Positions 1-45,680 of a stretch of 45,680 bases of DNA are shown one piece after another. The stretch's first letter is position 1; each line of letters begins with the position of its first letter. The stretch is from the sequence record OR544125.1; one strand, written 5' to 3'. Below the pieces are notes generated by a model that was not told the DNA's origin, did not search any database, and saw nothing but the letters and a program-made list of their open reading frames with translations. The position numbers and the translations under genes are program-made. The stretch comes from Acinetobacter phage vB_AbaM_AB4P2.

Positions 1-924
1 GTTAAGGGGTTTGCTGGTATCACGAAGGCATGGATTGAAGAGGCTGAAAACGTCAGTAGGGAATCATGGGATATTCTTGAGCCTACCGTTCGTAACCCCG
101 GGGCTGAAATATGGGTGACATTCAACCCGAACAAAGAAACTGACGCCACATGGACGAGATGGGTTGCCCCGTGGCATGACAAGATGGTCAACGGAATTTA
201 CGAAGATGATGAAATACTCATCATTGAGTGTAACTGGACCGACAACCCGTGGATGACAGAGGAGTTAATCCGCTCAAAGGATAAGATGAAGCGGGTTGAC
301 TTCGACCGCTACATGTGGATATGGGAAGGAAAATTTAACAAACGTAGCGACGAGCAGGTATTTGGCGGTAAATGGCGCATTGATAACTTCGAGGTCAAAC
401 CTGAATGGCACGGCCCATACTTCGGGATGGACTTCGGGTTTTCAACGGATCCTACCGCAATGGTTGAGGTTTACATTGAAGAATTACCGGGCGGGCGACG
501 CAACATTTATATTAATCGCGAGTATGGCAAGGTTGGTCTTGAAATTACCGATACGCCATCCGCGATGGAGCAATCATTCCCGATGGCTAAGCGCGCTCGA
601 TGGTATGCAGACTGCGCTCGACCAGAAACCATCAGCCACATCAAGCGCTCTGGATTCGATATTCATCCATGCACAAAATGGCCGGGCAGTGTTGAGGATG
701 GCGTAACGTGGCTTCGCGGCTGCGACAGCATCATCATTCACGAGCGATGCAAGGAGATGCAGAATGAGGCGGCAATGTACAGCTACAAGGTCGATAAGCT
801 AACTGGGAATGTGCTGACCGATATTGTTGATGCATATAACCATTACTGGGATGCGGTTCGCTACGCACTCAATGACCACATTGTCCAGCGCGGTAGCGGG
901 ATGCTAATCCGGCGCAGGAGATAA
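1..924 (+). CDS. terL: Terminase large subunit, C-terminal nuclease-side part. It is in frame with 45056..45680 across the circular junction. The joined protein is about 471 aa, with Walker A GGRGSAKT in the N-terminal part.
   Basis: Frame 1 runs open from base 1 to the stop at 924. Bases 1-127 are identical to 45554-45680, and the frames match (45554-45056 is divisible by 3). The position after terS and the length fit a terminase ATPase/nuclease. Confidence 0.85.
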   Translation, partial: VKGFAGITKAWIEEAENVSRESWDILEPTVRNPGAEIWVTFNPNKETDATWTRWVAPWHDKMVNGIYEDDEILIIECNWTDNPWMTEELIRSKDKMKRVDFDRYMWIWEGKFNKRSDEQVFGGKWRIDNFEVKPEWHGPYFGMDFGFSTDPTAMVEVYIEELPGGRRNIYINREYGKVGLEITDTPSAMEQSFPMAKRARWYADCARPETISHIKRSGFDIHPCTKWPGSVEDGVTWLRGCDSIIIHERCKEMQNEAAMYSYKVDKLTGNVLTDIVDAYNHYWDAVRYALNDHIVQRGSGMLIRRRR

Positions 925-928
925 AATA

Positions 929-950
929 AAGCCCATCAAATGATGGGCTT
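929..950. terminator. Bidirectional rho-independent terminator between terL (+) and the PAPS-reductase gene (-).
   Basis: Hairpin aagcccatca / tgatgggctt with T- or A-rich flanks on both strands. Confidence 0.6.
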
Positions 951-954
951 GTCA

Positions 955-1776
955 TTAGTTCTCATTAGAAAACGCCTCGCAGCTCTCGCTGCATGAACCA
1001 GTATCGTACTGCCGCATTGACGTCATTCGTGATGCCAGTTCATCCCTGCTTACATCGTTAAATAAAGCTATAACGTCGCCAAGACTTCTGTTTGAGCGAT
1101 ACATTATCTTGTCTGATTTTTTATCTTCATCCTGAATCATCTTCCAAAATTCAGCGGCAAGTTCCGGCTCATCCTTTGCAGCAAGCGCAACTTTCTGCAG
1201 GCTCTTCTTGATGCAGAAAACACAATTACCAAGATGCTCCTGAATTCCAAGGTCGAATTGCTGCATTGACCACCAGTCAAGGATATCCTGCTTTTCAAAG
1301 TCGCTGATGTCTGCAAGGTAATGAAAACCGTCACCTCGGTTCTTTAACCGGTTTGGCTCATCAGACCTGATGCCAAGCCATCTCTCGTAATTTCCTTTTC
1401 CGTATTTTTCATTGCAGTATTTAGTGAATGGCACAGCCTTCATTCTGTCGGTGCAGAACGCACCACCAACATATGGATGACCGTACTTGCGCAACATCCT
1501 CCGCCACGGCTCAAGGTCTGGGCCAATCTCATCGACGGTTAGCTGCTCATACGTACTTGCTTTGCGCATCTCATGATTTGGCACCACACGAAGACACGTC
1601 ACGGCGACATTGAAATGCCTTGCGAAGTTGCGAATAAACTCATACGTTTTTGGGTGCTCAGCGCCCGTGTCCATAAAGATGACCTCCGCTTCAGGGTGTA
1701 TCTTTAGCACCTCCAGAGTCATAAACGCTGAAGTTCTTCCGCCTGAAAAGCTAATAACTTGGTTCATGTCCATCAC
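955..1776 (-). CDS. PAPS/APS-reductase family protein (adenine-nucleotide alpha-hydrolase fold, CysH/DndC-like). A CxxC and a CxxxC near the C-terminus suggest an Fe-S cluster.
   Basis: ISFSGGRTSAF is a PP-loop-like motif. VIFMDTGAEHPKTYEFIRNFARHFNVAVTCLR parallels E. coli CysH [32 protein letters not shown]. The gene is antisense inside a plus-strand block. The RBS aggaaggag suggests the true start is 1767 or 1773. Confidence 0.75.
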   Translation of the reverse strand: MMDMNQVISFSGGRTSAFMTLEVLKIHPEAEVIFMDTGAEHPKTYEFIRNFARHFNVAVTCLRVVPNHEMRKASTYEQLTVDEIGPDLEPWRRMLRKYGHPYVGGAFCTDRMKAVPFTKYCNEKYGKGNYERWLGIRSDEPNRLKNRGDGFHYLADISDFEKQDILDWWSMQQFDLGIQEHLGNCVFCIKKSLQKVALAAKDEPELAAEFWKMIQDEDKKSDKIMYRSNRSLGDVIALFNDVSRDELASRMTSMRQYDTGSCSESCEAFSNEN

Positions 1777-1785
1777 TCCTTCCTC

Positions 1786-1907
1786 ATATCTACATCACTC
1801 ATGTTACGACTGGGAGATATCTACGTCAACATTAATAATAAATGTTGATAAATCCGCGTCACCACACTTGACCAATCTACACCGAGCGCATAGTATATCT
1901 ACATCAG
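1786..1907 (-). promoter_or_regulatory. Cluster of four minus-oriented copies of the recurring TGRYGTAGAT motif upstream of the PAPS-reductase gene.
   Basis: Reverse complements of atatctacatca (1786-1797), atatctacgtcaa (1817-1829), aatctacacc (1874-1883) and atatctacatca (1895-1906). Confidence 0.5.
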
Positions 1908-1926
1908 GCTTACCGGAGATATCACT

Positions 1927-2133
1927 ATGCGCAGCTATGCAGGATTCACACAGGAGGAAAAAGAGCAGGTTTATTCACTAGCGCGTGCTGGTGTGCCTGA
2001 TGATGTGATTTGCCGTCGGTATGACATAGACGAGGATTTCCTGCTGCGCGTTATTGATGATGTCTTCGTTAACCTGCAAGAGAAGCGCGGGTATAAAGGT
2101 ATCTGCTGCAAGAATGATTTCTTGAGAGGGTGA
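1927..2133 (+). CDS. Hypothetical 68-aa protein, possibly HTH-like.
   Basis: ORF with an ATG start in an intergenic position. No family recognised. Confidence 0.3.
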   Translation: MRSYAGFTQEEKEQVYSLARAGVPDDVICRRYDIDEDFLLRVIDDVFVNLQEKRGYKGICCKNDFLRG

Positions 2134-2482
2134 GTGATGATTATTGAAAAAACAAATGAATGCCACAGTCTGTATATAAATACAGAACTAGTAATAAATT
2201 TAAGGCAATGCGATGACTGGGTTCAGCTTGATAAAAAACAAGCCGCGCAGCTTATCGAAGTCCTGCAACGCTGGGTTAATGGTGAGGAGATTGAGTGATG
2301 AGCGTTTATTTTATTCATGCTGAAGCTGTACTGAATAATGGGTGAGTTGCTGAGAAGATAGGAAGAATCGCAATTGCTGATAGCGCCGTGACGGCGTTCC
2401 ATAAATTCTTCTCTGATGCCACGGTTGCCAAGCTACGAGAGCAAGGTATTGATGTTGTCATTGATAAACTGGAAAAGGTGGA

Positions 2483-2734
2483 GTGATGGCAGCTATGATT
2501 TTTTTTCTTATCGTTATGGTGTTCATTGCTTATATGCTTGTTAGGAACAACGCAGTTGCTGACGCGAGGATTGGGTTCATAAAATACTTCTATGAAGAAG
2601 ACCCTGATGGATACGCCTCTGGCAAGCGATTCCATGAATCGCTACCAAGCTACGATGAGATGATGTGGAAATTCTGGGTGTGGCCTCTGTCAAAATTCTA
2701 TCCGGCATACAGAAACCGAAATCGTAACAAGTGA
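2483..2734 (+). CDS. Small membrane protein (83 aa, N-terminal TM helix).
   Basis: Hydrophobic segment AAMIFFLIVMVFIAYMLV. RBS ggaaaaggtggag upstream. Confidence 0.4.
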   Translation: MMAAMIFFLIVMVFIAYMLVRNNAVADARIGFIKYFYEEDPDGYASGKRFHESLPSYDEMMWKFWVWPLSKFYPAYRNRNRNK

Positions 2735-2744
2735 CCATGCTATA

Positions 2745-2772
2745 ATCCCATCCAACGTGATGGGATTTTTTA
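2745..2772 (+). terminator. Rho-independent terminator just upstream of the portal gene.
   Basis: Hairpin atcccatc / gatgggat followed by tttttatt. Confidence 0.55.
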
Positions 2773-2782
2773 TTGGTGACAT

Positions 2783-4186
2783 ATGTCCAAAATTGATGCA
2801 TTAAACGCCTACATACGCGACCGCGTGGCGAATAATAACCGGGCGCTTCAGCAACAGCGGCTTTGCGCTGGCGGGAAGAATCTGGACCAGAAACGTGAGT
2901 TCATGTGGAAAGAACTGGGCTACCCGCAGGAAATTACCGCCGAGATGTTCCGCTATGCCTACGAGCGACACCCAGCCGCCGCCGCTGGCATCAACCGCAT
3001 TATTAATAAATGCTGGCAGAAATACCCAGAAGTGGTCGAAGATGGCGAGGATGACAAAAGCTCAACGTCGTGGGAACTATCCATCAACAATATGATGAAG
3101 CGTGCCTATCCGTTCATCAAGGAGGCTGACAAGCGCAACGCCATCAACCGTTACTCTGCTGTCATCCTGCAAATCCGCGATGGCAAGCAATGGAGTGAGC
3201 CTGTAGACATCACCAAAACCCGCCGCATTAAAGATAAATCCATCGTTCGCTTCATTCCAGTGTGGGAAGAACAACTCCGTGTCAGTGCATGGAATAATGA
3301 TGAAGCCAGCGAAGACTACGGAATGCCTGAGATGTACGAATATCAGGAAAGCGCCGTGGAAGACTTCGACAGTGACGGCAAACCTGAGCGTTCAGTACAG
3401 ATTCATCCTGACCGCATCATTATTCTGGCTGAGGGTAGTTTTGATGGCAGCATGTTCAGTGGCGTTCCGATGCTGCGCGCTGGCTACAACAGCCTTATCG
3501 ATATGGCTAAAGTTTCCGGTAGTTCTGCGGAAGGCTTCCTGAAGAACGCAAGCCGTCAACTGGCCGTTAACTACACGAAGGATAACGTAACGCCAGCAAG
3601 CCTAGCTCAGTCGATGGGAGTCGATATTGAAGAACTCACCGACATCATGAATGAGAATATCGAGGCGCTAAACTCAGGCATCGACGCCGCTATGTTCACA
3701 ATGGGTGCTGATGCTAAGGTTCTTGCTGTAACGCCAGCAGACCCGAAGCCAACGTGGGAAGTTGCAGCTAACCAGTTCGCTGCGTCAATGGCGCTCCCGT
3801 TTACCGTCATTTTTGGACAGCAGACCGGACGCCTTGCAAGCGATGAAGACAAGATGCAGGAGGCGATGACCGCCAAGCAGCGCCGAGAAACATGGGTTGA
3901 TTATGTCATCTCTATGTTCGTTGAGCGCATGATTCAGTTCGGCATTGTCGATAAAGCCCCGGCAAACGGATACAAGGTTAAGTGGGATGACCTGCTTGCC
4001 CCATCCGAACTGGATAAAGCGGAATTGCTGGCTAAACTCGCCACTGCCAACAAGTCTTTCTTTGACGCCGGTCAATCTGCGCTACTGACCGTCGATGAGG
4101 CTCGCGGCATGGTTGGTATGGAGCCGATTGAAGAACTTCAGATCGTCACTGAGGGCAATCCTGACGATGAAAATCAAAATCTTTAA
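2783..4186 (+). CDS. Portal protein (467 aa).
   Basis: It is the first large morphogenesis ORF downstream of terL, and its size is typical of siphovirus portals. No motif was checked. Confidence 0.6.
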
Positions 4187-5120
4187 GGTTAGCGCCAGAC
4201 TGGTTGGTCCGAAAATACCAACCAGTAAAACAGACCCTGTTGGAGCTAACAGGAGACTAAGCAAGGCAAACAAACAGATTGAGGCGCGATACAAGCGCCT
4301 TAAATCGTCAGCCATAGACTTATTCAGGTCAATTCCAGTTGCCGCGATTAACTCCATTGATACTTATGGTTACAGGTATGATTTTTCAGCAGCTCGGGCA
4401 GCTCAATTCAATGAGGCATTGCAGCAGCTAATTGATGAAATCCTGCTTGACGACACACAGCCGATGAATGCAGGTCAGTTCTGGATGTCAATTTATGTCT
4501 CTGACGCCTATTCAGCTGGTACTGTTGAGGCGCAACAGCAACTGGCAGCTATGTCTCCACTCTATGCTGAGCGTCGTTCAATTGCAGACATTATTTACTC
4601 GGAGCCATATTTGCAGCGCCTGTCTATTGCCAATGCCACCACTTACAGTGATTGGGTTGGCATTGGTGACGCGGCGCGCAATGATTTGTCTCAAGTGATC
4701 ATGAATGCTATCGCTGTTGGTTCTAATCCGAGAGATATTGAATCAGACATCATTAAGCGCGTTGGTGTAAGTGAATCGCGAGCAAAAAATATCGCCCAAA
4801 CCGAGCTTACAGGCATTTTACGTAAGTCGCAGTCTGACGAGGTTCAGGAATCAAAGATTATTTTGGGGTTGAATAGTGCGCTCTTTTGGGTGTCGGCATT
4901 ATTAAAAACTACCCGCGCCACGCACTCAGCCAGACACGCACGCGCTTTTAGCCCGGAGGACGTAGAGGAATTTTACTCAAAGGACGGGAATCGCTATCGC
5001 TGCCATTGTGCGCAAACACCATGCATGTTAGATGAAAATGGCAATGTAATCATGCTTGAGTCATCTCTTAATAAGATGGTGATGGCAAGAGAAAAATGGA
5101 AATCACAGCACGAGAAGTGA
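4167..5120 (+). CDS. Head morphogenesis / minor head protein (SPP1 gp7 / Mu F-like position).
   Basis: It follows the portal directly. The listed ORF starts at 4095. The ATG at 4167 (MKIKIFKV) avoids a long overlap with the portal gene. Confidence 0.45.
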
Positions 5121-5210
5121 TATAATCACAAGTGCAGCTAGACCGGCCAGTCGAAAAGGTGAACGTGACGCCCTGCTGCAATCTTCATCACGAACCTACA
5201 CGAGGTTATC

Positions 5211-6299
5211 ATGTCAAAAGAAAAGACATCACGCTTTGTTTCTGAAGTAATCCGTCGATATGGCAATCGTTATGATTATTCAAAGACTAATTACAAAAAC
5301 TCAAAAACTAAAGTCATCATTACCTGCCGCGAGCATGGTGATTTTATGCAATCACCATCAAATCATTTAGCTGGTAATGGATGTCCGGCGTGTGCGTGCA
5401 TCAGAAGAGGCAACGCAAAAAGAAGCGATGCGGAATCGTTTATATTAAAAGCCAAAACAATCCATTCTAATACATACGAATACTCGAAAGTTAAATACAA
5501 AGATTGCGAATCAAAAGTTGTAATAGTTTGCCGAAGGCATGGTGAATTTGAACAAAGACCATCAGATCACTTACATGGTCAGGGATGCCCTAGCTGCGGA
5601 CTCATAAAGAGAGCAAGGTCTTATTCTCTTGGTAATGATCTGTTTATTGAGAAATCAAAGAGCATTCATGGTGACAGATATGATTACTCACTCGTTAAGT
5701 ATGAAGCAAACAATAAAGAAGTAATGATACTTTGCGAAATTCATGGGGTTTTCTTGCAAAAACCATCAGTGCATCTCATTGGATGTGGATGTCCGTACTG
5801 CGGTAAGAGCAAGCAAGTAAAATCACAAACTGATAGCGAGGCTGATTTTGCTAGAAAATCAAGGGCGGTCCATGGAGATAAATACATTTATGATAAATGC
5901 GGCTACAAGAACTCCCTCACCAACGTGTCAATAACATGCCCCATACATGGCGTATTCGTACAGCGAGCATCGCATCATATACAAGGATCTGGATGTCCAT
6001 CATGTGCTGTAACAGGATTTGATAAGAATAAGAAATCGTATGTTTACTTCCTAATGAGCGAGAAAGGAATAAAAGTTGGGATAACCAATAAAATAAAGCA
6101 ACGCATTATGCAACTAAGAAGCAGTACGCCATTTGAGTTTGAGGTGATTAAGTACGTAAAACTTTCAGGCGTTGATGCAATATCAATGGAGAACGATTAT
6201 CACAATAGATATGAGTCCGCTGGACTTAGTGGGTTCAATGGATGCACCGAATGGCTTAAGTATTCACCAGAATTAATGAATGAAATAATGAATAATTAG
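5211..6299 (+). CDS. T5orf172 / MUG113 (GIY-YIG-like) domain protein with four N-terminal tandem zinc-ribbon repeats. Putative free-standing homing-type endonuclease.
   Basis: Four repeats of about 65 aa follow the pattern F..K...H...Y.YSK..Y.....K..I.C..HG.F.Q.PS.HL.G.GCP.C. The C-terminus YVYFLMSEKGIKVGITNKIKQRIMQLRSS...NGCTEWLKY matches the T5orf172 pattern ending in EW(F/L). Confidence 0.6.
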   Translation: MSKEKTSRFVSEVIRRYGNRYDYSKTNYKNSKTKVIITCREHGDFMQSPSNHLAGNGCPACACIRRGNAKRSDAESFILKAKTIHSNTYEYSKVKYKDCESKVVIVCRRHGEFEQRPSDHLHGQGCPSCGLIKRARSYSLGNDLFIEKSKSIHGDRYDYSLVKYEANNKEVMILCEIHGVFLQKPSVHLIGCGCPYCGKSKQVKSQTDSEADFARKSRAVHGDKYIYDKCGYKNSLTNVSITCPIHGVFVQRASHHIQGSGCPSCAVTGFDKNKKSYVYFLMSEKGIKVGITNKIKQRIMQLRSSTPFEFEVIKYVKLSGVDAISMENDYHNRYESAGLSGFNGCTEWLKYSPELMNEIMNN

Positions 6300-6317
6300 C
6301 ATGGCAGTAGGCAAACA

Positions 6318-6348
6318 AAAAGCCCTCTAAGTGAGGGCTTGGTTTTAT
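6318..6348 (+). terminator. Rho-independent terminator.
   Basis: Hairpin aagccctc / gagggctt followed by ggttttat. Confidence 0.6.
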
Positions 6349-6417
6349 CTTATCAACATACACAGAACAAAGATTATTATCGCATAGCACAATATCTCTA
6401 CGACGCTGAATATTGTT

Positions 6418-6603
6418 TTAATCATACAGTTTTACGCCGGGAATCTTGCCTGCTGCGATGGCTGACTTTGAATGTAGAGACTCAGATGTCATGGCAGATA
6501 CATGCTTTGAGTAAAGTCCATCAAAATTATCAAGAGCCTCTATGTCCCTCTCTGCATGCAAATTGTTGCTGCCAGTCATTTGATATACTCCACAATCTCG
6601 CAT
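6418..6603 (-). CDS. Hypothetical small protein (61 aa; the likely start gives MTGSNNLH...).
   Basis: Minus-strand ORF downstream of a minus-oriented motif copy at 6769-6780. No family recognised. Confidence 0.2.
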   Translation of the reverse strand: MRDCGVYQMTGSNNLHAERDIEALDNFDGLYSKHVSAMTSESLHSKSAIAAGKIPGVKLYD

Positions 6604-6751
6604 TCACGCATCTGCACCAGGCCAAATGGCGCAACCACTTTTCCGCACGGGCGGATTTTGATTTGCTCAAGGTTGAACACTCCGCAGCGTCCGTTTTCTT
6701 TGAATTTGACCATTACCATGATTTCTTCCTCACTCATCATTTGATGTAGAT
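6587..6751 (-). CDS. Hypothetical Cys-containing small protein (54 aa, MMSEEEIMVMVKFKENGRCG...).
   Basis: Minus-strand ORF starting about 18 bp below the ttgacgtagatt motif. It has four Cys. It is speculative. Confidence 0.2.
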
Positions 6752-6799
6752 ACTATGCACCACCACTCAATCTACGTCAATACCCGTTGTGATAGAATT
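6741..6799. promoter_or_regulatory. Divergent promoter-like region carrying three motif copies: two plus-oriented toward 6825 and one minus-oriented toward the 6587-6751 ORF.
   Basis: ttgatgtagata (6741-6752, +), ttgacgtagatt as a reverse complement (6769-6780, -), and tgtgatagaatt (6788-6799, +). Confidence 0.45.
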
Positions 6800-6824
6800 A
6801 ATTATTGTTTGAACAGGAGGCAGA

Positions 6825-7103
6825 ATGAAACTATCGCAACGCGGCATGAAGACGTTTGGAATCATCGATGCCGTAGATATATCGCCTTACATCAGCACCG
6901 AGACAACACAGAATCAGTTTGATGCACTGACGAGCATTGCCACCGACATTGGCATTGATGCTTTCCGAAAATCAACGCTTCTGAAGAAACACAATCTCCG
7001 CTGCTTTTCGTGCGCCGTTGCGCATTTCATTGTGTGGGGCGAGAAGACCGACAACAAAGCAAAACGCAAAGCTGAAAAAGAGGTTTACTGGTATGGCTAT
7101 TAG
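6825..7103 (+). CDS. Hypothetical protein (92 aa) just upstream of and overlapping the endolysin start. Possible lysis accessory protein.
   Basis: Its stop overlaps the endolysin ATG (ATGGCTATTAG). It has one weakly hydrophobic stretch. Confidence 0.35.
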   Translation: MKLSQRGMKTFGIIDAVDISPYISTETTQNQFDALTSIATDIGIDAFRKSTLLKKHNLRCFSCAVAHFIVWGEKTDNKAKRKAEKEVYWYGY

Positions 7104-7557
7104 CAAAAACATGAAGGCATTTCTGGATATGCTGGCGTACAGCGAGGGCACGGATAACGGGCGACAGAAAACCAATAATCATGGCTATGATGTGATTGTT
7201 GGTGGTTCGCTGTTTACCGACTATTCTGATCACCCGAGAAAGCTGATTAGCCTGCCTAAGCTGGGCATCAAGTCCACCGCCGCCGGACGCTATCAGGTGC
7301 TGGCTAAGTTTTATGACGCGTACAAAAAGCAGTTACGTTTACCGGACTTCTCCCCCGCATCGCAGGACGCCATTGCAATGCAGCTAATCAGTGAATGCAA
7401 GGCCACCGCCGATATTGAGGCTGGTCGCATTGCTGATGCCGTTCATAAATGCCGCTCCCGTTGGGCTTCGCTGCCGGGAGCTGGTTATGGTCAGCATGAG
7501 CAGAAACTGGATAAGCTGATTCAGGTATACAAAGAGGCTGGCGGGGTTGTGGCATGA
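7093..7557 (+). CDS. Endolysin of the lambda R type (lytic transglycosylase).
   Basis: MAISKNMKAFLDMLAYSEGTDNGRQKTNNHGYDVIVGG..FTDYSDHPRK...SLPGAGYGQHE is near-colinear with lambda R (KAFLDMLAWSEGTDNGRQKTRNHGYDVIVGGELFTDYSDHPRKL...WASLPGAGYGQFEH), as recalled from memory. Confidence 0.85.
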   Translation: MAISKNMKAFLDMLAYSEGTDNGRQKTNNHGYDVIVGGSLFTDYSDHPRKLISLPKLGIKSTAAGRYQVLAKFYDAYKKQLRLPDFSPASQDAIAMQLISECKATADIEAGRIADAVHKCRSRWASLPGAGYGQHEQKLDKLIQVYKEAGGVVA

Positions 7558-7793
7558 AAAAGCTAAGCAACTGGCTGCTCGGCGCGTGGATTTCATTCTG
7601 CTCACTATTGCAGCTGTGGCCTGACGCAATGATGCATGTATGGGTAATGATGCCTGATGACCTGAAAGCGGCGCTGCCGCCAATCGTGGTTAAAGGTGTG
7701 AGCTACTCCATCATGCTGGTTGGTATCCTCGGTAAGATGAACGGCATGAGGAAGGAAAACCGGAGGCTGCGCAATGATGTCGATTCTCGCTAA
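7554..7793 (+). CDS. Putative holin (79 aa, two TM helices, highly charged C-terminus).
   Basis: Its start overlaps the endolysin stop (ATGA). TM1 is WLLGAWISFCSLLQLW and TM2 is VKGVSYSIMLVGILG. The C-terminus is KENRRLRNDVDSR. Confidence 0.5.
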   Translation: MKKLSNWLLGAWISFCSLLQLWPDAMMHVWVMMPDDLKAALPPIVVKGVSYSIMLVGILGKMNGMRKENRRLRNDVDSR

Positions 7794-8265
7794 CTACTGG
7801 CGACCACTGGCAATTATTATAATTATTGCCGCTGGCGCGTTGTGGGCGGCCAATAAAGTGTCCAGCTACGGCGAGCAACAATACGCCGCTGGATATGCAA
7901 AAGCCATCACAGAACAGAAAGCCGCAGATGAAAAAGAGGAGCAACGACGAAATGCAGAACTGCAAAAGATTCAGGCTGACGCGCAGCAAAGGATTGATGC
8001 TGCGCGCAATGATGCTGTTAATGCTGCTGCTAAGTCTGGCAGGTTGCAGCAACAACTCGCAAACATCCGCAAGCAGCTCGTCGAATATTCCGCCACTGAG
8101 TCCATTGGCAATCCAGCCGCAGAAACCGGAGTTTTGCTTGGAGACGTGCTCAGCAAATCTGTCGAAAGAAATCGACAACTGGCAGATTATGCTGACAGGG
8201 CAAGAGAAGCAGGATTAGCGTGTGAGGCGCAATATAATTCGCTGCGCAATAAAAAAGCCCCGTGA
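7774..8265 (+). CDS. Rz: i-spanin (Rz-like): N-terminal TM anchor plus a coiled-coil periplasmic domain.
   Basis: TM helix LAIIIIIAAGALWAA, then a Q/A/E-rich coiled coil. It lies just downstream of the endolysin and holin. Confidence 0.7.
   Translation: MMSILANYWRPLAIIIIIAAGALWAANKVSSYGEQQYAAGYAKAITEQKAADEKEEQRRNAELQKIQADAQQRIDAARNDAVNAAAKSGRLQQQLANIRKQLVEYSATESIGNPAAETGVLLGDVLSKSVERNRQLADYADRAREAGLACEAQYNSLRNKKAP
7997..8218 (+). CDS. Rz1: o-spanin (Rz1-like outer-membrane lipoprotein), fully embedded in the +1 frame of the i-spanin gene.
   Basis: MLRAMMLLMLLLSLAGCSNN is a signal peptide with lipobox LAGC. The mature part is Pro/Ser-rich. Confidence 0.65.
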   Translation: MLRAMMLLMLLLSLAGCSNNSQTSASSSSNIPPLSPLAIQPQKPEFCLETCSANLSKEIDNWQIMLTGQEKQD

Positions 8266-8280
8266 TGGGGCTTTGCTGTT
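8253..8280. terminator. Bidirectional terminator between the lysis operon (+) and the minus-strand accessory island.
   Basis: Hairpin aagcccc / ggggctt with T-runs on both strands. Confidence 0.6.
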
Positions 8281-8545
8281 AATCAATAACCATCCAGTCA
8301 TTTGCAATCATATCGGTTTGGCTTGCTAACCATGGTACCAGTTTCCCGTCAGCCGTTTTCATGCAGATGAACGGCAACGTATTAAGCCCATCAACCCCAT
8401 CAATATCGCACTCAAAATCCCATGCCCCTCCTGCTATCATAAACAGGAACATGCCCTTTCCATTCCACCCGCTCCTTGCGACCTTGCATCCAATTTCCAT
8501 CTCCTTCAAGGCATCACCAAATCTTAAAGACATTTTACACCTCAC
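8279..8545 (-). CDS. DUF2829 / Tad2-like small protein (88 aa). Candidate anti-Thoeris signal sponge.
   Basis: FGDALKEM...CKVARSGWNGKGMFLFM and the C-terminal WLASQTDMIANDWMV match my recollection of the DUF2829 pattern (FGEALEALK.GKKVAREGWNGKGMF ... W.ASQ.DILADDW). I could not run an HMM. Confidence 0.45.
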   Translation of the reverse strand: MRCKMSLRFGDALKEMEIGCKVARSGWNGKGMFLFMIAGGAWDFECDIDGVDGLNTLPFICMKTADGKLVPWLASQTDMIANDWMVID

Positions 8546-8659
8546 TCGTATAGTGGCTTCATCTCATAGCCAAACATGACTGCATTATGGTGCTCAACGC
8601 TACCAGCAAACACCAGATAGCGGCGACCACGATTATCCGTAACGATGTAGGCAGACGGC

Positions 8660-8968
8660 TCACTCTGCTGTTGATGTTGCTGGTTCATCAGCTGGTTCCT
8701 CGGTCATAACTTCAACGATGCGCACCAGTGAACACTCAAGATTCGGCGCATTGTAATTACCAGCCAAAAACAGAACGCTACCCGTGCTAATCAGCACCTG
8801 TTTTGCGTTTGCCTGTGACAGGTTCTGCACGATGAATTGCGCTGTTTCGGTGCCGATTTTCAGCACTGCGCTACCGTCGCTGTTCAGTGATACCAGTTGC
8901 GCGGATGTGTCAGCAATATTGGTAAAGTTCGCGTTTTGTTGCGCGATTGTGATGTCGCAGAATGACAT
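8660..8968 (-). CDS. Hypothetical protein (102 aa).
   Basis: ORF in a co-oriented minus-strand operon. Its stop overlaps the next start. Confidence 0.4.
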   Translation of the reverse strand: MSFCDITIAQQNANFTNIADTSAQLVSLNSDGSAVLKIGTETAQFIVQNLSQANAKQVLISTGSVLFLAGNYNAPNLECSLVRIVEVMTEEPADEPATSTAE

Positions 8969-9459
8969 TATTTAATCTCTCCGTTCAGTTCATTAACAAT
9001 TAACGTTGCATAGCCAGCAATATCCTTCCAGCTATCATCATAGGTCGGGTCGCCATTCAGCACGCGCCCAATCTTATGCTGAATCATGTCGAGCGCCTCA
9101 CGTTGGCTTGGCGTCAGATTGTGCCATCCATCAACCTTGCGCATCACATCTTTCAACTCCTGCATGATTTCAGCGCCATCTTTGAATTTACCGTATCGGA
9201 TACCGCGCTCGGTGATGAGCTGCTCTGTTGTGTCAGCTTCCGGTGCGCCAATGCAATCGTTGAGGTCTTGCTCGTCGGTAATTGGCTCGCGGTATGCAAT
9301 AACAACATCCCCGCAACCCTCAATCACTTCAATGCGACCAGCATAATCCATGCTTAGATAGAAAATCTCACCAGTACTTCCTGACTTAACTACAAGATAA
9401 GCCGTGTCATGGCCAGCAAAATCATCCTCATAACCTTTCAGATATTTCCATTTTTTCAT
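8968..9459 (-). CDS. Hypothetical protein with a C-terminal DUF6378-like domain.
   Basis: The C-terminal ...DDSWKDIAGYATLIVNEL and the preceding helical segment resemble phage DUF6378 proteins (...DSW.DIAGYA...), from memory. Confidence 0.4.
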   Translation of the reverse strand: MKKWKYLKGYEDDFAGHDTAYLVVKSGSTGEIFYLSMDYAGRIEVIEGCGDVVIAYREPITDEQDLNDCIGAPEADTTEQLITERGIRYGKFKDGAEIMQELKDVMRKVDGWHNLTPSQREALDMIQHKIGRVLNGDPTYDDSWKDIAGYATLIVNELNGEIK

Positions 9460-9650
9460 TTCATCGTCACCCGATTATTTGCATCAACATTAAAATTCTC
9501 ACGAATCATCTGGTACATCTCATCCTTAGGCATATCAGCCAGCGCCACATAGCAACGGGCAAAGTAGCGAACATCACGGAGTGTCAGCGGCTGCCGCTTC
9601 TCCACAATGCTGGTGATAATGTCCATCGGCTCGCGTCGTGGTCTTGGCAT
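9456..9650 (-). CDS. Hypothetical protein (64 aa), first gene of the minus-strand island.
   Basis: Overlapping stop/start. The promoter motif lies upstream at 9685-9695. Confidence 0.4.
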   Translation of the reverse strand: MPRPRREPMDIITSIVEKRQPLTLRDVRYFARCYVALADMPKDEMYQMIRENFNVDANNRVTMK

Positions 9651-9677
9651 ATTTACTACTCCTTTTCGAAATTTATT

Positions 9678-9732
9678 ATTGACGAATCTACGTCACTTAG
9701 TCAATACTGTTGGTGTAGAATGATTCTACCAC
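9678..9732. promoter_or_regulatory. Divergent promoter region carrying motif copies for both directions, including a near-palindromic head-to-head pair.
   Basis: aatctacgtca (9685-9695, minus-oriented), tggtgtagaatg (9711-9722, +) and attctaccac (9723-9732). Together the last two form the palindrome gtgtagaat-g-attctaccac. Confidence 0.45.
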
Positions 9733-9747
9733 AACGGAAAAGGTGAT

Positions 9748-9951
9748 GTGGAAATGCGATACAAAGAAATAGCAGCGAGATACCAGAAGGAAGTTCGCGA
9801 GGTTATGGAAATACTTAATGTCCGCGAGGATACCATTAAGTTTGTGGAAACTGCCATGTGCTCACTGGCGCTTGAAGCGGAGGTTGCAGGTCGTGAAAAG
9901 GCTGACGAACTTATATCTGCGGTTGTTTATAGTTCAACCAGTAACGGTTGA
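9748..9951 (+). CDS. Hypothetical protein (67 aa).
   Basis: ORF after the plus-oriented motif. RBS aaaaggtgatg. Confidence 0.35.
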   Translation: MEMRYKEIAARYQKEVREVMEILNVREDTIKFVETAMCSLALEAEVAGREKADELISAVVYSSTSNG

Positions 9952-10011
9952 GGATGAAGGCTATCTGTGCGTTGAGCACGTTGTTATAAAATTCTACGGG
10001 AGAAATTATAA

Positions 10012-10206
10012 ATGGCGCATGACGAGCTGTACGAACAATCGTTAATCCAGCGACTGAATGAAGTTGAGCGTACTCGCGAATGGCTGGAGTGCGAGTTACG
10101 CGAGGTGCGTAACCGCCTGCAACGTAAACGCAGTCAGCAAAGAGACGTTATCGACTGGTCTGGTGATACGCCCAAATTTAATAACCTAGGGGAGTGGATA
10201 AAATGA
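10012..10206 (+). CDS. Hypothetical coiled-coil protein (64 aa).
   Basis: ORF rich in E/R/L heptads. Confidence 0.35.
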   Translation: MAHDELYEQSLIQRLNEVERTREWLECELREVRNRLQRKRSQQRDVIDWSGDTPKFNNLGEWIK

Positions 10207-10454
10207 GCGCACCACATATGCCGATGATGAATGACAACGGGTTGCTGGAGTGCCCATTCTGCGGCTGTAATGAGGTTGGTATTGCTGTCGATGAGGATGG
10301 GTGGGAGTACATTGAGTGCGGTGATTGCTATTGCCGTACAGACGCATTCCGTAACAGAGAACTAATGACCAAGTCATGGAACACAAGAGTTGGTCACCTC
10401 TACACCGCAGACGACTTCAATAAGGCAGCAGAGGAGCGCGATTATGGATTATAA
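10203..10454 (+). CDS. Lar-family (restriction alleviation) small zinc-ribbon protein.
   Basis: LLECPFCGCNEVGIAVDEDGWEYIECGDCYCRTDAF...SWNTR matches the Lar_restr_allev pattern (CPFCG ... C..C ... WN.R). RBS ggagtgg is 9 nt upstream of the ATG at 10203. Confidence 0.55.
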   Translation: MSAPHMPMMNDNGLLECPFCGCNEVGIAVDEDGWEYIECGDCYCRTDAFRNRELMTKSWNTRVGHLYTADDFNKAAEERDYGL

Positions 10455-10938
10455 GTCACAAATCATGCGCGTGATTGTCAATCATCCAGGAGCAACTCGC
10501 GCATACATTGAGAAGCATTGCGGCGGTAAGCATTCAAGCACCACAACGCATCGTCTGCATGAGATGCTCGCGCTTGGCTTCATTCGCCGAGAGAGGTCAG
10601 TGATTCGTGGTGGTAAGTGGCAGTATAAATATTTTATCTCTGATGATGCCGCCGGTATTGATGATGCGATTAAGTGCCATTTGCTTGATAACGAAGGCGC
10701 GGAAGTGAAAGAAATCAGTTCATCCACTGGCTTGGATTACCGAATCGTGAAAAGCCGCATCCGCATTATGTTTCATAACGGAGATGTAACGCGAAGCTAT
10801 GACCACCACAAGAAACTGTGGCGTTATTCATGGCGTGAACAGGAAGTTAACGTCGGCAACCTGTTTAATTCACTTCTTCGCAGCGCAAGAGGTAAGCATG
10901 GGGAAAACCAAACGCAAGAAACAGGCAGTAGATTATGA
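10444..10938 (+). CDS. Tandem winged-helix DNA-binding protein. Putative transcription regulator.
   Basis: Two wHTH-like repeats: IMRVIVNHPGATRAYIEKHCGG...LHEMLALGFIRRE and LLDNEGAEVKEISSSTGLDYRIVKSRIRIMFHNGDV. RBS ggaggagcg precedes the ATG at 10444. Confidence 0.45.
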   Translation: MDYKSQIMRVIVNHPGATRAYIEKHCGGKHSSTTTHRLHEMLALGFIRRERSVIRGGKWQYKYFISDDAAGIDDAIKCHLLDNEGAEVKEISSSTGLDYRIVKSRIRIMFHNGDVTRSYDHHKKLWRYSWREQEVNVGNLFNSLLRSARGKHGENQTQETGSRL

Positions 10939-11080
10939 GCCATTACCGCCATGCGAAATGTCTGGAATGCCGCAGCGTGAGGATGTGATTTTCACCGAAT
11001 CAGAGTGGCGCAAGGTGGCAAGAGTGCAAATTATGTTCCGCAAACTTGCCGAGGATGTACTAAATGAGATGGGCTATTAA
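10898..11080 (+). CDS. Hypothetical protein (about 60 aa, MGKTKRKKQAV...).
   Basis: Internal ATG of the listed ORF 10799..11080. The upstream part overlaps the previous gene. Confidence 0.25.
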   Translation: MGKTKRKKQAVDYEPLPPCEMSGMPQREDVIFTESEWRKVARVQIMFRKLAEDVLNEMGY

Positions 11081-11396
11081 GCATAAATCTGGCAGAACTC
11101 TGTTTGTAACATCTGATGAGTTTATTGCCAATAACCGTAGAAAGATGGGCTGGATAGTGGATGGAGTGAAGATGACGAGTAGAGAACAGTTTGAAGAGTG
11201 GGCCAAAGAGAACGGAATGAGCCTTGTTTATGGTGACTGTGATTATGTGTATTCGCCAACTGTATGGGCATGGAGAGCATGGCAGGCATCACGCGCAGCA
11301 ATTGAGGTTGACCTAAGTAATATGCATTTACTGCTATGCGACCAAAATGATGTCATTGATGAATTAACAAAACACAACTTAAAGGTGAAAAAATGA
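11064..11396 (+). CDS. Hypothetical protein (110 aa).
   Basis: ORF with start/stop overlaps typical of phage operons. Confidence 0.4.
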   Translation: MRWAIKHKSGRTLFVTSDEFIANNRRKMGWIVDGVKMTSREQFEEWAKENGMSLVYGDCDYVYSPTVWAWRAWQASRAAIEVDLSNMHLLLCDQNDVIDELTKHNLKVKK

Positions 11397-11719
11397 TTAT
11401 CCAACTAAACGACATTATGAAAGCAGATATTATTCAGCTTGAATATTATGACATGCAACTGGCGTTTGAAATCGAAACCGTTGAGCGTCAACTGCAATAT
11501 GCGGATAAGAAGAATGATCGCGTCTGGCATGAGAAAGCACTTAAGGCGCGCGACCACATGAAGCGCACGCGAGCACTTATTAAAACGCGTCTTGATAAGC
11601 TGTATTTTGGTGAAGAACGCATGTTACATGGCGCGATACTGGCGCAAATCCGCAAGGAAATGCCTATTGGCAAGTTCATGTCATACGTTCATCGTGCAAA
11701 ACAGGAGGCTGGGTTATGA
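11393..11719 (+). CDS. Hypothetical protein (108 aa).
   Basis: ATGA overlap with the upstream gene. Confidence 0.4.
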   Translation: MIIQLNDIMKADIIQLEYYDMQLAFEIETVERQLQYADKKNDRVWHEKALKARDHMKRTRALIKTRLDKLYFGEERMLHGAILAQIRKEMPIGKFMSYVHRAKQEAGL

Positions 11720-11904
11720 GCGAACCAAAATTTCCAGAATTGCCAGTGGAGGTTCAGGTTGCATTGATTAATGCAGCAAGCGCAATGGCGACAAAGAAGA
11801 TTGAGGCAATAGGCAGTGATTACAACAGGAACATAGACTGGTTTCAGAGGGAGTATCAAAAAATCTGCGACGCACTCTACAAAGAAAACAGGGGTAGATC
11901 ATGA
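11716..11904 (+). CDS. Hypothetical protein (62 aa).
   Basis: ATGA overlap. RBS caggaggctggg. Confidence 0.35.
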   Translation: MSEPKFPELPVEVQVALINAASAMATKKIEAIGSDYNRNIDWFQREYQKICDALYKENRGRS

Positions 11905-12047
11905 TTCCATTACTGTGGATATTATCAGCCTACGCATTCGCAAGGGTATTTGAGGCTGACACTCTGTACCAGATGATTTGCTATGGTGCTCTGTTCTGCC
12001 TGTCAGGTGCTGCGCTTGCATTTATGGATGATGTGATTTCAGACTAA
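11901..12047 (+). CDS. Small hydrophobic protein (48 aa).
   Basis: MIPLLWILSAYAFARVF...GALFCLSGAALAF, with ATGA overlap to the upstream gene. Confidence 0.3.
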   Translation: MIPLLWILSAYAFARVFEADTLYQMICYGALFCLSGAALAFMDDVISD

Positions 12048-12241
12048 CACCGTATATCTTTTGTTCATCATGGGCTGCTATCATTTAATCAGGAGGTAGC
12101 CCATGAACATAATTCCTATCACTTACTTTCTCACGCTATACGCACTCACCAATTCGCCATTATTTGCACTGGCTACCGCCTCATGGTGCTATATCTCCCT
12201 GTGTTATAATTCGACCACAAACTAACCGTGGAGAGTTAACC

Positions 12242-14121
<1,880 letters not shown>

Positions 14122-14123
14122 TA

Positions 14124-15194
14124 ATGGAAAAGATTATTTTTACCAAAGACCTGGTAGCCAACTCCGCAGTGGTGGCTGACCAGTGGAAACATCTGACCAT
14201 CGACCGCAAGGTGTTCTGCAATGCAGAAGCTGAACTGGCGAAAACCTATGGCGTTAACGCCACCGCACTAGTAACGAAAGATTACTGGCGCGACGTGGAT
14301 AACGTTACCACCCGCGTTTTCCGCAACGAAGCTGGTCAGGATATGATGGCTGACCTGATGGGTATCGCGGCAAACATCAATATCGGTAAGACTGTGGCAA
14401 TCAGCCGCATTGCTTCCGATGCTGGTAAGGTCGTCCGCACTCTGTCTGGTCAGGAGCCGGAAGATTTGGATAAAACTCGCTACGATTACACTGGCGATGT
14501 GATTCCAATCTTCAAAACTGGCTACAGCCGCGAATGGCGTGAACTGCTGGGTATGCAGTCTGAAGGCTTCGACCCACTGCTGGACGATCAGGCTAACGTC
14601 ACCTTTAACCTGCGCTCTGATATGGCGCAGTATCTGCTGACTGGCGACCAGACTCTGAACGTGAATGGCGTTTACACTGGTTATGGCATCACCAACCACC
14701 CGAACACTGTTCAGGTTAACCTGAATGCCTCAGGCGGACTGAATATCGACCTGCAAACCGCAACTCCTGACCAAATCGTGACCTTCTTCAATCAGGATTT
14801 CCAGGCTATTCTGGATGCGCAGAACGTATTTGAGCAGGTGACTCTGTGGGTTTCCCCGGCAGTACGTCGCAGCTTCATGCGTCCGTATTCTGATGCGGCT
14901 GGCTTCAAAGGTGGCACTGTTGAGCAGTACATCACGCAATTCGGTAATGGTCGCATCGGTAAGATTGGCACCAACTTCCTGCTGACTGGCAACCATTTCG
15001 TTGGCTACGTTCGCAACGACATGTACATCCGTCCGCGTGTTGCTCAGCCCGTTTCCACCTACGCAGCAGCCCGTGTCAACCCGCACGATAACTTCAACTT
15101 CCTCGTGTGGTCAGCTATGGGCCTCCAGATTCGTAAGGATGCCGCCGGGAAAAGCCGTGTCTTTAATGGCTACGGTGATCAGGCAGCTAAATAA
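14124..15194 (+). CDS. Major capsid protein (356 aa).
   Basis: Right size and position. It is followed immediately by a strong terminator, typical of a highly expressed structural gene. Confidence 0.7.
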   Translation: MEKIIFTKDLVANSAVVADQWKHLTIDRKVFCNAEAELAKTYGVNATALVTKDYWRDVDNVTTRVFRNEAGQDMMADLMGIAANINIGKTVAISRIASDAGKVVRTLSGQEPEDLDKTRYDYTGDVIPIFKTGYSREWRELLGMQSEGFDPLLDDQANVTFNLRSDMAQYLLTGDQTLNVNGVYTGYGITNHPNTVQVNLNASGGLNIDLQTATPDQIVTFFNQDFQAILDAQNVFEQVTLWVSPAVRRSFMRPYSDAAGFKGGTVEQYITQFGNGRIGKIGTNFLLTGNHFVGYVRNDMYIRPRVAQPVSTYAAARVNPHDNFNFLVWSAMGLQIRKDAAGKSRVFNGYGDQAAK

Positions 15195-15196
15195 TA

Positions 15197-15220
15197 AAAA
15201 AGGGGCTTCGGCCCCTTTAT
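15197..15220 (+). terminator. Rho-independent terminator after the capsid gene.
   Basis: aaaaaggggcttcggcccctttat. Confidence 0.7.
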
Positions 15221-15235
15221 GAATTGAGGTGAATA

Positions 15236-15457
15236 ATGGCTAAATACGAAGTCATCGCACGAGGCATCTTTGTAAAAGAAAAGGGCAAGATTCGTGAGTT
15301 GCAGCTTGGCGAGGTGATTACCGAACCAGCTGATCATCTGATGTCAAAGCTGCGCGTTATGCCAGAGCTGCCAAAGACGTTTGAGGTTGCCACGCCTGCA
15401 AAAGAAGGTGACAGCAAACAAAAACGCCGTCGTCGCGCAGGTAGCGAAGATGAATAA
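15236..15457 (+). CDS. Hypothetical protein (73 aa, basic C-terminus).
   Basis: RBS gaggtg. It is followed by a terminator. Confidence 0.4.
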   Translation: MAKYEVIARGIFVKEKGKIRELQLGEVITEPADHLMSKLRVMPELPKTFEVATPAKEGDSKQKRRRRAGSEDE

Positions 15458-15458
15458 A

Positions 15459-15486
15459 TAAAGCCCCATGTCGGGGCTTTTGATTG
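15459..15486. terminator. Bidirectional terminator.
   Basis: aagccccatgtcggggcttttg. On the minus strand it ends the antisense island. Confidence 0.65.
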
Positions 15487-16023
15487 CTACAGACGCATAG
15501 GCATAACAACAATATTCGCAGTCTCTCCAGATGGCGCGCTAAGACAGCAAACTGCGGCATTTGTATTTCCATTCAACTCAAACTTAACGCTGCTGAATTT
15601 AGGATTAAACAGCTTCGCCACTTTCTCAATATCAACCAGATAACCAGCATTAAATCCGATGCAATCTGCCGCTTTCGTTTCCTTTGGTATAACACGATCA
15701 ATGTCAGGGAATCGTCCGTCAATCTCTTCGCATATACCAGTGCCAACCATCACTCCAACTTCATCATGATACGTTGCAATTTTCGACTTGGTATCAATGA
15801 TGGCGTAGTCATAGCGTTTTGTTGGAGATTTGCCAATCTTGATAATCACATTTTCTGTCAGCGTATTGTCATGGCTTCCACCAATGAATGCGCGATGACC
15901 GTCAGTTGATGCAATGCGACCATCAGTCATGAAGCAAATGCCATTCAGGTAGTAGCGCACATCATTGCGAGCCTGAAAGATTAATGCTGACTCAAGTAAT
16001 AATTTGCTTATTTTTAGTTTCAT
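15487..16023 (-). CDS. Truncated DNA polymerase III beta sliding-clamp (DnaN) homologue. It keeps domain II and the C-terminal half of domain III, and lacks domain I.
   Basis: [29 protein letters not shown] matches E. coli DnaN [44 protein letters not shown] matches [28 protein letters not shown] matches GFNVSYVLDVLNALK. The C-terminus IVVMPMRL matches AAYVVMPMRL. RBS aaggtgaag precedes the ATG at 16023. The listed ORF extends to 16065. Confidence 0.8.
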   Translation of the reverse strand: [178 protein letters not shown]

Positions 16024-16182
16024 CACTTCACCTTGATCATGTGCTGTTTTGCAACCTTCAGGCATTCTTCAAAAATGCCACCCTTCTTTGCGCTCTGATT
16101 GCGCTTGTAATACTGAATAGCCGCATCAATTGCCATCTGGTCGATGTCAGGCAGCTTGGTGCGAAGTTGCTTGACGAGAAAA

Positions 16183-16677
16183 TCATAAACGTTCACTTTT
16201 TACTCCGTGATTCTCGTGATACCCAGTTGAAGTTTCAGCTTTTTCTCTAGCGGATATTGCATCTTCTTTATTGGCAAAAAAACCAATATGCATCTTTGAT
16301 ACATAAGCCCTCCATAACCCACTCTTCCTGTCAAAGCTAACACCAGTTCTTCCTGATTTGTTATTTTTCTGCCTGCTAAGATTTCTATGGTTCTCTATAT
16401 GGCTCACCAGCCTTAAGTTTTCAATGCGGTTATCATCACGAATATGGTTAATGTGATCAATTTGCATCCCGTCAGGGATTGGTCCATTAAACATCTCCCA
16501 TATGATTCTGTGAGCCAAGAATTTTTTGTAATCAACGCATATGATTACATATCCTGTATTTGCAATTGTCCCAGCTAAAGAGCCACTTAGCATTTTTCTT
16601 TTTTGGTGCTTCCACCTAAGAACCCCATTATCATAATGAAAAATATCACCCCAATTTATTTTAGTTGTGCTCATCAC
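16183..16677 (-). CDS. HNH (HNH_3) plus AP2-domain homing endonuclease.
   Basis: IDHINHIRDDNRIENLRLVSHIENHRN is the HNH_3 motif. SGRTGVSFDRKSGLWRAYV is an AP2 DNA-binding domain. Confidence 0.8.
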   Translation of the reverse strand: MMSTTKINWGDIFHYDNGVLRWKHQKRKMLSGSLAGTIANTGYVIICVDYKKFLAHRIIWEMFNGPIPDGMQIDHINHIRDDNRIENLRLVSHIENHRNLSRQKNNKSGRTGVSFDRKSGLWRAYVSKMHIGFFANKEDAISAREKAETSTGYHENHGVKSERL

Positions 16678-17483
16678 ATCTTCTCCAGAATTGCCATAAC
16701 CTCGTGAATATCAGCGACAGGAATCTGAATAAACTCCTCATCTTCTGCCACTACATGACCAGCAGGTAGAATCACGTGGTCTGCTTGCTTCAACAGCTCA
16801 ATCAGGCGGTCTACTGGCTTAATCTTTTTCGACTTCAGCACTTTGGCTGTAACCTTGTCTTTGCCTTGTGCTTTGGCCTCTTCGACTGCCTCGTCGATAA
16901 CTTTTACTGCATCCTCACCATGCTCACGAGTTACCGCTACGGCATTTGCATAGCTAATTTGCCCGGCACTGATTCGCGCTTTCACCTCCGCTGGCACATC
17001 ACCCAGTGACAGGTGCATTTGCACGTCAGATACTGAGCGACCTACCTTCTTGGCGATTTCTTCATTCGTCCAGCCAAAGCCTTTCAGTCGCGTGTAGGCC
17101 TTTGCGCGTTCAAACGGGTCAAGTTGCTTACCCTGACTGGATGACACCATGAAGGCGATTTTGTCCGCCTCGTCGCCAGTGAAATCCTTACATTCAATGC
17201 GAACGATTGGTGCGCCACGTTCAATTGCACGCAGTGCGCCGAGATAGCGATGCTGACCGTCAAGAATGCGGATTCCCTTCTCGTCTGGAATAACTGTTAA
17301 TGCTGGTAATGGCTGGCCTGATTCCCAGCATTGCGCGAAATATTCGACATGCTGCTCATCTGCTTCACGGATGTTGTATCCCGGCTCCAGATAGATTTGC
17401 TCCACTGGCACGAGATAGGTTTTGTTAACAGCGATGCCGTTTCGCGTTTCTTTGTCTGAATAGATTTTGCTTAGTGTCTTCAT
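16674..17483 (-). CDS. DGQHR-domain protein (ParB/Srx-fold, DndB/DpdB-like).
   Basis: GIRILDGQHRYLGALRA contains the exact DGQHR signature. It has a ParB N-domain-like context and a charged, helical C-terminal half. Confidence 0.7.
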   Translation of the reverse strand: MKTLSKIYSDKETRNGIAVNKTYLVPVEQIYLEPGYNIREADEQHVEYFAQCWESGQPLPALTVIPDEKGIRILDGQHRYLGALRAIERGAPIVRIECKDFTGDEADKIAFMVSSSQGKQLDPFERAKAYTRLKGFGWTNEEIAKKVGRSVSDVQMHLSLGDVPAEVKARISAGQISYANAVAVTREHGEDAVKVIDEAVEEAKAQGKDKVTAKVLKSKKIKPVDRLIELLKQADHVILPAGHVVAEDEEFIQIPVADIHEVMAILEKM

Positions 17484-17842
17484 TGTTTCTTTCCTAGTGC
17501 TTTCTTGATAGATTCTTCAGCTAACAGTAATTCCTCTGGGTATTGTTCATTCCAGTTTTGTTTGTATGCCTTGCTAAGCATTTTTTGCAGAGATTCAAGC
17601 AACTCAGGGGCTGCTGCCATTAAATTAAAGTCATGCACAACGCTGCCATCAATCTCCCAATGCATCCCGTTGTATTTGGCACCCTTACTAGAGAAGGCGA
17701 TGTTTCTGTCATCGTCATAGTGACAACCCGGCGTGTCATCAGCTCTACAAGACGGGTAAACCGCTGCGCAACCACCGCGAATATCTGCAACCCACGGACC
17801 TGGCGTGCCTTTAAATTCTTTCATCTCCATTACCTCTAACAT
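17480..17842 (-). CDS. Ead/Ea22-like family protein (C-terminal domain type).
   Basis: GTPGPWVAD and the later LMAAAPELLESLQKML fit the Ead/Ea22-like pattern (GPW ... LIAAAPELLEAL), from memory. Confidence 0.4.
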   Translation of the reverse strand: MLEVMEMKEFKGTPGPWVADIRGGCAAVYPSCRADDTPGCHYDDDRNIAFSSKGAKYNGMHWEIDGSVVHDFNLMAAAPELLESLQKMLSKAYKQNWNEQYPEELLLAEESIKKALGKKQ

Positions 17843-17851
17843 TTATTGTTG

Positions 17852-17900
17852 TTTCTACGTCACTAACTATAAACGCCGCACCAATCTACGTCAACAGGAA
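17852..17900. promoter_or_regulatory. Divergent promoter region. Two minus-oriented motif copies sit beside the shared string CGTCAACAGGAA, which precedes a plus-strand gene.
   Basis: tttctacgtca (17852-17862) and aatctacgtcaacaggaa (17883-17900). The same cgtcaacaggaa string recurs at 38949-38960 and as a reverse complement at 42391-42403. Confidence 0.45.
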
Positions 17901-17940
17901 TATGCTAAAATCATGCTAATCAAACAACAGGAGATTTAAA

Positions 17941-18060
17941 CATGGGTTCAACCAATTCGCCGTCTCGTTCACGCGCTACTGGTAACACCAAAACCGGCGG
18001 CAAAACTGGCGCAGTGAAGCCAAACGGCTCTACCCGTTCACCATCGCGCGGTAAGAAATA
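17941..18060 (+). CDS. Small basic Ser/Thr/Gly-rich protein (39 aa).
   Basis: RBS caggagatttaaac precedes the ATG. MGSTNSPSRSRATGNTKTGGK... It is speculative. Confidence 0.25.
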
Positions 18061-18501
18061 ATGTTCGGCGCAGACGTTGCCATCATGATCATGTATGTGC
18101 TTGGTTTTGCCTGCACTGGCATGGTTGCGTTTCTGGTGTTCATTCCGGCAATGGTGATGTCTGTGTATCTTGGATGGGTGCTTGTTGATTCATTTCCCGC
18201 CGAATATCTGTATTACCTTGCGCAGTCTATGGTCTGGTTGTTTCCGGCTATTGCGCTGCGCAAAAGTACAAAGATGGCGCTCTGCGTGCTGACGATGAGC
18301 CTTTACGAATGGCTGGTTGCGATAGAGTCATTCGTATGGGAATTTATCACGCCTGTAGAAACGCCGCTTCATGCGCAGTACGCATTTATTATTATCGGCA
18401 TCCATCTGTTCATCCTTTCCATCACTTTTAAATGGGGCGGCGAAATTGGACATTATTCTTGGCGTGGTTGCCATCGTTTTTTCGCTGATTCAAATCTATA
18501 A
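18061..18501 (+). CDS. Integral membrane protein (146 aa, about 4 TM helices).
   Basis: Four hydrophobic segments. The ATG overlaps the upstream stop (TAATG). Confidence 0.45.
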   Translation: MFGADVAIMIMYVLGFACTGMVAFLVFIPAMVMSVYLGWVLVDSFPAEYLYYLAQSMVWLFPAIALRKSTKMALCVLTMSLYEWLVAIESFVWEFITPVETPLHAQYAFIIIGIHLFILSITFKWGGEIGHYSWRGCHRFFADSNL

Positions 18502-18533
18502 GTGCTGGAAACATATCATCAGCGAGACTCGCA

Positions 18534-18818
18534 ATGAACGAAACACTAAGGCAGGCCGCAGAGCAAGTTATAAACGGGACGACAGGACAGGTGATTGATA
18601 AGGCCGGATACGCTTCTATCGGCACTGGCATTGGCCTGAAAGTTGCAGAACAAACACCTGTCGCGCAGTCTTATTTTGAGGCTATGATTCCACAATCATT
18701 AACTGAATGGGCGGCAGTGGCGTCAATCCTAGGTGCGCTGTCTCTGGTAATAAAAAACCTCTTTGAAATGTGGTGGAAGGTACGGGAGTCGAAAAAAAAT
18801 GGCAGCACCAACACCTGA
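18534..18818 (+). CDS. Hypothetical protein with a C-terminal TM helix (94 aa).
   Basis: AAVASILGALSLVIKNLF is hydrophobic and is followed by a basic tail. Confidence 0.35.
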   Translation: MNETLRQAAEQVINGTTGQVIDKAGYASIGTGIGLKVAEQTPVAQSYFEAMIPQSLTEWAAVASILGALSLVIKNLFEMWWKVRESKKNGSTNT

Positions 18819-19191
18819 AGAATTAGTAAGCCAGATGGCATCCCGTGGAATGACCATCACCACGACGGATGCGTCTGGCATTCTGTGCCTTGTGGCATCA
18901 ATCAGCGAGTGCCTTGAACTGAACTATCCAAATGATGAATGCCGACAAAATGCGATCATGTTGTGGGCTTCAATCCTGATTAGCGCAAATACCGCCGGGC
19001 GCTACGTTACCAGTCAGAGCGCACCGTCTGGTGCATCGCAATCATTCGCGTATGGCAGTAAGCCGTGGGTGGCGCTGTACAATCAGATGAAACTACTGGA
19101 TACAGCAGGATGCACTGGCGATCTGGTGGAAGACCCTGACGGAAGCGGTAAGCCGTGGTTTTCTGTTGTGCGTGGGAGTAAGTGCAAATGA
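18799..19191 (+). CDS. Putative head-tail connector / head completion protein (130 aa).
   Basis: First of three small co-oriented genes between the head and tail modules. Positional inference only. The listed ORF starts at 18763. Confidence 0.35.
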   Translation: MAAPTPEELVSQMASRGMTITTTDASGILCLVASISECLELNYPNDECRQNAIMLWASILISANTAGRYVTSQSAPSGASQSFAYGSKPWVALYNQMKLLDTAGCTGDLVEDPDGSGKPWFSVVRGSKCK

Positions 19192-19529
19192 CTTCGCTGG
19201 CTAACTGGAGCTACACGCAACCATGCACCATCTGGCACAAAAGCGGCACCGACAAGTACGGCAAGCCGACTTTTGGCGCGCCAGTAAGTATCATGTGCGA
19301 TTATGGCTTTAATGATGATGTATCTACCGATGCGAAAGGCAATGAGATTGTGCAGAAGAACACCTTCTGGACAGAATACACTGACGCCAAGGTTGGTGAT
19401 TACATCATGATTGGCACGGTGACAGAGGTTGACCCGCTGGTGGCTGGCGCAAATCAGATTCTGAATGTGATTAACTATGGCAATACGTTCAATCGCGCTG
19501 AGCCGCCTGACTTTGCACTGGTGACATAA
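19182..19529 (+). CDS. Putative head-tail adaptor / head closure protein (115 aa).
   Basis: Overlapping start and stop with its neighbours. Positional inference only. Confidence 0.35.
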   Translation: MQMTSLANWSYTQPCTIWHKSGTDKYGKPTFGAPVSIMCDYGFNDDVSTDAKGNEIVQKNTFWTEYTDAKVGDYIMIGTVTEVDPLVAGANQILNVINYGNTFNRAEPPDFALVT

Positions 19530-19927
19530 TGCCAGCGAAATTAAGAGGCGTCAGGCAGGCCGTAGAAAGAACATCGCAAATTGTGGACGAGATAATCGCC
19601 ACGAAAGCTGTGCGTGCAATCAAGTCAGCGACATACATCATCCGAACCGAATCAGCCACGCTAACGCCAATTGATACTTCAACGCTGATTAACAGCCAGT
19701 TTGATACCGTGGAAGTCAGCGGAACTCGAATCACTGGCAAAGTTGGCTACTCTGCAAAATATGCTCTGTACGTTCACAATGCAAGCGGTAAACTTACAGG
19801 TAAACCACGCAGTAACGGCAATGGTACATACTGGTCGCCTAATGCTGAACCTAGATTCTTAACAAAGGCTGCCGATAAAACTCGCAGCCTCGTTGATTCA
19901 GTGATAAAAAAAGAAATGAAGATTTAG
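19529..19927 (+). CDS. Tail completion protein, HK97 gp10-like family.
   Basis: VGYSAKYALYVHNASGKLTGK fits my recollection of the gp10-family core. Correct position in the neck gene block. Confidence 0.45.
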   Translation: MPAKLRGVRQAVERTSQIVDEIIATKAVRAIKSATYIIRTESATLTPIDTSTLINSQFDTVEVSGTRITGKVGYSAKYALYVHNASGKLTGKPRSNGNGTYWSPNAEPRFLTKAADKTRSLVDSVIKKEMKI

Positions 19928-20415
19928 CCGTGGTTTGCGAACTCCAAAAACAGTTCATCTACTTTTTTGCAATAGGCTTTATGGGCGGCTTCTTTGTCTG
20001 AAAACCTACCAAGATGATAGCTTTTCCCATGCATCTTTACCGTGGCTCTCCATTTTCCAGTGTACTTGCAAAAATGAACTCCTTTATATCCAGACGTGTT
20101 TGATTTAGATATCTTTGTGTTCCTTGCGTTCTCGCAGTCACTGGCCTCCCTCAGGTTTGAAATTCTATTGTCATCACGAATATTGTTTATGTGATCAATT
20201 TCATGCTCAGGGACATATCCATAATGGATAAACCAAGCCACTCGGTGCGCCCTTAATCTTTTCTTCCCAAGTGTTATGTATCCTGCGTCGTTGTGATAAT
20301 TTGCAATATCACCTTTTGATATTTTCCCGCAACTTACAGCCCAGGTGAACAATCCGGTAATCGGGTCGTATTTAACTCTTGACGCGATTGCTATGTAATC
20401 CCGCTCTGAAATCAT
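19924..20415 (-). CDS. HNH (HNH_3) plus AP2-domain homing endonuclease. Paralogue of 16183..16677.
   Basis: IDHINNIRDDNRISNLREASDCENARN and SGYKGVHFCKYTGKWRATV. It is antisense and wedged between tail-completion genes. Confidence 0.8.
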   Translation of the reverse strand: MISERDYIAIASRVKYDPITGLFTWAVSCGKISKGDIANYHNDAGYITLGKKRLRAHRVAWFIHYGYVPEHEIDHINNIRDDNRISNLREASDCENARNTKISKSNTSGYKGVHFCKYTGKWRATVKMHGKSYHLGRFSDKEAAHKAYCKKVDELFLEFANHG

Positions 20416-20585
20416 TTACTCACTCCAAAAGGGAAACGCCCCTGTCAGGTGGAACATGGTTGCAACAAACCATACTGACAAGGGCGTTAAATTCATTGTT
20501 GCCTGTGTGTCGTTTCGGGTTCCACGCCTACGTGACATAGGTAGTGTATGATATGTGCATCGATATTGCAATATTGGGGTTTAAT

Positions 20586-20960
20586 ATGAACATGCTTGAG
20601 CTGGTTGATGCGTACCTTCAGGATGCTGGATTGTATGATGGCTGGACTTCGCAGTTGCAGTTCTGGAACGACACCGGAGATGGTAGTGAGCAATTTATTG
20701 TCCTGCAATCCAACGGCGGCACGCAGGTGATGGATGGACTTGGTGGTGACTTCTATTTCTCGCTGTACGTTGTCGGCAAACATGGGCAGTATAACGTGGC
20801 TGATGTTGATGCGAAGGCCAATGAGATTATCGAATACATCAAGACGCATCCGATTGACTCATGCGTTAACTACATTCAGTTGCAAGCGCCACTCGGAAGG
20901 CCGATGCTGACGGAAGAAAAAAGACCAGTGCATGAGTTGCTTTTGCGGGTCGTGAAATAA
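20586..20960 (+). CDS. Putative tail terminator / minor tail component (about 124 aa).
   Basis: Positional inference. The listed ORF starts at 20544 and the ATG at 20586 (MNMLELV) is used here. A terminator follows. Confidence 0.35.
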   Translation: MNMLELVDAYLQDAGLYDGWTSQLQFWNDTGDGSEQFIVLQSNGGTQVMDGLGGDFYFSLYVVGKHGQYNVADVDAKANEIIEYIKTHPIDSCVNYIQLQAPLGRPMLTEEKRPVHELLLRVVK

Positions 20961-20963
20961 ATA

Positions 20964-20990
20964 AAGCCGCACTTGGCGGCCTTATTACTG
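20964..20990. terminator. Weak bidirectional terminator.
   Basis: GC stem gccgc / gcggc followed by cttattactggttt. Confidence 0.4.
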
Positions 20991-21014
20991 GTTTAAGCAT
21001 TGCCAGCGTGCTCT

Positions 21015-21080
21015 CTTAACATCCAGCCCCGTAACCCATACATACCCCTACATATGATTGCGATAATGCTGGATGTTAAG
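21015..21080. repeat. 13-bp perfect inverted repeat separated by a 40-nt loop, inside a 567-bp non-coding gap.
   Basis: cttaacatccagc (21015-21027) pairs with gctggatgttaag (21068-21080). Further hairpins lie at about 21100-21135 and at 21170-21204 (cttgccg / cggcaag). Confidence 0.6.
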
Positions 21081-21467
21081 TGTTGTGGCTCTGGTGCCTC
21101 CAGATTGCTGGTCGGTAAATCCAGCAGGCAATCCCAAAACAAATGGAGTGTTTCTTTACCTTGCCGCGTGCGCATAGCCGCATTACCACAACGGCAAGAG
21201 CACTGCGCGGCACCTTTCACCAAATCCGCGAGGTCTACGGGTTCAATGCTCTTTCCTGTTATGTTCCCTGATTTATTAATCACACCTCAGGGACGCAGTG
21301 CGCCGAATTTGTTTACAAGGAATCGGAAGACCTTGCTGACTTACAGGCTATTACGCCGCCATCAGAACAACATCATCGTTTGCATTTATCTTTGTGGTCA
21401 GTTTCTAAAAAGTCCGCAAAGTCGCTCACGAAAACTATCTGAAATACAATCTACACCACAAAATAAT

Positions 21468-21498
21468 CACTGTCAACACCTGTGATATAATCACCACG
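21468..21498 (+). promoter_or_regulatory. Extended -10 sigma70-type promoter for the major tail gene. It shares its sequence with the promoter at 23215-23245.
   Basis: tgtcaacacc followed by TGaTATAAT (TG at 21483-21484, hexamer 21486-21491). The ATG is at 21528. Confidence 0.55.
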
Positions 21499-21527
21499 TT
21501 AGCAGCTAACACAATTCGGAGATCGAA

Positions 21528-22244
21528 ATGGCTATTTGTGCAAATGATAAAGGCGTTCTGGTCGGTCGCATGACTCGACTGTTCCTTGCTGAAGGTTGCG
21601 GTGACGCAGTTCCGGATGCAGAAGACTGGAAATATTTAGGCTCAACCACCAGTAAAGGTGTGGACTACTCACCGCAGACTACCACGTCGGAAGCTGATAC
21701 AGCTGGCGGTTTTGTTTCCACTCTCGTTACCAGCTCTGATATGACCATCAGTGCAGAAGTGGAAATCCGCAAGAATGACCCGAGCGATGAGTTTGGTTTC
21801 CATCGTCTGGTTGAGATTTACACCACTGAACTGAAAGCGCGTCGCCAGCCTTCCTTGTGGGTGCGCGAGGTGACTGGTGCGACTATCGTGACCGCGTACT
21901 GCAACATTACCAGCATCAGCTACGAAGGTGGCACAAACGACATCGTTACTGGCAGCCTTGAGTTTAAGGTTTACGATTCTGACAGCGTTACCGTAGAAAG
22001 CCTTGAACCTCTGGCATTCACTACCGACCTGCAGTCAACTGGTAGCACTGGCAGTCCGTTAACTGTTGCTGTTGAAGGCGGTGTCTCTCCTTACACCTAT
22101 GTGTGGCGTAAAGATGGCGCGGTAGTTGGTGGTGAATCTGGCGCATCTCTGGCAAGCCCTACTGCTGGCGTGTATACCGTAACGGTGACTGACTCATCTA
22201 CTGACCCGGAAATTATTATCAGCACGGCTTGCACTGTGTCCTGA
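21528..22244 (+). CDS. Major tail protein with a C-terminal Ig-like (Big_2-type) domain.
   Basis: The C-terminal PLTVAVEGGVSPYTYVWRKDGAVVGG...AGVYTVTVTD is an Ig-like motif. It lies upstream of the chaperone and tape measure. A strong terminator follows. Confidence 0.65.
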   Translation: MAICANDKGVLVGRMTRLFLAEGCGDAVPDAEDWKYLGSTTSKGVDYSPQTTTSEADTAGGFVSTLVTSSDMTISAEVEIRKNDPSDEFGFHRLVEIYTTELKARRQPSLWVREVTGATIVTAYCNITSISYEGGTNDIVTGSLEFKVYDSDSVTVESLEPLAFTTDLQSTGSTGSPLTVAVEGGVSPYTYVWRKDGAVVGGESGASLASPTAGVYTVTVTDSSTDPEIIISTACTVS

Positions 22245-22249
22245 TAAAG

Positions 22250-22280
22250 AAAAAGCCCCGAAAGGGGCTTTGTTTTATTC
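22250..22280. terminator. Bidirectional terminator.
   Basis: aaagccccgaaaggggctttgttttatt. Confidence 0.7.
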
Positions 22281-22475
22281 TTGCGGTGGCTCTGGTGTAT
22301 TGGCCCAATGGGTAGCTGGAATGCCGTGACAGCGGTCCAATTCACTAACAAATATCTTGCTTCCAATTCCATCGACTGTTTTGCATACTGCTGTTCTAAC
22401 AACACCACGAAACGACGTGAGAACCATTTGACCTTCTTCAGGCATCCTATCACTGCACTTAATCCACTGGCTCAT
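22275..22475 (-). CDS. DUF551-family protein (66 aa).
   Basis: WIKCSDRMPEEGQMVL...IPATHWANTPEPP fits the DUF551 pattern (W...d.lP..g..VL ... THWmPLPePP). Confidence 0.45.
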   Translation of the reverse strand: MSQWIKCSDRMPEEGQMVLTSFRGVVRTAVCKTVDGIGSKIFVSELDRCHGIPATHWANTPEPPQE

Positions 22476-22825
22476 AATTTATCCTCATTCATTTTCAGGA
22501 AGACGATCATGGCGGCGCGGAGAGGGTTTTTATCTTGAGTAAAATGGTATGGCTTATCATCATCGCCAATCTTTCTGTGCGCAGCTTTCCACAATCCATT
22601 ATCTGGTGCTGGAATAGTGCCGATTCTGTTTTCAATAATAATAGGTTCAGCATCTGCTGGGTTGTTGCATGGGTCAAACTTTCGCTTAATGTTCTTTTCA
22701 TCAAAAAAGAAAAAGCCATCTGAACTGATATGAGCTAACCCTCCGTTGGGGCAAAGATTGCCACTCACAAAAAAGAAAACCTTTTGCGCTATTTGTGAAT
22801 CACTCATGTCTTCATAATTTTTCAT
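22472..22825 (-). CDS. Hypothetical protein (117 aa).
   Basis: ORF within the minus-strand island, with an overlapping stop/start. Confidence 0.4.
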   Translation of the reverse strand: MKNYEDMSDSQIAQKVFFFVSGNLCPNGGLAHISSDGFFFFDEKNIKRKFDPCNNPADAEPIIIENRIGTIPAPDNGLWKAAHRKIGDDDKPYHFTQDKNPLRAAMIVFLKMNEDKL

Positions 22826-22827
22826 AT

Positions 22828-22968
22828 CACCTTATCCTCATCAAAAATCACACCAATCACACGAAGCAAGTCTTTCGCCATCTGTTCCGCTTCTTCGTAG
22901 TCGTAACCCGCATCAACATACAGTTCAGTGTAGAAAATCAGGTCAGCTTTCGTTTGTTCGTTCATTTC
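22828..22968 (-). CDS. Hypothetical acidic small protein (46 aa, MNEQTKADLIFYTELYVDAGYDYEEAEQ...).
   Basis: Short ORF filling the gap between 22825 and 22962. It was not in the ORF track. Confidence 0.25.
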
Positions 22969-23156
22969 TTGTCGCCACTGTTAACTAATGCCCAGACAAG
23001 TGCTGCAACCCAGCCAATAAAACTCCATCCTACAAGAATATTCAGCACACAGATTGCTGTCGTATTTGTGTGCTTTCTTTGCAATGCCACAAATGATGGG
23101 AGAAGATAAGCAAATACAACCAATCCAGCGAAAAGAAATAAAATAACAACATCCAT
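22962..23156 (-). CDS. Superinfection immunity (Imm_superinfect family) membrane protein.
   Basis: YLLPSFVALQRKHTNTTAICVLNILVGWSFIGWVAALVWALV matches the family pattern lP.iiA..rkh.n..aIf.lNlllGWtfiGWiaALiWA. It has two TM helices. Confidence 0.6.
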   Translation of the reverse strand: MDVVILFLFAGLVVFAYLLPSFVALQRKHTNTTAICVLNILVGWSFIGWVAALVWALVNSGDKK

Positions 23157-23191
23157 AACTCACCTCAGTCATATCTCGTTTAGATGATTTG

Positions 23192-23240
23192 AATCTACAT
23201 CACCACCTCGCAGGTGTCAACACCACTGAGATGATATAAT
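23192..23240. promoter_or_regulatory. Divergent promoter region: a minus-oriented motif copy and a plus-strand extended -10 promoter.
   Basis: aatctacatca (23192-23202, reverse complement tgatgtagatt) lies 36 bp upstream of the Imm start. tgtcaacacc...TGaTATAAT (hexamer 23235-23240) lies upstream of 23261. Confidence 0.5.
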
Positions 23241-23260
23241 CAACATCAGTCAAATTCAGG

Positions 23261-23977
23261 ATGCAAAACATGAGCAATCGCACGCCACTAACAGAAATCG
23301 GAGAGATGCGCATTTCGCTTTCTGACAGGAGTTTTTTCTTTAAGCCATCATTCCGCGCCATGAATGAAATCGGCACACCAAAAGAAATCGTCGAGGTGTA
23401 CGCTAAGCTCAATGGCATTGATTATGTTGCGCCATTGCAGCAGGTAGAATACCTGCCATTCGGCGCGCAGATGCAGGTTATGAAAACCATCAGCAAGCCT
23501 GTGTATGGTCGCCATGTGCTGAGTGCGGCCTATATCGTTATGCAATCATGCTGCGAAGATGATATTTCAGTGCTGATTGGTGGGTGGAAGCCAACGCCGC
23601 GCGGTGTTCGATATGTTCCGGGAGTAATGCCAGTGAGCGACATTATTATTATTGCGCGCAACCTGATGCAGCACGGCGTCATTGGCAAATCCCCACTCAA
23701 GGTGCCTGAACGGCTGGAAGAGCAGGGAAAGAAAACCACAAACGAGTTTCATGCGTCGCAATACATCATCTCAGCACGCACGCATTTCGACATGACGCGC
23801 GATGATGCCGAAAACCTGTCCATGACAGAGTTTCAGATGATGATTAAGAATAAATATCCAGAGCCGAAAGGGTTAACGAAAGAAGAGCGCGCGGCAGAGT
23901 ACGATCAGGCTAAAGCAGACCGTGAGCGCATGAAGGCACTGGCTGAACGCAAAGCGAAAAAAGCGAGGAATACATAA
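23261..23977 (+). CDS. Tail assembly chaperone (gpG/GT-like position), 238 aa.
   Basis: It lies directly upstream of the tape measure and overlaps it (TAATG). The basic Lys/Ala-rich C-terminus is typical. Confidence 0.5.
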   Translation: MQNMSNRTPLTEIGEMRISLSDRSFFFKPSFRAMNEIGTPKEIVEVYAKLNGIDYVAPLQQVEYLPFGAQMQVMKTISKPVYGRHVLSAAYIVMQSCCEDDISVLIGGWKPTPRGVRYVPGVMPVSDIIIIARNLMQHGVIGKSPLKVPERLEEQGKKTTNEFHASQYIISARTHFDMTRDDAENLSMTEFQMMIKNKYPEPKGLTKEERAAEYDQAKADRERMKALAERKAKKARNT

Positions 23978-26345
23978 TGGCTGAAGAAGTCGGCGGAATT
24001 GTCTATGAAGTCGGGATGGATGTTAAAGGCCTGAAAGCTGGCGCTACAACAGCCAATAAGACCTTAGATGACCTTGAATCATCAACCAACAAAACCACAG
24101 GCGCGCTTGGCAAGCTGGATAAAAACGCCAGAAATGCTGGCAGCGGAATGAAGAATGCTGGCGGCGCAGCTTCAGGGCTAAAAACGCAGATGACGGCTCT
24201 TGCTGGCGCAATATCCGTGTCACTGATTATCGAATGGGGAAAGCGATTCCTTGATGTTGCCGATAACATGACACAACTTCAGGCAAGGATTGCTCGCTTG
24301 TCAACTGATGCGAAAACCGCGAACGAAACATTCAGTACACTGGCAAATATAGCCTCAACAACTGGCGCAAGCCTCAGTGACACTACGAAGCTATGGGAAA
24401 CATTAACTTCATCACTGAAAGAGGCAGGCGCGACAAATGCGCAGGTTCTTAACCTTACCGATACCCTGCAAAAAATAGGTAGAATCGGCGGGTCATCAAC
24501 TGAGGAAATGGCTAACGCCCTGCGCCAGTTTGGTCAGTCAATCGCATCAGGCACAGTACGCGCTGAAGAATTTAACTCCATCCTTGAGCAGATGCCTGAA
24601 CTTGCGCGCCAGATAGCCGCTGGTCTTGGTATTTCAATGGGTGAACTCCGCGCCAGAATGCTTGACGGGAAACTGACAGCAGAAGATGCACTCAATGCAA
24701 TTCAGGACAGAACAAGCGTCGTCAATGCTGAATTCGCAAAGCTACCGCGCTCTATATCTCAGGCAACCGGTAGTCTTGAAACATCATTTGCAAAAATGAT
24801 AGCAAGCATAAACGACGCAACAGGAGCCAGTTCTACCTTTGTTTCAGTTATTGACTCTATTACCTCAGCAATCAACAGACTAACTGGTCAGACTATAGGT
24901 GCAGCAGAGGTTATTTCTGATTTGACATCAACAGCAGAAATGTTCAGTCGTAGAGCAAGAACATGGTCATGGATTGGAATTGATGGTTGGGCTGCGCAGA
25001 ATCAGGCCATAGCGGCGGTAGCAAATCAGGCAGCCACATTGGTCGCGGATATGGATGCTGTCACCAAATCGACAGGAGAGGCGGCAAAGGCGCAAGCGCA
25101 CTTGACAGTGCCAAAAGCAGCAGAGAAAGAGAAAAAGAAAAAAGGAAAAAGCGCCGAAGAACGACAAGCTGAATCAGTAGCTGAAAAGCTGGAGAAACTA
25201 CGCCAGCAAACCATGCTCAATGCCACATCTACCAGCGAACTCTCCCGCGAGCAAGCCATCCTCAACGCGCAGCAATCGCTTGGCAAGGCTGCCACTCAGG
25301 AGCAAATAAAACTGGCCGGCGAGTACGCTGCCAAAATTTGGGACCAGAAGAATGCATTGAAGGAACAGGCAGCGGCGGAGAAGGAAAGGCAGCAACTGGA
25401 AAACTCATTCATCGACCTGCGCAAGAAAGCGTCAGCACTAACTGGAATTGAAGACCAATATGCCACGGACATGGCAAACCTGAAGCAGTACGCAGCAATG
25501 TATCCAGAAGAGATAAAAAGAGTTGAACAGGTAAGAGCAGGGATAGAAGCACAATACCGCCAGCAGCGAATGGATGCCATGTGGCAGGAATGGCAGCAGC
25601 AAAGCCTCGGGGCGCAATTGTTCGGCACGGCGCTTGATTCAGCGATGAGCACAGCATCAAACAGCATCACCGGATTACTTACCGGAGCGATGAGCGTAGA
25701 AGATGCCATGCGCAGTCTCGGCTCTACGGTGCTGAACTCTCTGGTAAACAGCTTTGTTGAAATGGGCGTGCAGTGGGTTAAATCTGCTGTTATGGGTCAA
25801 ACTGCACAGGTTGCGGCTACGGCTACCACCACAGCGGCGCAAACAGCAGGTCTGGCAACAACAACAGCGGCATCGACGGCGGCGGCAGCCACCACTACCG
25901 CAGCATGGACTCCAGCGGCAATCGTAGCATCAATCGGCTCGTTTGGTGGTGCGGCTGCAATTGGTGTAGGTGCTGTCCTCGGGGCACTGGCAATGGGTAT
26001 TGCTGGCAAGCGAAAAAATGGTGGTCCTGTTAGCGCCGGAAGTATGTACGAAGTTGGCGAAAATGGCTTACCTGAGATATTCCAGGCGTCCAATGGTCGC
26101 CAGTATATGATTCCAGGTAACGATGGCTCCGTTATCAGCAACAAAGACCTTACCGGAGGTGGCAGTGGCGTTGTGGTTTATAATAACGTGATAAATAACA
26201 GCTCAGCGCAGGTTAGCAGCAGCGCCAGAGATAATGGTGACGGAAGTGTGACAATTGAGACGATTGTGAGTGATATCGAAAACAACGGCCCTATCGGGCA
26301 AAGCATTGGAAGAAACTACTCAGCAAGCCGGAGGGCAACAGAATA

Positions 26346-26346
<1 letters not shown>
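23977..26346 (+). CDS. Tail tape measure protein (789 aa).
   Basis: Long alpha-helical, Ala/Gln-rich protein in the canonical position. The central Ala/Thr low-complexity tract and C-terminal Gly-rich region are typical of TMPs. Confidence 0.85.
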
Positions 26347-31062
<4,716 letters not shown>

Positions 31063-31101
31063 TACAATATACATCAAATCCACAAAGGAGCATTTATTAT
31101 A

Positions 31102-32994
31102 ATGGCTACCACACCAACTAATAAACCAATTCCGTCAGAAGACCCGCGCGACCTCAAGTTTAACGCAGGGAAAATCGACGAGGTGGTAACATCTAACGCG
31201 CATTACTACACCGACCGCTTCGGAGTTCGCCGCTGGACAATTGCTGGCTTCCAATACACCGCAGAAGAAGCTATCCGTAACTACGGCTACATCACAATGG
31301 ATAGTTTCGAAGATGGCTCGACACTGACATTACCAAATCAGGTGTTGCGATATAAAGCTACTGGTGAGTATTACCGTTGGGATGGCGAATTTCCTAAAAC
31401 TGTTTCTGCCGCTTCAACTCCTGAAACTTCCGGCGGGGTTGGTTTGGGTGCGTGGGTTGGTGTAGGTGATGCATCATTACGAGCAGATTTATCGTCAAAG
31501 AATGGAATAAAATTAATAGGAGGCGACCTTGAATCATACGGAGCAGATGCTTCTGGATCAATTCCATGTGACAACCAACTTTCACAAATGCTAGCTGATA
31601 AAAAATTCATAGTTAACTCTGGTACTTACCTAATAACATCATCTCATGAGGTTGATATTTCATCCCTTGAATATATCGAGGTTGGCCCGGACGTTGAATT
31701 TATCATTAGAAGCAATATCAACGGATTTATATTTAAGAATCCAAACGCCAATTTCGACGCAAACGGAATGCGGATAACCGTAGATATCCCGGGCGGTGGG
31801 TACACTGGAATAGCCTTAACTTTAAGAGGTAGCAAATACTACACCGGACCTTCTAATCTTGGGCGATTAACCCAGAAGAATAAATTCGGTCCTTTTTACG
31901 TGTTTAACCGACAAGGAGCCGTTAAACAAGAATCTGCTTCTACTCCTGTTACCGATGAGGGGTACGGCTTCTCTATAGACTGCAACTCAGCAGATGAAGA
32001 AATACTGATATGGAACGAAGTTGATGTCTCATCCACTGGGTTTACTGTGGCTCATGCAATAGGCGTAGGAACAAATCCACTTAACTTTATTTCATCTCTT
32101 GACCTTAAGTTGGTAGCCTGGTTCAGTACATATCATTTCAGGGATACCAGCATCCCGCAATCTGGTGGCAACGTAGCTGGAGGAATTGGTGATGTGCATG
32201 TGCGATTACAATCACAACCTCACGCTCAGATGGTTAAGGTTGTGCATATGGAACACGCGCCTGGATTTATGAGTGGCTGCCGATTTGACCTATCAATCTG
32301 GGATCCTAACGCCTACGGCTATACCTCTAATGTGGTCGATGCATCCGTGACAAACGAATATACAAATACTATGGAGCGGAAATCCTACCCGTTAACTCGA
32401 GTGCTGAATATGGTAGATGGTAGTATATTCCCGGTAGTGAATTACACCAGTAGTATCCAGCAGTCGGATATACTTTCCAGTAGTGACCCTGAGCTGGCTA
32501 AGTACTTGTACCTGTCAACAGTAACTCCAGAAATGACGGTGCTACAGGCGTGTAATGCCATTAAAACATGGTGTAACGAAAATAACATCCGTAATAATTT
32601 TGAATTCAAAGTGTTTTTAGGTGACTCTACCGTCGATATACGTAACGTTTTTCTCCCGTGGATAACAGCTATAGGTGACTACTCCGGATACTTACATCTA
32701 TATGCTACTTTTTACAATGGCATTATAAATACAGTGCGTGTCGAGTACGAGGTTAATCCTATAACCAGCGGTGGAAAGACAGAGAAACACGAAATATTAT
32801 GGACAAACACAACAGGTCTTGTGTCGCATCGCCTGATTGAGTACTCATTCGGCACCACTGCTGAGATAAAAAGCAAGGTAGCCATACAGACAAAAGGGTT
32901 CACAACTTTCGACTCTACTTTTAACATACCTGTTTGGTATAATGGAAATAATTCATGGCTTAAAGCAGACGGTTCTGTGGCATATTCTATTTAA
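31102..32994 (+). CDS. Tailspike / receptor-binding protein (630 aa). Probable beta-helix depolymerase body behind a conserved N-terminal head-binding domain.
   Basis: The N-terminus MATTPTNKPIPSEDPRDLKFNAGKIDEVVTS...RRWTIAGF resembles the conserved tailspike/fibre N-termini of Jersey- and K1G-like phages, from memory. It is the last structural gene and is followed by a strong terminator. Confidence 0.6.
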   Translation: MATTPTNKPIPSEDPRDLKFNAGKIDEVVTSNAHYYTDRFGVRRWTIAGFQYTAEEAIRNYGYITMDSFEDGSTLTLPNQVLRYKATGEYYRWDGEFPKTVSAASTPETSGGVGLGAWVGVGDASLRADLSSKNGIKLIGGDLESYGADASGSIPCDNQLSQMLADKKFIVNSGTYLITSSHEVDISSLEYIEVGPDVEFIIRSNINGFIFKNPNANFDANGMRITVDIPGGGYTGIALTLRGSKYYTGPSNLGRLTQKNKFGPFYVFNRQGAVKQESASTPVTDEGYGFSIDCNSADEEILIWNEVDVSSTGFTVAHAIGVGTNPLNFISSLDLKLVAWFSTYHFRDTSIPQSGGNVAGGIGDVHVRLQSQPHAQMVKVVHMEHAPGFMSGCRFDLSIWDPNAYGYTSNVVDASVTNEYTNTMERKSYPLTRVLNMVDGSIFPVVNYTSSIQQSDILSSSDPELAKYLYLSTVTPEMTVLQACNAIKTWCNENNIRNNFEFKVFLGDSTVDIRNVFLPWITAIGDYSGYLHLYATFYNGIINTVRVEYEVNPITSGGKTEKHEILWTNTTGLVSHRLIEYSFGTTAEIKSKVAIQTKGFTTFDSTFNIPVWYNGNNSWLKADGSVAYSI

Positions 32995-33030
32995 GTCATG
33001 GAATATTATTTAAATGGATTGTGAATTGAG

Positions 33031-33060
33031 TAAAACCCCGCTTCGGCGGGGTTATTTTTA
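33031..33060. terminator. Bidirectional terminator between the tailspike (+) and SSB (-) genes.
   Basis: aaccccgcttcggcggggttattttta. Confidence 0.7.
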
Positions 33061-33063
33061 TCA

Positions 33064-33549
33064 TCAGAATGGAATGTCGTCTTCGAAGTCCATCGGAGGC
33101 TCATTGGCTCCTTGCGGGCTTTGTTGTTTTGGTTGCTGCTGTTGTCTTTGCGGCTGCTGTCCTGATTGCTGGAGTTGTTGTTGCTGACCAGAATCATCAC
33201 GCTTGCCACCAAGCATCTGCATGACGCCACCAATCTGTGGGATAACAATCTCAGTAGTGTATCGGTCCACGCCGTTGCTGTCAGACCATTTACGAGTGCG
33301 AAGCTTACCTTCGATATAAACCTGCGAGCCTTTGCGAAGGTATTCTCCTGCAACTTCCGCAAATTTCCCGAAGATGACTACGCGATGCCACTCGGTCTGT
33401 TCTTTCTTTTCTCCTGTTTGTTTGTCTTTCCACTGCTCAGATGTTGCAACAGAAAGGTTGGCAATTGAAGAACCTGATGCTGAATATTTAACTTCAGGGT
33501 CGTTGCCGAGGGTGCCGACAATAATTACTTTATTTACGCCGCGTGCCAT
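33064..33549 (-). CDS. ssb: Single-stranded DNA-binding protein.
   Basis: OB-fold N-terminus ([18 protein letters not shown]...[35 protein letters not shown]), a Gln/Pro-rich linker, and the C-terminal acidic tail MDFEDDIPF. Confidence 0.9.
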
Positions 33550-33552
33550 TTG

Positions 33553-34602
33553 TTAAAATCCTTCAATTGGAGTTGGTTTATGTTCGGTTTTTGTTTCTTC
33601 CTGCGGTTCTGGCTGTTGTGGTTGCGGTTTAGCCAGTTTTGCAGGGTTGAAATTATCCTGAGGAGTGATTACCACAGGGGATAATTGCTCATCATTGATG
33701 AAAGACTCAATGCGATCATATTCAGCAGCAGAAGCAGCCAGAGAAGGCCAGATTGCGCGAATCTTATCTTTCAGGTTATCAGGTATTGATTTTGCTTCTT
33801 CCTTCAGGCCTTCCATGCCTTTTGCAGCTGAAAGCTGAAGTCGTGAGCGCCATGACTCAAACTCTTCGTCAACTTTAACTCCAGAGTCCACCCATTTGAT
33901 GAGTCCGCGACCATGTGCCTCGCCAATGTATCCATGACGAACGCTTTCACGACCAGACTCAAAGAAGATTGGGCGTAGTTCTTCTGGTAATTTGGTGAAC
34001 TCCTGAATTTTCCCACCATCGTGCATCATCATGCTAACGGTCATCTCGAACATGAAATCTTTCTCGCACACTGGCTGCAACCCAAGTGATACAGGCTCCT
34101 TCGGATTTGCGAAGTCGGTTTTCTGTCGAGCGCGAAGGCAGACAATAATATGCATATTGCTTTGCAGCATGGCGTTCATGAACTTCTTGTGTTCAGCTTT
34201 GGCGCGCTTCCAGTCAGCCATCTTTTTCCCGTTAAGTAGTGGCTTTTCAGCAATCTCAGTGCAACTTCCCTCCCCTTCCCATTCGTGCGAACCTGAATCA
34301 ATGACAAGAACCTTAACGCCGGCAGCCTGAAACTCTTCAATGGCCTGACGGTAACGAGCAGGGCTGAATGGAGCATACATATCAGCGTGCAGGAATTTGC
34401 CATCAAGGATGTTTGAGTACAGGCGACCGCGACCATTTTCAGTATCAAGGAATCCGATTTCTTCTGGTGAGTCAACCATCCCGCGAGCCAGCTTAAGTGC
34501 GCTGTATGTTTTTCCGCTACCAGACTGGCCTGAAATACCGATGACTACACGAGAACCGGAACGCTCTGCTGGTTTGATATTAAGAATACCCATTTGCATC
34601 AC
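33553..34602 (-). CDS. Sak4-like recombination ATPase (AAA_24 / RecA-like core).
   Basis: VVIGISGQSGSGKTYSALKLARGM...IGFLDTENG is a Walker A in an AAA_24-like context. It lies between the SSB and the exonuclease. Confidence 0.6.
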   Translation of the reverse strand: MMQMGILNIKPAERSGSRVVIGISGQSGSGKTYSALKLARGMVDSPEEIGFLDTENGRGRLYSNILDGKFLHADMYAPFSPARYRQAIEEFQAAGVKVLVIDSGSHEWEGEGSCTEIAEKPLLNGKKMADWKRAKAEHKKFMNAMLQSNMHIIVCLRARQKTDFANPKEPVSLGLQPVCEKDFMFEMTVSMMMHDGGKIQEFTKLPEELRPIFFESGRESVRHGYIGEAHGRGLIKWVDSGVKVDEEFESWRSRLQLSAAKGMEGLKEEAKSIPDNLKDKIRAIWPSLAASAAEYDRIESFINDEQLSPVVITPQDNFNPAKLAKPQPQQPEPQEETKTEHKPTPIEGF

Positions 34603-34610
34603 CTCACTAA

Positions 34611-35549
34611 TTATAAATTAAACTGTTTTTTGAACCATTCTGGAGTGTCCATTTCGATGACAGGATTGCCCATTGAATAACCCGGCCATGAATTGGCTTT
34701 TTTGCACGCCTTGTAAATTTCCATTGCACCATGCAACTGAATGCGACCGATTCGTAATTGCTCTTCAGTCAAACGAATTAACGCAGGAATAAACGGAGCT
34801 TTCTTTTCCTGAACTAAAAGGTTTACCGAACGCGGCGCATGACCGTATGCCGCAACAAACATATCGTGTTGCATAGCCATTTTCATAAAGTAGCCAAGTC
34901 GCGCAGCATGACGGAAAAACTCATCAGGCTTGGCGCTAACTGCTGTCTTGTAGTCAATGATGTCGCCACCTTTGGTAAGGCAGTCAAAGCGAACTTTTGC
35001 CGGCTCTCCGTTAAGCTCACCCAATATTGACACTTCAGCATAAGCGCCAGCAAGAAGACTGCTGTAATAGCTGTTTGCGTGGATTACAGCACGCATTTGC
35101 TGAATTGCGTCATAATCACTGCCTTCCAGCATTTGCTTTCCCGCCGCAGCTTTTTCAGCTTCTTCACGGATAACATCGTAAATCTTCACTGGTTCGCCAG
35201 TCGCCTGAATGATTTTTATCACCTCAGATTTCGACTTCCATGAAAGCCCTTTAATGCCGCGCTCTTTCGCCCATGAGTTCATGTCACTAACTGTAACAAG
35301 CAGATCATCACCAAAATCCTCTTTGGTTGGCATGCGAGCATATTCCGCTTCGAAACGTTCAGGCTCAAGCAATGCAGTATGACTTCCGGTTCCGAAGACA
35401 AGAGCTTTTGATTGCTCTTCTTCTTCGTCTTTGTAGCGCCATGCGGCGGGACATCTATCATATATGTTCCACAGTCCAGAGCCATTGATGTGCTCGGTGT
35501 CGGCGTGGTATTGCTCATTAGTTAATTCATTATTGAAATAGACTTTCAT
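34611..35549 (-). CDS. PD-(D/E)XK exonuclease (RecE/YqaJ-like recombination exonuclease).
   Basis: RFDCLTKGGDIIDYKT fits D...(D/E)xK. It is adjacent to the Sak4-like ATPase and the SSB. Confidence 0.5.
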   Translation of the reverse strand: MKVYFNNELTNEQYHADTEHINGSGLWNIYDRCPAAWRYKDEEEEQSKALVFGTGSHTALLEPERFEAEYARMPTKEDFGDDLLVTVSDMNSWAKERGIKGLSWKSKSEVIKIIQATGEPVKIYDVIREEAEKAAAGKQMLEGSDYDAIQQMRAVIHANSYYSSLLAGAYAEVSILGELNGEPAKVRFDCLTKGGDIIDYKTAVSAKPDEFFRHAARLGYFMKMAMQHDMFVAAYGHAPRSVNLLVQEKKAPFIPALIRLTEEQLRIGRIQLHGAMEIYKACKKANSWPGYSMGNPVIEMDTPEWFKKQFNL

Positions 35550-35747
35550 TTAATCACCACTGTATTCACGTAACGCTTCGACAATTTTCATTGCATCATC
35601 AAGCAATGAATAACCATCGCTGACAACATAACCGCCATCATCAAGTTCGTTTAACTTAACAAGAAGATTGCGTAGCATTTCGCATTGCCAATCCGCATCA
35701 AAACCATCAGGAATCTCAATATCCATCTTCATCACCTCACTTGTCAT
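35550..35747 (-). CDS. Small highly acidic protein (60-65 aa). Candidate DNA mimic.
   Basis: MKMDIEIPDGFDADWQCEMLRNLLVKLNELDDGGYVVSDGYSLLDDAMKIVEALREYSGD has very low predicted pI. The likely true start is the internal ATG (MKMD) after RBS gtgaggtg. Confidence 0.4.
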   Translation of the reverse strand: MTSEVMKMDIEIPDGFDADWQCEMLRNLLVKLNELDDGGYVVSDGYSLLDDAMKIVEALREYSGD

Positions 35748-35757
35748 TGTGTAATTG

Positions 35758-35778
35758 AATCTACATCAATCTACATCG
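35758..35778 (-). promoter_or_regulatory. Two overlapping tandem minus-oriented motif copies, forming an internal promoter inside the replication operon.
   Basis: aatctacatcaatctacatcg. Its reverse complement is cgatgtagattgatgtagatt. Confidence 0.45.
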
Positions 35779-36200
35779 GAAAGCAAGCCAAAATAGAAAA
35801 GGGTGGCTTTTTTTAATTCATCAAGCCCATAAGCGATGGCGGCATAATGACCAAGCCTGCACATCTCAGTTAACACAGCCGATTGCTCCTTGCTCACTCT
35901 GCTTTTGCTTTTATCGCGACGCTTTGCCTCAATCATTCCGCAACTGTGCTTCACTCCAGGCGTCATTATCACATTGTCGCCTATTCCAGTCTTAACCCCC
36001 ATCTTCTGGCGCTTCAGCACAAACTGCACCCTGCTTGATGTGCCAGTTTCGTTTGGTACATGAAACCACAGAACATCAGGGAAGCGGTGTTGCATCCATG
36101 TGCCGTAACCCATCTGGTCAGTCTCCTCTTTCGGACACCCCCCACGATAACCGCTATCAAATACCCATATACCGCTATCAAGCTGCTTCACCTTGCTCAC
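35766..36200 (-). CDS. VRR-NUC domain nuclease.
   Basis: PDVLWFHVPNE and GMIEAKRRDKSKSRVSKEQ fit PD-(D/E)XK-type VRR-NUC spacing. It lies just downstream of the helicase. Confidence 0.45.
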   Translation of the reverse strand: MSKVKQLDSGIWVFDSGYRGGCPKEETDQMGYGTWMQHRFPDVLWFHVPNETGTSSRVQFVLKRQKMGVKTGIGDNVIMTPGVKHSCGMIEAKRRDKSKSRVSKEQSAVLTEMCRLGHYAAIAYGLDELKKATLFYFGLLSDVD

Positions 36201-38112
36201 CTGTAAAATCTTTTCTGTGGATTATGTCGCGACCTTTATCATTAATGCGATGCGTGATGCGTTTTGGCGATTTAATCAATCCCGCATACATCATGAACTG
36301 CTTGGCGTTCTGGCATTTCAGGATTTTCCCGGCCATTGACTTATCCTCAAGGTGAGGAAAGATAGCCTTTGCCTTAAACATATTTTTCATGTGAGTAGCG
36401 CCGCCGTATGGATAGAAAACCTCATTAGCCCATCCTTCTTTGCCATCACAACGATTAATCCAGTAGCGATACAAAATACCTTCTCCGTCCTTCGTTAACT
36501 GAACCTTGAAATCCATAACATCAGCCCACTCATTATCGGTATACGCACGCTCATTCAGTGCCGCATTAGGGTCGCGCAAAACGTGATCGCAATGTCGGCA
36601 ATAGCGCGCTGTCGGGTCGTTTTTAGTGCCGCAACCATCATCAAAAATACGGATACCATGCTTATCGAAGCCACAACGGATGTAACTAAAAAACTCTTCG
36701 CACCGACCATCTGGCGACAATGCATCTTTGCCGATGCAGCGGCGCGCATATGGGCTGTTCATTGTTCCGCATTTCGGACACGGAACCTGTTCACCACTGC
36801 GTTTTGAACGTTGCGCTTCAGCCTCTTCCAGTATTGGGTCTTCATACAGCTGACCAAGCTCAAACATCGTGCCTGAGAAATCCAGAACCAGATGGTCTTC
36901 TTTATGATACCCGGCATCAATTTGCTCTTTCTTCAGCAGACGCATCCCGCGACCAAGCAACTGCACAAGAAGAGTGAGTGACATTATTTTTCGTAATATG
37001 ACGCTTGTATCCCAAAGTGGGATATTGACGCCAGTCGTCAAGCAACCAATCTGGAAAACATATTTAATCTTGCCAGTATATGCGTCTTTTAACGCCTTGC
37101 GTCTGGCTTTCTGTCCCATATCCTCGGTGACGATAGCATAACTTCCTTCGGGTAAATATTTAGCCGCTTCCTGACAGTGTTTTTTACCAGCGCATGTGAT
37201 CAGCACTCCGTTCCTGTTTTTAGTCAACTCCATAACCTTGAGCATGATTTTCTGCGTGAGTGTTCCTTGCTCAAGTATTTCTTTCTGCATCTGCTTGAGC
37301 TGCTCGGAAGTAAAGTCTTGTGTACCGTCAACATCTGAACCATGGAAGTTATGCAGGTCATATTTCAAATCATCAACATCATGAAGACCAAAGATTGTTG
37401 GCACAACAAAACCGCGATCTACCATGTACTTTGTATCAATGTTTATTATTTCATTTTTCCAGTACGCACCTTTCATTGATTCAGTACCACGGAATGGGCT
37501 GCCGGTGAATCCAATTGTTATCATTTCATGCCCATATCTTGCCTTGCAGCGCCTATTAAGTTCAGTAAGTATTGCGCCATATTGTGTTGTTGGATTATCA
37601 CTAATAATATCCTGCCATGGAGCTTGATGGGACTCATCGATCAGGCAAAATCTTGGGGTAAAATCACTCAATCCACCTTTCTTAACGTCACAGTTTGATT
37701 CATCTTTTTTATCAAAAAGTGCGTTCGCGATTGTTCCTTCAGTACCGCATATAATAGGGTATGCTGTACTTTTCCTGCCAAGAGATGCGCTATAAAGAGA
37801 ATTTTTTACACCGCACTCCCACATCATCTCAGCATTCTGCTCAGCTATCTCCCCCTGTCTTGAAATTACAAGCCCATCCCATCCCATATCCTGAAATCTA
37901 CTGCAAAGCATTGAAATCATCACTGTCTTTCCTGATGAAACCGACGCTGTAACATAGCTTGGCTCAGGTTTCTTTCCAAAATTACGAATAACCTCAGCGC
38001 ACTTTGCGTAAACAAGCCATTGGTAATCATATGGCTCTATGGAACCTAGTTTTATTGATTTCTTTAAGTTACCTATATCAATTTCTGAAATCATCTTGTC
38101 TATTTTGTGCAT
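36178..38112 (-). CDS. Superfamily-2 DNA helicase (DESH box) with a C-terminal Cys4 zinc-ribbon.
   Basis: Walker A ASVSSGKTVMISMLC. Motif II is CLIDESHQ. There are helicase-C motifs. The C-terminal PCPKCGTMNSPYARRC...CRHCDH are zinc-ribbon pairs. Confidence 0.8.
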   Translation of the reverse strand: MHKIDKMISEIDIGNLKKSIKLGSIEPYDYQWLVYAKCAEVIRNFGKKPEPSYVTASVSSGKTVMISMLCSRFQDMGWDGLVISRQGEIAEQNAEMMWECGVKNSLYSASLGRKSTAYPIICGTEGTIANALFDKKDESNCDVKKGGLSDFTPRFCLIDESHQAPWQDIISDNPTTQYGAILTELNRRCKARYGHEMITIGFTGSPFRGTESMKGAYWKNEIINIDTKYMVDRGFVVPTIFGLHDVDDLKYDLHNFHGSDVDGTQDFTSEQLKQMQKEILEQGTLTQKIMLKVMELTKNRNGVLITCAGKKHCQEAAKYLPEGSYAIVTEDMGQKARRKALKDAYTGKIKYVFQIGCLTTGVNIPLWDTSVILRKIMSLTLLVQLLGRGMRLLKKEQIDAGYHKEDHLVLDFSGTMFELGQLYEDPILEEAEAQRSKRSGEQVPCPKCGTMNSPYARRCIGKDALSPDGRCEEFFSYIRCGFDKHGIRIFDDGCGTKNDPTARYCRHCDHVLRDPNAALNERAYTDNEWADVMDFKVQLTKDGEGILYRYWINRCDGKEGWANEVFYPYGGATHMKNMFKAKAIFPHLEDKSMAGKILKCQNAKQFMMYAGLIKSPKRITHRINDKGRDIIHRKDFTGEQGEAA

Positions 38113-38120
38113 TTCATCAC

Positions 38121-38894
38121 CTATGGCATGTCAGGCCAATAAGAGTTGCTTTTAGATCTGTTTTCACTTGGTGCAAGTAATTGCAAGTTATGCCAGCAGT
38201 GAAGGCCGCAAACCAATTTACTATTTATTGGCACTATGTGATCAACTTGCATGCCAAGAACGCCAGCCATCTCATAAACCTTTTCAATTAAAACCCTTTC
38301 ATGTTCAAACCATGATGGTATCGCCCGTCTTTTAAGATACTTATATTTACGCTGATGATATCTAACAACACCCTTGTTTTTCTGTCTCCACTGTTTTGAC
38401 TTCTCGTTGTGCTTTTCCTTGTTTTCATTGTAATACTTCTTTGATTTTGCGTTTATCTTGTTCTTATTTGCTGCGTAATTACCTTTCTTGAACTCTGATT
38501 GGCACTTCTTACATTCAGGCCTAAGACCATCAAGTGATGATTTGTTTTTATTGAAGTTTTCTTCATTTGCATCAAGAACTGAGTTGCATTTAGAGCATAC
38601 TTTCCTTCCATCAACAAGATATCTAAGCCTTTTACCTTTGTTTCCATCGCATGATTTACAATGAGATTTTAAACCAAGCCTCATCTTCTTATCTGAGTAG
38701 AAGTAATCACTTGTTGCAGGAAGCATTAAATTGCATCTTGAGCATTTCTTTTTTGTCCCTGTGCTTGCGCAACCTGCACTTTCCTGAGCAACATTTTGCT
38801 TTTGCAGTTCCGATAAACTCATTTCCGCAAACCTCGCACTTCTTAACGGTGATAGCCATTTCTTATCCTCTATTGTAACGATTAACTGTTTCAT
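38121..38894 (-). CDS. HNH endonuclease with N-terminal tandem CxxC zinc-ribbon repeats.
   Basis: The C-terminal VDHIVPINSKLVCGLHCWHNLQLLAPSENRSK is an HNH motif. N-terminal CSRCN, CKSCD, CSKCN and CKKCQ form Zn-ribbons. Confidence 0.8.
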   Translation of the reverse strand: MKQLIVTIEDKKWLSPLRSARFAEMSLSELQKQNVAQESAGCASTGTKKKCSRCNLMLPATSDYFYSDKKMRLGLKSHCKSCDGNKGKRLRYLVDGRKVCSKCNSVLDANEENFNKNKSSLDGLRPECKKCQSEFKKGNYAANKNKINAKSKKYYNENKEKHNEKSKQWRQKNKGVVRYHQRKYKYLKRRAIPSWFEHERVLIEKVYEMAGVLGMQVDHIVPINSKLVCGLHCWHNLQLLAPSENRSKSNSYWPDMP

Positions 38895-38936
38895 TGCAAG
38901 TAACGATTGATTGTTTCATGTGAGTAAATTACAATG

Positions 38937-38960
38937 ATTCTACATCATCGTCAACAGGAA
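38937..38960 (-). promoter_or_regulatory. Minus-oriented motif copy for the HNH/helicase operon, overlapping the plus-strand string cgtcaacaggaag upstream of the primase gene.
   Basis: attctacatcatcgtcaacaggaag. Its reverse complement is ...ttgacgatgatgtagaat. Confidence 0.45.
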
Positions 38961-38966
38961 GATTTT

Positions 38967-39920
38967 ATGAGATACGACTGGAAAGACATTGAGCCAAAAA
39001 TGCTCGGAAATTGGCAAGCTGCCATCATGTCTATCGTCAATGTGGATAGCAAAGTTTTCAATGGTAAGCACCAGCCATGCCCGTCATGCCTTGGCAAAGA
39101 CAGGTATCGTTTTGATGATAACTTCGAAACAAAAGGAGATGGCGGTGCAATATGCAATCAGTGTGGTTCCGGCAGCGGCATGAACTGGCTGATGAAACTT
39201 TCAGGCATGAGCTTTCCAGAAGCACTGGAGGCGCTGGGAGGATTCCTGAATATGTACCCGCGTGAAAAGCTGGAGGCAATCAGGAAGGAGTTACCGAAGA
39301 TAAATTACAACGATGACTTCATCACCGAACAGGAAGTCGCCGCAATCATTGCTAAAACGACGCGTGTCGCGATGAATGATTGGACGTTGATAAATGGTAT
39401 TGGTTGCGACATTAACGTCGTCAGAGGCAAATCTGGAGAGCTTATTGCGGTTGAGATGATGCGCGCTGACACAATGAAGCCGTGCAATGTGGCATTAATT
39501 GGCATGAATGGTGATTCATTCAGAACGTTTTTCCGCGCAGGATACAACAAAGACTCAGCCATCAACGGAAAGCTCACGCGCGGCGCGATAAGCCCAATCG
39601 GAGAAGACAACGGAAAGTTCATTTACCTGGTATCTGATTATGCCGACGCGTGGAAGTGCCATTACTTCACTGGCGCTCATGTCTGGTGTTGCTGGTCGCT
39701 GGGAAACATGTGGGAGGTTGTGCGTTCTGTTGGTGATGAGACGAAAGCACGGTTGCGCTGCATAGTTAATTATAAATTTGACGAACTTTGCGCTGCGGAG
39801 AATGCAGGACTTCCGGTGATGCTGCCTGATGATGCTGACACAATCAGGATGGCAAAGAGAATCAGGAGAAAAATTTATGACGCTGGCGAGTTGATAGAGA
39901 AAATGTCAGTAAGCAGATAA
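38967..39920 (+). CDS. DNA primase: zinc-binding Prim_Zn_ribbon N-terminus plus a Toprim-like core.
   Basis: HQPCPSCLGKDRYRFDD...GGAICNQCGSGSG fits the primase-helicase zinc-binding domain (CPxCGGkDRFr). GKFIYLVSDYADAW is Toprim-like DxD. RBS aggaag precedes the ATG at 38967. Confidence 0.55.
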   Translation: MRYDWKDIEPKMLGNWQAAIMSIVNVDSKVFNGKHQPCPSCLGKDRYRFDDNFETKGDGGAICNQCGSGSGMNWLMKLSGMSFPEALEALGGFLNMYPREKLEAIRKELPKINYNDDFITEQEVAAIIAKTTRVAMNDWTLINGIGCDINVVRGKSGELIAVEMMRADTMKPCNVALIGMNGDSFRTFFRAGYNKDSAINGKLTRGAISPIGEDNGKFIYLVSDYADAWKCHYFTGAHVWCCWSLGNMWEVVRSVGDETKARLRCIVNYKFDELCAAENAGLPVMLPDDADTIRMAKRIRRKIYDAGELIEKMSVSR

Positions 39921-39921
39921 A

Positions 39922-39952
39922 AGAAACCCTCCAATCGGAGGGTTTTTGTTAT
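39922..39952 (+). terminator. Rho-independent terminator after the primase gene.
   Basis: aaaccctccaatcggagggtttttgtt. Confidence 0.7.
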
Positions 39953-40021
39953 TCCTTGAACTCTGGCGCTTCAGGCCAGAAGTGCTCAGGTAAGATTTTT
40001 AGTTCGTGTGTTTTGCTCATT

Positions 40022-40219
40022 TCAAACATCATCATAACACCAATATGCAACGCGAATTATTTCAACCAAATCATTTGATGATAAAAATTTATTACCATCA
40101 TAAATTGCGTGAATTCTTTCACCATCAACAGTTAATGCCAAAACATTTCTTCCTATTTGCGGCCTCCACAGATAGCAATCAAACCATTCAACATCACACC
40201 AATCATCTTCTGGAATCAT
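40022..40219 (-). CDS. Hypothetical Trp-rich small protein (65 aa).
   Basis: ORF co-oriented with the replication operon, overlapping the upstream stop. Confidence 0.35.
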   Translation of the reverse strand: MIPEDDWCDVEWFDCYLWRPQIGRNVLALTVDGERIHAIYDGNKFLSSNDLVEIIRVAYWCYDDV

Positions 40220-41772
40220 TTCAACCTCGGATTTATATGAACAGTGTTTCCGATAAATACGCAGTAACCATCCTCTTCCAGAGATGGCAATACGCTTGAC
40301 CTGAGTCGGTCATAAATCTTAGGTATTCCTTTGAATGGCCTGACATTTTTAAGTGAATCATAAAGCCACTTCACCGTTACGTTTGTTTTCCCTTTCTGAG
40401 CGGCAGAGCGTAGCTTTTCTGCAACAACATCAAATTCAGAACGCTCACCAGCATATCCATTTGATTCAACAGCATCAGTGAACGTTTTTGTCAGTGCATC
40501 ATAAACACTGATGGCGCGACTAATTTCATTTTCACCGATAATCTTTGAACGCTTCCCTCCATCGCACCAATTTTCAGCAGCGTGAAATATTGCTGCCAGA
40601 CGGATTATTTGCTTATCAGCTTTACCCATCGCACCACGAAGAAGGACGTGATCCCACTTACCGCCTGGAAGGAAGTTTTTCTCCCACTGATTTCGTAACA
40701 GGCCAATCATTCTTGCTGAATCGTTGTGAAGCGTAAGTCTTGTTTTTTCTGCTGACACAACATTATGTATAAATCTTGCATATTCCGACCTCAAGCTGTC
40801 TGGCATTGGCTTGCTTACAGGGCAGTCATTAACCATGTCCCAGTGTTCGCGATAGCCAAGCATTGATTGCTCTCGCAACATCAGGAAACGTTCAGAAAGA
40901 CCGTTACCCCTGTCGCCAGCGGCAAGAATGGCATCAATACTTTCATCCTGCGCAATCACACTTATGTTTCCAAGCACGTAACCAGATGAAACGCCACGAC
41001 CAACACGAGCAGAGCCAATGAATCCGCCATCCCATCCCTTCAGGATGACTTCAGCGTTTGCCTTTCCACCTTCCTTTCCGTAAGAGAGGCCAAGACATGT
41101 GTTAAGAACGCTGGCCTCGTCACTTATCAGATTAAAGAAACCACCTTCATGGATTGCCTGATGCTGGACAGCCTCTGGAGTTGCGTCAGTAAGTGGATAT
41201 GTAATCGTATAAAGTTCTTCCAGCTTCTCCTTTTCCCGAGCAATATCGTCTCCGATTAGTGCCTTTGCATTTTGGTTGCTTGCCTCTTTGTATGCCTTCA
41301 TCAGTTCTTCAATGCGAAGATTTATTTTTATGATCTGCTTTTCCATCTTTTTGGAAAGGTTGTCATATTCAATCTTCACCGGATTCATGTGCATTGAGTT
41401 GATAGCGGTTTTCCCTGCTGATGGAGGCTGAGAAGTAACCACGTAAAGAGAAACTGGAAGTTCTGAATGGTAATACTCAACGCTAAAGTTTCTCGTCATT
41501 GCGCTGGCAACGCACCCAAGTAAATGCATGAACGATGTATTTATTGGGAACTGAACGGCGCGAGCAGCTGCGATTGCATAACGAGACAGTAAATCAGTCC
41601 TGTGCTCACTGGTCAGTTCTGTTTCGGAGTACGTTACATCGCGCTCCTTACCTTCCTTGATGTCAAGCCACATATTTGAGCTTGGTGTCATGCCATGATG
41701 GAATGCGACGCGAGCCGGAGATACTTTTAATTCCCTTGCTTCATTGAAGATGTCTTGCGCTGTGATCATCAT
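40216..41772 (-). CDS. P-loop replication protein (DUF3987/VirE-like). Putative origin-associated helicase or primase partner.
   Basis: Walker A QPPSAGKTAI at about residue 115. Size and position next to the primase and origin are typical of phage replication initiators. The family assignment is tentative. Confidence 0.4.
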   Translation of the reverse strand: MMITAQDIFNEARELKVSPARVAFHHGMTPSSNMWLDIKEGKERDVTYSETELTSEHRTDLLSRYAIAAARAVQFPINTSFMHLLGCVASAMTRNFSVEYYHSELPVSLYVVTSQPPSAGKTAINSMHMNPVKIEYDNLSKKMEKQIIKINLRIEELMKAYKEASNQNAKALIGDDIAREKEKLEELYTITYPLTDATPEAVQHQAIHEGGFFNLISDEASVLNTCLGLSYGKEGGKANAEVILKGWDGGFIGSARVGRGVSSGYVLGNISVIAQDESIDAILAAGDRGNGLSERFLMLREQSMLGYREHWDMVNDCPVSKPMPDSLRSEYARFIHNVVSAEKTRLTLHNDSARMIGLLRNQWEKNFLPGGKWDHVLLRGAMGKADKQIIRLAAIFHAAENWCDGGKRSKIIGENEISRAISVYDALTKTFTDAVESNGYAGERSEFDVVAEKLRSAAQKGKTNVTVKWLYDSLKNVRPFKGIPKIYDRLRSSVLPSLEEDGYCVFIGNTVHINPRLK

Positions 41773-42008
41773 GAAATCCTTTTTACGTAAACCATATCTT
41801 TGTCAGGGTATCCAACCTTTGTTGAGAATTTCATGCCTTCATTCCTTCGCATGAAATAGTTTAATGCGTTCCTCAGGCTTGTAATGCCTCCAAACCTCTT
41901 CGAGTCAATCATCACAGTCTCCCCTACTGAAACCACAGATAACCCAGAAAGAGCTGCATTCTTTTTGCCGTACTTATCAAGTTTCACAAAATCCTCCACC
42001 AGCAACAA
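41769..42008 (-). CDS. Hypothetical protein (79 aa), first gene of the minus-strand replication operon.
   Basis: ORF immediately downstream (minus sense) of the iteron region. Confidence 0.35.
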   Translation of the reverse strand: MLLVEDFVKLDKYGKKNAALSGLSVVSVGETVMIDSKRFGGITSLRNALNYFMRRNEGMKFSTKVGYPDKDMVYVKRIS

Positions 42009-42063
42009 ATTATGATTGAATCATACCATAAGTATTGAATCATGCAACATCAAATACGACTCG

Positions 42064-42370
42064 CGTGGGTAACGTGGGGTAAGCGTGGGGAACATCACCT
42101 TCCCCACGAGGTTTCACTCTAAGTATATGTAATATAATATAATTATTATTATTTGGGTTAATGGGTAATATTATTATTCATATTATAGATAGTAATTAAC
42201 ATAATATTAACAAATGGATTATTTAAATATATTTATAAGGGGATGGGTTCGAAATCTGCCCCTTTTTACCCACGAAAAATAAAAACATTCAAATCAATAA
42301 TTTACGATGAAAAACGTGGGGCAACATACCTGCCCCACGACCTGCCCCACGGGCAAAAATTTACCCCACG
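42064..42370. other. Putative origin of replication: seven copies of the 7-mer CGTGGGG/CCCCACG, plus two one-base-off variants (CGTGGGT and CCCACG), in both orientations flank a 120-bp AT-rich block (over 85 percent AT).
   Basis: cgtgggt 42064, cgtgggg 42073 and 42084, ccccacg 42102. The AT-rich block is 42121-42240. cccacg 42269, cgtgggg 42315, ccccacg 42333, 42345 and 42364. This includes a tandem 12-mer acctgccccacg x2 at 42328-42351 and a hairpin with a T-run at 42241-42268. Confidence 0.55.
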
Positions 42371-42390
42371 GCACGTTTTTAACGCTTTCC

Positions 42391-42424
42391 TGTTGACGTA
42401 GAATCATCGTTGATGTAGATTGAA
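42391..42424 (+). promoter_or_regulatory. Early promoter with sigma70-like geometry, built from two motif copies.
   Basis: ttcctgTTGACGtagaatcatcgttgatgTAGATTgaact. TTGACG, then 17 bp, then TAGATT. The ATG at 42452 is 27 bp downstream, with RBS gagggtgaag. Confidence 0.55.
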
Positions 42425-42451
42425 CTCATCGAAACAAACGAGGGTGAAGAG

Positions 42452-42598
42452 ATGAAAATCAAAAATCGTGAAGAATTTGAAGATGCACAAGCTATGGCGC
42501 GCATTGCAGTTGAGCGCACAAACAACAGCATTCCTGCCGAAGCATTCTGGAACGCAGCAATGCAGGCTTTAATCTCAGCGTATGGTTTAAGCAAATGA
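42452..42598 (+). CDS. Early small protein (48 aa).
   Basis: ATG after RBS gagggtgaag. MKIKNREEFEDAQAMARIAVERTNN... Confidence 0.35.
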   Translation: MKIKNREEFEDAQAMARIAVERTNNSIPAEAFWNAAMQALISAYGLSK

Positions 42599-42778
42599 CA
42601 GGCGCATCACTCGAACTTATCGCCAGCATGGTTATCGTGGCGTTCATTATCATCGCAGTAGCAGTTTCAAAATCAGGGTATAAGGAGTAACGGAATGAGC
42701 AACTGGCATAACGAACACATCATGCAGTGGTATCGCCGTCGCATTAAGGCAATCATTAACTCTTATGAGGTTTAACAA

Positions 42779-42961
42779 ATGGCAAAGACTATCTATCGCC
42801 GCGAGAAACTGGAGCAAGAACTCGGACGCGTTGGCGCGCAGAACTTCATGAGCAAGCAGGCACGCAATGCAATGGAATCAATCCGTGTAAATCGCGTTGT
42901 GCGCGTGTTTAATGGTGAAGGTAAGCGCAGAGTAATGGATGAGCTGATTATCGTATTCTGA
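42779..42961 (+). CDS. Early small basic protein (60 aa).
   Basis: ORF in the early cluster. Two tiny ORFs (42595..42690 and 42695..42775) precede it. Confidence 0.3.
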   Translation: MAKTIYRREKLEQELGRVGAQNFMSKQARNAMESIRVNRVVRVFNGEGKRRVMDELIIVF

Positions 42962-42997
42962 CCTCGATTCAGCGCTCTTATTTTTAATGGTGACGAT

Positions 42998-43237
42998 ATG
43001 GCAAAAGTGAAAACATATGAGTTCTGGTTTTGCACGAGCATATTTTGCAAAGTACGCAAAAACATAAAACGCGCTCACTGGTGGAATAAGCCTATTCTAT
43101 TGGCTCTTTACACTGTGACAGCAAAGTGCAAATTCAAAGCGATTGACATCACCGATGAGGATGCGCTCAAAATCGCAAAGATTGAGTTTGAAGAAGATGG
43201 TTATTACGAAGAAATTATGGGGTTAGGATATGAGTAA
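42998..43237 (+). CDS. Early protein (79 aa). Its N-terminus MAKVKTYEF is paralogous to the next gene.
   Basis: ORF with a Cys/Lys-rich N-terminal half and an acidic C-terminus. Confidence 0.35.
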   Translation: MAKVKTYEFWFCTSIFCKVRKNIKRAHWWNKPILLALYTVTAKCKFKAIDITDEDALKIAKIEFEEDGYYEEIMGLGYE

Positions 43238-43511
43238 GGTTAAAACATACGCAGTAAACTGCAACGACGCGTGGCTTAATACAGATGGAGATGACATCTC
43301 TGCCTCATATGTTAAGTATGCTGATTACGCAGCACTAGAAACTAAATGCGATGAGCTACTTGAAGAAATCAAAAACATGCAGGACCAAGCCCTTGATGAT
43401 GGGTGTCGAATTGCAGAGCTTGAAGAAGCTTTGCGAGATAAGCAGGCACTAATTCCTGATGAGTACGACACCGCCAACCAGCAATTCGAAAGCCTGGCTA
43501 AAAGTGAATAG
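43230..43511 (+). CDS. Early acidic coiled-coil protein (93 aa). Its N-terminus is MSKVKTYAV.
   Basis: Overlapping start. Strongly acidic, with predicted helices. Confidence 0.4.
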   Translation: MSKVKTYAVNCNDAWLNTDGDDISASYVKYADYAALETKCDELLEEIKNMQDQALDDGCRIAELEEALRDKQALIPDEYDTANQQFESLAKSE

Positions 43512-43568
43512 CTACCCGTTCATATTAATTATCAGTGCGCTCTATGTGGCGCACGCTTTAGTGGAGAC

Positions 43569-43682
43569 ATGTCAATGAATAACCACAAAAGACGCCGATA
43601 CACCACTGGCGCTAAAATATTCCTTGCTGTTTATGTGCTGGCACTGGTAGCAGCTATAGAAGGAGTGGTGCATTATGTTTAA
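43569..43682 (+). CDS. Small membrane protein (37 aa).
   Basis: MSMNNHKRRRYTTGAKIFLAVYVLALVAAIEGVVHYV. Its stop overlaps the next ATG. Confidence 0.3.
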   Translation: MSMNNHKRRRYTTGAKIFLAVYVLALVAAIEGVVHYV

Positions 43683-43995
43683 TCAATTAGCTGAGTTTTA
43701 TGAAGCATATTCCGACTGGATTGATGCTGGCGCACCAGAAGGTGAGCCATTTAGTCGTCGAGGCGGGCTTTGTGGTTCTGTTTTCCTATACGCAGCAATG
43801 AATGGATACCAAGTAAGTGAGAGGTCGGCGCTCCTGATGGTGATGCGAGTGCAGTTTGTTAAAGCTGGCCTTGACCGGAACTATCCGTTCAACAATAAGG
43901 ATAATCCATATGATGAGGAATCTATCAATGGAACAATTCACACCAACAAGAATCGCGTAGCATGGGTTAAAAGGGAGTGGCAGCATTATGTTTAA
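43675..43995 (+). CDS. Early hypothetical protein (106 aa).
   Basis: ORF with an overlapping start. No family recognised. Confidence 0.4.
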   Translation: MFNQLAEFYEAYSDWIDAGAPEGEPFSRRGGLCGSVFLYAAMNGYQVSERSALLMVMRVQFVKAGLDRNYPFNNKDNPYDEESINGTIHTNKNRVAWVKREWQHYV

Positions 43996-44137
43996 CGATA
44001 TTAGTGACGCAATGCAAAACATGTGGGAACGCTACTGGGATAGCATGAAGACGTGTCACTACATGATGGTACAGATAGGTAATTACATTGAGGTTGTGCC
44101 AGATAACGGCGTGCATGACATTAAGTGCATGTGTTAA
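43988..44137 (+). CDS. Early small Cys/His-containing protein (49 aa).
   Basis: ATG overlaps the upstream stop. MFNDISDAMQNMWERYWDSMKTCHYMM... Confidence 0.3.
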   Translation: MFNDISDAMQNMWERYWDSMKTCHYMMVQIGNYIEVVPDNGVHDIKCMC

Positions 44138-44153
44138 ACGAGGGATTATGCTA

Positions 44154-44327
44154 ATGCAAACGACTAAGCAAAAAGTTTGGCAACTCGCCAAACAACACGA
44201 ACTGGACGATTTCATCGCGAAGGTAGCAAAGACATTCCCTGATGCGCTTGAGATCGTTCATGTGCAGACGCGAACAGAAAATGCGTGGTGCTATGCTGGC
44301 AAGCGCAATAACGATGGTGTACAATAA
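44154..44327 (+). CDS. Early small protein (57 aa), last gene before the terminator.
   Basis: RBS gaggga lies 9 nt upstream. A terminator follows. Confidence 0.3.
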   Translation: MQTTKQKVWQLAKQHELDDFIAKVAKTFPDALEIVHVQTRTENAWCYAGKRNNDGVQ

Positions 44328-44371
44328 ACGCATAACCACTATTGCCTTCACTCATATCATCACCCAACCTT

Positions 44372-44398
44372 TAACCCGCTTGTGCGGGTTCTTTTTTG
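44372..44398 (+). terminator. Rho-independent terminator separating the early cluster from the packaging genes.
   Basis: aacccgcttgtgcgggttcttttttg. Confidence 0.7.
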
Positions 44399-44410
44399 CC
44401 ATTAACGCTA

Positions 44411-44422
44411 TGGTGTAGAATC
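44411..44422 (+). promoter_or_regulatory. Motif copy (tggtgtagaatc) upstream of terS. The identical variant precedes gene 9748.
   Basis: Plus-oriented motif 53 bp upstream of the terS ATG. Confidence 0.45.
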
Positions 44423-44474
44423 TGTTACAATATCGAATAACGGAAAAAAAGCGGAATATTGATAGGTTTTATCT

Positions 44475-44894
44475 ATGGCTAAAAAGCTATTCAGTAAAGA
44501 AAATCAACCACAAAACAAACGCGGGAAAGACAAGCGTAAGTTGCTCGTTGAAGCTCTTGAGAGAAAGGGATTTAGCGAAGAAAAGCTCTATGACACCATT
44601 GTTGAGATGGCGATGATTGAACGTGACACAGCAATGATGAAGGAACTTATCGTTCGATTCAGCCCACTGCCTAAACCGGTGGCACCTGTCTTTGAAGTTG
44701 ATTTTCCTGATGACGGAACTCCTGTCCAGAAGATTGATGCCGTCATCCGTGGCATAGCCGCTGGCGTCATACCAGTGGATATTGGCAAGACGTTTGCTGA
44801 AGTTATCAGGACAGGGCTGGATATTGCCGAAATAACAGAACTCGCCGCGCGCCTTGAGCGACTGGAGAAATTATTGGAGCAGCAGAATGCTTAA
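44475..44894 (+). CDS. terS: Terminase small subunit (139 aa).
   Basis: It lies immediately upstream of terL. It has a basic N-terminus (KRGKDKRK) and a helical/oligomerisation-like C-terminus. Positional plus compositional evidence. Confidence 0.6.
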   Translation: MAKKLFSKENQPQNKRGKDKRKLLVEALERKGFSEEKLYDTIVEMAMIERDTAMMKELIVRFSPLPKPVAPVFEVDFPDDGTPVQKIDAVIRGIAAGVIPVDIGKTFAEVIRTGLDIAEITELAARLERLEKLLEQQNA

Positions 44895-45066
44895 TGTTGA
44901 AAAATTATTTCTTGCGTTGATGGCTTTGTCAGTATTCCTGTCAATATCGGCTGGCACCATCCTTTCAAGCAATGGGCTACCTGATATGTGGGGCATCACA
45001 TTCTCTGGCATGATTATTATAAATGCCTACACCATTTTATTCATGGCCCTACGTCATGGCTCGTAA
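44888..45066 (+). CDS. Small hydrophobic ORF (59 aa) bridging the terS stop and the terL start.
   Basis: MLNVEKLFLALMALSVFLSISAGTILSS...MIIINAYTILFMAL has two hydrophobic stretches. It overlaps both neighbours, and the coding status is uncertain. Confidence 0.25.
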
Positions 45067-45680
45067 ACGACTCTCTGCACTGGCAATCGAAAAGCTGGAA
45101 GCGCAGATTGATGATGCAATGACAGATGTTGCAGAGTCTGCCATCTTCGGCATCTGCGACATGCAAAAGAACGTCATTAAGCGGTTAAGGATGACCGCTA
45201 CTGGAGTTGATGACGTGACCAATGCAACCACTCATGCCGACCACCTGATTCCAGCAAAGCTGGAGCGATTGCTTTACCCGAAGCCGTGGAAGGTTGTTTA
45301 TGGTGGCCGTGGGTCGGCAAAGACCCGCACAGTATCGACAATCCTTACCGAGTCGGCAAGGTTCAAATCAGAGCGTATCGGGTGCTTCCGCGAGATTCAG
45401 CAATCAATTGAAGACTCCAGCTATCAGGAGCTGGTGGACGAGATTGATCGCAAAGGAGAATCAAAAGAGTATCGTTGCATTGATGGCAAGATTACCCACA
45501 AGAAGACTAAATCAAAGTTCCGTTTCCGTGGTCTTTATCGAAACGTGACAGGGGTTAAGGGGTTTGCTGGTATCACGAAGGCATGGATTGAAGAGGCTGA
45601 AAACGTCAGTAGGGAATCATGGGATATTCTTGAGCCTACCGTTCGTAACCCCGGGGCTGAAATATGGGTGACATTCAACC
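45056..45680 (+). CDS. terL: Terminase large subunit, N-terminal ATPase part (continues at 1..924).
   Basis: MARKRLSALAIEKLEAQ... with Walker A KVVYGGRGSAKT. It is open to the end of the window, in frame with the ORF at 1..924. Confidence 0.85.
   Translation, partial: MARKRLSALAIEKLEAQIDDAMTDVAESAIFGICDMQKNVIKRLRMTATGVDDVTNATTHADHLIPAKLERLLYPKPWKVVYGGRGSAKTRTVSTILTESARFKSERIGCFREIQQSIEDSSYQELVDEIDRKGESKEYRCIDGKITHKKTKSKFRFRGLYRNVTGVKGFAGITKAWIEEAENVSRESWDILEPTVRNPGAEIWVTFN
45554..45680 (+). repeat. 127-bp exact direct repeat of window bases 1-127. This is terminal redundancy, i.e. an assembly overlap of a circular or circularly permuted genome.
   Basis: The base-for-base identity can be read directly from the sequence. 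Confidence 0.95.

Follow-up and report, generated by a model that had tools for sequence, protein, structure and literature searches.

A repeated 11-base intergenic motif in an Acinetobacter phage is probably the core of a clade-specific sigma70 promoter class

A different repeated motif with the same layout, TAATAGnnTACTATTCAyTT, is found in an unrelated clade of Enterobacteria siphophages (Kagunavirus Golestan and fBC-Eco01; PMC7203180, PMC9825357). T4 late or middle promoters and the phiEco32 gp36 promoters offer a second comparison, in which a phage factor would redirect the polymerase. The window analysed here is a 45,680-nucleotide stretch of Acinetobacter phage vB_AbaM_AB4P2 (OR544125.1). 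An earlier note on this DNA had reported a repeated 11-base motif, TGRYGTAGAWT, and the observation is confirmed.

Exact matches to TGRYGTAGAWT number 11 against 0.22 expected, and matches with at most one mismatch number 28 against 5.6 expected; no shuffle of the window reached either count. The core GRYGTAGAW occurs 19 times, the same number as in the earlier note. Of these, 17 are intergenic, in a window with an intergenic share of 9-11%, and the intergenic excess over coding DNA, which had been proposed as a check, has a binomial P of 9e-15. The claim that every copy is intergenic stands for these 17. The copy at 35768 runs across the 3' boundary of an ORF, so that 17 or 18 copies are non-coding, and the copy at 13222 on the minus strand is the sole truly coding one. 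Positions agree with those reported to within 1-2 bp, except that the third copies at 6741-6799 and 9685-9732 are the variants TGTGATAGAAT (6788, plus) and TGTGGTAGAAT (9723, minus), both canonical TGTGn extended -10 sequences. A longer shared 17-mer, ATCTACGTCAACAGGAA, is exact at 17884 and nowhere else; it has one mismatch at 42387 (minus) and two mismatches at 38944 and at 1819. When intergenic 8-mers are ranked without bias, pieces of the motif come first, both in the window and in four relatives. The motif covers -17 to -6 and carries about 16 bits; outside this range the logo of the aligned window copies is at background.

The motif contains a usable -10 hexamer, TAGAWT, and TTGACA lies 17-18 bp upstream of several copies, which bears out the promoter association already proposed. 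Also as proposed, TGRYG is not a canonical extended -10 (its TG is at -17/-16, not -15/-14), and the pair at 42394/42411 reads as a -35 and -10, TTGACG-N17-TAGATT. The 12-mer (T)TGAYG/TAGAWT appears to behave as a sigma70 promoter unit that could be used in two ways. In the first register, TAGAWT would be the -10 hexamer and TGRYG would fill -17 to -13, with a consensus TTGACA 17-18 bp upstream for some copies and a weak TT-rich -35 for most. TTGACA-N17-TAGATT is present at 21448 and 23192, and ZX4, pIS4-A, and CF-SP1 keep it at their orthologous sites despite diverged spacers. In the second register, the 5' half, TTGACG, would be the -35 for a second -10 exactly 17 bp downstream. A further motif copy could supply this -10, as could an ordinary TATAGT, TAACAT, or CATAGT; such use would explain the copy pairs spaced at 17 bp and 31 bp. 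Downstream nAnnnT lies at exactly 17 bp in 20 of 26 unique TTGACG-flavour contexts from six genomes, and in 11 of 63 contexts of other flavours (background 19%). A match of at least 5/6 to TTGACA lies 16-18 bp upstream of 12 of the 63 non-TTGACG copies versus 1 of the 26 TTGACG-flavour copies. At the 17883 locus, TATAGT is 100% conserved and the six bases past TTGACG are at least 90% conserved, while the remaining spacer is variable.

Several features fit a plain promoter less well. A strong -35 is found in only 3 of the 19 window copies, and TG at -15/-14, which usually compensates for a weak -35, is missing from the motif. In 5 of 18 aligned copies A replaces T at -7, a loss that should disable a -10. 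Two of these copies (1787 and 17852) sit at about +1 of another promoter, a typical operator position, and the 17852 copy has the same sequence in all relatives examined. The TAGATT half is conserved inside the spacer even in copies that would act as a -35, and decayed upstream copies share an A-to-G change (GTGGAT) at independent loci. A generic sigma70 scan found sites no more numerous than in shuffled sequence and gives no independent support.

The motif's strand had been said always to match that of a gene 10-60 bp downstream. Intergenic copies do have a co-directional gene downstream, at 20-130 bp, for all except 21448 (minus), whose target is an unannotated RNA gene rather than a called gene. 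Orientation has little discriminating value as a test, since in divergent intergenic regions, which hold most copies, a gene is faced either way. By map reading, about six copies discriminate (21448, 35758, 35768, 42394, 42411, and 44411), and 6 of 6 fit. An automated tally on the gene calls made for this analysis gives 2 of 3 tandem-context copies matching in the window (21448 does not match) and 5 of 11 across the five genomes. Copies without a gene ahead occur in the relatives Bas78 (611, 2701, and 2724) and pIS4-A (3828). No motif copy overlaps a ribosome-binding site or start codon, and the implied leaders are at least 14 nt long.

The motif begins eight of the nine antisense islands, one fewer than had been claimed; the helicase island at 40022-41987 is the sole one without it and has TTGCAT-N16-TGgTATGAT instead. 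The further statement that the motif is the key to the genome's transcriptional architecture is overstated, as another conserved class of putative promoters, TGnTAnAAT, stands before the structural and lysis blocks. Its sites are found 25-87 bp ahead of the portal, capsid, tail, fibre, and lysis genes; 13 of 14 matches are on the plus strand, and orthologous sites are conserved in five genomes. This class 2 is the canonical extended -10, TG(TG)nTAnAAT, before plus-strand virion and lysis genes. The motif would therefore mark only one of the two classes rather than the entire architecture. Coordinates are collected in Table 1.

Table 1. Motif copies, predicted promoters of both classes, and associated features in the window
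Feature	Position	Strand	Remarks
TGATGTAGATA	1787..1797	-	3 nt past -10-like TAACAT, about -3..+8 of that promoter; T at -7 missing
Target of 1787 copy	955-1767	-	PAPS-reductase-like gene, 20 bp downstream
TTGACGTAGATA	1818..1829	-	-35 register, TTGACG-N17-TAACAT
CGGTGTAGATT	1874..1884	-	Tandem copy, distal
TGATGTAGATA	1896..1906	-	Tandem copy, distal
TGATGTAGATA	6742..6752	+	Putative distal promoter of lysis cassette from 6825
TTGACGTAGATT	6769..6780	-	TTGACG-N17-CATAGT; heads island 6418-6719; read on + strand, is -36..-25 of extended -10 promoter at 6790
TGACGTAGATT	9685..9695	-	Heads island 8279-9650 (includes Tad2-like gene)
TGGTGTAGAAT	9711..9721	+	Heads rightward block from 9754 (Lar, wHTH, small ORFs)
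TGTGGTAGAAT	9723..9733	-	Canonical extended -10 variant; face-to-face with 9711 copy (GTAGAATgATTCTAC)
TGACGTAGAAA	17852..17862	-	3 nt past TATAGT, about -3..+8; T at -7 missing
TTGACGTAGATT	17883..17894	-	-35 register, TTGACG-N17-TATAGT; heads ParB-like island 15487-17824
Full promoter TTGACA-N17-TAGATT	21448..21476	-	TGGTG at -17..-13; predicted tmRNA-like RNA downstream
Full promoter TTGACA-N17-TAGATT	23192..23220	-	TGATG at -17..-13; heads island 22275-23156 (Imm, NinX, DUF551)
Two copies, 10 bp offset (CGATGTAGATTGATGTAGATT)	35758..35778	-	Heads operon 33064-35726 (SSB, AAA_24-domain protein, exonuclease)
TGATGTAGAAT	38937..38947	-	Heads helicase operon 35766-38894; face-to-face with TACAAT (38930-38935), -10 of primase promoter
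TTGACGTAGAAT-N5-TTGATGTAGATT	42393..42421	+	Copies 17 bp apart; small-gene cluster from 42452 downstream
TGGTGTAGAAT	44411..44421	+	After terminator 44373-44390; class-2 TGTTACAAT next, at 44423
Class-2 TGCTATAAT	2738..2746	+	Ahead of portal gene
Class-2 TGATATAAT	5118..5126	+	Ahead of 5211-6299
Class-2 TGTGATAGAAT	6788..6798	+	Canonical TGTGn extended -10; putative proximal lysis promoter
Class-2 (TG)TGTTATAAT	12202..12210	+	Ahead of capsid block from 12242
Class-2 TGCTAAAAT	17903..17911	+	Back-to-back with motif copy 17883
Class-2 (TG)TGATATAAT	21483..21491	+	Ahead of major tail gene at 21528
Class-2 TGATATAAT	23232..23240	+	Ahead of tail operon at 23270
Class-2 TGATAGAAT	28481..28489	+	Ahead of tail protein gene at 28576
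Class-2 TGATACAAT	31060..31068	+	Ahead of tail fibre gene at 31102
taTGgTATGAT extended -10	42020..42030	-	TTGCAT 16 bp upstream; putative promoter of helicase island 40022-41987
Tandem wHTH (MarR-like) protein	10444..10938	+	Dispensable; missing from some motif-carrying genomes
ParB/KorB-like HTH protein	16674..17483	-	Candidate binder; co-occurs with motif in every genome examined
Predicted unannotated transcript	20960..21441	-	Downstream of 21448 promoter

Besides four related genomes, a fifth relative and a laboratory mutant with a reduced genome carry the motif. These relatives, as little as 74% identical, come from Macdonaldcampvirus, Skatevirus, Swiduovirus, Roufvirus, and a Klebsiella clade. 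T-17, G-16, G-13, and the G of TAG are invariant, and the first three are unchanged even in promoters with a perfect -35. At the third hexamer position the motif class has G without exception, and the extended -10 class varies freely among T, A, G, and C, even between orthologous sites.

The sequence itself shows the enrichment, position, orientation, and conservation of the motif, its canonically spaced partners, and the division of gene functions between the classes. The motif is probably the core of a clade-specific promoter class read by host RNA polymerase, and we infer that the reader is the sigma70 holoenzyme. The motif class would head the leftward islands with anti-defence, immunity, ParB-like, recombination, and replication genes, as well as rightward small-gene clusters and a small-RNA gene. 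These genes appear to have early or accessory functions, and the plus-strand virion and lysis genes would use the extended -10 class. The motif class would be early and the extended -10 class late. In divergent regions the two classes stand back-to-back and overlap, and polymerase could therefore occupy only one at a time. The base constraint exceeds the known need of sigma70, which hints at an extra reader. T-17, G-16, G-13, and the hexamer G may let an additional factor distinguish the motif class from the late class, for example for shut-off. The motif is helpful for annotation, although the kind of mechanism is not new.

The earlier suggestion of an operator for a phage regulator may hold in its general form, with a further reader besides sigma70. 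The regulator it had named, the tandem wHTH protein, is not supported as the motif reader. Two wHTH domains could read an asymmetric site, and the gene lies in a motif-headed operon, although its MarR match is sub-threshold. However, no homologue was found anywhere in the Bas78 genome, where an HNH gene occupies the slot and 17 motif copies are kept. The gene is also missing from seszw_290S, a viable genome-reduced mutant (PMC9825161) that keeps 14 copies, ahead of replication genes; its helicase, exonuclease, and recombination genes sit behind motif copies. In ZX4 and pIS4-A the wHTH protein shares only 35-37% identity (35-51% when CF-SP1 is included), and the motif is unchanged there. This reading is strongly disfavoured and very improbable. 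The best candidate is instead the ParB/KorB-like protein, which would act at sites overlapping the -35, -10, or +1 of early promoters, either to repress globally or to switch from early to late expression; the motif's orientation would result solely from the promoter hexamers that make up the site. The protein has ParB HTH and KorB domains (KorB 27 bits, cutoff 22.3) and is the only DNA-binding candidate found in every motif-carrying genome examined, at 98% identity in Bas78 and Vi II-E1, 86% in CF-SP1, 80% in ZX4 and pIS4-A, and 72% in L197 and L198. The smallest viable seszw mutant keeps the gene. At the head of the gene's own operon stands a motif pair, one copy at -35 and the other at about +1, spaced by 31 bp (three helical turns). 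The invariant positions beyond the needs of sigma70, the conservation of copies lacking T at -7 at +1, that of TAGATT in spacers, and the reverse-complemented motif at -36..-25 of extended -10 promoters in divergent regions point the same way. Yet ParB and KorB sites are palindromic, whereas the phage motif lacks symmetry, and its copies stand alone or are offset by 10, 17, 21, 25, 31, or 56 bp without fixed dimer geometry. Co-occurrence does not discriminate, as no ParB-less clade member was found, and phages with ParB homologues at 46-48% identity lack such a motif. Early promoters act before any phage protein exists, and a promoter role is therefore still required. That the motif is mainly this protein's operator is unlikely.

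Somewhat less likely again is that the copies are duplicated promoter cassettes that move with accessory genes in the manner of morons (promoter, gene, terminator), their extra conserved bases inherited and homogenised by recombination rather than selected. Vi II-E1 carries an identical 36-bp cassette at 2228 (minus) and 42191 (plus), including the variant TAGTTT; motif and terminator bound islands; and island content differs among relatives, with orphan copies in Bas78 at a lost island. Against this, genomes 74-78% identical hold all invariant positions at orthologous sites while the adjacent spacer and flanks diverge, and these genomes do show drift of the third hexamer base in their extended -10 class. 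The uninformative flanks in the logo indicate that most copies are not recent duplicates. A polymerase redirected by a phage factor, either a small sigma-like protein or a sigma appropriator reading a long -10-proximal element, would suit a compact motif mostly without a -35, and the Enterobacteria siphophages above have the same layout with a different motif. It is improbable, however, as an exact 17-bp spacing to a TTGACA or TTGACG partner is the sigma70 signature and the motif heads the kinds of genes expressed first, anti-defence (Tad2-like, Lar) and replication genes. No sigma family scored above the Pfam cut-off among the 47 window proteins scanned, a search that small divergent factors could escape; below it, only the HTH of the ParB-like protein matched, to Sigma70_r4_2 (19.7 bits, cut-off 25.7). 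Least probable of all is that the motif acts as RNA, as a processing site or translational operator in 5' leaders. A gene-oriented motif ahead of start codons also fits an RNA signal, but copies cross in divergent regions of 104-106 bp (6720-6824 and 9651-9753) that leave no space for promoters farther upstream, TTGACA and TATAGT partners at 17 bp are DNA-level features, and Rfam gave no match.

The motif copy at 21448 may drive an unannotated tmRNA-like RNA that is common to unrelated phage families. The first approximately 190 nt of 20960..21441 resemble a tmRNA, with the tag ORF ANDDVVLMAA and a stop. Similarity of this RNA gene to the unrelated phage families starts 9-19 nt past TAGATT, where the transcript would begin.

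The 11-mer TGRYGTAGAWT occurs in the window 11 times as an exact match (0.22 expected) and 28 times with one mismatch or fewer (5.6 expected). Its core, GRYGTAGAW, has 19 copies. Seventeen of these are intergenic, although intergenic DNA makes up only 9-11% of the window by our own gene map (P = 9e-15), and this enrichment bears out the intergenic placement claimed in the earlier note. One further core copy straddles the end of an ORF, and 13222(-) is the sole truly coding copy. That copy (13222-13232, CGATGTAGAAC) lies antisense within the structural gene 12242-13654; together with its 40-bp flanks, it is conserved in every relative, so what is conserved there is most likely the coding sequence.

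The window holds almost all of the genome of a virulent siphophage, in circularly permuted form. Its closest relatives, at about 90% identity, are Escherichia phage Bas78 and Salmonella phages ST1UNAM, Vi II-E1 (Macdonaldcampvirus), Skate/seszw, and swi2. Gene order is shared with the more distant Salmonella phage CF-SP1 (Swiduovirus, 78%), Klebsiella phage ZX4 (74%), and Aeromonas phage pIS4-A (Roufvirus). The window falls outside Guernseyvirinae proper; the gene order of Golestan and Jersey differs. The ORF at 115-924(+) is the C-terminal part of the large terminase alone, matching Terminase_3 from profile position 133, and is read as a sign that the window opens inside the terminase gene through circular permutation; the N-terminal part was not located.

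In an unbiased ranking of intergenic 8-mers, pieces of the motif come first in the window, Bas78, Vi II-E1, ZX4, and pIS4-A. Neither Jersey nor Golestan, which has a motif of its own, ranks them first. When viral contigs were scanned with a 15-mer, most hits were chance matches in unrelated contigs, and relatives contributed only about 30 loci. No published description of the motif was found in a literature search using motif variants and the clade and phage names, and the GenBank type record of Vi II-E1 annotates other repeats but not the 11-mer.

The logo of the aligned copies, numbered as though TAGAWT were a -10, reads T-17 G-16 R-15 Y-14 G-13 T A G A W T(-7) S(-6) with flat flanks. TA at -12/-11 is common to all copies. 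At -7, 13 of the 18 aligned copies carry T and five carry A, including two located at approximately +1 of another promoter. The start codon of a co-directional gene lies 20-130 bp downstream of the copies, and no copy overlaps a ribosome-binding site. The motif strand had been described as always matching that of the downstream gene. This stands for the approximately six copies that discriminate between orientations by reading of the gene map (6/6 fit), but not for an automated tally of tandem-context copies using its own gene calls, with matches for 2 of 3 copies from the window and 5 of 11 across five genomes. Orientation is a weak test in any case, because most copies lie between divergent genes and would point at a gene on either strand. 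Some copies in relatives have no facing gene: 2701, 2724, and 611 (-) in Bas78, and 3828 (-) in pIS4-A. Two of them are orphans that look toward the terminase gene's 3' end, at a place without the PAPS-reductase island. The remaining ones, AGACGTAGATA and TGGCGTAGATA, have a terminator on one side and an extended -10 promoter on the other, a slot that in the window holds copy 44411 in the opposite orientation. Offsets between tandem copies (10, 17, 21, 22, 25, 31, and 56 bp) follow no single helical phase.

The full unit, (T)TGAYGTAGAWT, is composed of a -35-like hexamer, (T)TGAYG, abutting a -10-like hexamer, TAGAWT, and appears to be used in two registers. In register 1, TAGAWT would play the role of the -10. 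Copies 21448 and 23192 have a perfect TTGACA exactly 17 bp upstream of TAGATT. In ZX4, pIS4-A, and CF-SP1, the orthologous sites retain TTGACA, a spacing of 17-18 bp, and TGRYGTAGATT, but their spacers are otherwise divergent. Of the 19 window copies, 3 have a strong -35 lying 16-18 bp upstream (two TTGACA and one TTGACG), and -35/-34 show an enrichment of T. In six genomes, a hexamer that agrees with TTGACA at 5 or more of its 6 positions lies 16-18 bp upstream of 12 of 63 copies of other than the TTGACG flavor. At 21448(-), the cross-family similarity of the RNA gene that follows starts 9-19 nt past TAGATT; this onset coincides with the expected transcript start and gives indirect, sequence-level support for a transcript beginning there.

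In register 2, TTGACG would play the role of the -35. Copies of the TTGACG flavor have nAnnnT downstream in 20 of 26 unique contexts, always at exactly 17 bp, compared with 11 of 63 for other flavors and a background of 19%. The partner hexamer is TATAGT, CATAGT, TAACAT, GATGAT, or the TAGATT of a second motif. Partner hexamers at canonical spacing are the signature of the sigma70 holoenzyme. The two registers explain the 42394/42411 pair, which the earlier note had rightly likened to a -35/-10 pair 17 bp apart: the upstream copy serves as the -35 of the downstream copy. The same registers account for the recurring 31-bp arrangement at 17883/17852 and 1818/1787, TTGACGTAGATW-N11-TAnnnT-N3-TGAYGTAGAWA. 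The 17-bp and 31-bp arrangements substitute for each other at orthologous loci. A generic sigma70 scan gave counts no higher than those of shuffles (27 vs 32, 31 vs 34, and 19 vs 16) and thus contributes no independent evidence; its terminators alone were useful. A role for the motif at the RNA level was rejected on geometry and on the absence of an Rfam match, since copies cross over in divergent regions of 104-106 bp that leave no space for promoters further upstream.

The conservation of the motif exceeds the known reading by sigma70. T-17, G-16, G-13, and the G of TAG are essentially invariant even at sites with a perfect -35 (15-38 unique orthologous sequences per site). The extended -10 class, TGnTAnAAT, has no such fixed base at the third hexamer position, which in these genomes may be T, A, G, or C and differs between orthologues. 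The six bases that follow TTGACG at 17883 show conservation of at least 90%, though they lie inside the spacer of TTGACG-N17-TATAGT; the other eleven spacer bases vary. Copies 1787 and 17852 lie at approximately -3 to +8 of another promoter and lack the T at -7. Decaying upstream copies share one A-to-G change (GTGGAT) at independent loci. On sequence grounds, this excess suggests that the 11-mer has a second reader. Part of it could come from overlapping tandem promoters, and intragenomic copying also contributes. Vi II-E1 carries an identical 36-bp promoter cassette, TGACGTAGAATcatcatTGATGTAGTTTgaactcat, at two distant loci, 2228(-) and 42191(+), so promoter cassettes are copied or homogenized within a genome. 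Copying alone is insufficient, since the motif is conserved across genomes that are just 74-78% identical.

The second reader had been proposed to be the tandem MarR-like protein (wHTH) at 10444-10938(+). This candidate was rejected because genomes without its gene keep the motif. Bas78 has 17 motif copies, an HNH gene in the wHTH slot, and no wHTH homologue genome-wide at E values up to 10. The seszw_290S phage (MZ375352), a published viable 36-kb genome-reduced mutant (PMC9825161) that serves as a kind of natural test set, no longer has the wHTH gene, but 14 motif copies remain, placed upstream of its helicase, exonuclease, and recombination genes. The Pfam match of wHTH to MarR is sub-threshold, and the dyad symmetry usual for MarR dimer sites is absent from the asymmetric 11-mer, with dyads formed only where divergent copies meet. 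A phage sigma factor or appropriator, as for T4 late/middle or phiEco32-type promoters, would call for promoters with no canonical sigma70 -35 partner; several conserved sites instead have TTGACA or TTGACG at 17 bp. Among the 47 window proteins scanned, no sigma family scored above the Pfam cut-off, with many small ORFs lacking a family assignment. The sole sigma match, a sub-threshold Sigma70_r4_2, falls on the HTH of the ParB/KorB-like protein at 16674-17483(-).

This ParB/KorB-like protein is a candidate second reader under a minority hypothesis. It accompanies the motif in every genome examined, its gene is retained in the minimal mutant seszw_290S, and a motif pair heads that gene. The motif is nonetheless non-palindromic, unlike parS- or OB-like sites, and co-occurrence is a weak test because no clade member without ParB was found for contrast. 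Covariation was uninformative on ParB specificity: homologues of 72-86% identity keep the motif and those of 46-48% have none. It is rather unlikely that the 11-mer is both a promoter core and the asymmetric operator of a phage global regulator, most plausibly this protein. Were it so, the regulator would fill the copies at -35, -10, and +1 of every early promoter late in infection, and the overlapping extended -10 late promoters of the back-to-back pairs 6769/6790, 17883/17903, 21448/21483, and 23192/23232 would be freed or activated simultaneously. A KorB-like regulon would then run the temporal program of a virulent siphophage.

The probable sigma70 promoter carried by the motif is one of at least two promoter classes, since extended -10 promoters and separate promoters for the helicase island and the primase gene are also present. 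The canonical extended -10, TG(TG)nTAnAAT, is located 25-87 bp upstream of virion, lysis, and other rightward blocks. Of the 14 TGnTAnAAT matches, 13 are on the plus strand, and orthologous positions are conserved in all five genomes. The total of 14 against 8.4 expected is not significant alone, so the evidence for this class is its placement, strand, and conservation.

Predicted promoters of the window outside the motif class
Feature	Position	Strand	Sequence	Remark
Class-2 extended -10	2738	+		upstream of portal gene
Class-2 extended -10	5118	+		upstream of 5211-6299
Class-2 extended -10	6790	+		upstream of lysis cassette
Class-2 extended -10	12202	+		upstream of capsid block
Class-2 extended -10	17903	+		block from 17942, taken as head-tail genes by Bas78 position
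Class-2 extended -10	21483	+		upstream of major tail gene
Class-2 extended -10	23232	+		upstream of tail operon
Class-2 extended -10	28481	+		upstream of tail protein gene
Class-2 extended -10	31060	+		upstream of fiber gene
Class-2 extended -10	44423	+		upstream of block from 44475
Helicase island promoter			TTGCAT-N16-TGgTATGAT	motif absent
Primase gene promoter			TTGATT-N17-TACAAT	

The earlier note had called the motif the key to the transcriptional architecture. This holds in part: the motif class heads 8 of the 9 leftward (antisense) islands, along with rightward small-gene clusters and an RNA gene, but the virion and lysis blocks are headed by the second conserved class. Genes in the motif-headed leftward islands are PAPS-reductase-like, Tad2-like, HNH, ParB-like, superinfection-immunity, NinX, SSB, exonuclease, and helicase genes. 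Motif-headed genes include those for the PAPS-reductase-like protein at 955-1767(-), the Tad2-like anti-Thoeris protein at 8279-8533(-), and the Lar restriction alleviation protein at 10203-10454(+). Genes 22962-23156(-) and 22472-22825(-), for a superinfection-immunity protein and NinX, also lie behind motif copies. These gene contents fit a view of the islands as accessory, host-takeover cassettes. Each island is closed by a strong terminator. Going by gene function, we infer early expression for the motif class and late expression for the extended -10 class.

Where blocks diverge, promoters of the two classes lie back-to-back and overlap. The reverse-complemented motif covers -36 to -25 of the extended -10 promoter at 6769/6790 and 17883/17903. 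Polymerase therefore cannot sit on both simultaneously. Face-to-face -10 hexamers on opposite strands, 1 bp apart, are located at 9716-9728 and 38930-38942 (TAGAATgATTCTA and TACAATgATTCTA), and the predicted transcripts would overlap by approximately 12 nt at their 5' ends. A 460-bp intergenic region at 41990-42390, with the helicase operon on one side and the strongest motif promoter on the other, contains GTGGGG/CCCCACG iterons, including the inverted pair CGTGGGGCAGGTATGTTGCCCCACG, that flank a very AT-rich core. This repeat is also annotated in Vi II-E1, and the region is probably a replication origin.

Extended -10 sigma70 promoters carry TGnTATAAT or a doubled TGTGn form, and a "second TG" has been reported to boost their activity. 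Accounts of them are reportedly found in Nucleic Acids Research, by Burr and coworkers in 2000 and Mitchell and coworkers in 2003. The motif shares with these promoters a conserved element directly upstream of the -10 and many copies without a usable -35, and its T-17/G-16 coincides with the "second TG" position. It differs in carrying R-15 Y-14 G-13 in place of TG at -15/-14, in the invariant G at its third hexamer base, and in doubling as a -35. A TG at -15/-14 is found in the TGnTAnAAT class and in the window variants 6788 and 9723, which are true TGTGn forms.

The early promoter families of T5 and T7 are clade-specific motifs of phages that use the host polymerase. Such clade-specific promoter motifs are, like the window motif, repeated intergenic elements that run in the direction of the genes and end 20-40 bp short of start codons. 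The Kagunavirus phages Golestan and fBC-Eco01 have a PHIRE-detected 20-mer, TAATAGnnTACTATTCAyTT (PMC7203180 Table S4; PMC9825357). Its approximately seven sites end 21-37 bp before co-directional start codons and have no -35. It resembles the motif in layout, a -10-like hexamer with a clade-specific conserved stretch just upstream, but is unrelated in sequence. It was not found in the window and so counts as a different motif of a different clade; the 11-mer is absent from Golestan and Jersey. Unlike motifs of the Golestan type, the 11-mer has demonstrable -35 and -10 partners of canonical sequence 17 bp away and coexists with a second class.

Dispersed operators offer a further comparison. 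The C1 repressor of bacteriophage P1 has operators with an asymmetric 17-bp consensus at many dispersed, promoter-overlapping sites. The 11-mer is likewise asymmetric, genome-dispersed, and overlapping with promoter hexamers, but the present phage is virulent, no cognate repressor was identified here, and fixed-spacing promoter partners account for most copies without a repressor. KorB of plasmid RK2 is a ParB-family global repressor with 12 operators that are 13-bp palindromes. As in that system, a ParB/KorB-like HTH protein co-occurs with a dispersed, promoter-proximal motif that is also carried by its own operon; here, however, the motif is asymmetric and the protein a candidate reader. With P1 C1 operators and KorB regulons, the resemblance goes no further than functional analogy. 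In phi29, an early/late switch operates at the divergent A2b/A3 promoters with p4, and the late promoters of Thermus phage P23-45 are of the extended -10 class. The window is similar in that putative early promoters and -35-less putative late promoters overlap back-to-back, with late genes on extended -10 promoters. It differs from these systems in that the early/late order is read from gene function, with no known switch protein. The motif is most probably a clade-specific promoter element of a familiar type and not a new kind of system.

The clade includes Vi II-E1, Skate/seszw, swi2, BASEL phages Bas78-80, ZX4-like Klebsiella phages, and Roufvirus. Many of these are candidates for therapy or biocontrol, and their genome records are essentially without regulatory annotation. 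A two-class promoter map (TGRYGTAGAWT and TGnTAnAAT) delimits transcription units and marks every accessory island as its own promoter-to-terminator cassette. For genome reduction or re-engineering, as was done for seszw, it shows which short sequences to keep. The motif is also a natural case of a promoter element with more invariant bases than sigma70 is known to recognize, and the same genomes offer an internal control in the extended -10 class, which makes the search for an extra reader straightforward. The two-register unit and clean two-class split are neat and useful, of moderate interest, and would hold little surprise for a specialist.

The two-class map also revealed an RNA gene missed by ORF-based annotation. 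No credible ORF is present for approximately 480 nt downstream of the 21448(-) promoter. This DNA contains an unannotated, tmRNA-like RNA gene (20960-21441(-), core approximately 21250-21436). Its first 190 nt or so match unannotated intergenic DNA at 70-88% identity in 648 phage records of unrelated families (Ackermannviridae, Schitoviridae, Ounavirinae, Chaseviridae, and others), often within tRNA clusters. A tag frame, GCA AAC GAU GAU GUU GUU CUG AUG GCG GCG UAA, encodes ANDDVVLMAA*, and its changes in other phage families are synonymous or conservative. On the 3' side, the frame is followed by a pseudoknot and by a hairpin whose loop, GUGUGAUUAAUAA, is conserved. Both structures are backed by compensatory changes, with 10 of 27 predicted pairs covarying. 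Rfam tmRNA families match the window RNA and its homologues below threshold, and ARAGORN detected no tRNA, tmRNA, or tRNA-like domain downstream of 21448. In the mutant seszw_290S, the only seszw sequence compared, the DNA after the 21448-type promoter is unlike this RNA. A homologous element is located among tRNA genes in ESh22 and Kpn16-P2, and in pIS4-A the same slot is occupied by two tRNAs.

Follow-up and report, generated by a model that had tools for sequence, protein, structure and literature searches.

Short phage homologues of the beta sliding clamp retain its partner-binding pocket, lack parts of its ring and may act as decoys

One gene of the window, by which we mean the whole 45,680-nucleotide stretch of DNA analysed here (Acinetobacter phage vB_AbaM_AB4P2, OR544125.1), encodes a short homologue of the bacterial beta sliding clamp (DnaN) in which the pocket that receives clamp-binding motifs (CBMs) is retained and the parts that build the ring around DNA are missing. 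We suggest, with a probability that we put at roughly 45%, that this protein is a soluble, non-ring derivative of the clamp reduced to its pocket, and that it serves the phage as an accessory host-takeover factor, a competitor or decoy for the partners of the host clamp. The gene is a member of a large, already annotated and functionally uncharacterised phage family, across which the pocket is the most conserved part of the protein, and by itself adds little beyond its relatives.

The clamp-like gene is an intact reading frame of 178 codons on the minus strand (15487–16023, stop codon at 15487–15489), and encodes a DnaN-like protein of 178 aa. AAGGTG stands before its ATG, which shares one base with the stop codon of an upstream 57-aa ORF (16023–16196, minus strand; PHROG 4439), the gene being translationally coupled to that ORF. 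A 192-aa reading could start at an alternative upstream ATG, but 97% of the family alignment conserves Met1 of the 178-aa form. Directly 3′ of the gene lies an intrinsic-terminator-like hairpin (AAAGCCCCGACATGGGGCTTT; 15460–15480, minus strand) with a T-rich tail, at the place where a terminator is annotated in phage Skate. The minus-strand group that the gene closes begins with a 120-aa ORF (17480–17842; profile match to PHROG 1273), followed by the gene for a ParB/KorB-like DNA-binding protein (16674–17483; Pfam HTH_ParB and KorB, TIGR00180, and PHROG 1033 at E = 3e-91), by that for an HNH_3 (plus AP2-like) homing endonuclease (16183–16677; Pfam HNH_3, E = 1e-22) and by the 57-aa ORF. A sigma-70-like promoter (17866–17894, minus strand; TTGACG, 17-nt spacer, TATAGT) is assigned by consensus match only, at 10 of 12 positions, in a region where the count of such sites does not exceed shuffled expectation. 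To judge from this arrangement, the clamp-like gene appears to be transcribed with the small minus-strand operon from a host-type promoter.

Two members of the operon vary among relatives. The homing endonuclease gene, an insertion that parts the ParB-like gene from the 57-aa ORF, is found in only a few relatives (BS5, DS8 and PHA46_2) and is absent from the site in Skate, seszw and most others; in relatives that lack the insertion, query coverage is only 75%. The 57-aa ORF has no family match in Pfam-type libraries and no similarity to the missing half of the clamp, and it is absent beside homologues of the clamp-like gene in other phages.

The first 127 nucleotides of the window (1–127) are identical to the last 127 (45554–45680), so that the window represents a complete phage genome of about 45,553 bp, which is either a closed circle or has redundant termini. 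Its identity to Salmonella phage BS5 and to Shigella phage DS8 is about 90%, and two members of the genus Skatevirus, Skate and seszw, show synteny with it. Its replication genes comprise those for an SSB, an AAA_24 ATPase, a PDDEXK exonuclease, an SNF2-type helicase, a primase and a DUF3987 protein. A DNA polymerase was found neither by a Pfam-type search of the complete genome nor in the annotation of Skate, which agrees with the view of an earlier note on this DNA, made from the sequence alone, that the phage encodes no polymerase of its own. Elsewhere in the genome, the large terminase gene is divided between the two ends of the window, with its C-terminal part at 115–924, and a PAPS-reductase-domain gene (955–1776, minus strand) lies near it. 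A T5orf172/MUG113-type gene (5211–6299, plus strand), likely a homing endonuclease, stands between a head-morphogenesis gene and the next module. In the tape-measure region a 789-aa ORF with a TMP_3 domain (23977–26346, plus strand) is directly followed by a 456-aa ORF without a Pfam match (26346–27716, plus strand); the tape measure of Skate is a single protein of 1096 aa, and the two-ORF state could reflect a split, an insertion or a frameshift.

Homology to DnaN was found at several levels. A phmmer search of the PDB returned about 30 beta clamps at E < 1e-5, among them E. coli beta at E = 6e-11. The NCBIfam model TIGR00663 matches the 178-aa protein at E = 1.7e-9 with 37.1 bits, far below its cut-off of 137.65, and the Pfam matches to PF02767 (18.3) and PF02768 (13.1) are likewise sub-threshold, against 27, while PF00712 is absent; the protein is accordingly not a three-domain DnaN of about 366 aa scoring above curated cut-offs. 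Alignment by hhalign of the 104-member family with E. coli DnaN gave a probability of 99.6% with a single internal gap, the matched residues of beta being approximately 126–253 and 314–366, that is, domain II and the C-terminal half of domain III. Overall identity to E. coli DnaN is about 29% (BLASTP), and the C-terminal VVMPMRL is the same in both proteins. An AlphaFold2 (AF2) model built from the 104-member alignment reached a pLDDT of 97 and a pTM of 0.91 and predicts a clamp fold; this alignment-based model is the one used here, as single-sequence AF2 gave a pLDDT of 36 only. Sequence comparison and predicted fold thus agree in confirming the protein as a DnaN homologue, as the earlier note had proposed.

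The anatomy of the protein can be read from the same alignments. Residues 1–114 (15682–16023, minus strand) correspond to domain II and the II–III linker (beta ~126–250), as judged from hhalign, BLASTP, the secondary structure of the model and the segment lengths of the family; residues 115–121 (15661–15681, minus strand), at the single gap in the hhalign alignment, form a junction that replaces about 60 deleted residues (beta ~254–313); and residues 122–178 (15490–15660, minus strand) correspond to the C-terminal half of domain III (beta 317–366), as judged from hhalign, BLASTP, phmmer and the mapping of the pocket. The deleted stretch is the N-terminal half of domain III, and includes the dimer interface at I272/L273, mutation of which makes beta monomeric (PMC11139829), and the loop near residue 275, which is part of the contact with the clamp-loader subunit delta. 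In the processivity fold, made up of beta-alpha-beta-beta-beta repeats, each half-domain lines the DNA channel with one helix. Within domain II, the helix alpha2, which faces DNA in E. coli, is replaced in the model by a loop of about nine residues (64–72): no helix is predicted between the strands at 59–63 and 73–77, and two long helices are left. Compared with E. coli DnaN (366 aa; PDB 2POL/1MMI), the phage protein is therefore half as long and is without domain I, the N-terminal half of domain III and alpha2 of domain II.

With domain I, the dimer-interface half of domain III and one DNA-facing helix all absent, alignment and model together show a protein that would be unable to close a head-to-tail dimer ring around DNA. 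The missing parts are not supplied from elsewhere: tblastn of the complete genome for a counterpart of domain I or of the N-terminal half of domain III returned noise only, and, with the 57-aa ORF lacking clamp similarity, a partner gene or exon that would restore a full clamp is ruled out. In these respects (domain I absent, half of domain III lost and no dimeric ring) the first reading of the sequence has held.

What remains of the clamp is its pocket. The published binding site of beta consists of subsite I (R152, L155, T172, G174, H175, R176, L177, P242, R246, V247, V360 and M362) and subsite II (H175, N320, Y323, V344, M362, P363, M364 and R365; PMC11139829), and all 18 of these residues fall within the retained segments, 16 of them identical to E. 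coli and two changed (L177A and V344T). In the numbering of the phage protein, R23, L26, T40, G42, H43, R44, P106, R110 and V111 lie in residues 1–114, and N125, Y128, V172, M174, P175, M176 and R177 in residues 122–178. Since domain II contributes its N-terminal half to the pocket and domain III its C-terminal half, together with the linker between the two domains, these pieces must lie side by side in the structure; the lost half of domain III is the distal, ring-making part that does not contribute to the pocket, so that the deletion has removed exactly the non-pocket part of that domain.

Selection appears to have acted on the same site. Mean column entropy in the family is 1.2 bits for pocket positions and 2.7 bits for the rest (Mann–Whitney p = 5.6e-7), and the near-invariant positions are R23, L26, T40, G42, H43, P106, Y128, M174 and P175 (in beta, respectively, R152, L155, T172, G174, H175, P242, Y323, M362 and P363), joined by D21, Y25 and G28 of the DVRYYLNG motif. 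The pocket residues that the earlier note saw as kept are thus the most strongly selected part of the family. No second conserved surface is apparent in the family beyond the pocket and structural residues, which argues that the function under selection is that of the pocket. Against the Skate orthologue dN/dS is 0.09, and the amino-acid differences from Skate are concentrated at the junction, residues 115–121. In Skate (orthologue at 17476–18012) and seszw residue 25 is a cysteine; it is a tyrosine in the 178-aa protein and in 96% of the family (Y154 of beta, within the DVRYYLNG motif). The charge of the protein has shifted as well, the 178-aa protein being neutral (pI 7.6; family median 8.3) and E. 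coli beta acidic (pI 5.2).

Proteins of this kind are widespread among phages. Searched exhaustively with HMMER, 1.84 billion cluster representatives yielded 190 clusters at E ≤ 1e-10; among the best 150 matches the complete proteins are nearly all 170–219 aa long, and the first full-length DnaN stands at about rank 130, the family members matching one another far better than any full-length DnaN. Family lengths range from 169 to 219 aa (median 187). With tblastn the family was found in 277 phage records, whose hosts include Salmonella, Escherichia, Klebsiella, Vibrio, Shigella, Proteus, Acinetobacter and Burkholderia, and it also occurs in phages of Shewanella, Pantoea and Morganella; many phage models of 178–215 aa in BFVD have the same fold (TM 0.8–0.9). 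The window's protein matches PHROG 3007, the short phage Pol III beta homologues (170–215 aa), over its full length (residues 1–178, E = 9.9e-62), and shares with them its length class, its deletion junction and a distribution among tailed phages. Some homologues are carried by plasmids, one of 52 kb from Arsenophonus (48% identity) and large ones from Klebsiella and E. coli (~30%), where they are annotated as hypothetical; these plasmids may be phage-plasmids.

The junction segment is 7–12 residues long in nearly all of the 104 family members, and the domain II segment measures about nine residues in roughly 95% of them, so that the loss of alpha2 is family-wide. That junction length and helix loss are common to the family points to a single old origin of the short clamps rather than to repeated captures. 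The earlier note's suggestion of a recent capture from a host is thereby contradicted: identity to E. coli DnaN is only 29%, a sensitive blastn search of 5,426 E. coli genomes found no DNA-level copy, family members resemble one another more than they do DnaN, and one junction is common to phages of Salmonella, Vibrio, Burkholderia, Shewanella, Pantoea and Morganella.

The family has been noted before, under conflicting names. Twelve phage homologues of Pol III beta were reported by Kazlauskas and Venclovas (2011; PMC3201878), whose description has the short ones spanning ‘the second and third domains’ and leaves their function aside. To that description we add that the third domain is represented by its C-terminal half only, that a helix of domain II is missing, and that conservation is centred on the pocket. 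Close relatives are entered in GenBank as ‘DNA polymerase III beta subunit’, ‘beta clamp domain protein’ or ‘beta sliding clamp’, and gp15 of Bcep781 is marked ‘DNA Pol III b subunit fragment’. PHROG 3007 and RefSeq records (NC_054646, NC_054650, NC_054639, NC_004333 and others) use instead the name ‘RusA-like Holliday junction resolvase’, which many phage genomes in RefSeq or annotated with Pharokka have since taken over; at E ≤ 10, however, Pfam yields DnaN domains only, and the predicted fold is that of a clamp, so that we reject the label. The earlier note knew of no characterised phage protein of this type. This stands insofar as the literature searched yielded no functional or experimental study of the short phage clamp proteins, nor did a look into the BASEL paper turn up any mention of a clamp; it does not stand for the family as such, which was noted in 2011 and in which this gene regularly receives the name of a Pol III beta subunit.

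In the laboratory the gene is an accessory one. A CRISPR-based genome-reduction study of phage seszw, whose protein is 91% identical to that of the window, deposited many viable mutant genomes and defined as non-essential the genes missing from isolated mutants (PMC9825161). In one of these, the large-plaque isolate seszw_290L (36.5 kb), neither the clamp-like gene nor the 57-aa ORF is present any longer, and the flanking genes are separated by only about 155 bp; the two are co-deleted in seszw mutants. A 2.1-kb query across the locus retrieved 72 records at an identity of at least 99%, and the gene alone 46, which leaves about 26 records of the Skate/seszw clade without the gene. The earlier note had named as evidence against its proposal a protein that was non-toxic, bound no clamp partner and could be dispensed with without phenotype; of these, the viable seszw mutants bear out dispensability in part.

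Straboviridae (T4-like) phages encode a full replisome, including a clamp and a replicase of their own, and a Morganella phage of this family carries the short clamp too. Dhillonvirus TheodorHerzl, another carrier, encodes DNA polymerase I, while the window phage, Skate and Murrayvirus Lumpael have no DNA polymerase; a strict link between the short clamp and polymerase-less phages is therefore excluded. The position of the gene is equally varied. It is a lone antisense gene within head or tail modules in Dhillonvirus, Bcep781, Shewanella phage 1/41 and, effectively, Skate; it lies within modules of helicase, VRR-NUC, exonuclease and SSB genes in LIET2 and Lumpael; and it stands beside a Dam methyltransferase gene in PVP-XSN and Lumpael. 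No common neighbour was found across the genomic contexts examined. A gene for a Dam-type adenine methyltransferase is adjacent or within 3 kb in several unrelated phages, namely in Vibrio phage PVP-XSN (5001–6296), in Lumpael (3316–4555) and at two further loci, and in some relatives within Skatevirus a methyltransferase insertion lies close to the clamp-like locus. A functional link to Dam methylation, for example through mismatch repair or the control of initiation, is possible.

We rank the decoy reading first because the pocket is the sole conserved site, the gene is accessory, and some of its carriers have no need of host Pol III. The protein keeps domain II, the II–III linker and the C-terminal half of domain III, the part of the clamp that forms the CBM pocket, and according to this reading the pocket would bind motifs of the Q-L-x-L-F type in host proteins, candidates being Pol III alpha and epsilon, the clamp-loader subunit delta, Hda, Pol II, IV and V, MutS and MutL, and ligase. 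In competition with the host clamp for at least one such partner it would act as a decoy, and the gene would improve fitness in nature while not being needed for plaque formation in the laboratory. Several points weigh against this account. The phage depends on host Pol III, and a strong, general CBM sponge would harm its own replication, which argues for a selective target or for modest expression; part of the contact with delta is deleted; and both the neutral-to-basic character of the family (median pI 8.3) and the position of the gene within replication–recombination modules in several phages suit a constructive role, the former fitting a DNA-binding tether equally well. That phages have repeatedly kept a ring-less beta pocket as a soluble mimic which titrates one specific CBM protein (delta, Hda, a repair or translesion factor or a CBM-bearing toxin, for example) is a tentative proposal, to which we would give somewhat less than even odds. 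The poisoning of the host clamp envisaged in the earlier note seems unlikely to occur through mixed dimers, the interface elements being deleted.

Motif scans of the genome found no credible CBM in the phage's own proteins: the matches fell in antisense or spurious frames or, as QMHLSL, within the HTH region of the ParB-like protein, apart from a weak QTDMI near the end of the ORF at 8279–8563. This last, a stop-free frame on the minus strand, ends ...SQTDMIANDWMVID, and its QTDMI resembles the CBMs of Pol III alpha (QADMF) and epsilon (QTSMAF).

Engineered clamps offer what could be, by analogy, the best experimental guide to the behaviour of a pocket-only fragment. Monomeric beta (I272A/L273A) binds delta about 50-fold more tightly than does the ring, and does not tether Pol III for processive synthesis (PMC11139829), from which it follows that a pocket outside a ring still binds partners such as delta without supporting processive synthesis. 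Both proteins are non-ring forms with the pocket kept; the engineered form, however, is a laboratory mutant with all three domains, whereas the phage protein is a natural one of 1.5 domains that lacks the loop making the second contact with delta. Phages are also known to act on the same host hub from the other side: Gp168 of Twort binds beta and plugs its channel (PMC8565349), and MuC of phage Mu carries a CBM and binds beta (PMC12867686). The beta clamp and its CBM interactions are thus a recurrent phage target, and in contrast to Gp168 and MuC the protein described here would imitate the pocket of beta, the opposite side of the interaction.

The main rival to a decoy, in our view a real contender but a rather doubtful one, is that the protein works constructively, as an adaptor or a non-ring processivity factor that binds DNA or a phage replication–recombination protein and whose pocket brings host Pol III, ligase, Pol I or, where there is one, a phage PolA to intermediates of phage replication or recombination. 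The upward shift in pI (family median 8.3 against 5.2 for beta), the placement of the gene within replication modules in some phages and the dependence of the window phage on host Pol III would all be accounted for. Set against them are the dispensability of the gene for large-plaque growth in seszw, its presence in a T4-like phage with its own clamp and replicase, the want of a conserved second surface, the near-neutral pI of the 178-aa protein (7.6) and the loss of one DNA-facing helix; the homologues in phages with their own polymerase and the dispensability also weaken the earlier note's alternative that the fragment recruits host Pol III to phage DNA. The herpesvirus proteins UL42 and UL44, which tether polymerases without encircling DNA, offer a parallel for such a tether, but they consist of two full domains with a strongly basic DNA-binding face and serve a cognate viral polymerase, whereas the phage protein is near neutral and the window phage encodes no polymerase; some other carriers do have a PolA. 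A genuine sliding clamp is geometrically conceivable, if very improbable: clamp domains are internally pseudo-twofold, and half-domains III could pair across a twofold axis, so that a dimer of 1.5-domain protomers would form a three-domain crescent and two dimers (1.5 × 4 = 6) a six-domain ring with pockets on both faces. Deletion of half a domain should, moreover, expose a core surface in need of a partner, and the confidence of the AF2 monomer is high even in the half-domain. Such a homo-oligomeric ring of four protomers would nevertheless be missing one third of the DNA-lining helices, alpha2 being lost family-wide, and the phage encodes no clamp loader and can do without the gene.

A special case of the decoy model is that the pocket soaks up a toxin or immune effector of the host or of a prophage that carries a CBM or monitors the clamp, and so protects phage replication. 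The gene is accessory and dispensable on the laboratory host, often stands alone and antisense in structural modules in the manner of a moron, and is spread widely over unrelated phages, including those with their own replisome; the literature searched, however, links no defence system to a CBM, and we consider this anti-defence role, which is purely inferential, unlikely. To our knowledge no defence system acts through a CBM. There is no PADLOC match, which would not be expected for an anti-defence gene in any case; the same result led us to reject the idea that the gene is itself part of a defence system. Finally, neither a host dnaN that was captured and is now decaying as a fragment without function, for which the wording on Bcep781 gp15 might speak, nor a RusA-like resolvase, as PHROG 3007 and many RefSeq records are labelled, survives the conservation and fold data: the former is refuted by a dN/dS of 0.09, by a family that is large, length-constant, ancient and conserved in its pocket, and by the lack of DNA similarity to E. 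coli genomes, and the latter by Pfam matches to DnaN domains with none to RusA at E ≤ 10 and by the clamp fold.

One consequence would be the correction of the ‘RusA-like Holliday junction resolvase’ misannotation that is spreading through RefSeq phage genomes. If the decoy reading is true, these proteins would be natural mimics of the clamp pocket, and would represent a strategy of host takeover or anti-defence of which we found no description, the mirror image of the known phage clamp inhibitors, which bind beta and do not imitate it. The beta pocket is the docking hub of bacterial replication and repair and an antibiotic target, and a small, naturally evolved, monomer-sized version of it could be a potential scaffold for inhibitor screening. 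A family of at least about 190 clusters at 50% identity, present in 277 phage genome records, has kept this pocket and discarded whatever makes a protein a clamp, and its preservation family-wide implies that phages exploit the interactions of the clamp with its partners; the identity of the partner would reveal which clamp-dependent host process matters in infection.

Follow-up and report, generated by a model that had tools for sequence, protein, structure and literature searches.

The locus described here finds its closest parallels in several known systems. The first are phage-encoded products that mimic or modulate parts of host Pol III: Hot of phage P1 is a homologue of the theta subunit, and the lambda sRNA LPR1/PreS enhances translation of dnaN (bioRxiv 10.1101/2024.10.31.621285). 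The second is the beta sliding clamp (DnaN) of Escherichia coli, together with its monomeric I272A/L273A variant; the affinity of the delta subunit of the clamp loader is about 50 times higher for monomeric beta than for the dimer (PMC11139829). The third are the non-partition CTP switches of the ParB family, such as Noc and KorB of plasmid RK2, in which a ParA partner plays no role; the mechanism of KorB is described in PMC11790492. A further ParB-like protein, DndB, is an ATP-dependent repressor, and the nucleotide used by a ParB-family protein is not predictable from its sequence (PMC12704722). Finally, there are the free-standing HNH homing endonucleases of phages (phrog_99, HNH_3).

The window (the whole stretch of 45,680 nucleotides that was analysed) contains an unbroken run of minus-strand genes with overlapping stops and starts at 15487-17842. 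We consider it probable that this is a five-gene operon of Skatevirus-type siphophages, running against the head genes and composed of a fixed core, namely an orphan ParB regulator or organizer, a 57-aa protein and a pocket-only mini-clamp, together with two exchangeable slots. In the order of transcription these are: gene 1, a variable slot (17480-17824, 114 aa); gene 2, the core ParB/KorB/Noc-type protein (16674-17483, 269 aa); gene 3, a second variable slot holding a free-standing HNH endonuclease (16183-16674, 163 aa); gene 4, the core 57-aa protein (16023-16196); and gene 5, the mini-clamp (15487-16023, 178 aa). The original prediction had recognized the antisense unit but counted four genes, having overlooked the conserved gene 4. 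It had also taken every member for a DNA-transaction protein, which is clear for three of the five products. Successive genes overlap by ATGA (17480-17483), TGATGA (16672-16677), 14 nt (16183-16196) and TGATG (16021-16025). The most likely start of gene 1 is 17824, rather than the ATG at 17842 that would give 120 aa, because close database homologues have the same length and the spacing from a GAGGT ribosome-binding site is good. Gene 3 begins at ATG 16674 (the mechanical ORF call used GTG 16677), and for gene 5 the coupled start at 16023 is adopted and 16065 rejected.

The unit is bounded by a conserved promoter and a terminator, in agreement with the discrete antisense transcription unit that had been proposed, and its architecture suggests a single transcript. 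The sigma-70-like promoter (17866-17894, minus strand) has a -35 element TTGACG at 17894-17889, a 17-nt spacer and a -10 element TATAGT at 17871-17866, and matches the consensus at 10 of 12 positions in a consensus scan. As anticipated, two exact minus-oriented copies of TCTACGTCA are present, 31 bp apart: the upstream box (17885-17893; read as TGACGTAGA along the operon strand) covers part of the -35 element and reaches beyond it, while the downstream box (17854-17862) could be an operator, because it lies just past the -10 element around the predicted transcription start. Allowing one mismatch, the window has 21 copies of this box family against 6.6 expected, a number reached by none of 100 shuffles; copies are located in intergenic promoter regions ahead of non-structural cassettes. 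An identical two-box layout with 31-bp spacing occurs at 1789-1828, ahead of the minus-strand gene at 955-1776. As the over-represented box shares sequence with the -35 element and has no palindromic symmetry, it may simply be a promoter element. The operon is probably expressed together with the non-structural genes, given that its promoter shares the TGAYGTAGA(T) box with the replication and accessory cassettes. Each of the 11 relatives inspected keeps the promoter, both boxes and the leader, and this extends to Roufvirus phages, which are about 70-80% identical; across the 11 the spacer varies, with conservation of both promoter elements and of the leader, and the annotation of phage ASO78B places a promoter at the equivalent position.

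At the other end, the bidirectional intrinsic terminator predicted at 15459-15486 corresponds to a hairpin at 15460-15480 (AAAGCCCC-atgtc-GGGGCTTT), whose stem has nine pairs, five of them G-C, in a terminator scan, with an A-run on one flank and a T-run on the other. Its assignment to the capsid gene did not hold: that gene stops at 15194 and is followed by a separate hairpin of its own (15198-15218), and the hairpin at 15460-15480 ends the operon and a convergent 73-aa ORF (15236-15457). Phages Skate and ASO78B have terminators annotated at the equivalent sites, for both strands, and the hairpin is intact in the engineered deletion mutant seszw_280L.

The conservation of the unit was assessed with a synteny table of 11 independent relatives, from Skatevirus to Roufvirus, and three engineered mutants. 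The ParB-like gene, the 57-aa gene and the clamp fragment occur in the same order at the same locus in 11/11 of the independent relatives and are never jointly absent in the natural isolates checked. This bears directly on the claim that the unit in its entirety is an accessory island for counter-defence or host takeover, which is acquired and lost in one piece and whose members neutralize host immunity, an alternative that we regard as unlikely. Several features are in its favour: the G+C content of the unit is lower than that of the adjacent capsid genes; neither the clamp fragment nor the 57-aa gene is required, the latter being deleted in the viable mutant seszw_160S; the variable slots of relatives carry a C5 cytosine methyltransferase immediately after the ParB-like gene (Bas78, Bas80, 6947) or, in the 5' slot (BS5 and Seszw_1), phrog_14587, which PHROGs labels 'anti-restriction protein'; and a P22-like phage has a member of the PF27050 family, to which gene 1 belongs, beside kil in its set of early accessory genes. 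However, neither the methyltransferase nor phrog_14587 is present in the window, PADLOC matched no member of the operon apart from its homing-endonuclease models, and BASEL phenotyping describes a marked sensitivity of Skatevirus phages to Old as well as to restriction-modification systems (PMC11990801). The ParB-like protein, moreover, has the lowest dN/dS of the genes measured, a sign of extreme purifying selection: among relatives at about 90% nucleotide identity its values are 0.006-0.015 and those of the major capsid protein 0.05-0.11. The protein retains 98-99% amino acid identity across these relatives. It is kept in about 70 of the roughly 72 seszw-lineage records (70 at ≥99% identity, against 72 for the capsid gene), including minimal genomes of 37 kb. 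In the 36,975-bp genome of seszw_280L it is the only recognizable DNA-binding regulator among 55 genes. Such retention is consistent with essentiality, short of proof.

Comparison with relatives returned both of the outcomes that the original prediction had named as refuting an island shared or lacking in one piece, some of the genes being core and others scattered. Since the ParB-like, 57-aa and clamp genes are fixed, the HNH gene sporadic and the first slot variable, the unit is a core operon, conserved but for two variable slots, and not a mobile counter-defence island. Phage Skate has at least five antisense cassettes of similar layout; the layout is therefore general to this type of genome and not special to the locus.

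The first slot holds a protein with the signature FKGTPGPW...LIAAAPELLEAL...KALG, which belongs to phrog_1273 (1e-16) and whose database homologues carry the precomputed family PF27050. The label Ead/Ea22-like, given to it originally, failed: none of 27 family members matches Ead_Ea22, and hhalign against lambda Ea22 returned a probability of 0.4%. In relatives this slot is occupied by family members 33-98% identical to gene 1 or by unrelated genes, the latter in BS5, Seszw_1 and phage 6947; a copy of the family lies elsewhere in the genomes of seszw and BS5. The second slot, between the ParB-like and 57-aa genes, is here predicted to be occupied by a selfish HNH homing endonuclease. The HNH part of its earlier designation as an HNH-AP2 endonuclease is well supported (HNH_3, 1e-22; phrog_99, 3e-61; PADLOC homing-endonuclease models), while an AP2-type DNA-binding domain went undetected by Pfam. 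It is otherwise an ordinary representative of the free-standing phage HNH endonucleases: it is precisely inserted between two conserved genes, has a paralogue elsewhere in the genome (19924-20415) and is sporadic, with BS5 alone having it (99% identity) among the relatives compared locus by locus. Its G+C content (0.40) is the lowest of the unit. In pIS4-A the slot is empty and the ParB-like gene abuts the 57-aa gene directly; other relatives have the C5 methyltransferase or small ORFs, and the Sf11 insert is flanked on either side by a copy of the junction GAGAAGATGTGATGA. The 57-aa protein itself (phrog_4439, E 6e-20; dN/dS 0.17-0.27 against most relatives) is translationally coupled to the clamp-like gene and lies directly upstream of it in 10/11 relatives, phage 6947 having a 58-aa ORF between them.

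The product of gene 2 has an N-terminal ParB NTP-binding fold, with DGQHR in place of GERR, followed by a ParB-type helix-turn-helix. It matches HTH_ParB (1.5e-11), KorB (4.5e-06; 27 bits against the Pfam cut-off of 22.3) and phrog_1033 (3e-91), and, among solved structures, Spo0J (1vz0, 2.8e-13), Myxococcus ParB (7bnk, 1e-09) and KorB (8qa8 and 1r71). The motif behind its earlier description as a DGQHR (DndB/DpdB-like) protein is literally present, at the same position of the ParB fold as in DndB and DpdB, but the TIGR03187 model gives 16 bits against a cut-off of 58.85. A DndB/DpdB-like identity is the poorer reading, as much closer matches come from the models of ParB, Noc and KorB and from solved structures; dnd/dpd partner genes are absent and the domain order is that of canonical ParB/KorB. 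From its sequence, the protein is better read as an orphan ParB/KorB-type protein carrying a literal DGQHR. Alignment to Myxococcus ParB, with the residue list of PMC13229309, indicates that the two phosphate-binding arginines of the NTP pocket are kept and the hydrolysis residues changed (Q to N, E to Q, N to S). NTP binding is hence uncertain, because the canonical hydrolysis residues are lost.

An alternative is that the protein is a DndB/DpdB/IbrB-type loader or regulator of a DNA-modifying enzyme, which would make the operon a DNA-modification (anti-restriction) module. Besides the motif and the weak TIGR03187 match, this finds encouragement in the methyltransferase immediately downstream of the ParB-like gene in the three relatives named above, in a C5 methyltransferase three genes upstream of the 9NA homologue and in the PAPS-reductase-like gene (955-1776) behind the same type of two-box promoter; activation of T-dioxygenases is a known role of ParB-like proteins from phages (PMC13229309), and ParB-methyltransferase fusions are common in phages (PMC12704722). 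We nevertheless judge it improbable. The operon in the window has no modifying enzyme; the ParB-like gene is universal in the group whereas the methyltransferase is sporadic; distant homologues in MD8, ep3 and FoX5 have no adjacent modifying enzyme; Skate and seszw_280L both lack a homologue of the PAPS-reductase-like gene; and a full ParB-type helix-turn-helix is present, unlike in the dioxygenase-associated ParBs.

The best sequence matches being ParB/Spo0J proteins of chromosome and plasmid partition, the protein might instead belong to a partition system that keeps the phage in a plasmid-like carrier state. This we hold to be very improbable indeed: no ParA-type domain was found among the larger non-structural proteins scanned and none is annotated in Skate, the N-terminus lacks the ParA-binding LG[KR]GL motif (as defined in PMC12704722), a search for a palindromic parS or operator site yielded no enriched or recurrent palindrome, and no integrase or repressor is annotated in Skate, the relatives being described as lytic in papers. 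We favour an orphan ParB-like protein that is probably an NTP-switched DNA-binding regulator or organizer of the phage genome and that may act in the fashion of KorB, by loading at specific sites and silencing or organizing promoters. Like KorB it is encoded by a mobile element and may control many promoters, and it shares with KorB and Noc the N-terminal fold and the helix-turn-helix. It differs from them in the GQHR reading of the GERR box and the other altered hydrolysis residues and in belonging to a lytic phage; no KorA-like partner was identified, and the search for its DNA site returned no candidate, the only over-represented motif being the non-palindromic promoter box.

The most interesting member of the operon is gene 5, a cut-down bacterial sliding clamp that keeps only the partner-binding pocket. 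Its identification as a DnaN fragment is borne out by sequence, profile and fold: phmmer matches beta clamps of the PDB at 7.6e-12, hhalign gives 99% probability against E. coli DnaN, and the Foldseek top matches of its AF2 model (pLDDT 92) are all beta clamps (E 4e-8, TM 0.67); the TIGR00663 score is 37 bits against a cut-off of 137.65. The protein comprises domain II and half of domain III; comparison of its C-terminal segment with that domain points to the second half, with a score of 74 there and 30 in the first. It ends in VVMPMRL, identical to the C-terminus of E. coli DnaN. From the residue list of PMC11139829, 16 of the 18 pocket residues of subsites I and II are identical to those of the E. 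coli clamp; Leu177 is here Ala, and Val344 is not alignable with confidence. Fourteen of the 16 are conserved in at least 93% of the 57-member family, against a family mean column identity of 37%. Unlike E. coli DnaN, the mini-clamp lacks domain I and residues roughly 253-313. It should be unable to close into a ring, as it has neither domain I nor that half of domain III which carries Ile272/Leu273 of the dimer interface; in having no working dimer interface it resembles the I272A/L273A variant. Nor does the AF2 model show a helix at residues 64-72, the place expected for the second helix of domain II. These residues align to an E. coli segment that we take to be the second DNA-facing helix of that domain.

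These absences weigh against the mini-clamp being a true processivity factor, several copies of which would close into a ring and tether an enzyme, either host Pol III or one encoded by the phage, to the phage DNA, a reading that appears improbable to us. The fold and pocket are those of a sliding clamp, a phage without a polymerase must use Pol III, and clamps serve other tasks in some phages (T4 gp45; the host beta clamp in Mu late transcription). On the other hand, the predicted model lacks the helix at 64-72, although, as a monomer, it does not bear on oligomers; the half-domains are, by our own reasoning, related by a radial two-fold axis, so that simple rotational tiling is not expected; and the gene can be deleted with viability kept. 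In such a ring, four copies of three beta-alpha-beta-beta-beta units, for example, would provide the 12 units of a clamp. The gene is deleted in the viable engineered phages seszw_280L and 280S and present in only 47 of the roughly 72 seszw-lineage records (deleted in about a third of viable mutants), and that of phage Bas80 carries a nonsense codon; its dN/dS is about 0.09. The mini-clamp is beneficial in nature and dispensable for plaque growth in the laboratory.

We favour the mini-clamp as a soluble pocket module that would bind the clamp-binding motifs of host replisome or repair proteins, such as the delta clamp-loader subunit, Hda, MutL/MutS or translesion polymerases. No DNA polymerase gene was found among the larger non-structural proteins scanned or in the annotation of Skate, and no phage ORF contains a canonical clamp-binding motif; its ligands would therefore be host proteins. 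Such binding, predicted from the retained pocket, would redirect the host Pol III machinery that a polymerase-less phage needs and makes the mini-clamp a plausible host-takeover factor. As with Hot and the lambda sRNA, a Pol III-reliant phage would encode something aimed at the clamp network; while those add or up-regulate a complete subunit, the mini-clamp is a truncated one that should bind partners without clamping DNA. A pocket decoy trapping delta would harm the phage's own replication too. Homologues of the mini-clamp occur in early replication and recombination operons of prophages: one Serratia prophage operon encodes it together with a Pol III theta homologue, and in a Vibrio phage it adjoins Dam and SSB.

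At the level of annotation the minus-strand unit at 15487-17842 is an ordinary operon of an already-annotated kind, which more than 100 sequenced phages carry at about 90% identity. Its interest lies in two of its products: a fragment of the beta sliding clamp that is reduced to the partner-binding pocket, and an ultra-conserved orphan ParB. The genome is that of a small siphophage of the Skatevirus group, and the unit with its flanks matches 199 phage records, the best of them at about 90-92% identity being Salmonella phage BS5, Shigella phage DS8, the E. coli phages Bas78 and Bas80, Skate, swi2 and Sf11. The hosts of the close relatives are all Salmonella, E. coli, Shigella or Klebsiella; hence, an Acinetobacter host for this phage would be odd.

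The original prediction had placed four antisense genes with overlapping stops and starts at these coordinates. The extent mostly held, there being an unbroken series of such minus-strand ORFs, while the gene count and one of the labels did not. There are five genes: the first at 17480-17842, with a product of 114 aa belonging to the PF27050 family; a ParB-like gene at 16674-17483 (269 aa); an HNH gene at 16183-16674 (163 aa); an overlooked fourth gene at 16023-16196, whose 57-aa product matches phrog_4439 at 6e-20 and is present in every relative; and the clamp-fragment gene at 15487-16023 (178 aa), hereafter the mini-clamp, which overlaps the fourth gene at a TGATG and starts at 16023 rather than at 16065. 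The start of the first gene is most likely 17824, because its close database homologues are 114 aa long and this codon is well spaced from a GAGGT ribosome-binding site. Upstream lies a minus-strand promoter at 17894-17866 (TTGACG, 17 nt, TATAGT; 10/12 match). Downstream, the terminator scan places a hairpin at 15460-15480, whose counterpart in Skate and ASO78B bears an annotation on each strand; formerly taken for the capsid-gene terminator, it instead closes a 73-aa ORF at 15236-15457 and not the capsid gene itself. As the scan detected no minus-strand terminator-like site within the unit, and the sole internal minus-strand promoter-like match is weak (9/12), the operon is likely to be read as a single transcript.

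Eleven independent relatives were examined at this locus, and each has ParB, the 57-aa gene and the mini-clamp in the same order between its capsid region and its head-tail genes; only two positions of the operon vary. The first is the slot after ParB: Bas78, Bas80 and 6947 carry a C5 methyltransferase there; small ORFs occupy it in Skate, Sf11, swi2, ASO78B and ZCKp20p; BS5 and the present phage have the HNH gene; and in pIS4-A it is empty. The second is the 5' slot, which is occupied by PF27050 members with 33% to 98% identity or by unrelated genes. In Sf11 (3320-3630 of its locus) the junction GAGAAGATGTGATGA, comprising the ParB stop and the next start, flanks a 67-aa insert on both sides, and this repetition suggests that cassettes or modules have been exchanged at a conserved joint after ParB. 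The same slot in Skate (3474-3560 of its locus) and Seszw_1 holds an unannotated 25-aa cysteine-rich mini-ORF (MTPIEKICCPRHGGSGTKSTCPYCK). The structural half of Skate has at least five antisense cassettes; hence, the antisense layout is typical of this genome type. The unit had been interpreted as a counter-defence or host-takeover island that is present or absent as a whole, and this reading fails: the core genes are syntenic in all relatives, an outcome that had been named in advance as refuting it. The PADLOC matches in the operon are to homing-endonuclease models only. The idea survives in a weaker form, for the variable slots and the mini-clamp.

The assignment of the last gene to DnaN is borne out: it codes for a truncated beta sliding clamp, which matches beta clamps in the PDB at 7.6e-12 and E. 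coli DnaN with an hhalign probability of 99%. While full DnaN (TIGR00663) has three homologous domains and about 366 aa, the match of the 178-aa mini-clamp to this model scores 37.1 bits, below the cut-off of 137.65, and is confined to model positions 137-281; both of its Pfam clamp-domain matches are likewise below their cut-offs. AF2, given 57 aligned sequences with distant members of the family among them, produced a model with a pLDDT of 92, as against 40 from a shallow alignment (19 sequences, 70-93% identity). With this model as query, the top 50 Foldseek hits in the PDB were all bacterial beta clamps (E 4e-8, TM 0.67). Residues 1-117 align to domain II and the interdomain linker; within this stretch the model shows no helix at residues 64-72, where the aligned E. 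coli segment is what we take to be the second helix of domain II. The last 60 residues score 74 against DnaN 317-366, the second half of domain III, versus 30 against its first half (250-312), and the C-terminus, VVMPMRL, is identical to the end of E. coli DnaN.

The pocket that binds the clamp-binding motif comprises 18 distinct residues in its subsites I and II, and the head-to-tail dimer interface that closes the ring involves Ile78 and Phe106 of domain I and Ile272 and Leu273 of domain III (PMC11139829). The mini-clamp is identical at 16 of the 18 pocket residues, and 14 of these positions are conserved in 93% or more of its family, whose mean column identity is only 37%. Domain I and the segment bearing the Ile272/Leu273 interface are both missing. 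Hence, as judged from the alignments and the predicted structure, the mini-clamp has retained the partner-binding pocket of this replication hub and has lost the parts that form the ring. This widespread family is mislabeled either as 'DNA polymerase III beta subunit' or, in PHROGs (phrog_3007) and hence in pharokka and the RefSeq re-annotations, as 'RusA-like Holliday junction resolvase'. Since both sequence and fold point to an origin from the beta clamp, the RusA-like name is a misnomer and a propagated mis-annotation.

The mini-clamp family matches 277 phage records and is common in prophages of Enterobacteriaceae; a profile search with it recovers over 6,000 proteins, full-length clamps perhaps among them. 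Its protein cluster includes WPJ20705.1, a 192-aa entry from Acinetobacter phage vB_AbaM_AB4P2. In Sodalis phage SO-1 (3992-4510 of its locus) and Burkholderia phage Bcep781 (3998-4579) the homologue is a lone antisense gene in the head-morphogenesis module; an antisense placement in the head module thus recurs in two unrelated phage groups. Elsewhere the mini-clamp adjoins Dam and SSB in a Vibrio phage; follows a CI-like repressor and precedes recombination and polymerase genes in Salmonella prophages; and in Serratia prophages belongs to an early operon adjoining the integrase, together with a HolE-like homologue of the Pol III theta subunit, RecT and an MT-A70 methylase. The Serratia operon unites two mimics of parts of the host Pol III holoenzyme. 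The usual neighbors of the mini-clamp are therefore replication and recombination genes and not ParB: the linkage to ParB is limited to the Skatevirus/Roufvirus group and was not found in SO-1, Bcep781, the Vibrio phage or the prophages, with ParB being absent from the early operons of the Vibrio phage and the prophages.

As to what the pocket might bind, the phage encodes no polymerase, and a canonical clamp-binding motif was found in none of its ORFs of at least 50 aa. The ligands of the mini-clamp should hence be host proteins, and it probably binds their clamp-binding motifs, to judge from its sequence and model. A QLDPF in the ParB-like protein was considered as such a motif; it lies within a conserved structured segment of ParB and is probably coincidental. 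We tentatively propose, as a reading that may well prove wrong, that the family consists of a large set of pocket-only beta-clamp fragments from phages and prophages, which act as soluble decoys that titrate proteins with clamp-binding motifs and thereby reprogram the host replisome. Putative targets of such a decoy would be the delta subunit of the clamp loader, Hda, MutL/MutS, translesion polymerases, clamp-targeting toxins and defence effectors. That a phage should target the clamp network makes sense, given that the affinity of delta for monomeric beta is about 50 times that for the dimer (PMC11139829) and that a lambda sRNA raises dnaN translation (bioRxiv 10.1101/2024.10.31.621285). We found no paper in the literature that characterizes a phage beta-clamp fragment or this family, and in the OLD preprint the escape mutants of HK578 do not involve the mini-clamp. 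If the decoy reading were true, it would define a new type of host-takeover factor, which mimics the binding site of a hub instead of inhibiting the hub. The pocket-only fragment offers a precise and cheap hypothesis on how polymerase-less phages might manipulate the replisome hub. The clamp pocket is also an antibiotic target, that of griselimycin and related compounds.

The constraint on these genes was estimated against the six relatives whose nucleotide identity is about 90%. Here dN/dS is 0.006-0.015 for the ParB-like gene, 0.05-0.11 for the major capsid protein, 0.08-0.10 for the mini-clamp and, for most relatives, 0.17-0.27 for the 57-aa gene; against the more distant pIS4-A it is 0.067 for ParB and 0.133 for the capsid protein. 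A close relative, phage seszw, has been minimized experimentally with CRISPR (PMC9825161), and we inferred dispensability from the deposited public genomes of its mutants: seszw_160S lacks the 57-aa gene, while in seszw_280L (36,975 bp) and seszw_280S the 57-aa gene and the mini-clamp are both gone, with ParB and the first gene still in place. Of the records that share at least 99% identity with seszw, 72 have the capsid gene, 70 have ParB, 70 the first gene and 47 the mini-clamp. Codon 57 of the Bas80 mini-clamp gene (3266-3802 of its locus) is an in-frame stop, and the annotation splits the gene into two ORFs; this phage of a reference collection thus offers a natural knock-out. Given its loss from the seszw mutants and the natural stop in Bas80, the mini-clamp is accessory in the laboratory, yet purifying selection acts on it in nature. 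ParB is a candidate for a required gene, and in the 55 genes of seszw_280L it is the sole recognizable DNA-binding regulator.

The ParB-like protein matches the HTH_ParB domain PF17762 (44.8 bits, cut-off 22.6; 1.5e-11) and the KorB domain PF08535 (27 bits, cut-off 22.3; E 4.5e-06), with matches to ParB/Spo0J structures in the PDB that span the N-domain (2.8e-13 to 1e-09), to Noc structures, and to the KorB chains 8qa8 and 1r71 (1.5e-3 and 1.4e-2). The match to TIGR00180 scores 39.2 bits (cut-off 58.45), and Pfam ParBc is not reported at E<=0.1. The position of the GERRxR box reads DGQHRY, the literal DGQHR standing in for GERR. The earlier reading of this gene as a DGQHR protein of the DndB/DpdB type is thereby left with the five-letter motif itself, as TIGR03187 scores 16.1 bits against a cut-off of 58.85 and covers residues 61-101 only; no dndCDE, dpdA or other DNA-modification partner is found in the operon, and a methyltransferase occurs in some relatives only. 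Pocket mapping by alignment to Myxococcus ParB, with the residue list of PMC13229309, indicates that the equivalents of the phosphate-binding arginines R54 and R95 are kept and those of the hydrolysis residues Q52, E93 and N127 are altered. Which nucleotide a ParB fold binds is not predictable from sequence (PMC12704722). As for partition partners, the larger non-structural proteins gave no match to a ParA-type domain, none is annotated in Skate, and the ParA-binding LG[KR]GL motif is absent from the ParB-like sequence. A search for parS or operator sites, covering palindromic sites only, found the 12-16 bp palindromes of the window to be no more frequent than in shuffles, and none recurs. Its probable role is that of a DNA-binding regulator or organizer switched by an NTP, much like KorB. 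Being the most constrained gene measured and a survivor of genome minimization, this orphan ParB/KorB-like protein of a strictly lytic phage makes a good model for what the ParB NTP-switch fold does outside partition, a subject that recent surveys describe as largely unexplored in phages.

The remaining genes of the operon appear in the variable slots. Of the HNH-AP2 label for the third gene, the HNH part stands (PF13392 HNH_3, 80 bits versus a cut-off of 24.8; 1e-22), and for the AP2 part there is no Pfam match at E<=0.1, the C-terminal GVSFDRKSGLWRAYV having what we presume to be a resemblance to AP2-like modules. The gene is 99% identical in BS5, absent from the other ten relatives compared, and sits in a fixed intergenic slot. 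An HNH_3-type paralog at 19924-20415 (minus strand, 163 aa; 36% identity, 62 identical of 172 aligned residues) lies antisense between head-tail genes, and BS5 also has an HNH gene at this place. A 362-aa product with T5orf172/MUG113 and zinc-finger domains, encoded at 5211-6299 (plus strand) in the portal/head-morphogenesis region, is probably that of another selfish nuclease gene; its Skate counterpart is annotated 'endonuclease'. The first gene had been called Ead/Ea22-like, a label that has to be withdrawn: neither its protein nor any of 27 family members matches PF13935, which lambda Ea22, as a positive control, matches at 1.1e-28, and the family profile gives a probability of 0.4% against lambda Ea22. 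In a large protein database its family is PF27050. Skate has a second, distant PF27050/phrog_1273 copy (7653-7847 of its locus; 35% identity over 86 aa) in a different antisense cassette, which indicates that the family moves between cassettes; seszw and BS5 also have a PF27050 copy elsewhere in the genome.

The two motif copies noted in the promoter region are indeed exact, at 17854-17862 and 17885-17893. Across the window the box TGAYGTAGA(T) has 21 copies versus 6.6 expected with one mismatch allowed, including those at 1789, 1820, 1898, 6742, 6771, 9687, 17854, 17885, 23194, 35760, 38939, 42394 and 42411, among others. The boxes, often paired, lie in intergenic promoter regions ahead of replication, lysis-adjacent and accessory (non-structural) cassettes. 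As they overlap -35 elements (TTGAYG) and sometimes -10 elements (TAGATT), the box may serve either as a promoter signature or as an operator. All eleven relatives inspected share the -35 and -10 elements, the second box and the 5' leader of the operon, whichever first gene comes next; Roufvirus phages, with an identity of about 70-80%, are among them. The operon would thus probably depend on a host-RNAP promoter and be expressed along with the non-structural genes.

The same two-box layout, with a spacing of 31 bp, recurs at 1789-1797 and 1820-1828, where it precedes another antisense cassette with a gene at 955-1776 (minus strand) whose 273-aa product has a PAPS-reductase domain (PF01507, 5.6e-10). 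With no homolog in Skate or seszw_280L, this gene is a variable accessory one, for which DNA modification and anti-defence are possible roles. The same absence led us to reject a partnership of the IbrAB/DndBC type between ParB and the reductase, and distant ParB homologs are not found beside such genes. Rfam and tRNA scans of the window gave no hits, and ARAGORN reported no tRNA gene in it; relatives carry one ahead of the major tail gene, within the head-tail region, namely tRNA-Ile in Skate and tRNA-Met in Bas80.
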